From the NCBI GenBank assembly GCA_964494055.1, contig CAZBRI010000001.1, forward strand, positions 1 through 29,809: a DNA stretch of 29,809 nucleotides, in the 5' to 3' direction. The first letter of the stretch is position 1. Every line of letters starts with the position of its first letter. A program made the translations under genes and the position numbers. This DNA comes from an uncultured Anaerolinea sp. (GTDB lineage: Bacteria; Chloroflexota; Anaerolineae; Anaerolineales; Villigracilaceae). The notes beneath the pieces are model-generated. The model made no database searches, had not been told where the DNA came from, and was given only the letters and a program-made list of their open reading frames with translations. Shown here piece by piece: positions 1 to 29,809 of this stretch.

Positions 1-46
1 TACACGGCTCTGAACACTCTTTCCCTACACGACGCTCTTCCGATCT
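1..46 (+). other. Illumina TruSeq adapter remnant (assembly artefact): P5 tail TACAC + 8-nt i5 index GGCTCTGA + Read-1 primer
   Basis: 14-46 reads ACACTCTTTCCCTACACGACGCTCTTCCGATCT, the TruSeq Read-1 primer. 1-5 TACAC is the end of P5, and 6-13 GGCTCTGA is recalled as the D504 index. Confidence 0.98.
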
Positions 47-1080
47 AGGAAATCTACAACGGCATGTGTAAATTCATGTTCATAGCCAATCACATGTCCT
101 GGCGGCCACCACCCGCCGATATAAGGATGGGTTGAATTTGTAACAAGGATCGTTCTGAATCCCTGTTCATCAGCCGGATCTTCCAGGTTCAAGTACTGGA
201 GTTCATTCATTCTTTCCAGGTTGAAAATCAAGCTGCCTTTGCTGCCATAGATCTCAAAATAATTATAATTTTTTCGGCCGCTGGCAAACCGGCTGGATTC
301 AAACGAGCCAAGTGCGCCATTTTTAAACTCAACCACCATGAAAGCAGCATCATCAACGGTTACCTGACCCATGTCTTCGCCGGCAGAACCAGATTTGAAA
401 GTTCCAGCGTCCTTACCAGGTAACGGTCGTTCTTTAACAAAGGTTTTCAGCATCGCACTGACACTGTCAACTTCACCTATTAAATAACGAGCCAGGTCCA
501 CACTGTGAGAATTGAGGTCATAATGGGGGCCAGCACCTGCAAATTTTTTTTGCAGATGCCATGTCAGCGGGAAGTTGGGATCCGTGATCCAATCCTGGAG
601 ATAAGTACCACGCCAGTGGAAAATCTGACCGATCTTACCCTCCTCGATCATTTTCTTTGCAAAAGTGATCGCAGGTGTTCTTCGATAGTTATGATTCAAG
701 TAATGCAGAACACCAGCTTTTTCTGCCGCCTCATACATTTCTTTTGCTTCTGCATAATTTAGAGCAACGGGTTTTTCACAGAATATTTGTTTTCCGTTCT
801 TCGCGGCGGCCAACACAATTTCTTTGTGAAGAAAGGTTGGTGTACAAATATCAATAATATCGATGTCCGGCCGTTCAACGACTTTTTTCCAATCGTCAGA
901 GGTTTCTTCCCAACCCCAGTTTTTTGCAAATTCGCCAGTCCCTGCTTGATCCTGGCCGCATGCAACTTTTAAAACCGGTTGTAAACCAACACTGAAGAAT
1001 TTAGGGGCGGAAGTCCAGGCATTACTGTGTGCCTTTCCCATAAACTTCGTCCCAATAATGGCAACATTAACTTTTTTCAA
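47..1080 (-). CDS. Gfo/Idh/MocA family NAD-dependent oxidoreductase (levoglucosan-dehydrogenase-like clade), 3'-truncated by the contig end
   Basis: Motifs [35 protein letters not shown] and DLNSHSVD. Likely TTG start at 1080 with AAGGAG upstream. The ORF-track C-terminus DRKSVV* is adapter-derived. Confidence 0.9.
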
Positions 1081-1143
1081 GGGGTTTTCTCCTTTTTTTA
1101 GCAACTCTTTTTAGTGAGGGTCTTATTTTTCCAAAATGCTGGA

Positions 1144-2007
1144 TTAGACCAGTGCCGCAGCGATTTTCTTGAGTTCCTTCACACTTAAGGCAACAGCCTC
1201 TTCTTCACGCTCTGTCCAATCTGTGTGCGGGTGATCGATTTCAACAGCCAGGAAACCTTTAAAGTTGGCTTTATGCAGCAGCTGAGCAAGTGCCTGGTTG
1301 TTGATTAAACCCTGTCCAACTGGAACACCAGCAAAGAAATGCCAATCAGTGGGCCTGGCGTTTTTATCGGGCATCAGGTCTTTCACATGGGTCGCAAGAA
1401 CATATGGGGCTAATTTTTCCATTCCAGCGATCGGGTCGTCCAAAAGGCGGAGGAAATTTCCTGTATCAAAATTCAAACCAAAATATTCAGAATCCACTTC
1501 AGTCAGTAATTGCAGGATCTCGTCAGAAGTAAAGTCAATGTGATTCTCAACAGCCAGTTTTACACCGAAATCTTTTGCAACGACTACAGCTTTCTTAAAC
1601 ATTTCGACCAGGGCTTTGATTTGCGGACCATGGGGTTCATGGCGAAACATTAAACTGCTTCCGACAACACGCATTACATCTGCGCCTATGGCTTTGGCAT
1701 TGGGAATGCTTGCAACCATTTCATCGTAAGCAGTCCAATTTTGGCCTCGTTCCAGTCCATCGGGATGACCCCAGGCGTAAACTCTATCAAATTTATATTC
1801 ATCAAGCTTCGTTTTTAGATCTTTAAACCATGCCAGGTCAGCTTTGGCAGGAAAAAAACAGGACTCCAACGAAACACCATCCACATCTAATTCTTTCGCG
1901 CGGGCAAGGAAATCCTGCATTGTATAATTTTTGGCGGGTGGTTTTTGATCCGGATACACTTCACCAAAAAAACGGTGATAACAATAACTATCGATTCCTA
2001 TTTTCAT
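1144..2007 (-). CDS. Sugar phosphate isomerase/epimerase family protein (xylose-isomerase-like/AP endonuclease 2 TIM barrel)
   Basis: Four metal-ligand motifs VENH, FDTGN, THVKD and VEID, plus GQGLIN. AGGAGG RBS upstream. Confidence 0.85.
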   Translation of the reverse strand: MKIGIDSYCYHRFFGEVYPDQKPPAKNYTMQDFLARAKELDVDGVSLESCFFPAKADLAWFKDLKTKLDEYKFDRVYAWGHPDGLERGQNWTAYDEMVASIPNAKAIGADVMRVVGSSLMFRHEPHGPQIKALVEMFKKAVVVAKDFGVKLAVENHIDFTSDEILQLLTEVDSEYFGLNFDTGNFLRLLDDPIAGMEKLAPYVLATHVKDLMPDKNARPTDWHFFAGVPVGQGLINNQALAQLLHKANFKGFLAVEIDHPHTDWTEREEEAVALSVKELKKIAAALV

Positions 2008-2104
2008 ATTTGTTCCTCCTGGTTATTTGGTCTGATCTTTTTTATCTATCTCTTTTTTGCCTGAACACAAATTTACGAGATACTAATAATTATCCCGGTA
2101 AACC

Positions 2105-2122
2105 TGTACTTACAGGATAACA
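2105..2122. promoter_or_regulatory. Putative GntR operator, copy 1 (TGTACTTACAGGATAACA)
   Basis: Matches the 18-mers at 2299 and 16196 and includes the palindrome CCTGTA-CT-TACAGG (2103-2116). Lies just downstream of the minus-strand -10 box. Confidence 0.7.
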
Positions 2123-2124
2123 TT

Positions 2125-2153
2125 ATTATAACGGTGAGTTTATTGTCTATCAA
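2125..2153 (-). promoter_or_regulatory. sigma70-type promoter of the leftward operon (TTGATA-17-TATAAT)
   Basis: On the minus strand, TTGATA at 2153-2148, a 17-bp spacer, then TATAAT at 2130-2125. Confidence 0.65.
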
Positions 2154-2263
2154 GTGTTAATTCAAATTCCATTGTCCTTTCCTTTTTACTTTCCAAAAAC
2201 ATCAAATTTTCGATGAGAATTATAAAAATAGCTCATGATTCGACACTTATTTGTCCATTTCCA

Positions 2264-2291
2264 TTGACACCGGTTACAATTTTGCTATAAT
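2264..2291 (+). promoter_or_regulatory. sigma70 consensus promoter of the gntR operon (TTGACA-16-TATAAT with extended -10 TG)
   Basis: TTGACA at 2264-2269, TG at 2283-2284, TATAAT at 2286-2291. Confidence 0.75.
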
Positions 2292-2298
2292 TACAAGT

Positions 2299-2316
2299 TG
2301 TAATAACAGGATTACA
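2299..2316. promoter_or_regulatory. Putative GntR operator, copy 2 (TGTAATAACAGGATTACA)
   Basis: 2295-2316 is 21/22 identical to 16192-16213. It overlaps the palindrome ATTACAA-G-TTGTAAT (2290-2304) and covers the expected TSS. Confidence 0.7.
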
Positions 2317-2344
2317 AGAAACCAACTTCCGGAGAATAACACTT

Positions 2345-3100
2345 ATGGGCGAAACAATTAAATTTGATAGCTATGTGCCTTATTACATTCAGTTAATGGA
2401 TATTCTCAAAGAAAAAATTCAACAAAAGACCTGGCAGCCCGGAGACCAGATTCCAGCGGAACAGGACCTTTGTGAACAATATGGCATAAGCCGTACTGTT
2501 GTCAGGCAGGCATTAAGAGAGATGGAACTTGAAGGTGCTATTAATCGCCGTAAAGGTAAAGGTACCTTTATTGCTATGCCAAAAATCAGTGAGGGCCTTG
2601 CTCAAAAACTGACTGGTTTTTACCAGGACATGATTGAACGTGGTCTTAAACCTGTTACAAAAGTTTTACATCAACTTGTTATTCCAGCCACTGAAAAGGT
2701 TGCCCAATTTCTCAATATCGAACCCGGTACAAAAGTGATCAAAATCCAAAGGCTCAGATATATCAACGATGAACCAATTCAAATGGTCACCACTTATTTG
2801 CCTTATGAGATCTGTCCTCAACTTGCTGAAGTCGATCTAACCAATCAATCCTTGTATCAATACCTGGAAAAAGAATGCGGTGTGTTTATTGCCAAAGGCC
2901 GCAGATACATTGAAGCTGTTCTGGCCAATGAGAATGAAGCTGCCCTGCTGGGTGTTGAAAAAGGGGCTCCGTTACTAATGTTAGACAGCATCAGTTTCTC
3001 TGGTACAGGACAACCACTTGAGTATTATCACGCATTGCACCGCGGCGATAGGTCCAGGTTTGAAGTCGAATTATGGCGTTCGCATGATTTAGAGAATTAG
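2345..3100 (+). CDS. GntR family transcriptional regulator, HutC subfamily (wHTH + UTRA)
   Basis: N-terminal PYYIQL...IPAEQDLCEQYGISRTVVRQAL...GKGTF wHTH. C-terminal UTRA-like domain (IQRLRYINDEP...EYYHALHRGDRSRF). Confidence 0.93.
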   Translation: MGETIKFDSYVPYYIQLMDILKEKIQQKTWQPGDQIPAEQDLCEQYGISRTVVRQALREMELEGAINRRKGKGTFIAMPKISEGLAQKLTGFYQDMIERGLKPVTKVLHQLVIPATEKVAQFLNIEPGTKVIKIQRLRYINDEPIQMVTTYLPYEICPQLAEVDLTNQSLYQYLEKECGVFIAKGRRYIEAVLANENEAALLGVEKGAPLLMLDSISFSGTGQPLEYYHALHRGDRSRFEVELWRSHDLEN

Positions 3101-3151
3101 GCTGTTATTTTTAATAACTAAAAACTTATTCAATACCTGTTGGAGAGTAGA

Positions 3152-4684
3152 ATGCAAAAAAAATACCTGGTTGGAGTTGACCTGGGAACAAGTGCAACAA
3201 AAGCCGCCATCTATCAAATAGATGGAACTTTAGTTGCTGAATCAATGATTGAAGTTCCTCTTGTACATCCAAAACCTGGTGTCGTCGAACAGAATAACGA
3301 CGATTTTTACACTACTGCTGCCCGGAGTGTAAAGCGCTGCATCGACTCAAGCGGTATCAACCCTTCTGAAATTGTAAGCATTGCATTCGATTCTCAAATG
3401 GCCGGTGTCGGTCTTGTTAATGAGGATTTTAAACCTGTCTCGCATTTTGACTCATGGCTGGACATGCGCTGCCAGCCGTTTATTGAATGGATGGACAAAG
3501 ACGCCGGGGAAAGAATCACTCAGCTCACAGGATGTCCTCCAACATGTGATCATGGTCCTAAAATGCTCTGGTGGAAACACGAACACCCTGATCTCTATAA
3601 TCAAACAGCCAAGTTCATTATGCCGGGTACTTATGTTGCCATTCGTGCATCGAGTTTAAAAACTGAAGATACGTTTATCGATCATACCTATATTCATTTT
3701 TCAGGGTTCAGTGATGCCAAAAATGGATCATGGTCAAAGGAACTATGTGATCAATTCGGTCTCGATATTGAAAAACTCCCAAAAATCGTAGATCCCTGTG
3801 ATATTGTCGGTGAATTATCTGAAAATGCAGCCCGGGAATTTGGGCTTCAACCGGGTACTCCTATAGCTGCCGGCGCTGGTGACACAGCAGCAAATGCCCT
3901 TGGTGCCGGAATAGTCAGAAATGGCATGTTGTTTGATGTTGCTGGAACAGCATCTGTATTAGCAGGCTGTACGAATCAGTATGTAGCAGACACTTCCAAC
4001 CGGGCACTACTAACCATGCGTTCTGTAATTCCAGGTTTATGGCACCCGCTTGCCTACATCGGAGGCGGAGGTCTGGCACTAAGATGGTTCCGGGATCAAT
4101 TTTTCAATACTAATTGCGGGTCTCTAAACCAGAACTCCGAAGAAATTTATGACAAGATGCTCTCAATGGCAGAAAATATCAACCCTGGTTCGGATGGGCT
4201 TTTCTTTTCTCCCCATCTGGGCGGACGTATCTGTCCATCCAACCCCGCCATGCGCGGTGCCTGGATTGGAGCATCCTGGTCTCATACCCAGGCTCACTTT
4301 TCCCGGGCCATCCTCGAAAGTGTTGCTTACGAGTATGCATATTATTTAAAGATCTTGAAAAGCCTGATCCCGGATCTTGAGCTGATACAAGCCAGGGTGA
4401 TTGGCGGCGGCGCTCGAAGTCGTTTTTGGAATCAAATTAAAGCAGACATCCTGAATGTTCCCACTCAAAAATTAAATGGCAGCGAATTTGGAACCTGGGG
4501 TTCAGCTATGATCGCTGGAAAAGCAGTTGGGGCAATCAAGGATCTTTCTTCCCATGCTGAAAACACTGCTGTTTTGAGCGGTAACGCGTGTGAACCCGGG
4601 AAGGCAAATCATGAGGTATATAAACCTTTAATTGAGAAATATATTTCATTACAACGTTTGTTGAATGAATTTTATTCAGCATAA
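3152..4684 (+). CDS. FGGY family carbohydrate kinase (xylulokinase-like)
   Basis: Motifs GVDLGTS, WLDMR, GAGDTAA, GERI/GGRICP and GGGARS. ATG at 3152 with GGAG upstream is preferred over the TTG at 3140. Confidence 0.9.
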   Translation: MQKKYLVGVDLGTSATKAAIYQIDGTLVAESMIEVPLVHPKPGVVEQNNDDFYTTAARSVKRCIDSSGINPSEIVSIAFDSQMAGVGLVNEDFKPVSHFDSWLDMRCQPFIEWMDKDAGERITQLTGCPPTCDHGPKMLWWKHEHPDLYNQTAKFIMPGTYVAIRASSLKTEDTFIDHTYIHFSGFSDAKNGSWSKELCDQFGLDIEKLPKIVDPCDIVGELSENAAREFGLQPGTPIAAGAGDTAANALGAGIVRNGMLFDVAGTASVLAGCTNQYVADTSNRALLTMRSVIPGLWHPLAYIGGGGLALRWFRDQFFNTNCGSLNQNSEEIYDKMLSMAENINPGSDGLFFSPHLGGRICPSNPAMRGAWIGASWSHTQAHFSRAILESVAYEYAYYLKILKSLIPDLELIQARVIGGGARSRFWNQIKADILNVPTQKLNGSEFGTWGSAMIAGKAVGAIKDLSSHAENTAVLSGNACEPGKANHEVYKPLIEKYISLQRLLNEFYSA

Positions 4685-4728
4685 CAGATCGTATCGATAA
4701 AGATAAAAGACAAAAACAGGAGTAGTTA

Positions 4729-5775
4729 ATGAAACAACAGGTTCGAATTTGTATGATTGGTGCCGGCAGAGTAGGGAAAAATCATTCCAGGGCTCTTACC
4801 CGCCATATTCCTAACGGAAAGATAGTTGCCCTTGTTGACCCAATGGCAGCAGTACGCGAAGAAACCGCTCGTGACTTTTCAATCGATAATCAATTTAACA
4901 GTATTGAAGAAGCCCTTGAAAAGGTTGAGTTTGAGGCAGTCATTATTACAACACCGACACCAACTCATCTGCCTCTTACAAGAATTGCAGCTGAAAACAA
5001 AAAACATGTTTTTCTTGAAAAACCAATGGCTCTCAACCTGGCTGAATGTGATGAAATAATTGAAGCTACTTCAAGACATTCTGTGATTTTGCAATTGGGA
5101 TTCATGCGTCGTTTTGATCCTGAATTTGTTGCAGCAGCAGAAAGAATACAGGCTGGTGAGATCGGAACCCCAATGATGATCAAGTCAAACACTCACGGCC
5201 CCGGACTTCCCCCGCCCTGGGCATGTGATCTTCGCACCTCCAACGGCATGCTGGCCGAAGTGAACAGCCACGATTGGGATACCACCCGCTGGCTGCTTGG
5301 ATCAAATTATTTGAGAGTCTACACAGAAGTTGCCAACTTTAAAGGTAAGGCAAATAATATTGATATCCCCAATTTCTACGACAATGTCCTGGTAAATATC
5401 AAATTTGAAAGCGGTGCACTCGGCCAAATTTCAGGGATATGCCCCTGTGGATACGGGTATGATGCAAGAGTTGAAATTGTCGGGGATAAAGGTATTATGC
5501 AGATTGGTGAACTGGCTGGACAATCCATCGTTGTCTGTACAAACAGGGACCAGGGTCTGATCACCCCAATTTACCGCACATGGCCGGAACGCTTTGCCTG
5601 GGCATATATTTACGAATTGGAACATTTTGTTGCTTGTGTACAAAATGAAACACACCCCAAAGCTGGCGGCTTTGATGGCCGCTGGGCTGTTGCCGGGGTC
5701 CTCGCCGGAACAAAATCCTTCCTGGAAGAACGCCCTGTGACCCTAAAAGAAATTTTAGACGCTGAAAAAAAATAA
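4729..5775 (+). CDS. Gfo/Idh/MocA oxidoreductase, myo-inositol 2-dehydrogenase (IolG)-like
   Basis: Motifs IGAGRVG, EKP, GFMRRFDP and EVNSHDWD. Confidence 0.88.
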   Translation: MKQQVRICMIGAGRVGKNHSRALTRHIPNGKIVALVDPMAAVREETARDFSIDNQFNSIEEALEKVEFEAVIITTPTPTHLPLTRIAAENKKHVFLEKPMALNLAECDEIIEATSRHSVILQLGFMRRFDPEFVAAAERIQAGEIGTPMMIKSNTHGPGLPPPWACDLRTSNGMLAEVNSHDWDTTRWLLGSNYLRVYTEVANFKGKANNIDIPNFYDNVLVNIKFESGALGQISGICPCGYGYDARVEIVGDKGIMQIGELAGQSIVVCTNRDQGLITPIYRTWPERFAWAYIYELEHFVACVQNETHPKAGGFDGRWAVAGVLAGTKSFLEERPVTLKEILDAEKK

Positions 5776-5787
5776 AGGTAAAAAATT

Positions 5788-6831
5788 ATGTTAGCTGCTG
5801 TTTATCATGGACCCAACGATCTGCGTGTTGAAAATGTTGAAATTCCAAAAATTACTACTGGTGAATTACTCGTCAAAGTGTTGAGTGCCAGTATTTGCGG
5901 TACTGATCTACGGATATTTCATGGAAATCACCGCATGTATGCCCCCGGTACCGTCCGGATCCCCGGTCATGAAGTGGTTGGAACCATAGCTGAAATTGGT
6001 GCAGGAATAACCAATTATTCTATTGGTCAGCGTGTCTTCTGCGCGCCAAATACTGGCTGTGGTCATTGTACCCAATGTGTTTCAGGAAACAATAATCTTT
6101 GCTCAAATTACGATGCGATCGGTGTTACATCCGACGGTGGTTTTGCTGAATATGTTCGCATTCCTGCCAATTCTGTACAACAGGGAAATATCATTCCCAT
6201 CAGTGAAACTGTCGATACAGCTGTTGCCGCTTTAATGGAACCATTTGCTTGTGTGTTGCGCGGGCAAAATGCATTAAACATGAAGCCCGGCGAGGTTGTC
6301 CTTGTCATCGGTGCCGGCCCGATTGGTATCATGCATGCCAAACTTGCCCGAGCCCGTGGTGCCGGCCGCGTCCTAGTCAGTGAACCGATCGCAGAAAGAG
6401 CCATCCAGGCCAGGCGAATGGGAGCAGACAGGGTAATCGATCCGGTAAACGAAAACTTGAAGACAGCAGTCCTCGAAGAAAGTAACGGACGAGGAGCAGA
6501 TCTGATCATAGTTGCTGCGCCAGTCCATGTTGCCCAGGAACAGGCTCTCGATCTGGCCGCCATTGGCGGAAGAATTAATTTTTTTGGCGGGTTACCAAAA
6601 GATAGACCCGCCATCAATTTCGATTCCAACATTGTCCATTACAGGGAACTGATCATTACTGCAACAACCGCCTGCAGCACCGCTGATTGCTGGCAGGCAG
6701 CCCGGATCGTCAATTCAGGCCTGGTTGATCTTTCAGATATTGTCAGCCAACGCTTTCCACTCAATAAAGCTGTAGAAGCATTTACAGCCGCTGAGGACAG
6801 AAAATCTTTAAAAATTGTTTTGGAGCCCTAA
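5788..6831 (+). CDS. Zn-dependent medium-chain (polyol/sorbitol-type) dehydrogenase
   Basis: Catalytic-zinc motifs ICGTD and GHE, structural-zinc motif CGHCTQC..NLC, EP, and Rossmann GAGPIG. Confidence 0.92.
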   Translation: MLAAVYHGPNDLRVENVEIPKITTGELLVKVLSASICGTDLRIFHGNHRMYAPGTVRIPGHEVVGTIAEIGAGITNYSIGQRVFCAPNTGCGHCTQCVSGNNNLCSNYDAIGVTSDGGFAEYVRIPANSVQQGNIIPISETVDTAVAALMEPFACVLRGQNALNMKPGEVVLVIGAGPIGIMHAKLARARGAGRVLVSEPIAERAIQARRMGADRVIDPVNENLKTAVLEESNGRGADLIIVAAPVHVAQEQALDLAAIGGRINFFGGLPKDRPAINFDSNIVHYRELIITATTACSTADCWQAARIVNSGLVDLSDIVSQRFPLNKAVEAFTAAEDRKSLKIVLEP

Positions 6832-6837
6832 CATCAG

Positions 6838-7800
6838 ATGACCTCACATTCTGACTTCCCAATACCGCGGCCAGTGATGACGGTTTTGGGTCCCGTATCA
6901 TATGAGCATCTTGGAATCACTGATGCCCATAACCATCTCTGGATCGAGCCGGTTGATGGTGCAGACAAAAATGCCCCGGTTTTAACTGATTACAATGCGA
7001 TCGTTAAAGAATTGGTGGAATACCGAAGCGATGGGGGAGCTTCAATATTAGACTGTCAGCCAACGGGCTGCGGCCGAAATGGAAATAAACTTTTCACCCT
7101 TTCAAAAGAAACCGGTATAAACATTATTGCAAGTACTGGTTTCCACCGAAAGAAATATTATGCTCCAGATCACTGGATGTTTAAAAATAACTCACAGCAA
7201 TGTTACGATCTGTTTCTCAAAGAGATTCAGGAAGGATTGATCGAAACAGCTGAAACTTCCAACCCGGTTCTTGCCGGCTTTGTAAAAGTTGCAGTAGAAC
7301 AAAATTGGGCAGATTGTTCAAGGGATGCGCTTGATGGAGCAGCCGAAGCAGTAATACAAACTGGGGTTGTTATGGAAATCCATACTGAAAAAGGCGCACT
7401 CGCCGAAAAAGTCAGCCTGTACCTGTGCGATAAAGGCGTGTCACCAGGTCAGTTGGTTTTTTGCCATATGGATAAGCGGCCCGATTTGGGTCTGCATAAA
7501 GAACTTGCCCGGCTCGGTGTACTTCTTGAGTACGACACTTTTTTCCGTCCGAAATATAACCCGGAAGAAACGCTCTGGCCGCTGATCACGCAAATGGTTG
7601 TTGCCGGTTTCGCCGAGAGTATTGCTCTCGCTACAGATATGGCAGAATCCGAATCATATCATTTTATCGGCGGGGGTCCTGGTCTTGCCAGTTTCCCCTC
7701 CAAAATTCAAAAGAGATTAATTGAAAATGAAATTCCGGGTAAAGCAAGAACTCACTTATTGGGCGGTAATATCGCTCGAAGGCTGTCCGGGATTAAATAA
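6838..7800 (+). CDS. Phosphotriesterase-related amidohydrolase (PTE/Php family; likely lactonase)
   Basis: N-terminal VMTVLGPV...LGITDAHNHL (HxH), STGFH, bridging K (GFVKVA), H (IHTE), H (CHMD) and D (LATD). Confidence 0.88.
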   Translation: MTSHSDFPIPRPVMTVLGPVSYEHLGITDAHNHLWIEPVDGADKNAPVLTDYNAIVKELVEYRSDGGASILDCQPTGCGRNGNKLFTLSKETGINIIASTGFHRKKYYAPDHWMFKNNSQQCYDLFLKEIQEGLIETAETSNPVLAGFVKVAVEQNWADCSRDALDGAAEAVIQTGVVMEIHTEKGALAEKVSLYLCDKGVSPGQLVFCHMDKRPDLGLHKELARLGVLLEYDTFFRPKYNPEETLWPLITQMVVAGFAESIALATDMAESESYHFIGGGPGLASFPSKIQKRLIENEIPGKARTHLLGGNIARRLSGIK

Positions 7801-7818
7801 TTTATTTGGAGAAAATAC

Positions 7819-8403
7819 ATGTTAGATGTACCTTTTAGTTTTATTTTGCCCATGCCTCAAGTGATCCCTTCCAGGGTAGACAATCATATCCAGCGCAGAT
7901 TATCTGCATTAAAAGGTCAGTTTTCTGACCAGGCAGCTTACAAATCAATGCTTGATCTTGAAGACCAATTGATCTATGAAGTGTATGAGATCAAACGACC
8001 AGAAGTTGAAGGGGAACTTTTAATGGGAATTTCCATTGTGCACCCCGGAAAAGTTGGGAATGAATTTTTTATGACAAAGGGTCATTTTCATTCTGTTTTG
8101 GAAACTTCAGAAATATATTACTGTATGCGTGGTGAAGGATATATGGTTATGGAAACTCCAGAAGGTGATACTTCTGTTGAGCGTTTATCCCCCGGTCAAA
8201 TACTTTATGTTCCCCCTCGATGGGCTCACCGCAGCGTTTGTACATCCAGGCAGGAAGACCTTGTTACATTCTTCGCATACCCTGCCAACGCAGGCCACGA
8301 TTATGGAACCATTGAAACACAGGGCTTTAAGAAAATTGTTATTGACGGACAAAACGGCCCGCTGATCATTGATAACCCTCGCTCCCTGAATCGGGGGGCA
8401 TGA
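7819..8403 (+). CDS. Cupin-type (archaeal-like) glucose-6-phosphate isomerase family protein
   Basis: Motifs PGKVGNEFFMTKGHFH, EIYY..GEG, PPRWAH and GHDYGTI, as in Thermococcales cupin PGI. Confidence 0.88.
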   Translation: MLDVPFSFILPMPQVIPSRVDNHIQRRLSALKGQFSDQAAYKSMLDLEDQLIYEVYEIKRPEVEGELLMGISIVHPGKVGNEFFMTKGHFHSVLETSEIYYCMRGEGYMVMETPEGDTSVERLSPGQILYVPPRWAHRSVCTSRQEDLVTFFAYPANAGHDYGTIETQGFKKIVIDGQNGPLIIDNPRSLNRGA

Positions 8404-9368
8404 TGGATCTGAAAAAATGCCGTGTACTGGTTACGCCTACATCGTATGGGAAAAATGATGCCAGGCTGAAAACCGAATTGGAAGCACAAGTTGGTGAAGT
8501 AATTTACAATCCGACTGGTAAACCTCTCTCTTCAAAAGATGTTGCGTCCCTGATCAAAGGGGTGGATGGTTATATTGCCGGTTTGGATGTTATTGATGAA
8601 GAAGCCTTAAAAAACGCAGATAAACTCAAGGTGATCTCGCGTTATGGCGTTGGTGTGGACAGTGTTGACCTGAAAGCAGCCGCTGCCAGGGGAATCACAG
8701 TCACAAATACCCCTGGGGCAAATTCTGTTTCAGTCGCCGAACTCGCTCTCGGAATGATTTTATGTCTTGCACGACAAATCCCTGAAGCTGATAAAGCGGT
8801 TCATGAAGGAAAATATCCACGCCTTACAGGTGTCAGCCTGGAAGGAAAAACAATAGGAATTCTTGGCCTTGGTGCTATTGGTAAACAGCTTGCCCGGCGC
8901 CTGTCCGGTTTTGACTGCCGGATAATCGCTTACGATCCATTTCCAGATATGACATTTGCGGAAAAAAACCAGGTGAAATTTGCATCTTTGAGTGAAGTTG
9001 CTGCACAGGCTGATTTTTTAAGCCTTCATCTTCCATTACTGCCTGAAACAAAACTGCTTGTCAATGAAACATTTTTATACAAGATGAAAAAAGGTTCCTG
9101 CCTGGTCAATACATCCCGCGGGGAAGTAGTGGACGAAACAGCTTTATTTAATGCCCTTCAAAGCGGTCAAATTAAAGGAGCTGGCCTGGATGCTTTTTCT
9201 GTGGAACCGCCAGACCCATCCAATCCCCTGCTCTCTTTGCCGCAGGTAATCGCAACACCTCACCTAGGTGCACAGACGGATGGTGCAACCAGTAACATGG
9301 GATGGTTTGCCATGAAAGATTGCCTGTCAGTATTAAAAAATGAACAACCTGTTTACAAGGTTGCCTGA
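8400..9368 (+). CDS. D-isomer-specific 2-hydroxyacid dehydrogenase (phosphoglycerate-dehydrogenase-like, no ACT domain)
   Basis: Motifs SRYGVG, NTPGANSVSVAE, GLGAIG, NTSRG and TPHLG. ATGA overlap with the upstream gene. Confidence 0.92.
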   Translation: MMDLKKCRVLVTPTSYGKNDARLKTELEAQVGEVIYNPTGKPLSSKDVASLIKGVDGYIAGLDVIDEEALKNADKLKVISRYGVGVDSVDLKAAAARGITVTNTPGANSVSVAELALGMILCLARQIPEADKAVHEGKYPRLTGVSLEGKTIGILGLGAIGKQLARRLSGFDCRIIAYDPFPDMTFAEKNQVKFASLSEVAAQADFLSLHLPLLPETKLLVNETFLYKMKKGSCLVNTSRGEVVDETALFNALQSGQIKGAGLDAFSVEPPDPSNPLLSLPQVIATPHLGAQTDGATSNMGWFAMKDCLSVLKNEQPVYKVA

Positions 9369-9392
9369 GAATTTCTGTTTTCGGAGTGAAAA

Positions 9393-10037
9393 ATGAATAA
9401 ACTTGATGTATTGGAAAAAGTTAAAGAATTAGGTTTGCTGGCAGTTATCAGGGGTCCATCACCGGAACTAACAGTAAAAATGGTTGAAGCCCTGGTCAAT
9501 GGCGGTGTATTAGGGATCGAAATCACTTACAGTACCCCGAATGCTGAGGAAGTTGTGACAACTCTCTCAAAAAAATTTGGGGACAGTATCGTGCTTGGCA
9601 TGGGAACATTAACAAGTCCCAGCCAAGTACAAACAGCCCGGGCTGCCGGCGCAAATTTTTTAGTCAGCCCAATCTGTGAACCAACACTTGTTAAAGCAAT
9701 GGCAGAAAGCGGTTTGCTCTGTATGGCAGGAAGCCTGACACCGACCGAGGTTTTTCAGGCGTACACTCTTGGTGCCGATGTTGTTAAGATATTTCCGGGG
9801 TCACTCGGTGGTCCGGCTTATGTAAAAGCTCTCAAGGGTCCATTCCCCCAGATCCCTATGATGCCAACCGGTGGTGTGAATGCCGGCAATATGGCTGAAT
9901 GGTTCGCCACCGGGGTTGTAGCGGTAGGTGCTGGCAGTGAATTATGTCCGCCGCAGCTTGCCAAAGATGGAAAATTCGATGAAATATCCAAACGGGCTGC
10001 TGATTTTGTGCAGGTCGTTAATGCTTCCAGGAAATAA
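9393..10037 (+). CDS. eda: KDPG/KHG aldolase family (2-keto-3-deoxy-phosphogluconate aldolase-like)
   Basis: Motifs LAVIR, IEIT (catalytic Glu), GMGT, VKIFP (Schiff-base Lys) and MPTGGV. Confidence 0.9.
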   Translation: MNKLDVLEKVKELGLLAVIRGPSPELTVKMVEALVNGGVLGIEITYSTPNAEEVVTTLSKKFGDSIVLGMGTLTSPSQVQTARAAGANFLVSPICEPTLVKAMAESGLLCMAGSLTPTEVFQAYTLGADVVKIFPGSLGGPAYVKALKGPFPQIPMMPTGGVNAGNMAEWFATGVVAVGAGSELCPPQLAKDGKFDEISKRAADFVQVVNASRK

Positions 10038-10051
10038 TAAAAGGAGTAAAA

Positions 10052-11029
10052 ATGAACAGCAGTATGAACGTTACCAGCCCGCATTATCCAATCGTCACAA
10101 AAAATGTCCCTACATTTTATTTCATCGGCGTAACGACCGGGAAATCATCGATCATGAAAGTCTTTCCACTATGGATGAAAGTCCTCGGCCGTGAAGAAGT
10201 TATCATGGAAGGTATGGATCGAAAAATTCATGATGAAAGAGATGCTTATAGAAGTGCCGTTGCACAGATCAAGTACGACCCGATGTCATTAGGTGCACTG
10301 GTTACCACCCACAAAATTGATTTATTAACTGCTTCCAGGGATATGTTTGATTATCTTGATCCCTATGCCCTCCTTACCGATGAGGTTTCAAGCATTTCGA
10401 AACTGGATGGCAGGCTCGAAGGACATGCAAAAGACCCGCTTACATCAGGTGCCAGCCTGGATGCGATTATTGAAAAAGACTATTTTGGTAAAACAAACGG
10501 GGATGTATTATCTTTTGGGGCGGGGGGTTCTGCCATCGCCACCCTGCTGCATTTGATCAACAAAAAAGACAAAGGCGACCGCCCAAAAAAGTTTACACTC
10601 GTCAATCGCTCACAGGGGCGTTTGGATCACGCCCGCAGCATGGTTAGTTCTTTGAAAACAGACATTGAAATTGAATATATCTGCAATTCAGATCCCAAAG
10701 TTAATGACGCCATCATGGAAAAATTCCCGCCATACAGTGTGATTATCAATGCAACAGGCATGGGGAAAGATACCCCTGGATCCCCGATCACCTGGGAAGG
10801 AAAATTCCCGATGCACAGCCTCTCATGGGAATTTAATTACCGTGGAGAACTTGATTACCTTCATCAATCACTCGCCCAGGTGGAAAGCCGGAATATTAAA
10901 GTCGAAGATGGCTGGTTATACTTTGTCCATGGTTGGACACAGGTTGTAGCTCAGGTACTGCACGTTGACCTGACACCTGAATTATTTGATAAATTAAACC
11001 AGGCAGCTTCCACCGTACGCGGTAAATAA
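10052..11029 (+). CDS. Divergent shikimate-dehydrogenase-fold NAD(P) oxidoreductase
   Basis: Motifs VTTHK (cf. AroE VTxPxK), GHAKD (cf. GxNTD), FGAGGSA, VNRS and INATGMG. Confidence 0.75.
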   Translation: MNSSMNVTSPHYPIVTKNVPTFYFIGVTTGKSSIMKVFPLWMKVLGREEVIMEGMDRKIHDERDAYRSAVAQIKYDPMSLGALVTTHKIDLLTASRDMFDYLDPYALLTDEVSSISKLDGRLEGHAKDPLTSGASLDAIIEKDYFGKTNGDVLSFGAGGSAIATLLHLINKKDKGDRPKKFTLVNRSQGRLDHARSMVSSLKTDIEIEYICNSDPKVNDAIMEKFPPYSVIINATGMGKDTPGSPITWEGKFPMHSLSWEFNYRGELDYLHQSLAQVESRNIKVEDGWLYFVHGWTQVVAQVLHVDLTPELFDKLNQAASTVRGK

Positions 11030-11052
11030 ATTATATTCTTTCAAAGAATATC

Positions 11053-11089
11053 AAATGAACACATTGTTATTTCTGCAATGTGTTCATTT
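11053..11089. terminator. Bidirectional intrinsic terminator between convergent genes
   Basis: Perfect 14-bp inverted repeat AAATGAACACATTG / CAATGTGTTCATTT with a 9-nt loop. It overlaps the stop codon of the minus-strand gene. Confidence 0.7.
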
Positions 11090-12451
11090 TATTAACCGGG
11101 CAGATGCATGATCAATAATGTTCCAGATTTGCTCGACCCAGTCTTTATGTTCTGGTTTCATTAATACCGACCGCATACAAGTAATGGTTTCTTCATCCTG
11201 CTCCATATCACCTGGCAAGTCAAAGAGACTTATGGGAAGGTTTGCCAGCGCCAGGTAAAGGTGCTCTTTTTCTGCTTCTTCAAACAGTTTTTTCGCCAGT
11301 TCAGATGCAGCACTAACTTTTTTCGCCCGAAATATCCAGATGATGATGTCTAATTCCGGATTAAATGCTGTAATAAAACGCTTGTCCAGGTATAACTTAT
11401 TCCATAAAATCAAAGCCGCTTCCCGTCCGGCTTCCAAACCTTTGGCAAATTCTCCTCCCTTAACCAAAGGAAGCAGCTTTTGGGTTGCCCACAATCCAAC
11501 TGCAGCAGCCCCTGGACGTGAGCACTCAAGACTGATCTCTCCAAGATGTAATTCTGACGAACTGAAATAAGTGTACGGGGAATTGTGTTTATAAAAACGA
11601 CCAACAGATGGATCTTTAAATAAGATACACCCGCAACCATATGGCTGCAATCCATGTTTATGTGGATCAACGACGATTGAATCAGCCTCATGAATATGTT
11701 CATATATTTCCGCTGTTTGGGCACTCAGATTACCGGCCAATTTAAAATAACCACCATAAGCTGAATCAACGTGAATTCTGAAACCGTATTTTTTACGCAA
11801 TTTTAGAATATCGAGAAGCGGATCAATTGATCCGGTTGCTGTTGTACCTATTGTGACGACGACAGTTCCAATCCCGCCTCTCTCGAGTCGATTTTGAAGG
11901 GCATTCAAGTCCATCCTGCCGAGCCTGTCACTCGCGATAGATTCATAATTTAGTTTCAAGACAGAACTGATCCGGCTGTGTGTGTAGTGAGCCTGGTCTG
12001 AAGCCAGCACAATACCATCAGGATTGATCTTTCCTGCAACCCATAAAGCTTCGAGGTTTGCCATTGTTCCGCCGCCAGTTAAGTGGCCCAGGTATGTATC
12101 CCAGCCAAACATGCCGGCAATTTCCCGGACTGCTTCTTTTTCCATTTGAGAACTGGCTTTACCGCCATCCAGTGCATGGTTGTTTGGATTGATCCACATG
12201 GCAAGCATATAAGCAAGGCGGGCTGCTGGATGAGGCGGTTTGAGCATCTGCCCTGCATACAACGGATGAAAGTAAGGATAATTATCCTGAAGCCGTTGAG
12301 CAGTTTCAAGCAAAACACTTTCCAGCTGATTGTTTATGGGGTTTTTTTCGGCAGGCTGAAGATAAGAAAAACCCGAATCCATTTTTTCAATTGCTTTTCT
12401 TAGTATATCCAGCGTCTCAAGATCTAAATTGGAGAATGATTGATTATTCAT
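11084..12451 (-). CDS. Group II PLP-dependent decarboxylase (GAD/TDC/aspartate-1-decarboxylase family)
   Basis: Motifs GGTMANLEAL, HYTH, GTTATGSID, HVDSAYGG and DPHKH (PLP Lys). Confidence 0.9.
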   Translation of the reverse strand: MNNQSFSNLDLETLDILRKAIEKMDSGFSYLQPAEKNPINNQLESVLLETAQRLQDNYPYFHPLYAGQMLKPPHPAARLAYMLAMWINPNNHALDGGKASSQMEKEAVREIAGMFGWDTYLGHLTGGGTMANLEALWVAGKINPDGIVLASDQAHYTHSRISSVLKLNYESIASDRLGRMDLNALQNRLERGGIGTVVVTIGTTATGSIDPLLDILKLRKKYGFRIHVDSAYGGYFKLAGNLSAQTAEIYEHIHEADSIVVDPHKHGLQPYGCGCILFKDPSVGRFYKHNSPYTYFSSSELHLGEISLECSRPGAAAVGLWATQKLLPLVKGGEFAKGLEAGREAALILWNKLYLDKRFITAFNPELDIIIWIFRAKKVSAASELAKKLFEEAEKEHLYLALANLPISLFDLPGDMEQDEETITCMRSVLMKPEHKDWVEQIWNIIDHASARLIK

Positions 12452-12514
12452 TTTTATTCCTGGTAAATAGATTTATTCAAACCTGCTCAATTTATGTTTA
12501 CTTCACAAAGAGAA

Positions 12515-13507
12515 TTACCCCGGGTACCATACAACACGCGGATCATCAGCTGACCGTTTGTATTCCCAGGACTCGTCTATCATCCTTTTCAGGTCATATT
12601 CCGGACGCCATCCTAAAAGAAATTTAGCCTTTGTATTATCCAGCCAGGTGGAATGAAACGGCGTTTTTATATCAACAAGCGGCAGACCCCGGCTGACAGC
12701 CAGGTATTCACCAAGTTTCCTATAATCAACCGGTTCATCCATACATATATTAAATAACTGCTGATGAGCTTTCGGATTCCCCAGCGCCAACAGGATCGCA
12801 CTAACCAGGTCATTCACATGAATAAAATTTCTTTTTACCGGTTTACTGTCTGGATCGAGCATGATCGGGATAGTTGAACTCCGTTGGTAAGCAGCTGCCT
12901 GTTCAGGACCAACCAGGTCTCGCCAGCGCGGACCTCCAAAAACATCATCTCCAAAAGACAATTGATATTTAAAATCATCTTTCTCCATGATCCATGGGGC
13001 TCTCAAGCAGCAGCCATTCAAATTATATTGAATATAATACTGCTCCAACATGACCTCTTCCAGCACTTTTGATAGTGCGTAACAACCCGGGTAGGCAGAA
13101 TGCTTTTGGGTTTCAGTGACCGGGATGGCATGTGGATAAACAAAATGACCCACTCCTGCGTCGCCGCCAATCAGGATAAACTGTTGAAAAGCGGGACTTG
13201 TTCGGCAGGTTTCAAGCAGCCAGAACAGGCCTTTGACAGCAACATCCATTATTTGATCCGGGGTATCTTTACAGGTAGCAAGGTGAACAACATGGGTCAC
13301 CCCATCCATGGCAGTTTCAACTGTCTGACGGTCTTCAATTGACCCCCGGACAATCTCCAAACGGGCATTTCCTTTCAAAACTCGGTGATGGCACAAAGCT
13401 CGAATCTGGAATTTATCAAAATTATGATCATCCAGCAGCCTATTTATTAAAGTCTGCCCGACTTTTCCGGCAGCGCCGGTAATTAATATTCGATCTTGAA
13501 GAGACAT
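12515..13507 (-). CDS. Extended SDR, NAD-dependent epimerase/dehydratase family
   Basis: Motifs ITGAAGKVG, HLA, YALSK (YxxxK) and IHVNDL. ATG at 13507 with GGAG RBS. Confidence 0.87.
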   Translation of the reverse strand: MSLQDRILITGAAGKVGQTLINRLLDDHNFDKFQIRALCHHRVLKGNARLEIVRGSIEDRQTVETAMDGVTHVVHLATCKDTPDQIMDVAVKGLFWLLETCRTSPAFQQFILIGGDAGVGHFVYPHAIPVTETQKHSAYPGCYALSKVLEEVMLEQYYIQYNLNGCCLRAPWIMEKDDFKYQLSFGDDVFGGPRWRDLVGPEQAAAYQRSSTIPIMLDPDSKPVKRNFIHVNDLVSAILLALGNPKAHQQLFNICMDEPVDYRKLGEYLAVSRGLPLVDIKTPFHSTWLDNTKAKFLLGWRPEYDLKRMIDESWEYKRSADDPRVVWYPG

Positions 13508-13680
13508 TTTTACTCCAAAAATTTCACAACTCAAATAAGGCTTTAAGCCGCACTATTAACGGTAAACCCGTCTAATTGTATTCCAAAGTTGCTAAAAACC
13601 CCCTTGGTGCCAGGAAACACTTATTTGATTTTCCAGTTTTTTGAATAAGTTCAAATTTTTATATCTTAACACTAATAACA

Positions 13681-13716
13681 AATAGACCCTGCCATAGCAC
13701 ATTGACAGGGTCTATT
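13681..13716 (-). terminator. Intrinsic terminator downstream of the deoC-like/FGGY operon
   Basis: Inverted repeat AATAGACCCTG / CAGGGTCTATT, extendable with G-U pairs on the minus strand and followed by a U-rich tract, about 25 nt past the stop at 13741. Confidence 0.65.
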
Positions 13717-13740
13717 AATCAAAAAGTTTTTGCATCCAAT

Positions 13741-15285
13741 TTATGGATTTGTTTGAATACTTTTTAATAGATCACCGATCTCAGCCAAATAATTTCCTGC
13801 TTTCAGAAAAACAGGCATAATTTTTTCGTAGATTGCCACATTTTCCTGGATAGGATCCGTAAAATCTTCTACTTCATGTATTTCATCAATAATTTCGAAA
13901 TCCTTCCAATATCCTGTACCCACTGCAGCCAGGGCAGCTGCTCCAAGCGCTGCTGCCTGTTGGTCTATATTTGTTTTGATAATTCGAAGTTTAAATAGGT
14001 CTGCATAAATTTGCCTCCATAGTTTGCTGCGGCTCCCGCCGCCTACAACCACGATCTCATCGGTAACAGGCATCTTTTTCCTTAACTCATCAAGGGCTAT
14101 CCGCATCTCCATCGCGACACCTTCCATGGCTGCCCGGATCAAATCTGATCTTTTAGTACCAAGATCCAACCCCAAAAACGCACCCCGGATATTAATGCTG
14201 GCATCAATCGATGAACCTCCAGCCAGGCTGGGGTTAAAGAGGATCCCGTTTGAACCAACAGGTTCTGTGGAAGCTAGTGATGTCATCAAATCATATACGT
14301 CCATTCCATCCTTATTGGCTTGTTCAACAAGATCAGCACACACCTGGTCACGCAGCCAGCGGAAACTCGACCCTGAAGAAAAAACCGGGATTGCTGAATT
14401 AAACAGTCCCGGGATAACCGCTGTAAAAACAAACGGTTTAAAGTGATCATCCAATATGGGTGATTTTGTTGTCACCGCAATCCAGCTTGAGGATCCCTGA
14501 GAATTATAAATTCTGCCGTCTTTGATGTTCCGGGCACCCAGGGCCATGCAGGAATTATCTACACCCCCAGCCGCAACTTTGACATTGGTGTGCAGTCCAA
14601 GCTCCCGGGCTGCTGAAGCTGTTAATGTACCGATTATTTCAGAGGATGGTTTAATTTCCGGGAAGATTTCCCTTGGTAGACCGGAAGCGCTGATCAATTG
14701 ATCAGAATAATCCCACTTCAGAAGATCATAAACACCTGATCCGGAAGCATAAGAAAAATCCGTACAGGTACTTCCAGTCAATCGATAATTTATATAATCT
14801 TTGGTTCCGATCACGCTATGGATCTTTTTAAACATCTCGGGTTCATTATCCCGGTACCACATGATCTTAAAAACCGAATAAAGCGGGGCTGGAAAACCAT
14901 TACCTGTCAGGTTGTACCACTCCCTTTCCGAAATGTTTTTGAACATAGCCTGTGCCTGAACGACCGCACGGGAATCAGACCAGATGGGTGAACTCTCCCT
15001 TAATAATTTCCCGTTTTTATCAAGCGGGATTACTCCCAGGCTGTGACCCGATATCCCTAACCCAACAATATCATTAACATCGATCTTTGATTTTTGGAGA
15101 AGTCCCCGGGTGCTTTCAACCACAGCCGTCCACCAATCTTCAGGATACTGTTCATGCCAGCCAGGCCGGGTATAGTGTGTTGCATACGGGACAAATGTTT
15201 CAGCAGCGCACCTGCCGTCTTCAGAATAAAGTGATGCCTTGTTGCCGCCAGTACCCAGATCAAATGCAATAAAAAAACGTCCCAT
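13741..15285 (-). CDS. FGGY family carbohydrate kinase (xylulokinase-like), second paralogue
   Basis: Motifs FDLGTGG, WSDSR, FSYASGS, GGVDNS and GGGSRS. ATG at 15285 with GGAG RBS. Confidence 0.9.
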   Translation of the reverse strand: MGRFFIAFDLGTGGNKASLYSEDGRCAAETFVPYATHYTRPGWHEQYPEDWWTAVVESTRGLLQKSKIDVNDIVGLGISGHSLGVIPLDKNGKLLRESSPIWSDSRAVVQAQAMFKNISEREWYNLTGNGFPAPLYSVFKIMWYRDNEPEMFKKIHSVIGTKDYINYRLTGSTCTDFSYASGSGVYDLLKWDYSDQLISASGLPREIFPEIKPSSEIIGTLTASAARELGLHTNVKVAAGGVDNSCMALGARNIKDGRIYNSQGSSSWIAVTTKSPILDDHFKPFVFTAVIPGLFNSAIPVFSSGSSFRWLRDQVCADLVEQANKDGMDVYDLMTSLASTEPVGSNGILFNPSLAGGSSIDASINIRGAFLGLDLGTKRSDLIRAAMEGVAMEMRIALDELRKKMPVTDEIVVVGGGSRSKLWRQIYADLFKLRIIKTNIDQQAAALGAAALAAVGTGYWKDFEIIDEIHEVEDFTDPIQENVAIYEKIMPVFLKAGNYLAEIGDLLKSIQTNP

Positions 15286-15307
15286 ATTAGTTCTCCAAAT
15301 TGAAAAT

Positions 15308-16006
15308 CTAAAATTCTGTGAAACCACCGGGAAATTCAGAACATTCTTGTAATATCAGTGAGGCAGAACGTATACCAATTCCAAAACGCCTTGCACCTCT
15401 GCGGTACATTTCCAGTATCGTATCAAGACTTCTTACACCGCCGGAAGCTTTTATCAAAGCCGAATCTCCGATAATAGATTTTATTAAACTCACATTTTCC
15501 AGGGTAGCACCAGTCGGGGTATATCCGGTTCCAGTTTTAATAAAAGCTGCCCCGGCCTTTACAGCCAATTCACTTCCCAACCTTATTTGATCGTTATTCA
15601 AATAATGGCATTCCAGTATAACTTTAACTGGTCTGCCCTCCGCCGCATCAATGACGGCCTTTATGTCATCAAAGACATATTTTTCATCACCCGAAATTAA
15701 TTTCCCAATACTGATCACCATATCCAGCTCATCACATTCCAGCTGAACAAGTTCCCGGGCTTCTGCAGACTTAATCCTGGTAGTTTGTCCCCCGCTTGGG
15801 AAGCCAACATTTCCAGAAATTTTTATCCCGGGTGTCTCTTTTAATAATTCTTTCGCATAATTTGTTTGACTAGGCAGGGTTGTTACCAGGAAGCAGTGAT
15901 GCTGCATCGCAACCCTGACAGTCTCTTGAATAATGTTATCGCTGTGATCAGGTTGAACAGCACTAAGATCGATCATCTGTGCAATGTCGTAATAAGTCAA
16001 TTTCAT
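15308..16006 (-). CDS. deoC: Deoxyribose-phosphate aldolase (DeoC) family class I aldolase
   Basis: Motifs VGFPSG, ELDMVI, VKVILE, IKTGTG (Schiff-base Lys) and IKASGGVR. ATG at 16006 with AAAGGTG RBS. Confidence 0.88.
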   Translation of the reverse strand: MKLTYYDIAQMIDLSAVQPDHSDNIIQETVRVAMQHHCFLVTTLPSQTNYAKELLKETPGIKISGNVGFPSGGQTTRIKSAEARELVQLECDELDMVISIGKLISGDEKYVFDDIKAVIDAAEGRPVKVILECHYLNNDQIRLGSELAVKAGAAFIKTGTGYTPTGATLENVSLIKSIIGDSALIKASGGVRSLDTILEMYRRGARRFGIGIRSASLILQECSEFPGGFTEF

Positions 16007-16162
16007 GGGTTCACCTTTTATTATGGAAACAACCTTTTTTTGTTGAAGAAAATTCCCCAACAGCAAAAAACTTATCTCCTGAAAATTTTCCAATATTGAA
16101 ATACCAATTCTTGGATTACTTGATATTCTATTTTTCCTAATAAATCTGGTAGCTTAGCGCTA

Positions 16163-16191
16163 TTGCTATATAACGATCTATTAATTATAAT
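16163..16191 (+). promoter_or_regulatory. sigma70-type promoter of the 16385-20176 operon (TTGCTA-17-TATAAT)
   Basis: TTGCTA at 16163-16168 and TATAAT at 16186-16191. Confidence 0.6.
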
Positions 16192-16195
16192 AAGT

Positions 16196-16213
16196 TGTAA
16201 TTACAGGATTACA
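16196..16213. promoter_or_regulatory. Putative GntR operator, copy 3 (TGTAATTACAGGATTACA)
   Basis: Contains the perfect palindrome TGTAATTACA. Near-identical to the motifs at 2105 and 2299. Confidence 0.7.
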
Positions 16214-16220
16214 GTATTAT

Positions 16221-16249
16221 ATTATAACTTTTCATTTTTCATTGATCAA
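16221..16249 (-). promoter_or_regulatory. sigma70-type promoter of the deoC-like/FGGY operon (TTGATC-17-TATAAT)
   Basis: On the minus strand, TTGATC at 16249-16244 and TATAAT at 16226-16221. Confidence 0.55.
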
Positions 16250-16384
16250 AACTTACTGAAATCAAATTTGAATTTATTTTGTTGGTTTTTTTATAAATTT
16301 CACTGGGCTTCAAAACATCACTGCTTAGATTTTCCAGGAAATTTATTTGTTTTCATTCCATAAATAAAAAGGAAGAAATATAAA

Positions 16385-17356
16385 ATGAAAATCGGTTTAT
16401 TTACAGCAACATACATGGACAAAAGTATTGAGGATGTATGTCAATATGCTTCCAGCCTTGGTTATGAAGCAGTTGAAATTCCTGCATTTGCTAATAATCC
16501 TCACCTTGACATCGAAGCGATAATCAAAGGTGAAAACGCTAAAAACTTGAAAAAGATGGTCAACAGCCATGGTTTGATCATTTCGGCACTTGCAAATCAT
16601 CCAGAAGGTCAGGTGGTCGGCGGGCCTTATGGAAAAGATACCGATTTTATTTGCACTGGAACGAAAGAAGAAAAAATTAAATTTGGCACTGAAAGAATGA
16701 TTAAAACTGCTCAAGCTGCCAACGCCCTGGAGGTGCCGGTTGTCACTGGCTTTGTCGGTGTTGAAAACTTTGGACGTTTCTTTCCGTGGCCTTACTCAAA
16801 AGGCTGGACAGAAATGGAAATTGATTTTGTGGAGAATTGGGGAAAGATCCTTGATAAATTCGCAGAATACGGTGTCAAATTTGCTCATGAGCCTCATCCA
16901 AATGAATTGATCTACAATACAGAAACCGCTGTCAAGAGTATTGAGTTATTGGGCGGGCGCAAAGAATGGGGTTTCAATTTCGATCCGGCCAACTTGATTT
17001 ACCTCGGTATAGATGTTGAAAATTTTATCGACACACTTGGTAAACGAATTTTTCACGTGCATGCCAAAGATGGCGAAATCGTTTCTCACAACGTCAAACG
17101 TTCAGGCACTATCCCGCAGGGTGATTGGCAGCGCCTGGACAGGGGATTCCGTTTCAGGATTCCTGGCTGGGGTTCTGTCCCGTGGAAGAAAGTTATTACT
17201 GAACTGTCAATGATCGGCTACAACTATGTCATGAGTTACGAACACGAAGACGTAACCATGAGCCGGCAAGACGGCATCACCAAAACGATTGCCTACCTCA
17301 AACCCTTGATGATTGAGCAGCCTTATGAAGGCAGAAACGACGTTCTTTTCAATTAG
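16385..17356 (+). CDS. Sugar phosphate isomerase/epimerase family TIM-barrel protein (IolE/IolH-like)
   Basis: Metal-ligand motifs AHEPHP, NFDPAN, HVHAKD and SYEHED, plus FRIPGWGSVPW. Confidence 0.87.
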   Translation: MKIGLFTATYMDKSIEDVCQYASSLGYEAVEIPAFANNPHLDIEAIIKGENAKNLKKMVNSHGLIISALANHPEGQVVGGPYGKDTDFICTGTKEEKIKFGTERMIKTAQAANALEVPVVTGFVGVENFGRFFPWPYSKGWTEMEIDFVENWGKILDKFAEYGVKFAHEPHPNELIYNTETAVKSIELLGGRKEWGFNFDPANLIYLGIDVENFIDTLGKRIFHVHAKDGEIVSHNVKRSGTIPQGDWQRLDRGFRFRIPGWGSVPWKKVITELSMIGYNYVMSYEHEDVTMSRQDGITKTIAYLKPLMIEQPYEGRNDVLFN

Positions 17357-17386
17357 TAAGTCTATTTTATTCCCGGGAGAATTTCC

Positions 17387-18445
17387 ATGGCTAACACAAT
17401 GAAGGCTGCTGTCTTTGAAAAACCAGGCGTGATTAAAGTTCAAGAAGTGAAAATTCCTGAAATCAATGATGACCAGGTTTTGATTCAAATTAAATATACC
17501 GGTATATGCGGAACAGATTGGAGTATTTATAACGGATGGTATTCATCCGATAAACTGCCCATGATCCCTGGCCATGAATTTTCTGGCGTCATTACTAAAG
17601 TTGGAAAAAACGCAAAAGGCCTTCAAGAAGGTGACAGGGTAACCGCAGACATTAACATGAGTTGTGGGACCTGTTTTTACTGCCTGAGAGGTGACAAATT
17701 GTTGTGTAATGAATTCACCCAGCTTGGGATACACACCAATGGTACTTTCGCAGAGTATGTCAAAGCGCCATGGTCACAGGTGCATATCTTACCGAAAAAC
17801 CTAAGCTTTGAAGAAGGTGCATTTATTGAGCCAGTTTCCTGCGTGATCCATGCAGCAAAGGCAATGAATGCGAGATTAAGCAGCAGCGTTGCAATTATTG
17901 GCTGCGGCTTAGGGGTTCTCCATGCCCGCATGGCAGTTCTCCGTGCCTGCGCACCCGTCATTATCATTGGCGACAATCCGCACAGGTTAAGCATAGCCAA
18001 ACAGATGGGGGCAGATCACATCATCGATGTTAACCTAATCGAAGATCCGGTTGCCGAAGTGATCCGCCTGACTGAGGGACGCGGTGCAGATTATGTTATT
18101 GAGGCTGTTGGTAAAGCACAAACTTACGAACAGGCTTTCAAAATGCTCCGGCGCGGCGGAACATTATCATCATTCGGCATCATGGGCGAAAATGAAACCA
18201 TAAACGTCCGGCCTTTTGAGTTTGTACTTGGCGAAAAGAAAGTTACTGGTTCATGCGCTGGCGTAGGCAGTGATTGGCCGGATGCAATGAACCTGATATC
18301 GAATGGAAGAATTGATCCGAAACCGCTTTTCTCGATGAAGGTTCCCCTGGAAGACCTGGAATGGGCGCTTCATGAAATACGGCGGGATAAAAATATTTTC
18401 AAAGTATTTGTTTCATCAGAGATCAGCGAAAGAGAAGTTCTCTAG
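17387..18445 (+). CDS. Zn-dependent medium-chain dehydrogenase, second paralogue
   Basis: Motifs ICGTD, GHE, CGTCFYC..LLC and EP. Confidence 0.92.
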   Translation: MANTMKAAVFEKPGVIKVQEVKIPEINDDQVLIQIKYTGICGTDWSIYNGWYSSDKLPMIPGHEFSGVITKVGKNAKGLQEGDRVTADINMSCGTCFYCLRGDKLLCNEFTQLGIHTNGTFAEYVKAPWSQVHILPKNLSFEEGAFIEPVSCVIHAAKAMNARLSSSVAIIGCGLGVLHARMAVLRACAPVIIIGDNPHRLSIAKQMGADHIIDVNLIEDPVAEVIRLTEGRGADYVIEAVGKAQTYEQAFKMLRRGGTLSSFGIMGENETINVRPFEFVLGEKKVTGSCAGVGSDWPDAMNLISNGRIDPKPLFSMKVPLEDLEWALHEIRRDKNIFKVFVSSEISEREVL

Positions 18446-18464
18446 TTTTACTGGAAGAAAATAA

Positions 18465-18854
18465 TTGAACATTCTTTCAGTCGAACATATTGCGGTAAAT
18501 GTTTTGGATTATCAAAAAACCCGTTCCTTCTATGGTGATCTGCTAGGTTTTAAAGAAGCAGACACCATAGATTGCGGTGATTTTTTCATCCATTATTTTT
18601 TTCTCCCCTCGGGGCAGCGCATGGAGTTCTTTGAATATAAAGCTCAAAATGAAACCAATAACAACACAGAAAGAACCCCGGGGCTGAGACACCTGGCATT
18701 TCAGGTAGTGGATGTTGCATCCCATGAAAAAGAATTACGGGCAAAAGGTGTTGAGATTACATTATCCACCTGTGATCTGCCAAATCTTGGCGCACGTGTA
18801 CTGCTCTTTCTTGATCCAAACGGTGTCACCCTGGAATTTTGTGAAAAACTCTAA
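18465..18854 (+). CDS. VOC (glyoxalase/bleomycin-resistance/dioxygenase) family protein
   Basis: Metal-ligand pattern EHIAVNV, MEFFE, HLAFQV and DPNGVTLEF. TTG start. Confidence 0.85.
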   Translation: MNILSVEHIAVNVLDYQKTRSFYGDLLGFKEADTIDCGDFFIHYFFLPSGQRMEFFEYKAQNETNNNTERTPGLRHLAFQVVDVASHEKELRAKGVEITLSTCDLPNLGARVLLFLDPNGVTLEFCEKL

Positions 18855-18934
18855 AAATTTGGTTTTGATTCACTCATTAAAGGTTATTCCCGGAATAATG
18901 CAAAATTATCTTTGTCACGGAGGTATGTAATTCA

Positions 18935-20176
18935 ATGGACAAGCGAGAAATTCTTCTCTCCCCGATCAATATTGGTACACGAAAATGTGAAAACCGCTTT
19001 TTCAGCCAGGCAATGGAATGTACAGATGCAGATAGTGATGGCAATCCTTCTGATCTGACTTACCTGAGATATGAAAATCTTTTCAAAGGCGAAGCCGGCC
19101 TGGTGAGCCTGGAAGCGATCACTATTACAGATAAAAATCGCTCTCGTCTCAACCAGCTCTTTATCATGCCCAAAAATCAACCGGCATTGACTACTTTCGT
19201 CCGTCATTTAAAAGAAATCAATCCAAAAACCCTCTTCATTTTCCAGCTTACACATTCCGGAGAACTGAGCAACCCTGATTTTTCAAAGCGCCTCTCGGTA
19301 AAACCCCTGCCAGGTTTTACTGCCGATATCTTTACAGAAGATGAATTTGAAAAGATCATGGCTGATTTCGTGCTTGCGGCCCGCATAGCCTATGATTCCG
19401 GTGCGGACGGCATCGATATGAAGTTCTGCCATGGGTATCTTGGATCACAAATACTTCGCCCGTATAACACCCGCAAATGGAAATACGGCGGCCCGTGGGA
19501 AAACCGCCGGCAATTCGCCTTTGATCTGTACGAAAGAATCCGAAAAGTAATTCCGGATAAGAATTTCCTGATCGGTTCCAAAATATCGGTTTGGGAAGGT
19601 TTTCCGGGCGGCTTTGGTACAGCAGGTCCCGACACACCTGTAATTGATCTATATGAACCTATTGATCTCATTAAAGGTCTCGAAGAACGCGGTGCACAAT
19701 ACTTTATTCAGTCTGCAGGCAGCCCATCCATCACGATCAGTTTGACACAGGCTGATAAGGATCATCCTTATTTTGCCTACCTTCACCAGTATTTTGCCAA
19801 AGTTTTTAGGGATAATTTAAAACCGGAAACCGTGGTGATCGGTTCCAATTACTCTACTTTTGGTAAAGGAAAAAATAAACTTCAAGCAGTTTCTGAAAAA
19901 GACAGTTCCTTGCTGGAGTACGGTGCACAAAACATCGCCAGGGGATATACAGACATGGTCGCTCTTGGCCGGCAATCCTTTGCGGATCCGCTTCTTGCAT
20001 TGAAATTGCGTGAAAATCGAGAAGATGAGATCAATTATTGCACAACCTGCGATAACTGTCTTGAACTCCTGATCCAGCAAAGCCCTATTGGCTGTGCAAC
20101 TTTTAACAAACATTACACGCAGGTTCTGGTTGACACACGCCGCGAAAAGGGCAGATTGAAAGTTAACCACACTTAA
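18935..20176 (+). CDS. NADH:flavin oxidoreductase / Old Yellow Enzyme family (2,4-dienoyl-CoA-reductase-like N-terminal domain) with C-terminal Cys4 motif
   Basis: Motifs LLSPINIG..NRF, QLTHSG, DGIDMKFCHGYL..Q, YGGPWENR and GRQSFADP, plus C-terminal CTTCDNC-x11-C. Confidence 0.87.
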   Translation: MDKREILLSPINIGTRKCENRFFSQAMECTDADSDGNPSDLTYLRYENLFKGEAGLVSLEAITITDKNRSRLNQLFIMPKNQPALTTFVRHLKEINPKTLFIFQLTHSGELSNPDFSKRLSVKPLPGFTADIFTEDEFEKIMADFVLAARIAYDSGADGIDMKFCHGYLGSQILRPYNTRKWKYGGPWENRRQFAFDLYERIRKVIPDKNFLIGSKISVWEGFPGGFGTAGPDTPVIDLYEPIDLIKGLEERGAQYFIQSAGSPSITISLTQADKDHPYFAYLHQYFAKVFRDNLKPETVVIGSNYSTFGKGKNKLQAVSEKDSSLLEYGAQNIARGYTDMVALGRQSFADPLLALKLRENREDEINYCTTCDNCLELLIQQSPIGCATFNKHYTQVLVDTRREKGRLKVNHT

Positions 20177-20209
20177 TTTTGAATTAATTCAAATACCTGT
20201 TAATAGTTC

Positions 20210-20245
20210 AAAACCTGCAGAGTCAAATTTGACTCTGCGGGTTTT
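20210..20245. terminator. Bidirectional intrinsic terminator between the OYE gene and herA
   Basis: Perfect 22-bp palindrome GCAGAGTCAAATTTGACTCTGC (20217-20238) flanked by AAAACC / GGTTTT. Confidence 0.75.
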
Positions 20246-20265
20246 ATTAATTTTCAAATAAGACA

Positions 20266-21963
20266 TCAAAAGCCAATGTTCTTCAGGATCGATAACTCGC
20301 TATTTTGGCTCTTATCACCCAGTAATTCACGCCAGAAATTGGCGTCATAACGCCTGGATTTGATGGGAAGCGGCATGGGAACACCCCAGCCCAACAACAG
20401 GACTTCCTCTTTTGGCTGCAGGCGTGCCAGCATGCCCTGTATCGCTTCCCTGCCGGAAAGACCTGACAGCACAGCGTGGATATCATCATCATCACCGAGC
20501 CATCCGCTGATGCGGGTCCCAAGCTGTGACATTACCTCGTCATAGATCTGCGATGGCCGCTGATCAACGATCATCAAAGTAACGTAATATTTGCGTAATT
20601 CCCTGGCGATTGTGGCAAAAGTTGTTTGTGAAGCCATTTCACGATTGAGTATCTTATGTGCCTCCTCCACAACAATGACCAGCGGACGGGGTTCGTGTGT
20701 TCCATGCGCACGGAAAAAATTCGTACTTTTTTCCCATGCTTCCCGGATGTGCCGGGTCAATAAATTTGATACCAGCAAATAATCCAGGTCACTTTCATGA
20801 TCCCCAAATGAAAGCACCACATGCTGCCCGGCTTCCAGTGCTCGAATAATTTCTGAGATTCCATCAGAAGCGGGCTTCTCTACAATGTAAGATTTTCCAA
20901 AAAGGCGGCGAAGTTTATCATGCAGTGCTTCCGCCGCCATTATATTAACGCCGTTTTCTTCTGCCCAATGTGCAACACTGCCTTCAGCCGGCACTTTTTT
21001 CAACTTACCTTTTTCGTCTGCGGCCTCTACTTCATCCCGGTTCATGGCTTTGAACTTTGCAAACCATTCTGACTTGAAGGAGTTATACAAAGCATTCAGG
21101 GTTGTTGGGGTAGTTTCCTTCAGGTTTAATTCTTTCGAGAGCATTTCAACATCAATTGAAGAAATATCTTTCATAGCTATCTCAAGATTAAAATCCGGTG
21201 TTTGATTGCTGCGGATCTTTGCTCCTGCACCCAGCCCGACAACTTTTACCCTGGACTGAAATTTGGTTTTAAGACCTATGACCGGCATTTTTGTATCGGA
21301 TGCAACATCATCAAACCCATATTCGTTATGCATATCCAACACCAGAACAGATGCCTTGTTGTAATTCATTAACCCTGCCAGGATCAAACGGGTGAGAAAT
21401 GATTTCCCTGTCCCGGTCGCGCCAAAAACACCTGATGACCGTTGAATGAATTTATCAAGGTCGATACAAACCGGGTGTCCCTGTTCCCTGGTGTACCCAA
21501 TTATAAAATTACCCTCTTTTTCCGGGTCACCAAATATCATGGCTATATCTTCCGCTCCTGCCATATTTACCGGGGCATGATGCAGCGGCACAGTTTTTAC
21601 CGGCCTCGGACGCGGGTCTTCCTGGAGCTGCGACCGCCATTTTTTATACTCCGGGGAGGCCGGATCCGGTCCTCTCTCCAGCATTAATGCAGGCAGTATC
21701 TTCATATTTGTAAATAACGTCTGACCAAATAATGCTCTTGCCAGCGCTGGGGATAGACGGGTCTCTGATTGTTCATCTGCAAAACGTGGATCCGTTGAAC
21801 CCAATTGAAGATCTGTTGCCAGGCCGTAAAAACGATAATTTCCGCTGTCAATGACTACGAAGCCACCTTCCTGTACATCCAGCGGACTGACTGTCAGGCG
21901 GGCAGAAAAGGAATCCTTTAAACCACCGCCGATGATATACCCGATCTGTTGATTATCTGCCAT
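20266..21963 (-). CDS. herA: HerA/FtsK-superfamily ATPase (HerA helicase/translocase with N-terminal HAS barrel)
   Basis: Walker A GATGTGKS, DMHNEYG, Walker B VIVVEEAH, ARELRKY and DQRPS. N-terminal beta-rich barrel. ATG at 21963 with AAGGAG RBS. Confidence 0.9.
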   Translation of the reverse strand: MADNQQIGYIIGGGLKDSFSARLTVSPLDVQEGGFVVIDSGNYRFYGLATDLQLGSTDPRFADEQSETRLSPALARALFGQTLFTNMKILPALMLERGPDPASPEYKKWRSQLQEDPRPRPVKTVPLHHAPVNMAGAEDIAMIFGDPEKEGNFIIGYTREQGHPVCIDLDKFIQRSSGVFGATGTGKSFLTRLILAGLMNYNKASVLVLDMHNEYGFDDVASDTKMPVIGLKTKFQSRVKVVGLGAGAKIRSNQTPDFNLEIAMKDISSIDVEMLSKELNLKETTPTTLNALYNSFKSEWFAKFKAMNRDEVEAADEKGKLKKVPAEGSVAHWAEENGVNIMAAEALHDKLRRLFGKSYIVEKPASDGISEIIRALEAGQHVVLSFGDHESDLDYLLVSNLLTRHIREAWEKSTNFFRAHGTHEPRPLVIVVEEAHKILNREMASQTTFATIARELRKYYVTLMIVDQRPSQIYDEVMSQLGTRISGWLGDDDDIHAVLSGLSGREAIQGMLARLQPKEEVLLLGWGVPMPLPIKSRRYDANFWRELLGDKSQNSELSILKNIGF

Positions 21964-22048
21964 ATTAAACTCCTTCAAATTTCTATTTAATTCAATCCTT
22001 TTGTTTTCCGATTTTGTTCATAATTAATTTACTAAGAAAAACCTGAAT

Positions 22049-22645
22049 TTATGTAATGTCCTTCAAAGCACCCAGTACACTCATCAATGCAGGATAATCA
22101 TCCCTGAGCAGTGTGATCAGTTCCCTTGTAGCAGCCTCCAGCCAGGTATCTCCATCATGATCATGTGCGAGGCTGCTTTGCTGCAAATGTGCAGCTAATA
22201 TTTCACCAGCCGGGATATCCTGTGCCCTGAGAATATGACGAAAATAACCAAAATTTCCAGCATCTGAAAATCGTTCAATTTCCTGATCATCACATAAAAA
22301 TATTTTATCCAGGCTGAATGGCGGATAAGGCGGCAGAAAGTGATAAATTATTCCAGCTTTTTCGTATCCAATAGAAATAACCGACATTTCCACCGGTACG
22401 ATCCTGTTTTGCCGGTTATCTTTGATCACTTCTTCGCTGACATTATTCGCTGTAACCAGCTGTTTAACCAATCCATCATCATCGATGCGAATGTCATGGA
22501 TAAGTCCATAAACTGCATATTCTGTATTCACCGGGGCACGTACCAGTGCTCCAAAGGACGGCATTTCAAATTGAGATACTGCACAACCCGCCACAAAACC
22601 AGTTGTTCCCGCTCGAAGTAATCGACCTATTTCGTATGTAGGCAT
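22049..22645 (-). CDS. Stand-alone HAS-barrel-like protein with helical C-terminal region
   Basis: N-terminus IGRLL...PSFGALVR...VYGLIHDIRI parallels the HerA N-terminus (IGYII...EGGFVVI...FYGLATDLQL). Located between nurA and herA. Confidence 0.7.
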   Translation of the reverse strand: MPTYEIGRLLRAGTTGFVAGCAVSQFEMPSFGALVRAPVNTEYAVYGLIHDIRIDDDGLVKQLVTANNVSEEVIKDNRQNRIVPVEMSVISIGYEKAGIIYHFLPPYPPFSLDKIFLCDDQEIERFSDAGNFGYFRHILRAQDIPAGEILAAHLQQSSLAHDHDGDTWLEAATRELITLLRDDYPALMSVLGALKDIT

Positions 22646-22671
22646 AAACTCTCCTTTATAAAAGCCAAAAT

Positions 22672-23877
22672 TTATTTATATGAAGTTCTTCCCTGCCGAT
22701 TTTTAGCAGATTGTTTTCCTGAGATAACGTCAATTTCAATTCCGCTTTTTCTCATTTCAATTGACAACATTTGATCGACCTGATCTTTTTCCGCCATTGT
22801 AACAACCGCACACTCATGTGCCCTGTGCAGTGAATATGGAAATGGACTGGCTCCCATAATTCTGCATTGTTGAACAAGAACCATATGCAGCAGGTTAATT
22901 TTTTCGGGATCACGGGCCACCCAGTCCGGAATATCCACCCGGCTGATTTGTGGATTTGCTTCATTTATTCCTGTATTCAAATAAAAAAAATGAAGCGTGA
23001 TATCACCAGTGTAAAATTTTTGGGAAGCAGATTGAAAACCAAAAACTGCAGATCTTTCCCCTGGTTTAAGCAAAGGATCATTAACTCTTCCAAACAACCA
23101 GCGGTCAGTTACTCTTCCTAATGGATGTTCTTTTTTGGGGTCCTTTTGACCGCTTCCATTTATCAAAGATAACTCAAGTGATCGAACAACAAGATCCGCT
23201 GATGGTTTATCAATATATCCTGCAGCTATTGCACCCACCGACCTTGTGTTTTGTAAAATTGAGAGATAATCCTTCAGACTTTTCTCAAACTCCCCGCCTT
23301 CTTCTCCCTCTCTTGCTCCCCACAATTCAATCGGGCCGTCTGTAATAGTAATTACCTGGTTATTTTCTCCGCTGAATTCCTTTGAAAGTTGGAAAAGAAC
23401 GGAACGCTCTTCAAGATCTCGTTTGAGTGATAACATTCCGTCGGATAATGGATAACCATTTGATGTCTCCAATTGATCATCAAAAAGTAATCCACTTTGT
23501 GTTCGAATGATCGGCGCTTCACCGCTTTCCATTTTATAAATAATTGCCCCGATATTGATCAATCCATAATGAACCGCATTATGCCTATCCGGAAAGATCT
23601 GTGAACCATCCGCCGCGATCAGCGTAACACTTACCGGAACTTCCACCGGTAAAACATGAAAATCCATTGCTTCTGTTTCCGGACGAGCACATCGAAGACT
23701 AGTATCTGACTCACTCCTGTTTTTAATTTTCTCAATCAATAATTCAGGCTGACCCGCGTATTGTTTAAAAAGCATTCGAGCAAGCGTTCTCTGCTGATCA
23801 AGATCAGTTTTTCGTACTAAAGCACTTGTACCAATTTTTTTTATCGTTATAGAAACTTGTTGAAAATCTAATGACAT
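22672..23877 (-). CDS. nurA: NurA family nuclease (RNase H-like fold)
   Basis: Motifs AADGSQIFPDRH, ITDGPI, GYIDKP, RVDIP and PYSLHRAHE. Adjacent to herA. Confidence 0.87.
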   Translation of the reverse strand: MSLDFQQVSITIKKIGTSALVRKTDLDQQRTLARMLFKQYAGQPELLIEKIKNRSESDTSLRCARPETEAMDFHVLPVEVPVSVTLIAADGSQIFPDRHNAVHYGLINIGAIIYKMESGEAPIIRTQSGLLFDDQLETSNGYPLSDGMLSLKRDLEERSVLFQLSKEFSGENNQVITITDGPIELWGAREGEEGGEFEKSLKDYLSILQNTRSVGAIAAGYIDKPSADLVVRSLELSLINGSGQKDPKKEHPLGRVTDRWLFGRVNDPLLKPGERSAVFGFQSASQKFYTGDITLHFFYLNTGINEANPQISRVDIPDWVARDPEKINLLHMVLVQQCRIMGASPFPYSLHRAHECAVVTMAEKDQVDQMLSIEMRKSGIEIDVISGKQSAKNRQGRTSYK

Positions 23878-24035
23878 ATTTCTACCCTTCCATCCACAAA
23901 TAATAGAACATATGTGTCATAGTTTACCCTGATTTTTCCGGAAATGCAAGCATCGGGAACTTTTCTGGATAACATTCGTCAGTACAAACAGGTACAAAAA
24001 TTACCAATTCGTTTCAAAATTAAAGGAGTATTTTT

Positions 24036-24767
24036 ATGAAATCAAGAACCGCTTTATTTTCAATTTTTATTATCGGTGCCCTGTTATTAAGTGCATGCAG
24101 CCAGGCATCTCTCCCTTCTGCGGTAACATCCCCGGCAGCGCTTAGAACAATAACCGTCAATGGCGGGGGTAAGGTTAATTTACAGCCCGATATTGCATAT
24201 ATTAATATAGGAATTCATACAGAAAAAGCAGGTGCCGCTGAAGCTGTATCAGAAAATAATATTAATACTCAAAAGCTGATCGATTCACTCAAAGCAGCCG
24301 GCGTAGAAGCTGTAGATATTCAGACTTCCAACTTCAGTATCTGGCAAAATAATATGGTTGGTCCGGATGGGATTAAAACCAATTCAGACTATGTCGTAGA
24401 CAATACCGTTTACCTCACCATTCGAAAATTGGGTTCCCTGGGTGCGCTTCTGGACACAGCCGTGAAAGCTGGCGCAAATAATATCAACAGTATCCAATTT
24501 GACACAGCAGATAAAACAAAGGCGATGAGCGAAGCCCGTGCCCAGGCAGTAAAAAACGCGAAAATTCAGGCTGATGAATTAGCAGTTGCGGCTGGTGTTT
24601 CCCTAGGGACAATTCAAACCATCCAATATTCCGACTCTTCTCCTTCCATGGTTTACTTTGATAAAGCCATGGGCGGAGGAGCTATGACCCCAAACGCTTC
24701 TGTACCGATCAATCCCGGGCAGATCGAAGTGTCAGCCTCAGTTACCATTTCATACGAGATCAAATAA
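24036..24767 (+). CDS. SIMPL (DUF541) domain protein, predicted lipoprotein
   Basis: Motifs TITVNGGGKVNLQPDIAYINIG and PINPGQIEVSASVTISY. Signal peptide ends in lipobox LSAC (Cys21). Confidence 0.9.
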   Translation: MKSRTALFSIFIIGALLLSACSQASLPSAVTSPAALRTITVNGGGKVNLQPDIAYINIGIHTEKAGAAEAVSENNINTQKLIDSLKAAGVEAVDIQTSNFSIWQNNMVGPDGIKTNSDYVVDNTVYLTIRKLGSLGALLDTAVKAGANNINSIQFDTADKTKAMSEARAQAVKNAKIQADELAVAAGVSLGTIQTIQYSDSSPSMVYFDKAMGGGAMTPNASVPINPGQIEVSASVTISYEIK

Positions 24768-24772
24768 TATTT

Positions 24773-24809
24773 ATAAAAAGAGGAGCAAGCTGATTGTTCC
24801 TCTTTTTAT
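24773..24809 (+). terminator. Intrinsic terminator after the SIMPL gene
   Basis: ATAAAAAGAGGAGCAA / TTGTTCCTCTTTTTAT stem (one G-U pair) with a T-tract. Confidence 0.7.
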
Positions 24810-24890
24810 TTTAATAGTTCGAATGATCCAAAAAACAATATTCTTCCAAAAGGTTATAATCTTACATATTCTTATTGGAGGTACTTACTC

Positions 24891-25784
24891 ATGTTAAAAA
24901 TTGGTTATATCGGCCTGGGATTGATGGGAAAGTCAATCGCCAGGAATATTCTAAAGGCTGGCTTTCCTTTAATCGTTCACAATCGCAGCCGGGCAGCAGT
25001 TGATGAATTGGTGCTGGAAGGGGCAGTCGCTGCGAACTCAGCAATGGAAGTTGCGCAACAGGTAGATATTATTTTCACAAACCTGCCAGATTCCCCGGAT
25101 GTAGTACAGGTTGTTCTTGGCCCATCCGGGATACTGGAAGGTGCACACCCGGGGTTGATTTTTGTCGATAACTCAACCATTAAACCGGCAGCCGCACGCA
25201 CAATAGCCCAGATACTAGCTGAAAAAGGGGTTTTTGCATTGGATGCCCCCGTCAGCGGCGGCGATATCGGCGCAAAAAATGGCATACTGACGATCATGGT
25301 CGGCGGTGACGCTGCTGCCCTGGAAAAAGTGATGCCGGTCTTCCAGGCGATGGGTAAAACGGTCACCCATGTTGGTGAAGCCGGTGCCGGCCAGGTTGCC
25401 AAAGCGGCCAATCAGATAATGGTGGCCGCGCAAATGGTTGCCATGGCTGAATTGCTGATATTCTCTCAAAAAGCCGGTGTTGATCCACAAAAAGTGGTAA
25501 ACGCGATTAAAGGCGGTGCAGCTCAATGCTGGACACTGGATGTCAAACCACCCAGGCTTTTTGCCGGTAACCGCACACCGGGTTTCAAGGCCTTTATGCA
25601 GGCAAAGGATCTAAATATCGTGCTGGAATCTGCCCGTGAGTATGGGGTCCCGCTCCCTGGCACAGCCGAAAATGCCCAGCTTTTCAATGCCATGCTGCAA
25701 ATGGGAATGGGTGAATTGGATAATTCGGCTGTTATTGGTGTGCTGGAACAATTGGCAGCCGTGAAACTCCAGGAGAATGAATGA
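24891..25784 (+). CDS. Beta-hydroxyacid dehydrogenase (2-hydroxy-3-oxopropionate reductase / 3-hydroxyisobutyrate dehydrogenase family)
   Basis: Motifs GYIGLGLMG, DAPVSGG, MVGG, KAANQ (catalytic Lys) and KDL. Confidence 0.92.
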   Translation: MLKIGYIGLGLMGKSIARNILKAGFPLIVHNRSRAAVDELVLEGAVAANSAMEVAQQVDIIFTNLPDSPDVVQVVLGPSGILEGAHPGLIFVDNSTIKPAAARTIAQILAEKGVFALDAPVSGGDIGAKNGILTIMVGGDAAALEKVMPVFQAMGKTVTHVGEAGAGQVAKAANQIMVAAQMVAMAELLIFSQKAGVDPQKVVNAIKGGAAQCWTLDVKPPRLFAGNRTPGFKAFMQAKDLNIVLESAREYGVPLPGTAENAQLFNAMLQMGMGELDNSAVIGVLEQLAAVKLQENE

Positions 25785-26656
25785 GGTTATTTAAAAATAA
25801 TTGGCCCACAATTTCTGATTTCGGGTTGATTTTTATTGGTTCAGTTTTACAGGCTGCTGCATTGCGGATATTCTTTATTCCGGCAGATCTCGCTTCCGGA
25901 GGTGTCAGCGGGGTTGCCCAGCTGATCAACCATTTTACAGGCTGGCCGATTGGTGTAATGGTATTTTTGGGTAATCTTCCGCTTTTCCTGATCGGTTGGC
26001 GCTATCTTGGCGGCCGACGGTTCGCACTCAGGACTGCAACATCCATTATCACCCTTTCTTTTTTAACAGATGCACTTTTATGGCTGCCTTTTTTTCCAAA
26101 ATTCGGCCTGACCAACGATATGGTGCTCAATTCGCTTTACGGGGCGGTGATCGCTGGTATCGGGTATGGCCTGGTTTACCGCGGGCAGGGAACCAGCGGG
26201 GGAAGTGACATTCTCGTCCGCATCCTGAACCATTATCGGGGTATTCCTGTTACACAGGGTTACCTGATCACCGATGCTTCGATCATCCTGGGTGCCGGTT
26301 TTGTTTTCGGCTGGAATAAGGCACTTTACGCGATCATCACGCTCTATGTAAGCGGCCTGGTAGTAGATACCACTATGGAAGGTGCCGGAACAGTAAGAAC
26401 TGCATTGATCGTTACATCAGAACCGGTTTTTGTTGCCGAAACAATTATGCGGGAAATGGAACGGGGTGTGACAGTGCTTTCAGGCACTGGAGCATACACT
26501 GGAAAAGACAGGCCGGTTTTATATACGGTTGTCAGCAGATCCGAGATTCAAACTCTCAAAGCGATCGTTCATGATGCTGATAAAGCAGCCTTCATGGTGA
26601 TTGGAGCTGCACACGAAGCACTTGGAGAAGGTTTTAAATCCTTTACCAAACAATAA
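25781..26656 (+). CDS. YitT family membrane protein (DUF161 + DUF2179)
   Basis: Motifs LASGGVSGVA, GTSGGSDI and RGVTVLSGTGAYTG...AFMVI. Hydrophobic helices. Confidence 0.9.
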   Translation: MRLFKNNWPTISDFGLIFIGSVLQAAALRIFFIPADLASGGVSGVAQLINHFTGWPIGVMVFLGNLPLFLIGWRYLGGRRFALRTATSIITLSFLTDALLWLPFFPKFGLTNDMVLNSLYGAVIAGIGYGLVYRGQGTSGGSDILVRILNHYRGIPVTQGYLITDASIILGAGFVFGWNKALYAIITLYVSGLVVDTTMEGAGTVRTALIVTSEPVFVAETIMREMERGVTVLSGTGAYTGKDRPVLYTVVSRSEIQTLKAIVHDADKAAFMVIGAAHEALGEGFKSFTKQ

Positions 26657-26693
26657 AATATTTACATTGTTAGTCAATCCCCAAAAACCCATC

Positions 26694-26723
26694 AAATGAT
26701 CCTTCAAATAAGAAGGATCATTT
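26694..26723. terminator. Hairpin between the convergent yitT and era genes (probable terminator)
   Basis: Perfect 12-bp inverted repeat AAATGATCCTTC / GAAGGATCATTT with a 6-nt loop. It overlaps the era stop codon. Confidence 0.55.
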
Positions 26724-27632
26724 TTTCTTCTTTGTTTCGATCTTATAACCAAATCTTCTTAAGGATGATTCATCATCCCGCCAGTCTTTTTCAACCTTAA
26801 CATGCAGCTCCAGGTATACTTTTCGGCCGCTCATCGATTCGATCTCCTGCCGGGCGGTTATCCCGATCTTTTTCAGCATAGTCCCGCCTTCACCGATCAT
26901 AATTCCTTTTTGCGACTCGCGCTCAACGAAAACGGTAGCAACAATATGAGCACCTTTATCCCCGCGTTCGGTAAATTCATCAATCCTAATATTTACACCA
27001 TGCGGTACTTCATTCCGCAAATGGATCAGGCAGGCTTCACGAACCAGTTCGGCGGCAATTTCTCTTTCATAAAAATCGGTGATCTGTTCACTGTCAAATT
27101 CAGGTTCACGGATGGGCATTCTTTCAATCAAAGCCTGGAGTAATTCATTCCGTCCTTCACCGCGTGTTGCGCTTAAAGCAAAGACCTCAGAATTTTTTAC
27201 CAAATCCGCATAGATAGCGATTTTTCCGGGGATTTCATCCGGTGAGATCATATCCACTTTGTTGACTGCAATAAATACCGGGGCTCGTTTTTTCATCTGC
27301 ACCAGGGTTGCAGCGATCCGCTGATCATCCTCGGTCGGACCTTCAGCTGCATCCACCATCCACAAGATCAGATCGACCTGTTTCATAGCATCTTCAGCTT
27401 CTTGATTTAAAAATTCTCCGAGCTTATGATGCGGGTTGTGAATCCCAGGCGTATCCAGGAATACAAGCTGGTATTGATCGGTGGTCAGAATACCCATCTG
27501 CCTGCGGCGGGTAGTTTGTGCCTTTGGAGTAACGGCAGCAATTTTTTGGCCAAGAAATGCATTGACCAGTGTGGACTTTCCAACATTCGGGTGCCCGATG
27601 ATGGAGATAAAACCAGATTTTTTTTCTGTCAT
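26718..27632 (-). CDS. era: GTPase Era
   Basis: G1 GHPNVGKST, G2 QTTR, G3 DTPG, G4 NKVD, and KH domain (SQKGIMIGEGG...VYLELHVKV). ATG at 27632 overlaps the upstream TGA (ATGA). Confidence 0.96.
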   Translation of the reverse strand: MTEKKSGFISIIGHPNVGKSTLVNAFLGQKIAAVTPKAQTTRRRQMGILTTDQYQLVFLDTPGIHNPHHKLGEFLNQEAEDAMKQVDLILWMVDAAEGPTEDDQRIAATLVQMKKRAPVFIAVNKVDMISPDEIPGKIAIYADLVKNSEVFALSATRGEGRNELLQALIERMPIREPEFDSEQITDFYEREIAAELVREACLIHLRNEVPHGVNIRIDEFTERGDKGAHIVATVFVERESQKGIMIGEGGTMLKKIGITARQEIESMSGRKVYLELHVKVEKDWRDDESSLRRFGYKIETKKKK

Positions 27633-28501
27633 TTTTTCTTCCAATTTACTACTGCAATAGATGAGATGATCAGGATCGCTCCAGATGCAAGCTGCCAGGA
27701 CAACTGTTCATGCAGGAAAATTACACCAAGCAGAACGCCTCCCAGTGGAAATATGTAGGTAACCAATGTTGCCCGGGTCGGGCCGATCTCATGCACAAGA
27801 TAATACTGCATGATCATGGCCAACCCGGTTCCAAGAACCCCCAGCCAGATCAAAGCTACCCAGGTGATCGGCAGGTGTGGAATTACGATTGGTGATTCAA
27901 AAGCAGGGGCTGCCACAAACATGACAGCACTTGCACTGAACAATGGCAGCATACCGCGGATTTGTCCGGGGACTTCTGCAGTATGCATTCTTGCATAAAT
28001 ATAACTGTATGAATAGAACATTGAAGCAACGATTACAGCAGCCTGCCCTATGATCGAATTCTGCGAATCAGGTTTTAAGTCTTTACTAAGCAGCAAAACA
28101 ACACCGGCAAAACCAATTAACAAACCGGTCAACTTTGATACACTGATCTTATCGTCCTTCAGCAGGAAATGCGCCAGGATGACAGTAAAAAGCGGCACGG
28201 TTGCATTTAATATGGAAGCGACCGCTGAATCAATGCTTTGTTCGCCCCAGGTGATCAAGAAAAAAGGCACAGCAACATTGATCACACCTAGAACAATGAA
28301 AATTTTCCAGGTTTTCCAATCTTTTGGTAACTGGATTTTTAAAATTAACGCAACGACAATTCCCGTAAGTAACCCAAAAATCACACGGTAAGCAACCAGG
28401 GTTATGGGTCCAACCTCATTCAGTGCGATCTTGATCCAGAGAAAGGAAGCGCTCCAAATAGCGCCTAATAAAATAAACACGGTCCAATGTTTTGAATGCA
28501 A
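27629..28501 (-). CDS. EamA/DMT family transporter (two EamA repeats)
   Basis: Motifs WSASF, about 10 hydrophobic segments, ILNATVPLFT and IGPTRA. Confidence 0.92.
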   Translation of the reverse strand: MHSKHWTVFILLGAIWSASFLWIKIALNEVGPITLVAYRVIFGLLTGIVVALILKIQLPKDWKTWKIFIVLGVINVAVPFFLITWGEQSIDSAVASILNATVPLFTVILAHFLLKDDKISVSKLTGLLIGFAGVVLLLSKDLKPDSQNSIIGQAAVIVASMFYSYSYIYARMHTAEVPGQIRGMLPLFSASAVMFVAAPAFESPIVIPHLPITWVALIWLGVLGTGLAMIMQYYLVHEIGPTRATLVTYIFPLGGVLLGVIFLHEQLSWQLASGAILIISSIAVVNWKKK

Positions 28502-28622
28502 ACTAAACTCCTATTCCGGTATGAAGAGTGTATCATAAACTATTCTGATTATTTTGCAGCCAAAATTGAAGAATTTTCTGGATTAATTTTCTTCAATCTG
28601 TCAGGAAAATGAGCTGAGAATT

Positions 28623-29138
28623 TCAGGGAATGATCAACCCCTCCAGCGCTAACAACCATTTTTTCGTCTCAAGACCATTCCCAGCACTGTACCCATGCAG
28701 CTTGCCGTCAGCTCCAAGGACCCTGTGACAAGGAATAACAATGGGTATCGGGTTGTCTGCTTCCGCCCGTCCCACTGCCCGTGCAGCACCAGGATGGCCG
28801 ATAGCGTTTGCAATGTCTTTATATGTTCTTATCATCCCAAAAGGAATATCGATCGTTGAACTGAGTACCTTTTGTTGAAAGATTCCCATGAAAGTCCAAT
28901 CGATTTCCAGGCTGAATTTTTTCCGCTGACCAAGAATATATTCTTCTATTTCAACAGCGGCATGTTCAATTTTTTTCTGATCAAGTGTAATCAGGCCGGT
29001 ATATTTTTTTTGTAATTTTTCACAAAAATCCATTTCCGATGCCGGAAACGAAATAGATGCCAGGCCATTCTCAGATACTGCAACCCATATTTCACCGAGA
29101 ATTGTTTTTTGTGTATGTCCAATGGATAACATAGTCAA
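28623..29138 (-). CDS. ogt: Methylated-DNA--protein-cysteine methyltransferase
   Basis: Motifs IPFG..RTY..IA..IG.P.AARAVG and active-site NPIPIVIPCHRV. Confidence 0.93.
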   Translation of the reverse strand: MTMLSIGHTQKTILGEIWVAVSENGLASISFPASEMDFCEKLQKKYTGLITLDQKKIEHAAVEIEEYILGQRKKFSLEIDWTFMGIFQQKVLSSTIDIPFGMIRTYKDIANAIGHPGAARAVGRAEADNPIPIVIPCHRVLGADGKLHGYSAGNGLETKKWLLALEGLIIP

Positions 29139-29172
29139 TACTCACTTTCAGCGTGTTATCAAAAAAGGTATT

Positions 29173-29598
29173 TCAATGCCTGTAATTGAGCAGGAACAGT
29201 CCAAAAATACAAATAATTATTCCCAGGATATTTGTCATGGTTAATTTCTCTTTAAAGAAAACAACCCCGATAGTCACAAGGATCAGCGAAGCTACAACAT
29301 TGACCATGATCCCCAACAGACTGAGTTCCCATCCGGCCCGATAAGCCAGTAAAGTGGAAATCTCGACACCAGCTATCGCAAGACCGAGCGCGAAGCTCAC
29401 CCAGTTTAGCTGACGTAAGGCATTTCCGGTGCTGCCTATGGGAAATACAGCAAAAAGCATAAATGTGATTACCATGGCAACCCCGTAAGTCACACTCAAA
29501 GCCAGGGCGGGATTAACCTGCTGCGGGGTTATCTTTTGAAATAAGTTATATAAAACAGTAGAAAGAGCTGCCATGCTTGCTGTTAAAAAGAGGGTCAT
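29173..29598 (-). CDS. Small EamA/DMT-superfamily membrane protein (single repeat)
   Basis: 141 aa with about 5 hydrophobic segments and C-terminal FFKEKLT..NILG, typical of DMT proteins. Confidence 0.75.
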   Translation of the reverse strand: MTLFLTASMAALSTVLYNLFQKITPQQVNPALALSVTYGVAMVITFMLFAVFPIGSTGNALRQLNWVSFALGLAIAGVEISTLLAYRAGWELSLLGIMVNVVASLILVTIGVVFFKEKLTMTNILGIIICIFGLFLLNYRH

Positions 29599-29668
29599 GG
29601 GTAAATATCCTAAAAAATAAATTTACATAAGGTCGTTTTTAATTACAGAAATGTAAGATATCGGATAT

Positions 29669-29694
29669 GCGTAGGGTAAGCGTAGGGTAAGCGT
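29669..29694. repeat. Short tandem repeat (GCGTAGGGTAA) x2.4
   Basis: Exact 11-bp unit at 29669-29679 and 29680-29690, plus a partial GCGT. Confidence 0.8.
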
Positions 29695-29763
29695 CAAGTA
29701 TAGATGTGCCATTGGTGATAAATTTAGATTGTAAAAGTGATTTCTCTTCTCCTCCTTTGTAAG

Positions 29764-29792
29764 GAGAGCCGGGGTCGGCGTCCCCGGCTCTC
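29764..29792. repeat. GC-rich inverted repeat (hairpin) at the contig end
   Basis: Perfect 11-bp stem GAGAGCCGGGG / CCCCGGCTCTC with a 7-nt loop. Confidence 0.75.
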
Positions 29793-29809
29793 TCGATTCT
29801 ACCACCCCG

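Follow-up and report, generated by a model that had tools for sequence, protein, structure and literature searches.

The closest described system to the locus studied here is the levoglucosan/3-keto-glycoside route, which proceeds by oxidation, elimination, hydration and reduction. Its lgd genes typically lie among genes for ABC transporters, ROK regulators and additional PF01261 proteins (PMC10066097). We compared it with an island at positions 47 to 20176 of a window (the whole stretch of 29,809 nucleotides analysed) from an uncultured Anaerolinea sp.; the island is 99.9% identical to the NCBI assembly GCA_037130355.1. Three island genes map onto this route at the family level: GFO1 corresponds to levoglucosan dehydrogenase, TIM2 to 2-hydroxy-3-keto-glucal hydratase, and TIM1 stands in the place of LgdB1. 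The sizes of the LgdA, LgdB1 and LgdB2 genes match those of the island counterparts, TIM2 being in the LgdB2 size class (PMC7676230). A previous sequence-only reading had fitted the island to no canonical pathway. Our literature searches likewise turned up no pathway with such a set of genes, but that reading had overlooked the levoglucosan route. It had also described a ~20 kb island of about 18 enzyme genes, and all the families it named are present: Pfam and NCBIfam placed 18 enzyme genes and a GntR/UTRA regulator, including the 2HADH, PLP decarboxylase and SDR genes missing from its summary. The genes and the contig end are as follows:

1–46, contig end: Illumina TruSeq adapter, non-genomic (reads ...ACACTCTTTCCCTACACGACGCTCTTCCGATCT)
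47–1104, minus strand: GFO1, Gfo/Idh/MocA dehydrogenase, levoglucosan-dehydrogenase-like (NF052479, PDB 4h3v, 6a3f)
1144–2007, minus: TIM1, PF01261 xylose-isomerase-like TIM barrel, 287 aa (Pfam)
2345–3100, plus: GntR/HutC-type repressor, wHTH + UTRA (PF00392 + PF07702)
3152–4684, plus: FGGY1 sugar kinase, XylB/GntK-like (Pfam/NCBIfam, below cut-offs)
4729–5775, plus: GFO2, IolG-like Gfo/Idh/MocA dehydrogenase (TIGR04380)
5788–6831, plus: ZnDH1, medium-chain Zn dehydrogenase, Tdh/IolM-like (Pfam/NCBIfam)
6838–7800, plus: PTE-family lactonase (PF02126)
7819–8403, plus: cupin-type phosphoglucose isomerase, cPGI (PF06560)
8400–9368, plus: D-2-hydroxyacid dehydrogenase (2HADH), SerA/GhrB/PdxB-like (PF02826/PF00389)
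9393–10037, plus: Eda, KDPG/KHG-type class I aldolase (PF01081, TIGR01182)
10052–11029, plus: AroE-like dehydrogenase (profile search)
11084–12451, minus: PLP-dependent group II decarboxylase (PF00282)
12515–13534, minus: extended SDR, NAD-dependent epimerase/dehydratase family (PF01370)
13741–15327, minus: FGGY2 kinase, XylB-like (Pfam/NCBIfam)
15308–16093, minus: DeoC, deoxyribose-phosphate aldolase, DERA (TIGR00126)
16385–17356, plus: TIM2, PF01261 protein (PDB 8ro4, 2zds)
17387–18445, plus: ZnDH2, medium-chain Zn dehydrogenase (Pfam/NCBIfam)
18465–18854, plus: VOC/glyoxalase-fold protein (PF00903)
18935–20176, plus: OYE-family FMN domain with a C-terminal 4-Cys motif (PF00724)

GFO1 lacks its 3' end (orthologues have 387 aa) because the first 46 bases are adapter and the contig end cuts the gene. 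The match with two conspecific contigs (L129 and L130) starts exactly at base 47, and what looks like a stop codon at 25 belongs to the adapter. Conspecific contigs also provided the 510-aa gene call of FGGY1. The DeoC copies of relatives have 231 aa, and the true start of DeoC is probably near 16006. DeoC (equivalog model) and Eda (subfamily model) were the only island proteins scoring above the curated NCBIfam cut-offs.

The regulatory features of the island are:

2104–2122, plus strand: operator copy with three mismatches, 3' of the -10 box of the TIM1-GFO1 promoter
2153–2125, minus: TIM1-GFO1 promoter
2264–2291, plus: long-operon promoter TTGACA-16-TATAAT, 12/12 matches, extended TG
2298–2316, plus: operator TTGTAATAACAGGATTACA, half-sites TTGTAAT and ATTACAA
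13681–13716, minus: intrinsic-terminator-like hairpin with a 14-bp stem, after FGGY2
16163–16249: face-to-face promoters of TIM2 (16163–16191, plus) and DeoC (16249–16221, minus)

The 19-bp operator TTGTAATNACAGGATTACA has exact copies at 2298–2316 and 16195–16213, besides the third with mismatches (occurrence expected by chance, 0.02). Each copy immediately follows a sigma-70-like -10 box. Four consensus-like promoters have the operator at +1, those of TIM2 and DeoC flanking the single copy at 16195–16213. These promoters serve TIM1-GFO1, the genes from GntR to the AroE-like dehydrogenase, DeoC-FGGY2, and TIM2-ZnDH2-VOC-OYE. The sequence-only reading had proposed four units tied by one operator. 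The four operator-bearing promoters stand, but the island has five units: the hairpin (13716–13681) separates DeoC-FGGY2 from the SDR and PLP decarboxylase pair (11084–13534), which carries no operator copy. The island's own GntR/HutC-type repressor is predicted to bind the palindrome TTGTAAT-N6-ATTACAA, and a sugar-derived ligand of its UTRA domain would be expected to lift repression.

We found 114 operator sites at orthologous positions in 72 of the 78 Chloroflexota loci, and none in the 46 other loci. A site identical to that at 2298–2316 is present in most relatives, the position of that at 2104–2122 is kept, and between TIM2 and DeoC the -35/-10/operator block alone is conserved, the remainder having diverged. 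The units are thus, as anticipated, syntenic with a common conserved operator in more than 70 related genomes. Gene order is identical in more than 50 species-level genomes, with proteins 55–90% identical, and GntR to OYE forms a single collinear string in most relatives. Left of GFO1, conspecific contigs and relatives encode a 443-aa orphan (Unk443), a ROK protein, further PF01261 genes and a CUT2 ABC system, where a transporter had been expected past the truncated end. The conspecific contigs show complete GFO1, the orphan and the ROK gene. The closest relative (L004) and another locus (L014) add a psicose-3-epimerase-like TIM3 (150 bits with the IolO model), a CUT2 ATPase, two permeases, an SBP and TIM4.

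Outside Chloroflexota, GFO1 and Unk443 (with or without TIM1) co-travel with FGGY1, GFO2/ZnDH1, the AroE-like gene, cPGI, 2HADH and Eda on contigs assigned to MAGs of Victivallaceae, Atribacter, Desulfobacterales and Spirochaetales and to a MAG named Candidatus Hebobacterum. TIM2 adjoins OYE in three loci (L079, L093 and L112), one of which reads ABC-TIM2-OYE-FGGY2-ZnDH2-2HADH-Eda-cPGI (L112). Another reads 2HADH-Eda-PTE-cPGI-AroE-like-ABC-DeoC/FGGY2 (L107), and one protein (P0243) is a 2HADH::AroE-like fusion. The two FGGY kinases, PTE, cPGI, 2HADH, Eda, the AroE-like protein, DERA, VOC and the Fe-S OYE had no curated pathway match, and the genes lacking such a match still co-occur in five phyla.

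The best NCBIfam match of GFO1 is levoglucosan dehydrogenase (NF052479), with 378 bits, below the cut-off of 650. It matches the uncharacterised protein 4h3v at 367 bits (49% identity) and the LGDH structure 6a3f at 334 bits (E = 9e-99, 47% identity). TIM1 always adjoins GFO1, also across phyla. The best Foldseek matches of its AF2 model (pLDDT 83) are Art22, 3tva, DgpB-C, 2zds and AtHYD. TIM1 is a candidate 3-keto-sugar lyase or isomerase, inseparable by sequence or fold from other PF01261 isomerases, epimerases, dehydratases and lyases. TIM2 matches 2-hydroxy-3-keto-glucal hydratase (8ro4) at 80 bits (E = 1e-21) and 2zds at 130 bits. The OYE protein has a C-terminal CxxCxxC-x11-C motif (C369, C372, C375 and C387). 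Its PDB and NCBIfam matches are limited to the N-terminal domains of TMADH, DCR and BaiCD, and we found no NAD/FAD reductase domain in it. The redox-elimination chemistry suggested earlier gains support from the LgdA-like dehydrogenase and the AtHYD-like hydratase.

Among the other enzymes, GFO2 scored 260 bits with TIGR04380 (cut-off 355), 2HADH 275 with TIGR01327 (cut-off 454) and FGGY2 337 with its XylB-like model (cut-off 380), and each Zn dehydrogenase matched IolM at about 203 bits. PTE scored 105 bits with the phospho-furanose lactonase model NF045706 (cut-off 630). Its nearest solved relatives include 3msr/3ovg (97 bits) and 3pnz (82 bits), lactonases for phosphorylated sugar lactones. 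Eda (189 bits with TIGR01182, cut-off 156) and DeoC (190 bits with the DERA equivalog TIGR00126, cut-off 117) scored above their cut-offs, and cPGI matched PF06560 at 110 bits and Pyrococcus/Thermococcus cPGI structures at E = 1e-51 to 1e-53. The AroE-like protein has no Pfam match. A profile search retrieved 1nvt (7e-8) and the 5-ketofructose reductase 7cok. The protein belongs to the shikimate-dehydrogenase superfamily, in which its family, with 243 clusters (50% identity) at E ≤ 1e-30, is an orphan branch. Same-class genes had been read as paired paralogues, a possible sign of two related substrates or epimers. GFO1 and GFO2 are 27% identical, the FGGY kinases 30% and the Zn dehydrogenases 32%, and BLASTP gives no match between TIM1 and TIM2. 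Such values indicate old family members, not duplicates, and the paralogue argument is not supported.

We consider it somewhat more probable than its negation that the island makes up some two thirds of a self-regulated 3-keto-sugar regulon of around 27 genes, in an uncultured Anaerolineaceae bacterium, with CUT2 uptake, FGGY phosphorylation and three exits. The identity of its substrate, the sequence of reactions and what each dehydrogenase does are inferred. The CUT2 transporter encoded just past the left end would import a neutral, monosaccharide-like compound or a few related ones. The LgdA-like GFO1 would oxidise a ring hydroxyl with NAD+ as acceptor, and the PF01261 metallo-enzymes TIM1 and AtHYD/LgdB2-like TIM2 would catalyse elimination and hydration beside the ketone. 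The Fe-S OYE may either reduce the enone so formed or catalyse the reverse desaturation, while the Zn dehydrogenases, GFO2 and the AroE-like enzyme would reset the stereochemistry of the ketone. The two FGGY kinases would phosphorylate the products. One exit would lead through cPGI to the hexose-phosphate pool, a link that is uncertain because FGGY kinases are, to our knowledge, not hexokinases. In a second, oxidation to a phospho-lactone would be followed by the PTE lactonase, the SerA/PdxB-like 2HADH with the AroE-like enzyme, and Eda, yielding pyruvate and triose phosphate. This exit is one step short, since a classical sugar-acid dehydratase to feed Eda is absent. The third would use DERA to give acetaldehyde and glyceraldehyde-3-phosphate. 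The recurrence of cPGI/2HADH/Eda with either upper module suggests a shared lower pathway.

FGGY2 is 48–58% identical to the relatives' resident copy, whereas it is 70–72% identical to three others (L086, L088 and L090). The DeoC-FGGY2 pair of the island is an inverted replacement by a xenologue. Elsewhere, relatives of this pair form operons of their own (DeoC-GntR-FGGY-ABC-Fe-ADH), and the DERA exit may therefore serve another substrate, e.g., deoxyribose. The SDR and PLP decarboxylase are strain-specific passengers, absent from all 124 related loci; the PLP decarboxylase was found in four conspecific assemblies. Such passengers, C_GCAxxG among them, are gained and lost.

Could the locus simply be a strict levoglucosan regulon (1,6-anhydroglucose, or mannosan/galactosan)? 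GFO1, TIM1 and TIM2 would then be LgdA, LgdB1 and LgdB2, GFO2 or ZnDH2 would be LgdC, glucose would be phosphorylated and isomerised by cPGI, and the other genes would be accessory. The similarity of GFO1 to the crystallised LGDH, its top NCBIfam model, the resemblance of TIM2 to the glucal hydratase, and the agreement of sizes and neighbours (PF01261 genes, ROK, ABC) with published lgd clusters all suit it. Yet true LGDHs are at least about 70% identical to one another (PMC10066097), GFO1 is far from the equivalog cut-off and nearer to uncharacterised 4h3v than to LGDH, Anaerolineae are absent from the published 265-member LgdA set, and the hosts are sediment and sludge anaerobes. The conserved FGGY, PTE, 2HADH, Eda, AroE-like, OYE, DeoC and Unk443 genes would also be left unexplained. 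We regard this reading as unlikely. A rather unlikely option is that one regulator governs independent modules for unrelated substrates (anhydro- or keto-sugar, deoxyribose kinase/aldolase, sugar-acid). Modules do occur apart and in varied combinations in other taxa, so that the pathway may be several under a single regulator, and this agrees with the exchange of DeoC-FGGY2 for a xenologue found elsewhere in an ABC-linked operon with its own GntR, and with the turnover of passengers. Against it, more than 70 genomes place all units under a single operator, cPGI/2HADH/Eda accompany either upper module, and the string from GntR to OYE is collinear in most relatives.

A pathway for cyclitols (myo-, scyllo- or chiro-inositol, or O-methyl-inositols) seems quite improbable. 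IolG-, IolE- and IolM-like enzymes would act before hydrolytic ring opening and Eda cleavage of a phospho-keto-acid, the AroE-like protein being a cyclitol dehydrogenase. The iol matches of GFO2, the Zn dehydrogenases and TIM3, with weak IolE matches of TIM1 and TIM2, point this way, but all are far under their cut-offs. Inositols are carried by CUT2 ABC transporters, carbocyclic polyols are substrates of the AroE superfamily, and an Atribacter locus (L076) has two URO-D-like, methyltransferase-type genes upstream. However, Pfam and NCBIfam found no IolD, IolB, IolC (PfkB), IolJ, IolA or IolN in the window, the cupin is of the PGI type and not IolB, and known inositol routes give DERA and FGGY kinases no role. 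Least credible, and very improbable, is the oxidation of a branched or short sugar (D-apiose-like, or a tetrose or pentose) by a dehydrogenase, a lactonase, 2-oxidation and isomerisation, an OiaC-like PF01261 decarboxylase, an FGGY ketose kinase and an isomerase (the cupin) toward erythrose-4-P or pentose phosphate. The set of GFO, lactonase, hydroxyacid dehydrogenase, PF01261, FGGY and CUT2 SBP genes parallels oxidative apiose routes, reportedly described by Carter et al. in 2018. The ApnO chemistry is summarised in PMC12994016. The 2HADH resembles PdxB/SerA, enzymes of short phospho-hydroxyacids, and some TIM1 orthologues carry the JGI name "3-oxoisoapionate decarboxylase", but this label is automatic. 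No NCBIfam apiose-pathway model was matched, and Pfam found no transketolase (AptA/B), RuBisCO-like protein or DUF1537 kinase in the window. Moreover, the closest characterised PTE relatives act on phosphorylated lactones, which implies that the kinase acts first, unlike in apiose routes.

The earlier interpretation is thus partly supported. In other phyla the modules are found in new combinations around a cPGI/2HADH/Eda set that they share, which fits the branched pathway for related substrates that it had proposed. The island, whose gene content, family assignments, promoters and operator, conservation and cross-phylum co-occurrence are shown here, is kept in dozens of uncultured Anaerolineae species and is a real, widespread and uncharacterised catabolic regulon.

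By listing open reading frames in all six frames and scanning them with Pfam and NCBIfam profiles, we found 19 genes at positions 47-20176 of the window. This bears out, with corrections, the island gene set proposed in the sequence-only reading. No Rfam family or tRNA gene was found across the window. The genes are arranged as follows.

Genes of the island, by strand
Minus strand, left arm: GFO1 (Gfo/Idh/MocA dehydrogenase), TIM1 (PF01261 TIM barrel)
Plus strand: GntR/UTRA regulator, FGGY1 (sugar kinase), GFO2 (Gfo/Idh/MocA dehydrogenase), ZnDH1 (medium-chain Zn dehydrogenase), PTE (lactonase-like protein of the PTE family), cPGI (cupin phosphoglucose isomerase), 2HADH (D-2-hydroxyacid dehydrogenase), Eda, AroE-like protein
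Minus strand: PLP-dependent decarboxylase, extended SDR, FGGY2 (sugar kinase), DeoC (DERA)
Plus strand, right arm: TIM2 (PF01261 TIM barrel), ZnDH2 (medium-chain Zn dehydrogenase), VOC (glyoxalase-fold protein), OYE (FMN-barrel protein of the old yellow enzyme family)

The island had been described as built from paired paralogues, a view that did not hold up. Identities within pairs are low (27% for the GFO, 30% for the FGGY and 32% for the ZnDH proteins), and TIM1 and TIM2 do not match each other by BLASTP. Each member of these pairs has its own orthologues in other phyla, and we regard the pairs as ancient family members rather than duplicates.

The first 46 bases of the window are a leftover Illumina TruSeq adapter, which marks the end of a short-read assembly contig and yields a false stop codon for GFO1. 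From base 47 on, conspecific contigs are 99.7-99.9% identical (including NCBI GCA_037130355.1 JBAXTF010000007.1 and ENA ERZ27300129). They give a true GFO1 length of 387 aa and continue with an orphan gene of 443 aa (Unk443) and then a ROK regulator. The transporter that had been suspected beyond the left end was found in the closest other relative (L004, GFO1 92% identical) and in L014: left of GFO1, beyond the ROK gene, both loci encode a psicose-3-epimerase-like PF01261 protein, a CUT2 ABC ATPase, two permeases, a Peripla_BP_4 binding protein and another PF01261 protein. Unk443 was located at:

724-2055 in L130 (conspecific, just left of the window)
5104-6435 in L004
11307-12638 in L014

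It is annotated as a hypothetical protein in all sources, and we found no relative in Pfam, NCBIfam or the PDB. Contigs assigned to five phyla conserve it together with GFO1. Its AF2 model reaches a pLDDT of only 50; judging by its invariant motifs (WxCExD, HCGY, SHH), it may hold a metal site.

The regulator has an N-terminal GntR winged helix-turn-helix (PF00392) and a C-terminal UTRA domain (PF07702). These domains, together with a palindromic operator at the controlled promoters to which the protein is predicted to bind, characterise GntR/HutC repressor regulons. The operator, TTGTAATNACAGGATTACA (half-sites TTGTAAT/ATTACAA), occurs in two exact copies (2298-2316 and 16195-16213) and in a third with three mismatches (2104-2122), for a chance expectation of 0.02. 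A -10 box directly precedes every copy, and a consensus scan places the copies in the +1 region of four promoters.

Promoters and hairpin
2264-2291, plus strand: promoter of the long operon (TTGACA-16-TATAAT)
2153-2125, minus strand: promoter of TIM1-GFO1 (TTGATA-17-TATAAT)
16163-16191, plus strand, and 16249-16221, minus strand: face-to-face promoters, both served by the single operator between DeoC and TIM2
13716-13681, minus strand: hairpin with a 14-bp stem, 3' of FGGY2

Because of this hairpin, the SDR and PLP-decarboxylase genes form a fifth unit, devoid of an operator. In relatives, the block formed by the -35 box, the -10 box and the operator is the sole conserved stretch of otherwise diverged intergenic DNA. 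Allowing up to two mismatches, we identified 114 operator sites in 72 of the 78 Chloroflexota loci (1.41 Mb) and none in the 46 other loci (0.49 Mb). Additional copies were located 5' of the ROK-ABC genes and, in distant Chloroflexota, 5' of FGGY1.

GFO1 had 417 matches among GTDB species-level genomes, and the best 80 of these were nearly all from Anaerolineae MAGs. More than 50 of these kept the order GFO1-TIM1, then GntR-FGGY1-GFO2-ZnDH1-PTE-cPGI-2HADH-Eda-AroE-like, and full-length loci run on collinearly with (C_GCAxxG)-DeoC-FGGY2-TIM2-ZnDH2-VOC-OYE. Most island proteins are 70-91% identical to those of relatives (51-64% for PTE, about 60% for VOC). The window differs from its relatives by an inversion of DeoC-FGGY2, whose products share no more than 45-58% identity with the copies resident in relatives. 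Its FGGY2 is closer (70-72% identity) to kinases encoded in separate DeoC-GntR-FGGY-CUT2-ABC-Fe-ADH operons. We rejected a placement of the FGGY2 relatives of L088 and L090 in nucleoside operons, since their neighbours are a sugar SBP and an Fe-ADH. The window also carries an insertion between the AroE-like gene and FGGY2 (11084-13534, encoding the group II PLP-dependent decarboxylase and the extended SDR). It was found only in this strain or species (four assemblies), and neither protein had a homologue in the 124 related loci that we fetched. Misassembly was rejected as the source of the inversion and the insertion: the arrangement is shared by four independent assemblies and is therefore real.

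Some relatives encode a 148-aa C_GCAxxG_C_C protein (possibly redox-active) between the AroE-like gene and DeoC. The gene is absent from the window and was found at:

11001-11447 in L001
10986-11432 in L002
also in L048, L055 and L086

Directly right of the island, on the minus strand (20266-23877), lies an operon encoding a HerA-like ATPase (570 aa), an unannotated protein of 198 aa and a NurA-domain nuclease (401 aa). In a PADLOC search, these genes yielded no more than weak matches to HerA, so that DNA repair and defence are not separable. Further right (24036-29598) lie ordinary housekeeping genes: SIMPL/DUF541, a 3-hydroxyisobutyrate-dehydrogenase-like protein, YitT, the Era GTPase, an EamA transporter whose gene the Era gene overlaps by 16 nt, the Ogt methyltransferase and a second, short EamA ORF.

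The families of the island recombine outside Chloroflexota. GFO1 and Unk443, sometimes with TIM1, accompany FGGY1, GFO2/ZnDH1, AroE-like, cPGI, 2HADH and Eda in contigs binned to Victivallaceae, Atribacter, Desulfobacterales and Spirochaetales MAGs and to a MAG named Candidatus Hebobacterum. Triads of TIM2, a GFO1-like gene and OYE occur in L079 and L093, and longer strings in L112 (ABC-TIM2-OYE-FGGY2-ZnDH2-2HADH-Eda-cPGI) and L107 (2HADH-Eda-PTE-cPGI-AroE-like-ABC-DeoC/FGGY2). One AroE-like representative (P0243, 661 aa) is a fusion of 2HADH with the AroE-like protein. Two others are irregular: P0251 is broken by a DUF559-like insert, and P0320, where the C-terminus of cPGI is joined to the AroE-like protein, is probably a frameshift artefact. 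In a Victivallaceae MAG (L033, 1032-5884), genes for a GH1 glycosidase, a creatininase-fold protein and a DegT-type aminotransferase lie 5' of GFO1-Unk443, which hints that the 3-keto intermediate is tied to glycoside or amino-sugar metabolism in some taxa. In L093 (6651-13880), a FGGY2 homologue lies inside an acetoin-dehydrogenase-like E1/E2/E3 complex with an SDR, adjoining the TIM2-GFO-OYE triad.

The best NCBIfam model for GFO1 is that of levoglucosan dehydrogenase (NF052479), at 378.5 bits for an equivalog cut-off of 650. Among solved structures, it shares 49% identity with 4h3v, which is uncharacterised, and 47% with the levoglucosan dehydrogenase (LGDH) 6a3f, whereas bona fide LGDHs share about 70% identity or more (PMC10066097), which places it outside the LgdA orthologues. 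TIM2 (323 aa) is homologous to the 2-hydroxy-3-keto-glucal hydratase AtHYD (8ro4, E = 1.2e-21) and to SCO6571, and is by homology a predicted PF01261 hydratase of the LgdB2/AtHYD type (about 325 aa). TIM1 (287 aa) always adjoins GFO1. By size, TIM2 corresponds to LgdB2 and TIM1 to LgdB1 (about 275 aa; PMC7676230, PMC10066097). The AF2 model of TIM1 is good (pLDDT 83), and its Foldseek matches (Art22, 3tva, DgpB-C, AtHYD, ketose 3-epimerases, IolE) cover many functions at similar scores and do not discriminate between them. As for an LgdC-type Gfo reductase of 3-keto-glucose, GFO2 is IolG-like by NCBIfam, and L001 encodes an extra GFO of 389 aa 3' of OYE, absent from the window.

Among the other enzymes, Eda passes its subfamily cut-off (TIGR01182, 189 bits vs 156) and DeoC the DERA equivalog cut-off (TIGR00126, 190 bits vs 117). 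The cupin scores 110 bits with PF06560 (cut-off 20.7) and closely resembles archaeal cPGI structures (best 1e-53; 1j3p at 7e-53), making it a predicted cPGI. The pattern H89/H91/E98/H137, which we take to be its metal ligands, is visible in the sequence. The nearest solved relatives of PTE, at low identity, are MS53_0025 (3msr/3ovg, 97 bits) and Lmo2620 (3pnz, 82 bits), which are lactonases of phosphorylated sugar lactones, for which we know of no physiological pathway; a phospho-furanose lactonase model of NCBIfam also matches PTE. The nearest models for 2HADH are SerA, GhrB and PdxB. The AroE-like protein had no Pfam domain and no match in a single-sequence PDB search, and it fails the AroE equivalog (TIGR00507, 32 bits vs 200). 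Only a profile search linked it to shikimate dehydrogenase (1nvt, 7e-8) and 5-ketofructose reductase (7cok). GAGGS, NRS and NATGMG-type motifs are retained, as is a Lys/Asp pair, and we class the protein as a member of the shikimate-dehydrogenase superfamily that is not AroE. The family is small (243 clusters at 50% identity, E ≤ 1e-30, among 1.84 billion representatives), and at least 8000 homologues of more than 83% identity were found in metagenomic proteins. Finally, OYE (413 aa) was plausibly called an Fe-S enzyme, because its FMN barrel (PF00724) carries a C-terminal CxxCxxC-x11-C motif (C369/372/375/387). Fe-S flavoenzymes of the OYE/DCR/TMADH/BaiCD type combine an FMN TIM barrel and a 4-Cys [4Fe-4S] motif with a C-terminal FAD/NAD(P) reductase domain, which this protein lacks.

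The closest described systems are the Lgd pathway of Bacillus smithii, Pseudarthrobacter and Paenarthrobacter (PMC7676230, PMC10066097) and the 3-keto-glucoside route of Agrobacterium (GlycDH, the β-eliminase AtOGE, the hydratase AtHYD and a Gfo reductase; PMC10628242), with which the island has the chemistry and three gene families in common. With the former it shares two PF01261 proteins, one of about 285 aa adjoining a Gfo/Idh/MocA protein of the LGDH subfamily and one of about 320 aa homologous to glucal hydratase, as well as neighbouring genes for a ROK regulator and a sugar ABC transporter. Levoglucosan proper is an unlikely substrate. Besides the distance of GFO1 from LGDH, the differences are that the lgd-like genes are split over two operons under a predicted GntR/HutC repressor, that the hosts are anaerobes, and that the island adds at least 12 conserved enzymes (kinases, lactonase, cPGI, aldolases and OYE) without counterpart in lgd clusters. 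The Agrobacterium route and the C-glycoside deglycosidases DgpA/DgpB-C share the logic of oxidation, elimination, hydration and reduction, and the TIM1 model superposes on DgpB-C and on barrels of the AtHYD type. In contrast to these systems, the island has no periplasmic/TAT flavo-dehydrogenase, glycoside hydrolase or aglycone-handling gene, and its transporter is of the monosaccharide type (CUT2); the substrate is therefore probably not a glycoside. Neither pathway explains the dozen extra conserved enzymes.

Other known pathways fit less well, in line with the earlier statement that the set could not be mapped onto canonical pathways. Cyclitols are a very unlikely substrate. The inositol route of Thermotoga maritima runs through IolG, IolM, IolN and IolO, then KDG/KDPG; like the island, it combines a GFO dehydrogenase, a Zn-dehydrogenase, a PF01261 epimerase and KDPG aldolase. 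The island matches are nevertheless far under the cut-offs (models including NF041097 and NF041099), and IolN, the Uxa enzymes and a PfkB kinase are missing. As for the Bacillus-type pathway (IolG, IolE, IolD, IolB, IolC, IolJ, IolA), IolG scored 260 bits (cut-off 355) and IolE 30-36 bits, and Pfam and NCBIfam scans of the window revealed no ThDP enzyme, PfkB kinase, class II aldolase or aldehyde dehydrogenase. An apiose-like oxidative route is the least probable alternative: nothing ties the island to it except the name that JGI assigned automatically to TIM1 orthologues, and the window has no Pfam family of the D-apiose pathways (apulose-4-P transketolase AptA/B; RuBisCO-like OiaT/OiaX with the DUF1537 kinase OiaK). 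The Entner-Doudoroff pathway requires Edd and Eda, of which only Eda is present. The deo pathway pairs DERA with a ribokinase-type DeoK and/or DeoA/B/D; here the partner kinase is of the FGGY type, and no phosphorylase or mutase is present in the window. The lsr autoinducer-2 system has a CUT2 ABC transporter, the FGGY kinase LsrK, which acts on a small diketo-sugar, and LsrF of the DeoC/FbaB family. The importer, the kinase family and a DeoC-superfamily enzyme are thus shared; the FGGY proteins both have weak LsrK matches (154 and 212 bits, below the cut-off of 528), the island DeoC is of the DERA rather than the LsrF type, and LsrG and LsrR are missing. Literature searches, including those on Anaerolineae and levoglucosan, OYE and 3-keto sugars, anhydroglucitol and IolM/N/O, returned no description of this gene set. 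The island might also be a mosaic of unrelated modules, which we consider quite unlikely; the recurrence of its families across loci argues for real functional coupling, with cPGI, 2HADH and Eda as a common lower part.

Taken together, the predicted unit is a real, co-regulated and widely conserved carbohydrate regulon under a GntR/HutC regulator, tied to CUT2 import. The sequence-only interpretation is partly supported: it stands for the operator-linked conserved set that matches no known pathway, and lacks support in its basis of paired paralogues. For the island as a whole, we lean towards a general 3-keto-sugar model. GFO1 would oxidise a ring hydroxyl, and TIM1 and TIM2 would carry out elimination and hydration beside the ketone. 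The Fe-S OYE might reduce an enone to a deoxy or anhydro intermediate, or run backwards as a desaturase. The Zn-dehydrogenases, GFO2 and the AroE-like protein would reduce or epimerise ketones, and the FGGY kinases would phosphorylate the product, which could leave by three exits: cPGI, a phospho-lactone/phospho-aldonate branch to Eda, and DERA. Among the weak points of the model, no IlvD/Edd-family or other sugar-acid dehydratase that might feed Eda was found in the window, FGGY enzymes are not known to be hexokinases, and the DERA cassette could be devoted to another substrate.

A more specific proposal is made only tentatively. The LgdA-like dehydrogenase, the AtHYD-like PF01261 enzyme and the Fe-S OYE devoid of a reductase domain could together carry out a flavin/Fe-S C1-C2 desaturation or ene-reduction of a 3-keto-pyranose, a step new to sugar catabolism. 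Anaerobes might in this way turn "locked" sugars (1,5-anhydro-alditols and other anhydro- or deoxy-sugars) into aldoses or deoxy-aldoses, for phosphorylation by FGGY kinases and cleavage by DERA or Eda, with further new steps by the AroE-like and Unk443 families.

As uncultured fermenters, Anaerolineae rank among the most abundant in sediments, soils and anaerobic digesters, and most genomes of the lineage sampled here carry the regulon. To the recently discovered paradigm of oxidation, elimination, hydration and reduction it would add a phosphorylative lower pathway, and perhaps a step that depends on flavin and Fe-S. With its substrate identified, about 20 genes in each genome could be assigned a function, including two wholly unannotated families, and a carbon source that sustains Anaerolineae would be revealed, which could aid their cultivation.

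Follow-up and report, generated by a model that had tools for sequence, protein, structure and literature searches.

A conserved predicted operator shared by the promoters of a GntR-led sugar/polyol gene cluster in an uncultured lake Anaerolineae bacterium

TreR, the trehalose operon repressor of Bacillus subtilis, acts at tre operators that have a TTGTATATACAA core and lie 3' of the promoter. NagR (YvoA) of B. subtilis and DasR of Streptomyces (structures 4WWC and 4ZS8) consist of the same winged helix-turn-helix and UTRA domains as the regulator described here, and their dre operators are, like the elements reported below, GT-N4-AC palindromes that overlap promoters, in an autoregulated sugar-catabolic regulon that includes a transporter. 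Operators of the HutC subfamily in general have a conserved GT and AC 4 nt apart (PMC4494728), and an additional half-site can accompany GntR-family palindromes, 7-12 nt from their centre (Suvorova et al. 2015, PMC4494728). These extra boxes are weaker, with about half the score of true half-sites, and their function is a question that the 2015 comparative survey left (PMC4494728). The same survey gives SdhR a 26-bp 'palindrome with additional symmetry', TCTTATGTCTTATATAAGACATAAGA (PMC4494728), and describes FarR/MngR as binding TGTATTAWTT direct repeats and NagQ as binding TGGTATT direct repeats, all within the HutC subfamily (PMC4494728).

The regulator and its gene units

The window, by which we mean the whole stretch of 29,809 nucleotides analysed, is DNA of an uncultured lake Anaerolineae bacterium with a draft genome of ~3.55 Mb. 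Its bases 1-46 are an Illumina adapter remnant, and the contig end there truncates the 3' end of the first gene unit, U1. The units that concern us are as follows.

47-2007, minus strand: U1, a xylose-isomerase-like (XI-like) TIM barrel (1144-2007) and a Gfo/Idh/MocA oxidoreductase (to 1104); syntenic in relatives
2345-3100, plus strand: GntR-family, HutC-subfamily regulator of 251 aa, winged helix-turn-helix plus UTRA; presumed repressor
3140-11029, plus strand: structural genes of U2; order kept in relatives
13681-13716, minus strand: terminator-like hairpin, a 14-bp stem then a T-rich tail, which ends U3 after its FGGY kinase
13741-16006, minus strand: U3, a DeoC-type aldolase (15308-16006, probable ATG start) and a second FGGY kinase (13741-15327)
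16385-20176, plus strand: U4, a second XI-like TIM barrel, a Zn-ADH, a glyoxalase-fold protein and an OYE-type flavin oxidoreductase

The U2 genes encode an FGGY kinase, a Gfo/Idh/MocA protein, a Zn-ADH, a PTE-like lactonase, a cupin-type PGI, a 2-hydroxyacid dehydrogenase, a KDPG-type aldolase and an AroE-like protein of 325 aa. The four genes of U4 occur in identical order in relatives, while U3 is inverted with respect to the ancestral order, the relatives being colinear. An earlier reading of this DNA, made from the sequence alone, had proposed a single GntR/UTRA regulon across 14 kb. Two unrelated genes within those 14 kb, encoding an epimerase and a PLP-decarboxylase (11084-13534), fall outside the regulon, from which the hairpin at 13716-13681 divides them.

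The assignment of the regulator to the HutC type is borne out by its domains and nearest structures. Residues 16-76 match the GntR-type winged helix-turn-helix (PF00392, E 1.4e-19), residues 98-236 match the whole profile of the UTRA effector domain, which has a chorismate-lyase fold (PF07702, E 3.5e-46), and the best PDB matches, full-length at ~1e-45, are structures of DasR and NagR. In an alignment, as distinct from a structure, NagR Arg48 and the wing residue Gly69 are both retained, as Arg50 and Gly71, and Arg38 aligns with Gln40, which is conserved in all close orthologues. The named HutC-subfamily equivalogs (PhnF, HutC, TreR, PhnR, LSA1692 and others) all scored below their curated NCBIfam cut-offs, for example 142 against 157 for PhnF and 139 against 220 for HutC, and the protein is thus an unnamed HutC-type regulator. 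Identity as TreR was rejected on its score (119 bits against a cut-off of 212); the gene content differs as well.

Operator copies and the promoters they cover

Three copies of an 18-bp element accompany these genes. P1-P4, the promoters listed with them, were recognised by consensus alone, and little work has been done on promoters in this phylum.

2105-2122, no strand assigned: predicted operator O1, TGTACTTACAGGATAACA; same place in >20 genomes
2125-2153, minus strand: P1, TTGATA-17-TATAAT, 11/12 matches; drives U1
2264-2291, plus strand: P2, TTGACA-16-TGcTATAAT (extended -10), 12/12 matches; drives the GntR-led operon U2
2299-2316, no strand assigned: predicted operator O2, TGTAATAACAGGATTACA; 7 bp 3' of the P2 -10 box
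16163-16191, plus strand: P4, TTGCTA-17-TATAAT, 10/12 matches; drives U4
16196-16213, no strand assigned: predicted operator O3, TGTAATTACAGGATTACA, identical to the consensus; between the -10 boxes of P4 and P3
16221-16249, minus strand: P3, TTGATC-17-TATAAT, 10/12 matches; drives U3; consensus match only

The sequences and coordinates of the three 18-mers read exactly as first reported, and all three are intergenic, as had been claimed (gaps 2008-2344 and 16007/16094-16384). For each, the -10 box of a strong promoter of sigma-70 type lies 2-7 bp to the 5' side, and four promoters are covered. The TATAAT box that the sequence-only reading placed immediately 5' of each copy was recovered by a promoter scan, for copy 1 on the minus strand (TATAAT-AA-TGTTATCCTGTAAGTACA), where O1 extends from roughly -4 to +14 relative to P1. 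Together with the sequence on its left, O1 forms an imperfect 26-bp palindrome, GGTAAACC TGTACTTACA GGATAACA. O2, the predicted autoregulatory site of the GntR-led operon, extends from roughly +1 to +19 relative to P2; O3 overlaps both predicted starts of the face-to-face promoters P4 and P3. O2 and O3 have the stretch AAGTTGTAAT[A/T]ACAGGATTACA in common, and direct comparison confirmed their agreement at 21 of 22 bp. The single RNA run of the source sample gave a few short, low-depth contigs and no start sites.

Chance is a poor account of these copies: allowing up to 3 mismatches, the number of matches to the 18-mer expected for the window is about 0.02, against 3 real ones, and 0 of 100 shuffled windows reached the observed count. 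A scan of the ~3.55-Mb draft genome at up to 2 mismatches found no further intergenic 18-mer, the sole other match lying within an ORF on contig C96.

We think it very probable, judging from the sequence, that the 18-mers are operators of the adjacent GntR protein (2345-3100). A dimer would bind the central palindrome (C/T)TGTAA|TTACAGG, a canonical HutC GT-N4-AC core, through its winged-helix domains, and an extra TGTnAT half-site, set 8 bp outward to one side or to both, would strengthen binding. Placed over the transcription start, 2-7 bp past the -10 box, the repressor would block open-complex formation or promoter escape at P1-P4; its own promoter would be among the targets, giving autoregulation, and one operator would serve both P3 and P4. 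An intermediate of the sugar/polyol pathway, most likely the phosphorylated product of an FGGY kinase, may bind the UTRA domain and so release the DNA. Of the earlier claim that GntR represses all four units, the four covered promoters stand; that GntR is the protein bound there we infer. The operator retains G-4, the base read by Arg48 in NagR, just as the regulator retains the Arg (Arg50), and has T in place of G-5, the base read by Arg38, which fits Gln40 as far as the alignment goes.

Lying at roughly +1 to +19 of every predicted transcript, the element might work as RNA instead, its arms UGUAAU and AUUACA making a 5'-terminal stem-loop that makes the mRNA more stable or tunes its translation. 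In O2 and O3 the outer arms could pair throughout, as such a stem would need, but the stem would have just 6 A/U-rich pairs, of which O1 mismatches two, and only 10 of the 23 distinct site variants could pair position 4 with position 15, with no covariation. Furthermore, the element is found running both with and against transcription, in relatives it partly overlaps the -10 box (L161 and the transporter sites), leaving part of it untranscribed there, and it gave no Rfam match. We therefore regard a role in RNA as very improbable.

Conservation, distribution and candidate binders

MAFFT alignment of the orthologous intergenic region between the first XI-like TIM barrel gene and the GntR gene covered 17 genomes with GntR proteins 68-79% identical. 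Conservation there is limited to the Shine-Dalgarno sequence, the promoter hexamers (-35 and -10) and the two predicted operators, O1 and O2. The -10 and -35 blocks of P1 are kept, TTGACA and TATAAT of P2 are invariant or nearly so, and O2 is unchanged in 15 of the 16 other genomes and differs by one base in L002. P3 has no orthologous counterpart, since the inversion is specific to this genome. Copy O3 owes its existence to the splitting and inversion, in this genome, of part of what was ancestrally one operon: relatives with a single colinear operon have no internal site, whereas a split cluster has a copy 5' of the downstream unit, and a site orthologous to O3 was found 5' of the second XI-like TIM barrel gene in G023, G041, G043, G044, G055 and G060. 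The comparison shows operator copying when the operon splits or inverts.

The motif follows the regulator across genomes. Every one of the 23 genomes whose GntR orthologue is at least 57% identical has it, and none of the 43 genomes lacking an orthologue does. Among 41 relatives scanned at up to 1 mismatch it occurs in G000 and G023 only, the only two with an orthologue; all 14 additional orthologue-bearing genomes have it, as do 7 of 7 genomes with an orthologue of at least 57% identity in a further set, against 0 of 4 without. For more distant orthologues (43-57% identity; L035, L037, L163 and L164) the DNA examined contained no copy at up to 4 mismatches. Phylogenetic footprinting, which the sequence-only reading had suggested, thus places the motif 5' of the orthologous operons, both in the 17-genome alignment and in 23 of 23 genomes.

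Because the motif adjoins a -10 box in every case, it might be an element that RNA polymerase or a sigma factor reads close to the promoter, for instance the discriminator or the initially transcribed sequence of some specialised class of promoters, rather than a repressor site. Its spacing to the -10 box, however, varies from a one-base overlap (L161) to +7 bp, in both orientations, and at the transporter sites the outer half-site contains the entire -10 box. Confinement to one gene cluster per genome, absence from the 43 related genomes and a palindrome like that of a dimeric transcription-factor site also argue against this, and we give it scarcely any weight.

A genome-wide search for further copies had been proposed as a way to the missing transporter, and it led there. 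A fourth, degenerate copy lies on another contig of this genome, C24, 5' of a ROK/ABC-transporter operon, and three relatives have a perfect 26-bp copy 5' of a CUT2-type ABC transporter. The C24 operon is the missing transporter, and its promoter would be a fifth target of GntR, with a weaker copy of the operator.

That operon also supplies the most plausible competitor for the motif, a 435-aa ROK-family protein, a neighbour of the cluster and syntenic in relatives; if the motif were the operator of this or another cluster regulator, GntR would bind elsewhere. Of 22 motif-bearing genomes, 21 encode an orthologue of the ROK protein; the four without the motif have no match to it or only a distant one, and the ROK promoter has the degenerate copy. 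ROK co-occurs with the motif almost as well as GntR does, so the phyletic pattern alone cannot assign the binder. The ROK promoter has, however, its own distinct conserved palindrome, TTATGACA-N-TGTCATAA, unique in the genome and a better candidate for the ROK site, and several genomes lack the GntR-type copy there or have it only in degenerate form, whereas the copy 5' of the GntR gene is nearly invariant. One genome, G060, has three motif copies and no ROK hit, and GT-N4-AC with its 4-nt spacing is the HutC signature (PMC4494728). Binding by ROK is accordingly unlikely in our view, and we retain GntR as the predicted repressor.

Half-site architecture and comparison with known systems

The complete operator is a 26-bp palindrome, TGTAATCC-TGTAATTACA-GGATTACA, with four TGTnAT half-sites at 8-bp spacing. 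Extra half-sites on both sides, giving this full form, are found in L034, L072 and L073; O1-O3 in the window have 3 of the 4. The arrangement of three half-sites described earlier was correct, with TGTAA and TTACA inverted and a second ATTACA 8 bp further on. The core, T-GT-AATT-AC-A, has G2, T3, C9 and A10 invariant across the 23 distinct site variants, and its GT-N4-AC spacing meets the HutC rule (NyGTMTAKACNy; PMC4494728). Half-site H3 (positions 13-18) is centred 10 nt from the palindrome centre, which lies between positions 5 and 6, and H2 and H3 are direct repeats, ATTACAGG-ATTACA.

H1, H2 and H3 share one TGTnAT conservation profile. The counts for H3, T21 G21 T23 n A23 T23 of 23 variants, show it to be conserved like H1 and H2; the variants were found by pattern, which brings some ascertainment bias to this figure, and the pattern-independent 17-genome alignment agrees. 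The extra half-site is promoter-distal at O2 and at O3 (plus strand) and promoter-proximal at O1 and the C24 site. Since it can lie on either side relative to the promoter, it is part of the operator and not of the promoter.

The canonical dimer footprint of ~14 bp stops short of the third half-site, whose role is thus without structural precedent. With half-sites 3 and 4 beyond that footprint, on a different face of the helix, we tentatively suggest, as a conjecture akin to the cooperative binding beyond a single dimer raised in the sequence-only reading, that the repressor may bind as a higher-order assembly, with two dimers, a tetramer and a dimer shifting between alternative registers as candidate forms. 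Such a binding mode is structurally undescribed for the HutC subfamily; if it is real, this operator would give a clean model of the 'additional half-sites' that are so far unexplained across the GntR family. The third half-site, unusually strong and orientation-independent, makes this a good system for asking what such half-sites do.

Extra half-sites beside GntR palindromes are already described, and the regulon itself is solid but ordinary. It is well supported and testable, in a phylum-level group, the Anaerolineae, with almost no experimentally studied transcription factors. Besides the repressor, its operator and five promoters, it takes in about twenty catabolic genes and a transporter, and it links a puzzling set of sugar/polyol enzymes as one co-regulated pathway, which helps to assign the substrate.

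Compared with the sites in the survey of Suvorova et al., the layout is alike in having a central palindrome flanked further out, on one side or on both, by half-sites of its own type, with an extra box 10 nt from the centre in our case; it differs in that the third half-site is conserved like the core, where the survey's extra boxes are weaker, and in phylum, here Chloroflexota (Anaerolineae). The four half-sites of the full 26-bp form match the layout of SdhR, but repeat every 8 bp rather than 7 bp. Direct repeats of TGTA-type boxes bound by HutC-type regulators recall FarR/MngR and NagQ, whose operators have no central canonical palindrome, whereas here the direct repeat (H2/H3) is added to one. 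TreR offers the likeness of an A/T-rich TGTA...TACA palindrome, repression from just 3' of the -10 box and a phosphosugar effector, as proposed here. Finally, the locus departs from NagR and DasR in its operator (TGTAATTACA against TGGTCTAGACCA), in the Gln that stands for Arg38, in its pathway, which is not amino-sugar use, and in architecture: dre sites are single 16-bp elements, whereas here a third half-site, or a third and fourth, 8 bp outward is conserved like the core.

Motif copies, promoters and units of the window

The sequence-only reading had named three copies of an 18-bp motif as operators of the GntR regulator (2345-3100), and the sequence reads exactly so at O1 (2105-2122), O2 (2299-2316) and O3 (16196-16213). 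At up to three mismatches, the window holds only these three 18-mers and the reverse reading of the first copy, against about 0.02 matches expected from shuffles. The organism's own draft genome (a lake-water MAG of the Anaerolineae (Chloroflexota); 3.55 Mb, 647 contigs, 77% complete) has one further match at up to two mismatches, which sits within an ORF, and any looser match is either coding or without promoter context. We discarded near-matches on contigs C96, C193, C220, C328, C162, C15, C57 and C283, which lie mostly in long ORFs and have promoter-like context in no case. Every copy lies 3' of a -10 box, as had been claimed, and a promoter scan returned four promoters.

Predicted promoters (promoter scan) and transcription units (genes assigned with Pfam and NCBIfam)
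2153-2125, minus strand: P1, TTGATA-17-TATAAT
2264-2291, plus strand: P2, TTGACA-16-TATAAT with TG extension, 12/12 matches
16249-16221, minus strand: P3, TTGATC-17-TATAAT
16163-16191, plus strand: P4, TTGCTA-17-TATAAT
2007 down to contig end, minus strand: U1, xylose-isomerase (XI)-like TIM barrel, Gfo/Idh/MocA oxidoreductase
2345-11029: U2, GntR/UTRA regulator, FGGY kinase, Gfo/Idh/MocA, Zn-ADH, PTE-like (phospho)lactonase, cupin PGI, 2-hydroxyacid dehydrogenase, KDPG-type aldolase, AroE-like protein
16006-13741, minus strand: U3, DeoC-type aldolase, second FGGY kinase
16385-20176: U4, second XI-like TIM barrel, Zn-ADH, glyoxalase-fold protein, OYE-type oxidoreductase

If transcription starts about 7 nt 3' of each -10 box, O1 lies over about -4 to +14 of P1 and O2 over +1 to +19 of P2, and O3 overlies both start sites of P4 and P3, which face each other. 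Phased DNA looping between O1 and O2 is unsupported, as their spacing (132-240 bp across 22 genomes) lacks a 10.5-bp helical periodicity.

U3 ends in a terminator with a 14-bp stem (13716-13681). The epimerase and PLP-decarboxylase genes at 11084-13534 lie behind this terminator, have no operator, are missing from orthologous clusters and are outside the regulon. The proposed regulon across 14 kb would thus comprise the operator-bearing units, without these two genes inside the span. GntR is the only transcription factor found encoded in the window.

The DeoC-type aldolase ORF (15308-16093) more likely starts at ATG 16006, after AAAGGTGA, than at TTG 16093, making the 5' leader from P3 about 200 nt long; the one from P4, ahead of 16385, measures about 185 nt. 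No Rfam family matched either leader, and Rfam found nothing in the whole window. The outer arms of the motif could in principle pair as a hairpin at the 5' end of the RNA. We regard this as highly improbable: positions 4 and 15 are complementary in 10/23 variants with no covariation, the stem is weak, Rfam finds no match and the element is used in both orientations.

A single metatranscriptome from the source sample gave five contigs over U1 and U2, all short and of low depth (562-727, 1749-1930, 9049-9210, 10117-10491 and 10739-11016), with no transcript 5' ends among them, and is therefore uninformative on regulation. The cluster may be weakly expressed in situ, or these contigs may stem from DNA carry-over.

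Conservation of the motif and the candidate binder

We collected GntR orthologues of 55-79% identity from 20 species genomes and later added others. All loci whose orthologue reaches at least 68% identity keep the divergent arrangement of the first XI-like TIM-barrel gene and gntR, with both operators at the same positions. Aligned with MAFFT across 17 genomes, this intergenic region is conserved only at the TIM-barrel gene's Shine-Dalgarno sequence, at O1 and its -10 box, at a -35 box, and at TTGACA, TATAAT and O2; the rest is unalignable. Phylogenetic footprinting had been set beforehand as a test, and the operators are conserved in it. Among 41 relatives (about 165 Mb), only the own genome and the same-genus G023 have the motif at up to one mismatch, and only these two have a GntR orthologue. 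The motif was also present in 14/14 genomes reached via orthologous loci and in 7/7 others whose orthologue is at least 57% identical, against 0/4 that have no orthologue or only a homologue of at most 51% identity. Overall, it occurs in 23/23 orthologue-bearing genomes versus 0/43 without one. This presence upstream of orthologous operons supports the 18-mers as putative operators of the adjacent GntR; its binding and repression, like effector and stoichiometry, are inferred.

The element might instead be read by the polymerase itself, a reading to which we give next to no credence, as it fits poorly with the variable spacing, the palindromy and the confinement to one cluster. Nor is it likely that the ROK regulator encoded on own-genome contig C24 is the true binder. 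ROK is present in 21/22 motif-bearing genomes, and this co-occurrence means that phyletic profiling fails to separate it from GntR. However, G060 carries three motif copies yet has no ROK match, a separate conserved palindrome, unique in the genome, belongs to the ROK promoter, the GntR-type copy at that promoter is the least conserved of all, and the motif spacing is of the HutC type.

The GntR protein itself combines a GntR wHTH with a full-length UTRA domain. Among solved structures, DasR and NagR/YvoA match it best (~1e-45), and it falls under the cut-off of each named NCBIfam equivalog. The alignment to NagR is gap-free across the DNA-binding domain. NagR Arg48, which reads G-4, corresponds to Arg50 here, with G at -4 kept in the operator, and the NagR wing residue Gly69 corresponds to Gly71. 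In contrast, NagR Arg38, which reads G-5, is replaced by Gln40, and the operator has T instead of G at -5. Gln40 is kept in all close orthologues and is Ala or Val in more distant motif-using ones. This pattern of residues and bases is consistent with GntR as the binder.

A rearranged operon and a probable linked transporter

In many relatives the cluster lies on a single strand, in the order GntR, the U2 genes to the AroE-like gene, DeoC, second FGGY kinase, second XI-like TIM barrel, second Zn-ADH, glyoxalase and OYE. One-strand clusters have no site before the second TIM-barrel gene in L078, L079, L081, L083, L084 and L112; where an internal promoter is present, it has a motif copy (L059, L060, L063, L077, L082 and L171). 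Relative to these clusters, the window has the DeoC-FGGY segment inverted and two foreign genes inserted, and O3 now lies between two promoters. O3 is the product of operon fission and inversion. The inversion was found in no sampled relative, G023 included. The rearranged part spans 11084-13534 and 13681-16093; the gained NAD-epimerase and PLP-decarboxylase genes lie between the inverted segment and the upstream operon, and the strong terminator (13716-13681) separates them from the inverted segment.

The sequence-only reading had proposed a genome-wide scan for a missing transporter. G042, G049 and G052 carry the motif in a perfect 26-bp form, TATAATCCTGTAAT(T/G)ACAGGATAACA, upstream of a CUT2-type ABC transporter (Peripla_BP_4 binding protein, ATPase, BPD_transp_2 permeases), whose binding protein has no orthologue in our assembly. 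Another CUT2 transporter, on own contig C24, proved to be the linked one. C24 carries orthologues of the genes that lie 3' of the U1 Gfo/Idh/MocA gene in relatives.

Site and genes on contig C24
1650-1667: TGTTATGTTGTAATTACT, preceded by TTGACT-N17-TATAAT and then GA; 3' of a 443-aa protein of no known family
3' of the site: ROK protein, XI-like TIM barrel, ABC ATPase, two permeases, Peripla_BP_4 binding protein, two XI-like TIM barrels, Gfo oxidoreductase

L025-L028 and L039 share this promoter and site, and both are degenerate or missing in L021, L023, L024 and L031. The scan thus yielded a weaker copy before the ROK/ABC-transporter operon, which would be a fourth operator, a candidate by sequence. 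The C24 transporter is likely the missing one, and its operon would add a fifth unit to the predicted regulon. For the adjacency of C24 and the window the support is synteny, because both contigs start with adapter and the only public contig past the window's left end continues with sequence absent from our assembly.

Bases 1-46 of the window and of C24 are the same Illumina adapter remnant (...ACACTCTTTCCCTACACGACGCTCTTCCGATCT), where public runs show a depth spike >10^4. Within it falls the seeming stop codon (window 25-27) of the Gfo/Idh/MocA ORF, so this gene is truncated by the contig end. The ROK/ABC-transporter promoter has, just 5' of its -35 box, a perfect palindrome of 39 bp, AAGTACAAGTTATGACAAT-T-ATTGTCATAACTTGTACTT (C24 1565-1603), whose core TTATGACA..TGTCATAA is kept in 10 genomes and occurs once in our own. 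This palindrome probably serves as the operator of the ROK regulator itself, in which case the operon would be under dual control.

Operator anatomy compared with known GntR sites

The operator consensus is TGTAAT-T-ACAGG-ATTACA, with three half-sites of a common TGTnAT profile.

Half-sites within the 18-mer
H1, positions 1-6
H2, positions 5-10, inverted
H3, positions 13-18, inverted; direct repeat of H2 at 8 bp

Across 23 distinct variants, the fourth base of each half-site varies, and the other positions (G, T, A and C) show little or no variation. H3 is promoter-distal at O2 and, on the plus strand, at O3, and promoter-proximal at O1 and the C24 site; the distance from operator to -10 box ranges from overlap to 7 bp. 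Since both vary, H3 is part of the operator and not of the promoter.

Three half-sites had been read from the window, and H1, H2 and H3 are indeed there, but the full operator has four. L034, L072 and L073 carry a symmetric four-half-site element, TGTAATCC-TGTAATTACA-GGATTAC(A/T), of which O1 is an imperfect version. The outer half-site of the transporter operator in the three relatives (L072 8274-8299, L073 about 8289-8314) is TATAAT, so the -10 box there belongs to the operator. At the site before DeoC in L077, where that unit has an additional motif copy of its own (165-190, reading TGTAACTACATGATTACAGGATAAAA), three consecutive nTACA-type boxes follow the first half-site with an 8-bp period, which suggests that the repeat may be extendable.

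The core made up of H1 and H2, T-GT-AATT-AC-A, has the expected GT-N4-AC spacing of most HutC-subfamily sites (Suvorova et al., PMC4494728). With its CC/GG flanks, this core spans the same 14 bp that a NagR dimer contacts (PMC4333415), and H3 lies beyond that span. The 2015 survey described weaker additional boxes at 7-12 nt from the centre among the FadR, HutC and YtrA groups, and for SdhR a 26-bp 'palindrome with additional symmetry', leaving the role of the extra boxes open (PMC4494728). The architecture here is therefore already known in kind, whereas its extra box matches the core in strength. Our search of the accessible literature found no paper pairing this core sequence with a GntR. 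The predicted regulon is new and well defined, but its architecture is of a known type; the most interesting point is how a HutC-type protein would use half-sites 8 bp beyond its canonical footprint.

Follow-up and report, generated by a model that had tools for sequence, protein, structure and literature searches.

A repressor-controlled sugar-breakdown operon of Anaerolineae with a KDPG aldolase and no recognisable dehydratase

The stretch of DNA analysed here (the window: 29,809 nucleotides from an uncultured Anaerolinea sp., contig CAZBRI010000001.1) carries a repressor gene followed by eight enzyme genes, with related genes on either side. The features are as follows.

25–1104, minus strand: gfo0, a levoglucosan-dehydrogenase-like Gfo/Idh/MocA protein, divergent from the operon
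1144–2007, minus strand: tim0, a xylose-isomerase-like TIM barrel, paired with gfo0
2264–2291, plus strand: promoter of the gntR operon, sigma-70-type (TTGACA, 16 nt, TATAAT, extended TG)
2295–2316, plus strand: 22-bp operator candidate, AAGTTGTAATAACAGGATTACA, directly 3' of the -10 box
2345–3100, plus strand: gntR, a GntR/HutC-type repressor with a UTRA effector domain (PF00392 and PF07702)
3140–4684, plus strand: fggy1, an FGGY sugar kinase
4729–5775, plus strand: IolG-like Gfo/Idh/MocA dehydrogenase
5788–6831, plus strand: Zn-dependent polyol-type dehydrogenase (Zn-ADH)
6838–7800, plus strand: PTE-family binuclear-metal hydrolase (PF02126)
7819–8403, plus strand: predicted cupin-type phosphoglucose isomerase (cPGI) orthologue (PF06560)
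8400–9368, plus strand: D-2-hydroxyacid dehydrogenase, closest to PGDH, without an ACT domain
9393–10037, plus strand: Eda, a predicted KDPG/KHG aldolase (TIGR01182)
10052–11029, plus strand: AroE-like NAD(P) oxidoreductase with a shikimate-dehydrogenase fold
11053–11089 (approximate), no strand assigned: hairpin terminator with a 15-bp stem, between convergent genes
13741–16093, minus strand: DeoC, which passes the TIGR00126 cut-off, and a second FGGY kinase
16192–16213, plus strand: second copy of the operator candidate, between the deoC and tim2 promoters
16385–20176, plus strand: tim2, Zn-ADH2, a VOC/glyoxalase-fold protein and an OYE-family flavin oxidoreductase, the last with a putative Cys4 Fe-S motif recorded in an initial annotation of the window

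The eight-gene cluster is a real, repressor-controlled sugar-breakdown operon. Reading of the open reading frames upholds the operon named in the initial annotation: eight co-directional genes on the plus strand that end at a hairpin. Of the extent given there (3152–11029) the end is correct, and the start shifts to 3140, where fggy1 begins. The genes were said to be spaced by about 6–45 nt with one ATGA overlap; the gaps, in gene order, are 44, 12, 6, 18, -4 (the ATGA overlap), 24 and 14 nt, a range of 6–44 nt. The strong terminator claimed for the operon end is borne out by folding (dG -18.5 kcal/mol, z = -5.55), and a scan for consensus terminators did not list this hairpin. Transcription opens with gntR, ahead of the enzyme genes, from a promoter that matches 12 of 12 consensus positions. 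The operator candidate occurs twice in the window without a mismatch (chance expectation 0), and these are the only sites in the whole assembly at up to three mismatches. Of 80 relatives, 48 have an operator-like site (at most four mismatches), usually some 50 bp 5' of gntR. Because they have this operator candidate in common, the operon, the deoC/kinase pair and the tim2/Zn-ADH2/VOC/OYE unit would form one regulon. In most relatives the deoC/kinase pair runs in the same direction as the AroE-like gene and follows it directly, and operon and regulon genes form a single 15-gene string.

All eight family assignments of the initial annotation stand after profile and structure comparison. The kinase scores 274 bits on the XylB model and 250 bits on GntK, both below cut-off; the Gfo/Idh/MocA dehydrogenase scores 260 bits on the IolG model (cut-off 355); and the Zn-ADH scores 223, 204 and 118 bits on Tdh, IolM and L-idonate 5-dehydrogenase, respectively, all below cut-offs. 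The PTE-family enzyme keeps all six metal ligands (HxH, K, H, H, D), has 3MSR and 3OVG as its best structure matches, with 3PNZ further down the list, and is probably a phospho-sugar lactonase. The cupin reaches 182 bits against archaeal cPGI structures (E = 7e-53 to 1J3P; about 55% identity, estimated by eye from the alignment). It keeps the motifs TKGHFH, EIYY, PPRWAHR and AGHDYGTI (ligand roles from PMC6627849) and, by its sequence, is a true cupin-PGI orthologue. Eda scores 189 bits against a cut-off of 156 and is about 45% identical to the Thermotoga maritima KDPG aldolase. Its catalytic motifs are kept, with the K-I-F-P-G lysine/phenylalanine segment common to that pyruvate-specific enzyme, and to judge from these motifs it is a canonical KDPG aldolase. 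The non-deoxy aldolase substrate once suggested is therefore disfavoured. The AroE-like protein matches neither a Pfam family nor a PDB sequence. Its fold is backed by an AlphaFold2 model (pLDDT 95.9) and by Foldseek, which aligns it with 5-ketofructose reductase and AroE/YdiB/quinate dehydrogenase (E = 2e-16, TM 0.65–0.8). A conserved Lys/Asp pair is common to all of these, yet identity is only 15–19%, and the motifs NATGxGKDxPGSP and DGWxYFxxGW set the family apart from its AroE/YdiB relatives.

The cassette is conserved in 80 Anaerolineae species genomes, and about 40 distant metagenome loci retain its membership with the gene order shuffled. Synteny on this scale excludes a chance grouping. 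In the 41 distant loci of at least 8 kb, the partners found with the AroE-like gene are the cupin (32 loci), the D-2-hydroxyacid dehydrogenase (29), Eda (15) and PTE (14). Many distant Eda-bearing cassettes lack PTE; delta-lactones also hydrolyse spontaneously, so occasional loss of a lactonase is expected. Across cassettes, the tightest gene pair is Eda with the AroE-like gene.

The initial annotation saw no recognisable dehydratase, and indeed no such family is found anywhere in the window. It further advised a look at syntenic clusters, and there, too, no standard dehydratase is conserved with the cassette. Specifically, none of the 164 cassette loci searched holds an IlvD/Edd, UxuA or UxaA gene, and an enolase-superfamily gene lies near three. 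Among 35 cassette genomes, many of those compared being incomplete metagenome bins (completeness of the assembly that contains the window: 77%), IlvD/Edd is absent from 15 and all four classical dehydratase families from 8. Where a single IlvD/Edd gene is present, it is IlvD rather than Edd, because it adjoins an acetolactate-synthase-like gene. The isolate Longilinea arvoryzae has the eight genes alone, and its genome contains no IlvD/Edd, UxuA or UxaA gene and no tim2 orthologue. A housekeeping PGI is encoded in all eight cassette genomes checked and Zwf in seven; in six of eight, the cassette Eda is the sole PF01081 gene.

It is conceivable, although highly unlikely in our estimation, that KDPG comes from an unlinked dehydratase belonging to no recognised family, or that several short pathways under a common regulator make up the cluster as a mosaic; either way, the gap would be an artefact of treating the cluster as a single line. 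The incompleteness of the bins leaves room for this, and a 444-aa protein with no Pfam family accompanies the cassette, in L168 as a fusion with the AroE-like protein. However, the Atlas neighbours of that protein carry a fucose-isomerase family label, pointing to an isomerase. The membership kept across phyla under shuffled order, together with the sole Eda in most genomes, also argues against such a mosaic or distant supplier.

Our tentative hypothesis is that the operon enzymes break down a phosphorylated hexose analogue by an oxidative, Entner-Doudoroff-like route that uses no sugar-acid dehydratase: a dehydrogenase replaces Edd, and C3 is already deoxy. The FGGY kinase, Gfo/Idh/MocA and Zn-ADH would convert an imported compound to the entry phosphate. 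The cupin PGI would then turn ketose 6-phosphate into aldose 6-phosphate, the AroE-fold dehydrogenase would oxidise the ring C1 hydroxyl to a lactone, and the PTE-family enzyme would open the phospho-lactone. Next, the PGDH-like D-2-hydroxyacid dehydrogenase, in the position of Edd in the classical pathway, would oxidise the C2 hydroxyl to a 2-oxo acid, which Eda would cleave to pyruvate and glyceraldehyde 3-phosphate. We infer the order of the steps, the carbon attacked by each dehydrogenase and the deoxy nature of the substrate. A canonical Eda needs a deoxy C3; thus, the route would take as its substrate either a 3-deoxy hexose or hexulose or a sugar that had undergone deoxygenation earlier, as a keto-sugar.

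Several observations support this dehydrogenase-for-Edd route. Each of the five core families has a single counterpart among Pgi, Zwf, Pgl, Edd and Eda; distant loci keep the membership despite shuffled order; and a natural fusion (P0123, 661 aa) joins the D-2-hydroxyacid dehydrogenase to the AroE-like protein. Given the canonical active-site motifs of Eda and cPGI, the substrate should closely resemble KDPG and glucose/fructose 6-phosphate, and a second, regulated enzyme set beside the housekeeping PGI and Zwf points to an analogue, not to glucose 6-phosphate. Classical dehydratases are neither linked to the cassette nor consistently found in its genomes, where the cassette Eda is commonly the only one, and the regulon includes DeoC, whose sole established substrate, to our knowledge, is a deoxy-sugar phosphate. 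Other facts weaken the proposal. Eda is detected in a minority of the distant loci, we know of no abundant natural source of 3-deoxyhexose, and no AroE-fold enzyme is known to us as an aldose-6-phosphate 1-dehydrogenase. The Gfo/Idh/MocA protein could carry out the C1 step, and the AroE-like protein would then have no function; the tight pairing of Eda with the AroE-like gene would also fit a reductase acting on the aldolase product. Our literature search found no paper describing a 3-deoxyhexose route of this kind.

The isolate with the eight genes alone also fits a somewhat unlikely reading, in which a cassette enzyme itself removes the C3 hydroxyl: either PTE acting on the 6-phospho-lactone, or Gfo/Idh/MocA as an NAD-dependent, redox-neutral (de)hydratase. 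PTE is the most plausible agent, because the alpha-proton of a lactone is far more acidic than that of a carboxylate; elimination, then hydrolysis, would give KDPG directly. The amidohydrolase superfamily includes a hydratase, LigJ. For Gfo/Idh/MocA enzymes such as YjhC, interconversion of hydrated and dehydrated sugars is reported (PMC7315737). The canonical-looking cPGI and Eda would then act on genuine glucose 6-phosphate and KDPG. Against this, the PTE ligand set is that of a standard hydrolase with no oddity, many distant Eda-holding cassettes dispense with PTE, and the strongly conserved D-2-hydroxyacid dehydrogenase would stand idle. We also know of no precedent for elimination in COG1735.

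That dehydrogenase is put to use if there is no deoxygenation at all, a reading we judge unlikely: it would make 2-keto-6-phosphogluconate or an epimer, as KguD-type enzymes interconvert 6-phosphogluconate and 2-keto-6-phosphogluconate, and Eda would release hydroxypyruvate and glyceraldehyde 3-phosphate. A cassette dehydrogenase would reduce hydroxypyruvate to glycerate, and dehydration would be deferred to enolase. This scheme employs all eight genes nearly in operon order and accounts for the Eda/AroE-like pairing. However, the Eda motifs match a pyruvate-specific enzyme, no Eda-family enzyme is known to us to use hydroxypyruvate, and the family search found no glycerate kinase in the cluster.

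The notion of a TIM barrel supplying the dehydration, raised in the initial annotation, fares unevenly. The tim2 protein matches a solved 2-hydroxy-3-keto-glucal hydratase (8RO4, E = 1e-21) and sits behind the common operator, but a tim2 match (E ≤ 1e-20) is missing in 4 of the 11 cassette genomes searched, L. arvoryzae included, and the other seven hold relatives at 28–39% identity only. The same evidence bears on a decidedly improbable alternative, in which deoxygenation precedes the acid stage through keto-sugar chemistry of the regulon (oxidation by Gfo/Idh/MocA or Zn-ADH, elimination/hydration by tim0/tim2, ene-reduction by the Fe-S OYE) and the eight genes merely finish the job. In its favour, gfo0, whose unit with tim0 runs on into contig C24, reaches 378 bits against the levoglucosan dehydrogenase model, 54 of 80 genome loci have a TIM barrel no more than 10 kb away, and the regulon is a single gene string in most relatives. 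Yet tim2, Zn-ADH2 and OYE are present beside only 3 of 41 distant cassettes, and a 3-keto elimination chemically takes O1 or O5, not O3.

The dehydratase-free oxidative route can be set beside known systems. With the classical Entner-Doudoroff pathway the cassette has in common an isomerase, a C1 dehydrogenase candidate, a lactonase candidate, a KDPG aldolase and phosphorylated intermediates. It differs in that Edd is absent from the cassette, and often from the genome, with a PGDH-like dehydrogenase in its place; the isomerase is of the cupin type, the candidate lactonase comes from the PTE family, and AroE-fold and Gfo/Idh/MocA proteins, not Zwf, are the candidate dehydrogenases. Zwf and a PGI are encoded elsewhere, apart from the cassette. 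In the Pseudomonas kgu operon, as in parts of the cassette, a sugar-acid kinase, KguD (a D-2-hydroxyacid-dehydrogenase family member acting on 6-phospho-2-keto-aldonate) and the xylose-isomerase-like TIM barrel KguE feed an Eda step. Unlike the cassette, kgu hands 6-phosphogluconate to Edd, has a PfkB rather than an FGGY kinase, and lacks cupin PGI, PTE and AroE-like enzymes. Escherichia coli GntII (L-idonate) and fungal D-glucuronate routes use Zn-ADH, keto-aldonate reductases and an FGGY gluconokinase and are dehydratase-free up to 6-phosphogluconate, where they end and Edd or Gnd takes over; the cassette, by contrast, has a built-in Eda and no Edd. Finally, the 3-dehydrogenase and hydratase of oxidative-eliminative glycoside and levoglucosan pathways (LgdA, LgdB1 and a hydratase; AtOGE, AtHYD; PMC10628242, PMC7676230) have homologues in gfo0 and tim2, respectively, but these two lie outside the eight-gene operon, do not reach equivalog cut-offs and do not accompany every cassette.

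The cassette recurs in many anaerobic bacteria, across phyla, and the operon probably encodes a previously undescribed route.

The main finding is a conserved cassette that pairs an Eda-type aldolase with no recognisable dehydratase. Specifically, eight ORFs on the + strand (3140-11029) run in one direction, separated by gaps of 44, 12, 6, 18, -4, 24, and 14 nt. They encode an FGGY kinase (fggy1), an IolG-like Gfo/Idh/MocA protein, a Zn-ADH, a PTE-family protein, a cupin, a D-2-hydroxyacid dehydrogenase, Eda, and an AroE-like protein. These gaps bear out the tight spacing with one overlap described in the initial annotation, and the strong terminator that it placed at the operon end is a 15-bp hairpin (dG -18.5 kcal/mol, z = -5.55). 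Its family calls were correct, and several are refined here by profile, structure, and motif comparison. Its report that no dehydratase is recognisable in the window also stands: profile searches detected no dehydratase family there. The window spans the entire contig, which belongs to a metagenome bin that is 77% complete and whose relatives belong to the Anaerolineae (phylum Chloroflexota). The genes flanking the eight ORFs are as follows.

25-1104 and 1144-2007, - strand: gfo0 and tim0 (a xylose-isomerase-like TIM barrel), the divergent pair
2345-3100: gntR, encoding a GntR/UTRA regulator, 39 nt upstream of the eight ORFs
11084-12451: PLP-dependent decarboxylase gene, inserted past the AroE-like gene, unlike most relatives
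12515-13534: SDR epimerase/dehydratase-family gene, inserted past the AroE-like gene, unlike most relatives
13741-16093, - strand: deoC and a second FGGY kinase gene (fggy2)
16385-20176, + strand: tim2 (a second such TIM barrel), a Zn-ADH, a VOC protein, and a BaiCD-like Fe-S OYE

The gntR gene is preceded by a sigma-70-type promoter (12/12 match), and a 22-bp operator-like sequence, AAGTTGTAATWACAGGATTACA, lies directly downstream of the -10 box (2295-2316). Exactly two copies occur in the window, the other (16192-16213) falling between the promoters of deoC and tim2; by chance, no repeat of this length is expected there. When up to three mismatches are allowed, these two remain the only sites in the whole assembly. 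With up to four, the site is found in 48 of the 80 relatives, typically ~50 bp upstream of gntR, and several relatives possess an additional site before tim2. A weaker site (four mismatches) lies at 2101, towards tim0. The shared site places the gntR operon, deoC, and the tim2 unit in one regulon.

Those 80 species genomes were recovered via the AroE-like protein. In their commonest layout, divergent gfo0 and tim0 are followed by gntR, fggy1, and the genes for the IolG-like protein, Zn-ADH, PTE, and cupin, and then, continuing on one strand, by those for the D-2-hydroxyacid dehydrogenase, Eda, and the AroE-like protein, deoC, fggy2, tim2, and the genes for the second Zn-ADH, VOC, and OYE. Relative to most of these genomes, deoC and fggy2 are inverted in the window (11084-16093 region). 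In 16 relatives, the spot after the AroE-like gene is occupied by a gene for a 148-aa C_GCAxxG_C_C redox protein. The divergent gfo0 unit runs on into a second contig of the same assembly (C24, 15.2 kb; also loci L100, L101, and L102), which harbors a 444-aa gene with no Pfam match, a ROK kinase, a D-psicose-3-epimerase-like TIM barrel, a CUT2-type ABC transporter, two further TIM barrels, and a second LgdA-like Gfo/Idh/MocA gene.

The cassette is patchily distributed: of 151 genomes from the window's GTDB family, just 4 carry it. Roughly 40 metagenome loci, with bioreactors, human guts, and fermentations among their sources, encode an AroE-like protein that shares 44-66% identity with that of the window; gene order there is scrambled while membership is kept. 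When ORFs are labelled solely through BLAST matches to proteins annotated earlier in the analysis, the partners of the AroE-like gene across 41 loci are the cupin (32), the D-2-hydroxyacid dehydrogenase (29), Eda (15), and PTE (14), often together with FGGY kinases, IolG-like and Zn-ADH genes, and CUT2 transporters. One 661-aa protein, P0123, fuses the D-2-hydroxyacid dehydrogenase to the AroE-like protein. A 778-aa ORF (L168:1288-3624) joins the AroE-like protein to the 444-aa protein, although this fusion may be a sequencing artefact because it is known from a single contig. The cassette is a genuine functional unit. A ~265-aa gene conserved in distant cassettes turned out to encode a DeoR regulator. 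In two Leptolinea MAGs (L045 and L047), a five-gene core is divergent from deoC, an FGGY kinase gene, and a gene of the acetoacetate-decarboxylase family, a family that includes Schiff-base aldolase-dehydratases. Locus L048 has a similar divergent arrangement, its acetoacetate-decarboxylase gene being assigned from clustering only.

Two cassette enzymes look canonical. Eda passes the TIGR01182 cut-off (189 vs 156 bits), its IEIT, KIFPG, PTGGV, and VGAGS motifs line up with Thermotoga maritima KDPG aldolase, and it has the Schiff-base Lys and catalytic Glu expected of a KDPG aldolase in the classical Entner–Doudoroff (ED) pathway. The cupin matches PF06560 and the Thermococcus/Pyrococcus cupin phosphoglucose isomerase (PGI) structures (E = 7e-53). 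Its His/His/Glu/His metal ligands and His/Tyr proton-transfer residues are intact, with roles assigned from PMC6627849; by family and residues, it qualifies as a predicted cupin-type PGI. Of the eight genomes searched for Eda, all encode PGI and seven encode Zwf outside the cassette; in six of the eight, the cassette Eda is the only PF01081 gene. The window's own assembly contains a strong stand-alone PGI (contig C624, 770 bits), which could reflect contamination or gene transfer. In six of seven relatives, only a weak PGI domain is present, within an ORF of ~920-960 aa (cut at the contig end in G125), perhaps a transaldolase–PGI fusion, judging from length.

Given the canonical-looking cupin PGI and Eda, and the housekeeping PGI and Zwf that already exist, the simplest consistent reading, which we advance tentatively, is an oxidative route dedicated to a compound closely analogous to glucose or fructose 6-phosphate but with the C3 hydroxyl already gone. 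The core parallels Pgi, Zwf, Pgl, Edd, and Eda, Edd's position being taken by a phosphoglycerate dehydrogenase (PGDH)-like enzyme; on this reading, the D-2-hydroxyacid dehydrogenase would convert a 3-deoxy-6-phospho-aldonate to KDPG. The presence of DeoC in the same regulon likewise points to deoxy-sugar phosphates. Alternatively, Eda might cleave a non-deoxy 2-keto acid to hydroxypyruvate, which we regard as unlikely and which the canonical Eda motifs disfavor.

The D-2-hydroxyacid dehydrogenase belongs to PF02826 and PF00389 and is nearest to short phosphoglycerate dehydrogenases; it is no equivalog-level SerA (TIGR01327, 275 bits vs a cut-off of 454). PTE belongs to PF02126 and retains the full set of six ligands of the binuclear centre. 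Its nearest solved structures are 3MSR/3OVG, followed by Geobacillus phosphotriesterase-like enzymes and, further down, 3PNZ; these relatives include phospho-sugar lactonases. PTE scores below the phospho-furanose lactonase equivalog NF045706 (104.7 bits vs a cut-off of 630). That PTE or the Gfo/Idh/MocA enzyme instead performs a cryptic elimination strikes us as rather doubtful.

The AroE-like protein gave no match in Pfam, NCBIfam-level, or PDB sequence searches. It scores 32 bits against the AroE model TIGR00507 (cut-off 200) and has no Shikimate_dh_N or Shikimate_DH domain in Pfam. An alignment-based AlphaFold2 model (pLDDT 95.9) shows a shikimate-dehydrogenase fold, and likeness to AroE is one of fold only; the best Foldseek match is 5-ketofructose reductase, at 15-19% identity. 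The family comprises 1,106 representative clusters at E <= 0.001. A housekeeping AroE role is rejected, as a canonical aroE lies elsewhere in the window's own genome (contig C351, with one in-frame TGA). Three cassette genomes, Longilinea arvoryzae (G001), G002, and G004, have no canonical AroE over the TIGR00507 cut-off, their best match being the AroE-like gene.

The initial annotation had proposed looking for a dehydratase in syntenic clusters elsewhere. Tblastn of 18 reference dehydratases against 164 cassette loci revealed only three dehydratase-type neighbours, all from the enolase superfamily, and no IlvD/Edd. The window's own assembly has one IlvD/Edd gene, adjoining an acetolactate-synthase-like gene, one enolase-superfamily gene besides enolase itself, and, by genome search, neither UxuA nor UxaA. 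In five genomes examined, the single IlvD/Edd copy adjoins an acetolactate-synthase-like gene.

Absence of classical dehydratase families among 35 cassette genomes, mostly bins whose completeness was not reported
IlvD/Edd (PF00920): missing from 15 of 35
UxuA: missing from 31 of 35
UxaA/GarD: missing from 29 of 35
All four families together (IlvD/Edd, UxuA, UxaA/GarD, enolase superfamily): missing from 8 of 35

The eight genomes in the last line are assemblies of 1.5-3.4 Mb, and the isolate L. arvoryzae lacks IlvD/Edd, UxuA, and UxaA. That a dehydratase is encoded away from the cassette or belongs to a family not recognised here, or that the cluster is a mosaic, we consider very unlikely. The 444-aa protein, which has no match in PDB or NCBIfam, was rejected as the missing dehydratase since its Atlas neighbours are labelled fucose-isomerase family.

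Comparison with known routes leads to no match. The cassette shares Eda with the classical ED pathway but lacks 6-phosphogluconate dehydratase (IlvD/Edd), and AroE-fold, Gfo/Idh/MocA, and PTE proteins stand where Zwf and Pgl would, Zwf being encoded elsewhere. The hexuronate/KDG route, in which UxuA or UxaA (or else KduI with KduD) feeds KdgK and Eda, calls for mannonate or altronate dehydratase or a KduI-family isomerase, and the two dehydratases are missing from most cassette genomes. The KduI/KduD branch of this route, from unsaturated uronates, is rejected because the cupin is ~55% identical to true PGIs and retains their phosphate-site motifs; the window's own genome has no PF04962 (KduI-family) gene, and polysaccharide lyases and KduI were not found in the vicinity of the cassette. 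The Thermotoga-type inositol route requires equivalog IolG, IolM, IolN, and IolO, and it and the classical inositol route fail on scores for IolG (260 vs 355 bits), IolM (204 vs 450), IolE, and IolO (<=27 bits anywhere in the window), all under cut-offs, with no IolN match in the window. Inositol is further disfavored by a separate classical IolD/IolB locus in half of the island genomes: IolD lies elsewhere in 8 of 16 (over cut-off in seven, split in G161), each with an IolB/KduI-family match. Sulfo-ED was set aside, as kinases are present without a dehydratase or sulfonate exporter.

The oxidative-eliminative 3-keto-glycoside pathway needs a 3-dehydrogenase, a lyase, and a 2-hydroxy-3-keto-glucal hydratase. 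Two genes outside the eight-gene operon come closest: gfo0 scores 378 bits against the 3-dehydrogenase model (cut-off 650), and tim2 matches the solved hydratase 8RO4 (E = 1e-21). Neither is a universal cassette partner. From enzyme families, we speculate that the 16385-20176 unit might convert 1,5-anhydro-hexitols, or other sugars that form 3-keto-glycals, under anaerobic conditions, in the order 3-oxidation, α,β-desaturation, hydration. The tim2 match would also favor a reading in which the TIM-barrel and OYE module carries out the deoxygenation upstream; yet of 11 cassette genomes searched, 4 gave no tim2 match (E <= 1e-20), and the remaining seven have only 28-39% identical relatives. We regard this reading as quite unlikely. 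Overall, the systems nearest to the cassette are ED, the Pseudomonas kgu operon, and the idonate and fungal glucuronate redox chains, and those nearest to the neighbouring genes are the oxidative-eliminative glycoside and levoglucosan pathways; this combination of enzymes occurs in none of them, and literature searches did not find the cassette described.

More broadly, there is a reasonable possibility, short of an even chance, that the cassette represents a widespread anaerobic variant of glycolysis whose Eda substrate is readied by a PGDH-like dehydrogenase rather than by a dehydratase. It could be either a 3-deoxyhexose route or a dehydratase-free ED pathway yielding hydroxypyruvate and glyceraldehyde 3-phosphate, both resting on a new AroE-fold sugar-phosphate dehydrogenase family.

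Genome annotation treats Eda-type aldolases as markers of ED or hexuronate metabolism. This conserved cassette is a case in which that deduction fails, exposing a gap in pathway maps. Its carriers are abundant, mostly uncultured fermenters of digesters, sediments, peat, and, going by sample names, termite guts, and one cultured carrier, L. arvoryzae KOME-1, makes the cassette testable. Once solved, it would add a catabolic route not described before, probably together with a new class of substrates, and functions would follow for a Pfam-less AroE-fold family of >1,000 representative clusters, a bacterial cupin PGI, and a PTE-family lactonase.

Follow-up and report, generated by a model that had tools for sequence, protein, structure and literature searches.

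A stand-alone HAS-barrel protein encoded between nurA and herA is probably a third part of a bacterial DNA-end resection module

Introduction

HerA is a hexameric dsDNA translocase and NurA is the nuclease that docks on it, as established for the archaeal and Deinococcus complexes, and archaea use HerA-NurA to produce the 3' overhangs needed in homologous recombination. The archaeal genes form the operon herA-mre11-rad50-nurA in Sulfolobus, Pyrococcus and Thermococcus, and we know of no stand-alone HAS-barrel gene in it. To our knowledge, the role of bacterial HerA-NurA is poorly understood, and Deinococcus and Thermus are the only bacteria in which it has so far been studied. The surface of HerA on which NurA docks is the HAS barrel (PMC9960219; PMC3326311), and in D. 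radiodurans NurA docks on the HAS-barrel face via an acidic patch on HerA (PMC9960219). The characterised archaeal complexes are described as containing HerA and NurA only, in a 6:2 ratio (PMC3326311).

In the present study, a locus was analysed in which a small gene, here called Mid, lies between nurA and herA. The window, which is the whole stretch of DNA analysed, is 29.8 kb long. An earlier note made from the letters had proposed that the middle protein mirrors the HAS barrel of HerA. Against a dedicated HAS-barrel subunit speaks the fact that HerA itself already contains an entire HAS barrel, which leaves the need for a second one unexplained.

Results

Layout of the locus

Three minus-strand open reading frames (nurA, Mid and herA) span 23877..20266, with the following features.

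22672..23877, minus strand: nurA, first gene of the operon, for a NurA-family nuclease of 401 aa
22645..22049, minus strand: Mid, the middle gene, 198 aa
22295..22645, minus strand: Mid residues 1-117, predicted stand-alone HAS barrel (AF2 model, Foldseek and PF09378 matches of relatives)
22049..22294, minus strand: Mid residues 118-198 and the stop codon, predicted five-helix bundle (AF2 model; motif ELIxLLRDDYxxL)
20266..21963, minus strand: herA, 565 aa from ATG, for a HerA hexameric translocase/ATPase
22651..22656, minus strand: Shine-Dalgarno sequence AAGGAG for Mid, 5 nt 5' of the Mid ATG and within the nurA-mid spacer
21970..21975, minus strand: Shine-Dalgarno sequence AAGGAG for herA, 6 nt 5' of the herA ATG
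20210..20245, no strand assigned: 16-bp perfect hairpin with A and T runs on either side (terminator scan), between the herA stop and a convergent Oxidored_FMN gene

The spacers are 26 nt between nurA and mid, and 85 nt between mid and the herA ATG (70 nt to a TTG), so that the ORF coordinates agree with the co-oriented genes and the gaps described earlier. The ORF list starts herA at the TTG at 21978, which would give 570 aa; the position of the AAGGAG and the MA(I/E)N with which homologues begin show that the ATG at 21963 is the real start. The hairpin is likely to be a bidirectional terminator that closes the operon, and the terminator scan found nothing like it in the nurA-mid or mid-herA spacers. 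A promoter scan of the locus gave fewer sites than were found in shuffled sequences and is thus uninformative. The sequence is present in freshwater and lake metagenomes, and one metatranscriptome of the same sample held zero contigs on the locus sequence.

Identity of NurA and HerA

The 401-aa protein is predicted to be a NurA nuclease, since it passed the Pfam cut-off and its acidic residues are conserved. It matched Pfam NurA over residues 85-359 with 39 bits (cut-off 21; E 8.5e-10), and D90 (in DGS), E157, D180, D258, R352 and E355 were at least 95% conserved in 63 homologues. We take D90, E157, D180, D258 and the RAHE motif at 352-355 to belong to the catalytic site. The search of NurA against PDB sequences gave zero matches at E<=0.01.

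Similarly, the 565-aa protein can be assigned to HerA from its HAS barrel, DUF87 core, Walker A and B motifs and HerA C-terminal region. The DUF87 match was clear (E 3e-29, 103 bits), its own HAS barrel at residues 7-67 scored 25.4 bits against a cut-off of 25.2, and the HerA_C match of 20.1 bits lay under the cut-off of 22. The Walker A motif (G181-S188, GxxGxGKS), the Walker B motif (E433 and E434; EE(A)H) and the DQRP around R469, presumably the holder of the arginine finger as in ASCE ATPases, were invariant in seven homologues. All matches of HerA among PDB sequences were HerA-family ATPases, TdpA included (best 2.6e-18). The window HerA is given here without a subfamily, because it did not reach the NCBIfam equivalog cut-offs of the repair and antiphage HerA models.

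Mid is predicted to be a HAS-barrel protein

The AF2 model of Mid (pLDDT 92.6, pTM 0.87) places strands at residues 4-12, 16-21, 34-40, 43-54, 85-96, 99-101 and 114-117; two helices are inserted at residues 58-79, and a conserved LPPxPP loop lies at 104-109. According to this model, Mid is a HAS-barrel protein whose small beta barrel superposes on the N-terminal domain of HerA. A Foldseek search, the check that the earlier note had proposed for the fold, returned HerA-family chains in all of the best 50 PDB matches (E 1.7e-6 to 3.8e-4; 118-163 aligned columns; TM (query) 0.36-0.51), among them the NurA-HerA complexes 9x1m and 9x1l and the Deinococcus HerA 7wrw, and it placed the barrel on the Thermococcus and Sulfolobus HerA as well. 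The same model gave zero matches among viral structures (BFVD).

By sequence alone, the likeness of Mid to the HerA N-terminus is weak. The hhalign comparison of Mid with the N-terminus of its own HerA gave P 2e-4 to 2e-3 over 28-51 columns, and the sequence and profile search of Mid against PDB sequences found nothing relevant. The window protein scored 12.4 bits (E 0.18) against Pfam PF09378, over residues 28-54 only and below the gathering score of 25.2 bits; the Anaerolineae subfamily of Mid, to which it belongs, lies under this cut-off. Ten of 25 diverse relatives, however, matched PF09378 at E<=1 (best 6.9e-5), and no other Pfam family recurred among the 25. The relatives in loci L104 (28.5 bits, profile positions 6-89 of 90) and L113 (28.1 bits) exceeded the cut-off, and many distant relatives carry a precomputed PF09378 match, a few of them being automatically named 'HAS barrel domain'. 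The likeness is thus well above chance, because the structure and the relatives raise it, and the mirrored N-terminus claimed at the outset has been borne out by these two lines.

The C-terminal bundle, modelled separately (pLDDT 93.6, pTM 0.81), had no significant Foldseek match in the PDB (best E 3.9), and its ELIxLLRDDYxxL motif is retained in distant relatives. Direct reading of the 198 residues revealed no Walker A, and Pfam gave no DUF87/AAA match. Mid is therefore not a HerA, and the helical tail devoid of ATPase motifs that had been described from the letters holds good in the five-helix model. PF09378 describes the barrel at the N-terminus of HerA and of the F1/V1 ATP-synthase subunits; in its model Mid has the same fold, but where the characterised PF09378 barrels form the N-terminal domain of a P-loop ATPase, its barrel stands alone with an unrelated helical bundle.

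A large family kept between nurA and herA

The homologues of Mid fall into 5454 clusters at 90% identity and 456 at 50%; thousands of intact ones share a constant length, 24 columns reach at least 95% conservation, and the size in the module ranges from 190 to 245 aa. Where the three proteins were compared, identity was 57-69% for Mid, 37-50% for NurA and 60-82% for HerA. Related loci were gathered using HerA alignments. The order nurA-mid-herA, on the same strand, was found in 61 of 61 GTDB loci with a visible nurA, five further loci being cut by a contig end, and in nine of nine contexts of Mid homologues with unrelated flanks, at identities down to 26%. The module extends over the class Anaerolineae, other Chloroflexota, Eremiobacterota and Armatimonadota, at least three phyla, and high-GC loci keep the same order. 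In none of about 75 related loci with a visible nurA did nurA lie directly beside herA without Mid. The earlier note had made its proposal depend on a HAS-barrel fold and on conservation of the gene between nurA and herA, both open to computation, and this gene-neighbourhood survey supplies the second as the structure search did the first. Since at least three bacterial phyla share this order of the three genes, Mid is probably a third component, hitherto unstudied, of a bacterial machine for repairing DNA breaks. A literature search found no paper on Mid, in keeping with the previous remark that such a component had not been characterised.

Mid resembles the N-terminus of the neighbouring herA, and other unrelated genes are also inserted into the operon, as might be expected if Mid were a functionless leftover from a partial duplication of herA, or an unrelated passenger gene that plays no part in NurA-HerA function. 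This reading was already disfavoured and is scarcely credible in view of the many intact homologues of constant length with their near-invariant columns, a position held across three phyla at 26-30% identity, and the confident fold model.

The tightest pair in the module is nurA and mid, with a spacing of at most 150 nt in 47 of 61 loci and 4-nt stop/start overlaps in about 26 of 56. Between mid and herA the arrangement is loose, insertions of unrelated genes taking up more than 600 nt there in 16 of 66 loci, and in six loci for which 5 kb upstream was available nurA and mid were not seen; these two observations speak against Mid as a third subunit. The unequal spacing, together with the HerA-like barrel and the need of NurA in known complexes to dock on the HAS face for its activity (PMC9960219), could also point to a decoy or anti-nuclease. 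Mid would then mask the surface by which NurA binds HerA and hold the nuclease inactive until Mid itself is displaced by HerA or a DNA end, as a negative regulator and not a structural adaptor. We regard such a role as unlikely. In the known systems NurA has only weak activity by itself, which makes it unclear why an inhibitor should be needed, and a protein that did nothing but inhibit should hardly match the motor in conservation or possess an additional conserved helical domain.

NurA, Mid and HerA are all acidic overall (net charge, pI), and therefore a simple charge-complementarity model, or the ionic docking model of Deinococcus, is not simply transferable. Some longer proteins contain a Mid segment (P0128, P0144, P0159, P0168 and others), but they resemble the products of frameshifts or chimeric gene calls and not domain fusions, and P0268, the only possible NurA-Mid read-through, is a fragment; hence no Rosetta-stone argument can be drawn from them.

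Linkage to mre11 and rad50

Neither a Metallophos nor an SbcC-like gene occurs in the 29.8 kb of the window, which confirms the absence of Mre11/Rad50 recorded previously. An mre11-like (Metallophos) gene followed by a rad50/sbcC-like gene lies directly 3' of herA in loci L108, L124, L172 and L174; in L113 the order nurA-mid-herA-mre11-rad50 is present with rad50 cut short by the contig end, and in L104 the contig ends within the mre11-like gene 3' of herA. In L009 an mre11-like gene alone was seen, after an inserted hydrolase gene. Locus L174 shows stop/start overlaps through all five genes, with uvrD added. Since mre11-rad50 adjoin the module in distant relatives, their absence is a feature of the window and not of the system, and the arrangement nurA-mid-herA-mre11-rad50 is the archaeal resection operon plus Mid.

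The five-gene operons with overlapping stops and starts (L108, L113, L124, L172 and L174) would fit a Mid that serves as a bridge, its barrel resting on the HerA collar and its bundle recruiting Mre11-Rad50 (SbcCD) or RecA, SSB or UvrD into a five-protein resection machine. Archaeal Mre11 has been reported to bind HerA (PMC2288612), and a bundle lacking known fold relatives could be a dedicated interaction module. The window and most loci of Anaerolineae nevertheless keep Mid with no mre11/rad50 nearby, and we consider the bridging role improbable.

Chromosomal location and the defence alternative

Searches of plasmids and phages with tblastn gave zero matches, so the locus is chromosomal and non-mobile. 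Synteny with a divergent SIMPL gene is kept in 14-16 loci, and the locus looks vertically inherited across a whole class. Within the window, the genes flanking the triad are housekeeping genes.

These data bear on whether the triad is a HerA-based anti-phage or anti-plasmid defence system, like SIR2-HerA or DUF4297-HerA, with NurA as effector and Mid as sensor or regulator. The best PADLOC and NCBIfam matches of HerA do include anti-phage models (PDLC04105, 2.9e-33; NF042943, 3.2e-21), a DNA N6/N4 methyltransferase gene lies between mid and herA in ten related loci, and AbiJ/DpnI genes follow downstream in L003. The NCBIfam antiphage HerA scores, however, were 61-76 bits against equivalog cut-offs of 800-850, and the archaeal repair HerA model scored equally; PADLOC had no match for NurA or Mid and only generic models for HerA. 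A defence role is very unlikely and was rejected on these sub-cut-off scores, the core synteny, the lack of mobile copies, the mre11-rad50 linkage in relatives and the housekeeping flanks.

Discussion

The archaeal HerA-NurA pair resembles that of the window in combining a hexameric translocase, with an N-terminal HAS barrel, and a NurA nuclease, and the archaeal operon resembles the distant relatives of the locus in that mre11/rad50 homologues adjoin. The bacterial module differs by placing nurA first and by encoding a HAS-barrel protein between nurA and herA. The NurA-HerA of Deinococcus radiodurans (7wrw) likewise derives from a bacterial chromosomal nurA-herA operon, but consists of two genes and two components where the module in the window adds Mid as a third gene; moreover, in sequence comparison the match of the window HerA to Deinococcus HerA fell short of E 1e-3, and the window HerA therefore belongs to a different HerA lineage. 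As an observation against a third subunit, the Deinococcus and archaeal complexes function with two components.

In our reading of the published structures of HerA-based anti-phage systems, the HAS face of HerA carries the effector. HerA chains of SIR2-HerA, DUF4297-HerA and TdpAB (9c1m, 8zir, 8wod and 8wfd) are the best structural matches of the Mid barrel, whereas the window has NurA as effector in place of a SIR2, DUF4297 or TdpB-type one, in a syntenic core-genome locus. As far as the papers and PDB entries consulted show, these systems have no stand-alone HAS-barrel subunit.

The reading that we favour, with moderate confidence, is that the locus encodes a bacterial NurA-HerA module for DNA-end resection in which Mid is a dedicated third subunit and would act as adaptor or gatekeeper for the loading of NurA. 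HerA would be the hexameric dsDNA translocase, with NurA docked on the ring of its HAS barrels. Mid, as a stand-alone copy of the docking domain fused to a private five-helix bundle, would be made together with NurA and would bind the interface between NurA and the HerA collar via its barrel. At this interface it may serve as an assembly adaptor or a gatekeeper, controlling when and how the NurA dimer loads onto the HerA hexamer, and it may possibly couple NurA-HerA to Mre11-Rad50. Fold, gene order, conservation, the mre11-rad50 link and chromosomal location are given by the analyses above; the physical binding of Mid, its stoichiometry and its effect on activity are what we infer.

A rather doubtful variant is that Mid forms a HAS-barrel ring of its own, stacked coaxially on the HerA collar as an extra gated chamber that would resolve the mismatch between the 6-fold hexamer and the 2-fold NurA dimer, with the bundle tethering Mre11-Rad50. 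If this were true, this bacterial HerA-NurA lineage, across at least three phyla, would resect DNA with a machine built from more than two components, whose architecture has been seen neither in archaea nor in Deinococcus.

In conclusion, a large bacterial NurA-HerA lineage of thousands of sequences carries an extra, strongly conserved protein wherever nurA is seen, and a family annotated as 'hypothetical protein' has now been given a name and a context. Mid is a free-standing version of the HerA domain that binds NurA, and some genomes have it within a complete nurA-mid-herA-mre11-rad50 operon. It offers a concrete, testable handle on the control of nuclease loading onto a ring translocase, and attempts to reconstitute NurA-HerA from these bacterial groups without it may fail or give misleading results.

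Results

The genes nurA, mid (encoding the 198-aa protein here called Mid) and herA were found in the ORF list of the window, followed by a hairpin, in this arrangement:

23877..22672, reverse strand: nurA, 401 aa
22645..22049, reverse strand: mid, 198 aa
21978 (TTG) or 21963 (ATG)..20266, reverse strand: herA, 565 aa from the ATG
20210-20245: perfect 16-bp hairpin (AAAACCTGCAGAGTCAAATTTGACTCTGCGGGTTTT) with A and T runs on each side, in the gap between herA and the convergent Oxidored_FMN gene

The start of herA was assigned to the ATG at 21963, giving a HerA of 565 aa, because an AAGGAG box lies 6 nt 5' of this codon, overlapping the stretch just after the TTG at 21978, and because HerA homologues start with MA(I/E)N. 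This start supports the spacers of 26 nt (nurA-mid) and 85 nt (mid-herA) reported in the earlier note. An AAGGAG motif was also located 5 nt 5' of the mid ATG. The hairpin at 20210-20245 is likely a bidirectional terminator, and no comparable terminator-type hairpin was present inside the operon.

NurA matched the Pfam NurA family with 39 bits (cut-off 21), and its conserved acidic residues were retained across 63 homologues. HerA matched Pfam DUF87 (3e-29), carried a HAS barrel of its own (residues 7-67; 25.4 bits versus a cut-off of 25.2), and had invariant Walker A, Walker B and DQRP (around R469) motifs. These conserved residues and motifs, together with the Pfam matches, suggest that both proteins are active enzymes.

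The window is ordinary chromosomal DNA, with a GntR/UTRA-regulated sugar-catabolic cluster, oxidoreductases, SIMPL, YitT, Era and Ogt; no defence island was found in it, and mre11 and rad50 were indeed missing among its genes, as had been stated earlier. The SIMPL gene is divergent from nurA, and this arrangement was kept in 14-16 of the related loci listed, with SIMPL identity down to 36%, which argues for vertical inheritance. A tblastn search with Mid against 72,556 plasmids and 50,697 phage records gave no match. The window sequence was present in freshwater and lake metagenomes, and no contig covering it was found in the one metatranscriptome of the same sample. Era GTPase (26718-27644, reverse strand) and the O6-methylguanine-DNA methyltransferase Ogt (28623-29138, reverse strand) lie 3-5 kb from the operon, and Ogt was the sole other DNA-repair gene among the 20 flanking window genes scanned. 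The cluster at 1-11029, unrelated to the triad of nurA, mid and herA, has a GntR/UTRA regulator and encodes an FGGY kinase, GFO/IDH/MocA and Zn-ADH oxidoreductases, a PTE-family hydrolase, a cupin-type glucose-6-phosphate isomerase, a 2-hydroxyacid dehydrogenase and a KDPG aldolase.

The earlier note had proposed that the N-terminus of Mid mirrors the HAS barrel of HerA. By sequence this likeness was marginal, but the fold itself was supported by modelling and by relatives. The window Mid matched the Pfam HAS barrel (PF09378) with an E-value of 0.18 over residues 28-54 only, and hhalign comparison of the Mid family with the cognate HerA N-termini gave P of 2e-4 to 2e-3 over 28-51 columns, the aligned region being the hairpin G-x-(F/L)-V...(Y/F)-Y-G-L-(I/V)-x-D-(I/L). 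An AlphaFold2 model built with 25 diverse homologues (pLDDT 92.6, pTM 0.87) predicted a beta barrel spanning residues 4-117, into which two helices are inserted at 58-79, and C-terminal to it five helices at 120-197. When this model was compared with the PDB by Foldseek, the best 50 matches were all HerA-family chains (E 1.7e-6 to 3.8e-4, 118-163 aligned columns), including the Thermococcus HerA-NurA complex, Sulfolobus HerA and Deinococcus HerA; no viral fold match was found for the model. PF09378 was matched (E<=1) in 10 of the 25 diverse family members, the best at 6.9e-5, and no other Pfam family recurred among them. Furthermore, Mid relatives from two distant loci (L104 and L113) exceeded the Pfam cut-off with 28.5 bits (profile positions 6-89 of 90) and 28.1 bits, respectively, and many members of the distant Mid branch have a precomputed PF09378 match, some being automatically named 'HAS barrel domain'. 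The model, the family Pfam matches and the distant members thus settle the predicted assignment of Mid as a HAS-barrel protein.

The C-terminal tail, described earlier as helical and free of ATPase motifs, fitted that description, with five helices in the model and no P-loop anywhere in Mid. Modelled alone, the bundle reached pLDDT 93.6, and no significant PDB relative of it was found (best E 3.9). Moreover, an invariant acidic loop (I54-D55-D56-D57-G58) directly follows the Mid strand that aligns with HerA beta-4, and further conserved sites were an LPPxPP loop (residues 104-109) and an LLRDDY motif (179-184). The family is acidic overall (median pI 5.3), so Mid is not an obvious DNA binder.

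Homologues of Mid formed 5454 clusters at 90% identity and 456 at 50% identity (E<=1e-3); almost all were 190-215 aa long and annotated 'hypothetical', and no Pfam domain was found on them in the first search. In nine retrieved contexts of Mid homologues, whose identity ranged between 75% and 26% and whose flanks were unrelated, nurA lay 5' of mid in all nine and herA 3' of it in seven. A fragment without HerA match lies downstream of mid in L005, and the contig of L004 begins too late to show nurA.

A scan with a HerA alignment over one genome per GTDB species yielded at least 80 loci of the class Anaerolineae, including those of four cultured organisms that all have the triad, Levilinea saccharolytica (L052), Leptolinea sp. 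HRD-7 (L055), Thermanaerothrix solaris (L065) and Flexilinea flocculi (L076); the counts are samples, not censuses. The neighbourhood survey bore out the conservation of the triad, with mid preceding herA in the same orientation in 66 of the 80 loci listed. Among these 66, nurA was visible in 61, the remaining five being cut by the contig end; six further loci had neither nurA nor mid in the 5 kb upstream of herA, and eight of the 80 were too short to judge. Over all surveys, including those of distant relatives below, no case of nurA adjoining herA without Mid was found in about 75 listed loci with nurA visible. Identity to the window proteins always ranked HerA > Mid > NurA (for example, 72/67/49% in L001 and 65/53/37% in L055), which indicates that Mid is constrained as strongly as its partners. 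The six loci without upstream nurA or mid (L025, L030, L046, L075, L089 and L091) could reflect loss, relocation or a larger insertion; a large upstream ORF of L030 (928 aa) is, by eye, presumably leucyl-tRNA synthetase-like. In L002:7160-8820, from one long-read assembly, herA is broken into several out-of-frame pieces, which more probably reflect misassembly than a pseudogene because herA is intact in the near-identical L001. A 411-aa ORF, whose N-terminal sequence we take to resemble the exodeoxyribonuclease VII large subunit (XseA), recurs downstream of herA on the opposite strand in nine Anaerolineae loci (L045:7440-8675 and eight others).

The nurA-mid junction was tight, at most 150 nt in 47 of 61 listed loci, with 4-nt stop/start overlaps in about 26 of 56. 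The mid-herA junction was looser: more than 600 nt were inserted in 16 of 66 listed loci, the inserted genes encoding PDDEXK_3 (GxxExxY) proteins, 23S-IVP proteins, an N6/N4 DNA methyltransferase, a UDG-like protein, metallophosphoesterases and toxin-antitoxin pairs. In Anaerolineales this spacer is an insertion hot spot with 0.5-3.3 kb of unrelated genes (L016-L020, L023, L027, L028, L031, L032 and L062; e.g. L018:1693-4890). The methyltransferase (~300 aa) was inserted in ten of the loci listed, and the cargo also comprised 23S-rRNA-IVP four-helix-bundle proteins, a class-I SAM methyltransferase, a UDG-superfamily protein and a GT87 protein. Insertions between nurA and mid were seen in few loci (L003:5300-6004, L067:3517-4254, L072:2872-3479 and L077:2688-3748); those of L003 and L067 encode predicted membrane proteins of 234-245 aa, 26% identical to each other and without Pfam match, and those of L072 and L077 are small gene pairs resembling toxin-antitoxin modules. 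In the 315-aa call P0268, from a short contig, a single frame runs from the C-terminal part of NurA into the N-terminal part of Mid; either a genuine fusion or an error of sequencing or assembly could explain this. The long Mid-containing calls P0128, P0159 and P0168 were rejected as fusions since they look frameshifted.

Metagenomes were scanned with two distant HerAs and the loci then searched with HMMs; a minority of the loci listed (a sample, not a census) had the triad, and there the operon often extended further, with stop/start overlaps between genes. In L108 and L124, (nurA)-mid-herA is followed by a Metallophos gene (~410 aa) and an SbcC/Rad50-like gene (~855 aa) with AAA_23, SbcC_Walker_B and a weak Rad50 zinc hook. 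L113 has the same order, its contig ending inside the rad50-like gene; the contig of L104 ends inside the mre11-like gene, and in L009 the mre11-like gene alone was seen, behind an inserted hydrolase gene. A profile search with the distant Mid branch found 2112 proteins, whose sources, named as in the MAG annotations, include Chloroflexota, Candidatus Eremiobacterota and Armatimonadota. As confirmed by HMMs built in this analysis, the order is nurA-mid-herA-mre11-rad50 in L172 (Eremiobacterota), nurA-mid-herA-mre11-rad50-uvrD with 4-nt overlaps in L174 (1.35-Mb contig, GC 68%), and nurA-mid-herA in L173 (Armatimonadota). Related HerAs without nearby nurA or mid mostly formed a separate subclade, and one average-linkage HerA cluster of 47 listed loci had none with Mid nearby (34 with enough upstream sequence to judge, 13 too short). 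These closely related HerA genes, a large group with neither nurA nor mid within 5 kb, fall in the range L094-L171 (e.g. L119, L130 and L142), and their surroundings differ from locus to locus, with a GST-like gene and a sigma-factor-like gene among the neighbours.

That the triad is a defence system is unlikely. The HerA matches to anti-phage models were far under the cut-offs and no better than the match to a repair model, NurA and Mid had no PADLOC match, and the locus is core, syntenic and linked to mre11-rad50.

Discussion

HerA is a hexameric dsDNA translocase whose six HAS barrels form a collar that docks a NurA dimer in a 6:2 complex, and NurA binding is abolished when the barrel is removed or, in Deinococcus, when its acidic patch D78/E80/D81 is mutated (PMC3326311; PMC9960219). 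The system described here would work in the manner of two known ones, the archaeal HerA-NurA(-Mre11-Rad50) resection machine and NurA-HerA of Deinococcus; unlike either of them, it has a conserved stand-alone HAS-barrel subunit. Mid would be a free copy of the HAS docking domain with a private helical bundle, presumably co-translated with NurA and always there when nurA accompanies this herA lineage. On account of the docking-domain copy, the co-translation and this constant presence, we consider it reasonably probable that Mid is a dedicated third subunit at the interface of NurA and the HerA collar, an assembly adaptor or a gatekeeper for nuclease loading. In variants of the third-subunit reading, Mid might be a decoy that keeps NurA inactive, a bridge to Mre11-Rad50 through its helical bundle, or a second HAS ring stacked on HerA.

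The fold assignment of the Mid family is not new, since part of the family is already automatically recognized as 'HAS barrel domain'. In a full-text literature search, whose coverage stopped short of the original definition of the HAS barrel, no description of such a component or of the Chloroflexota system was found. What is new is the obligate place of Mid in the nurA-mid-herA(-mre11-rad50) module and the three-component machine that it implies.
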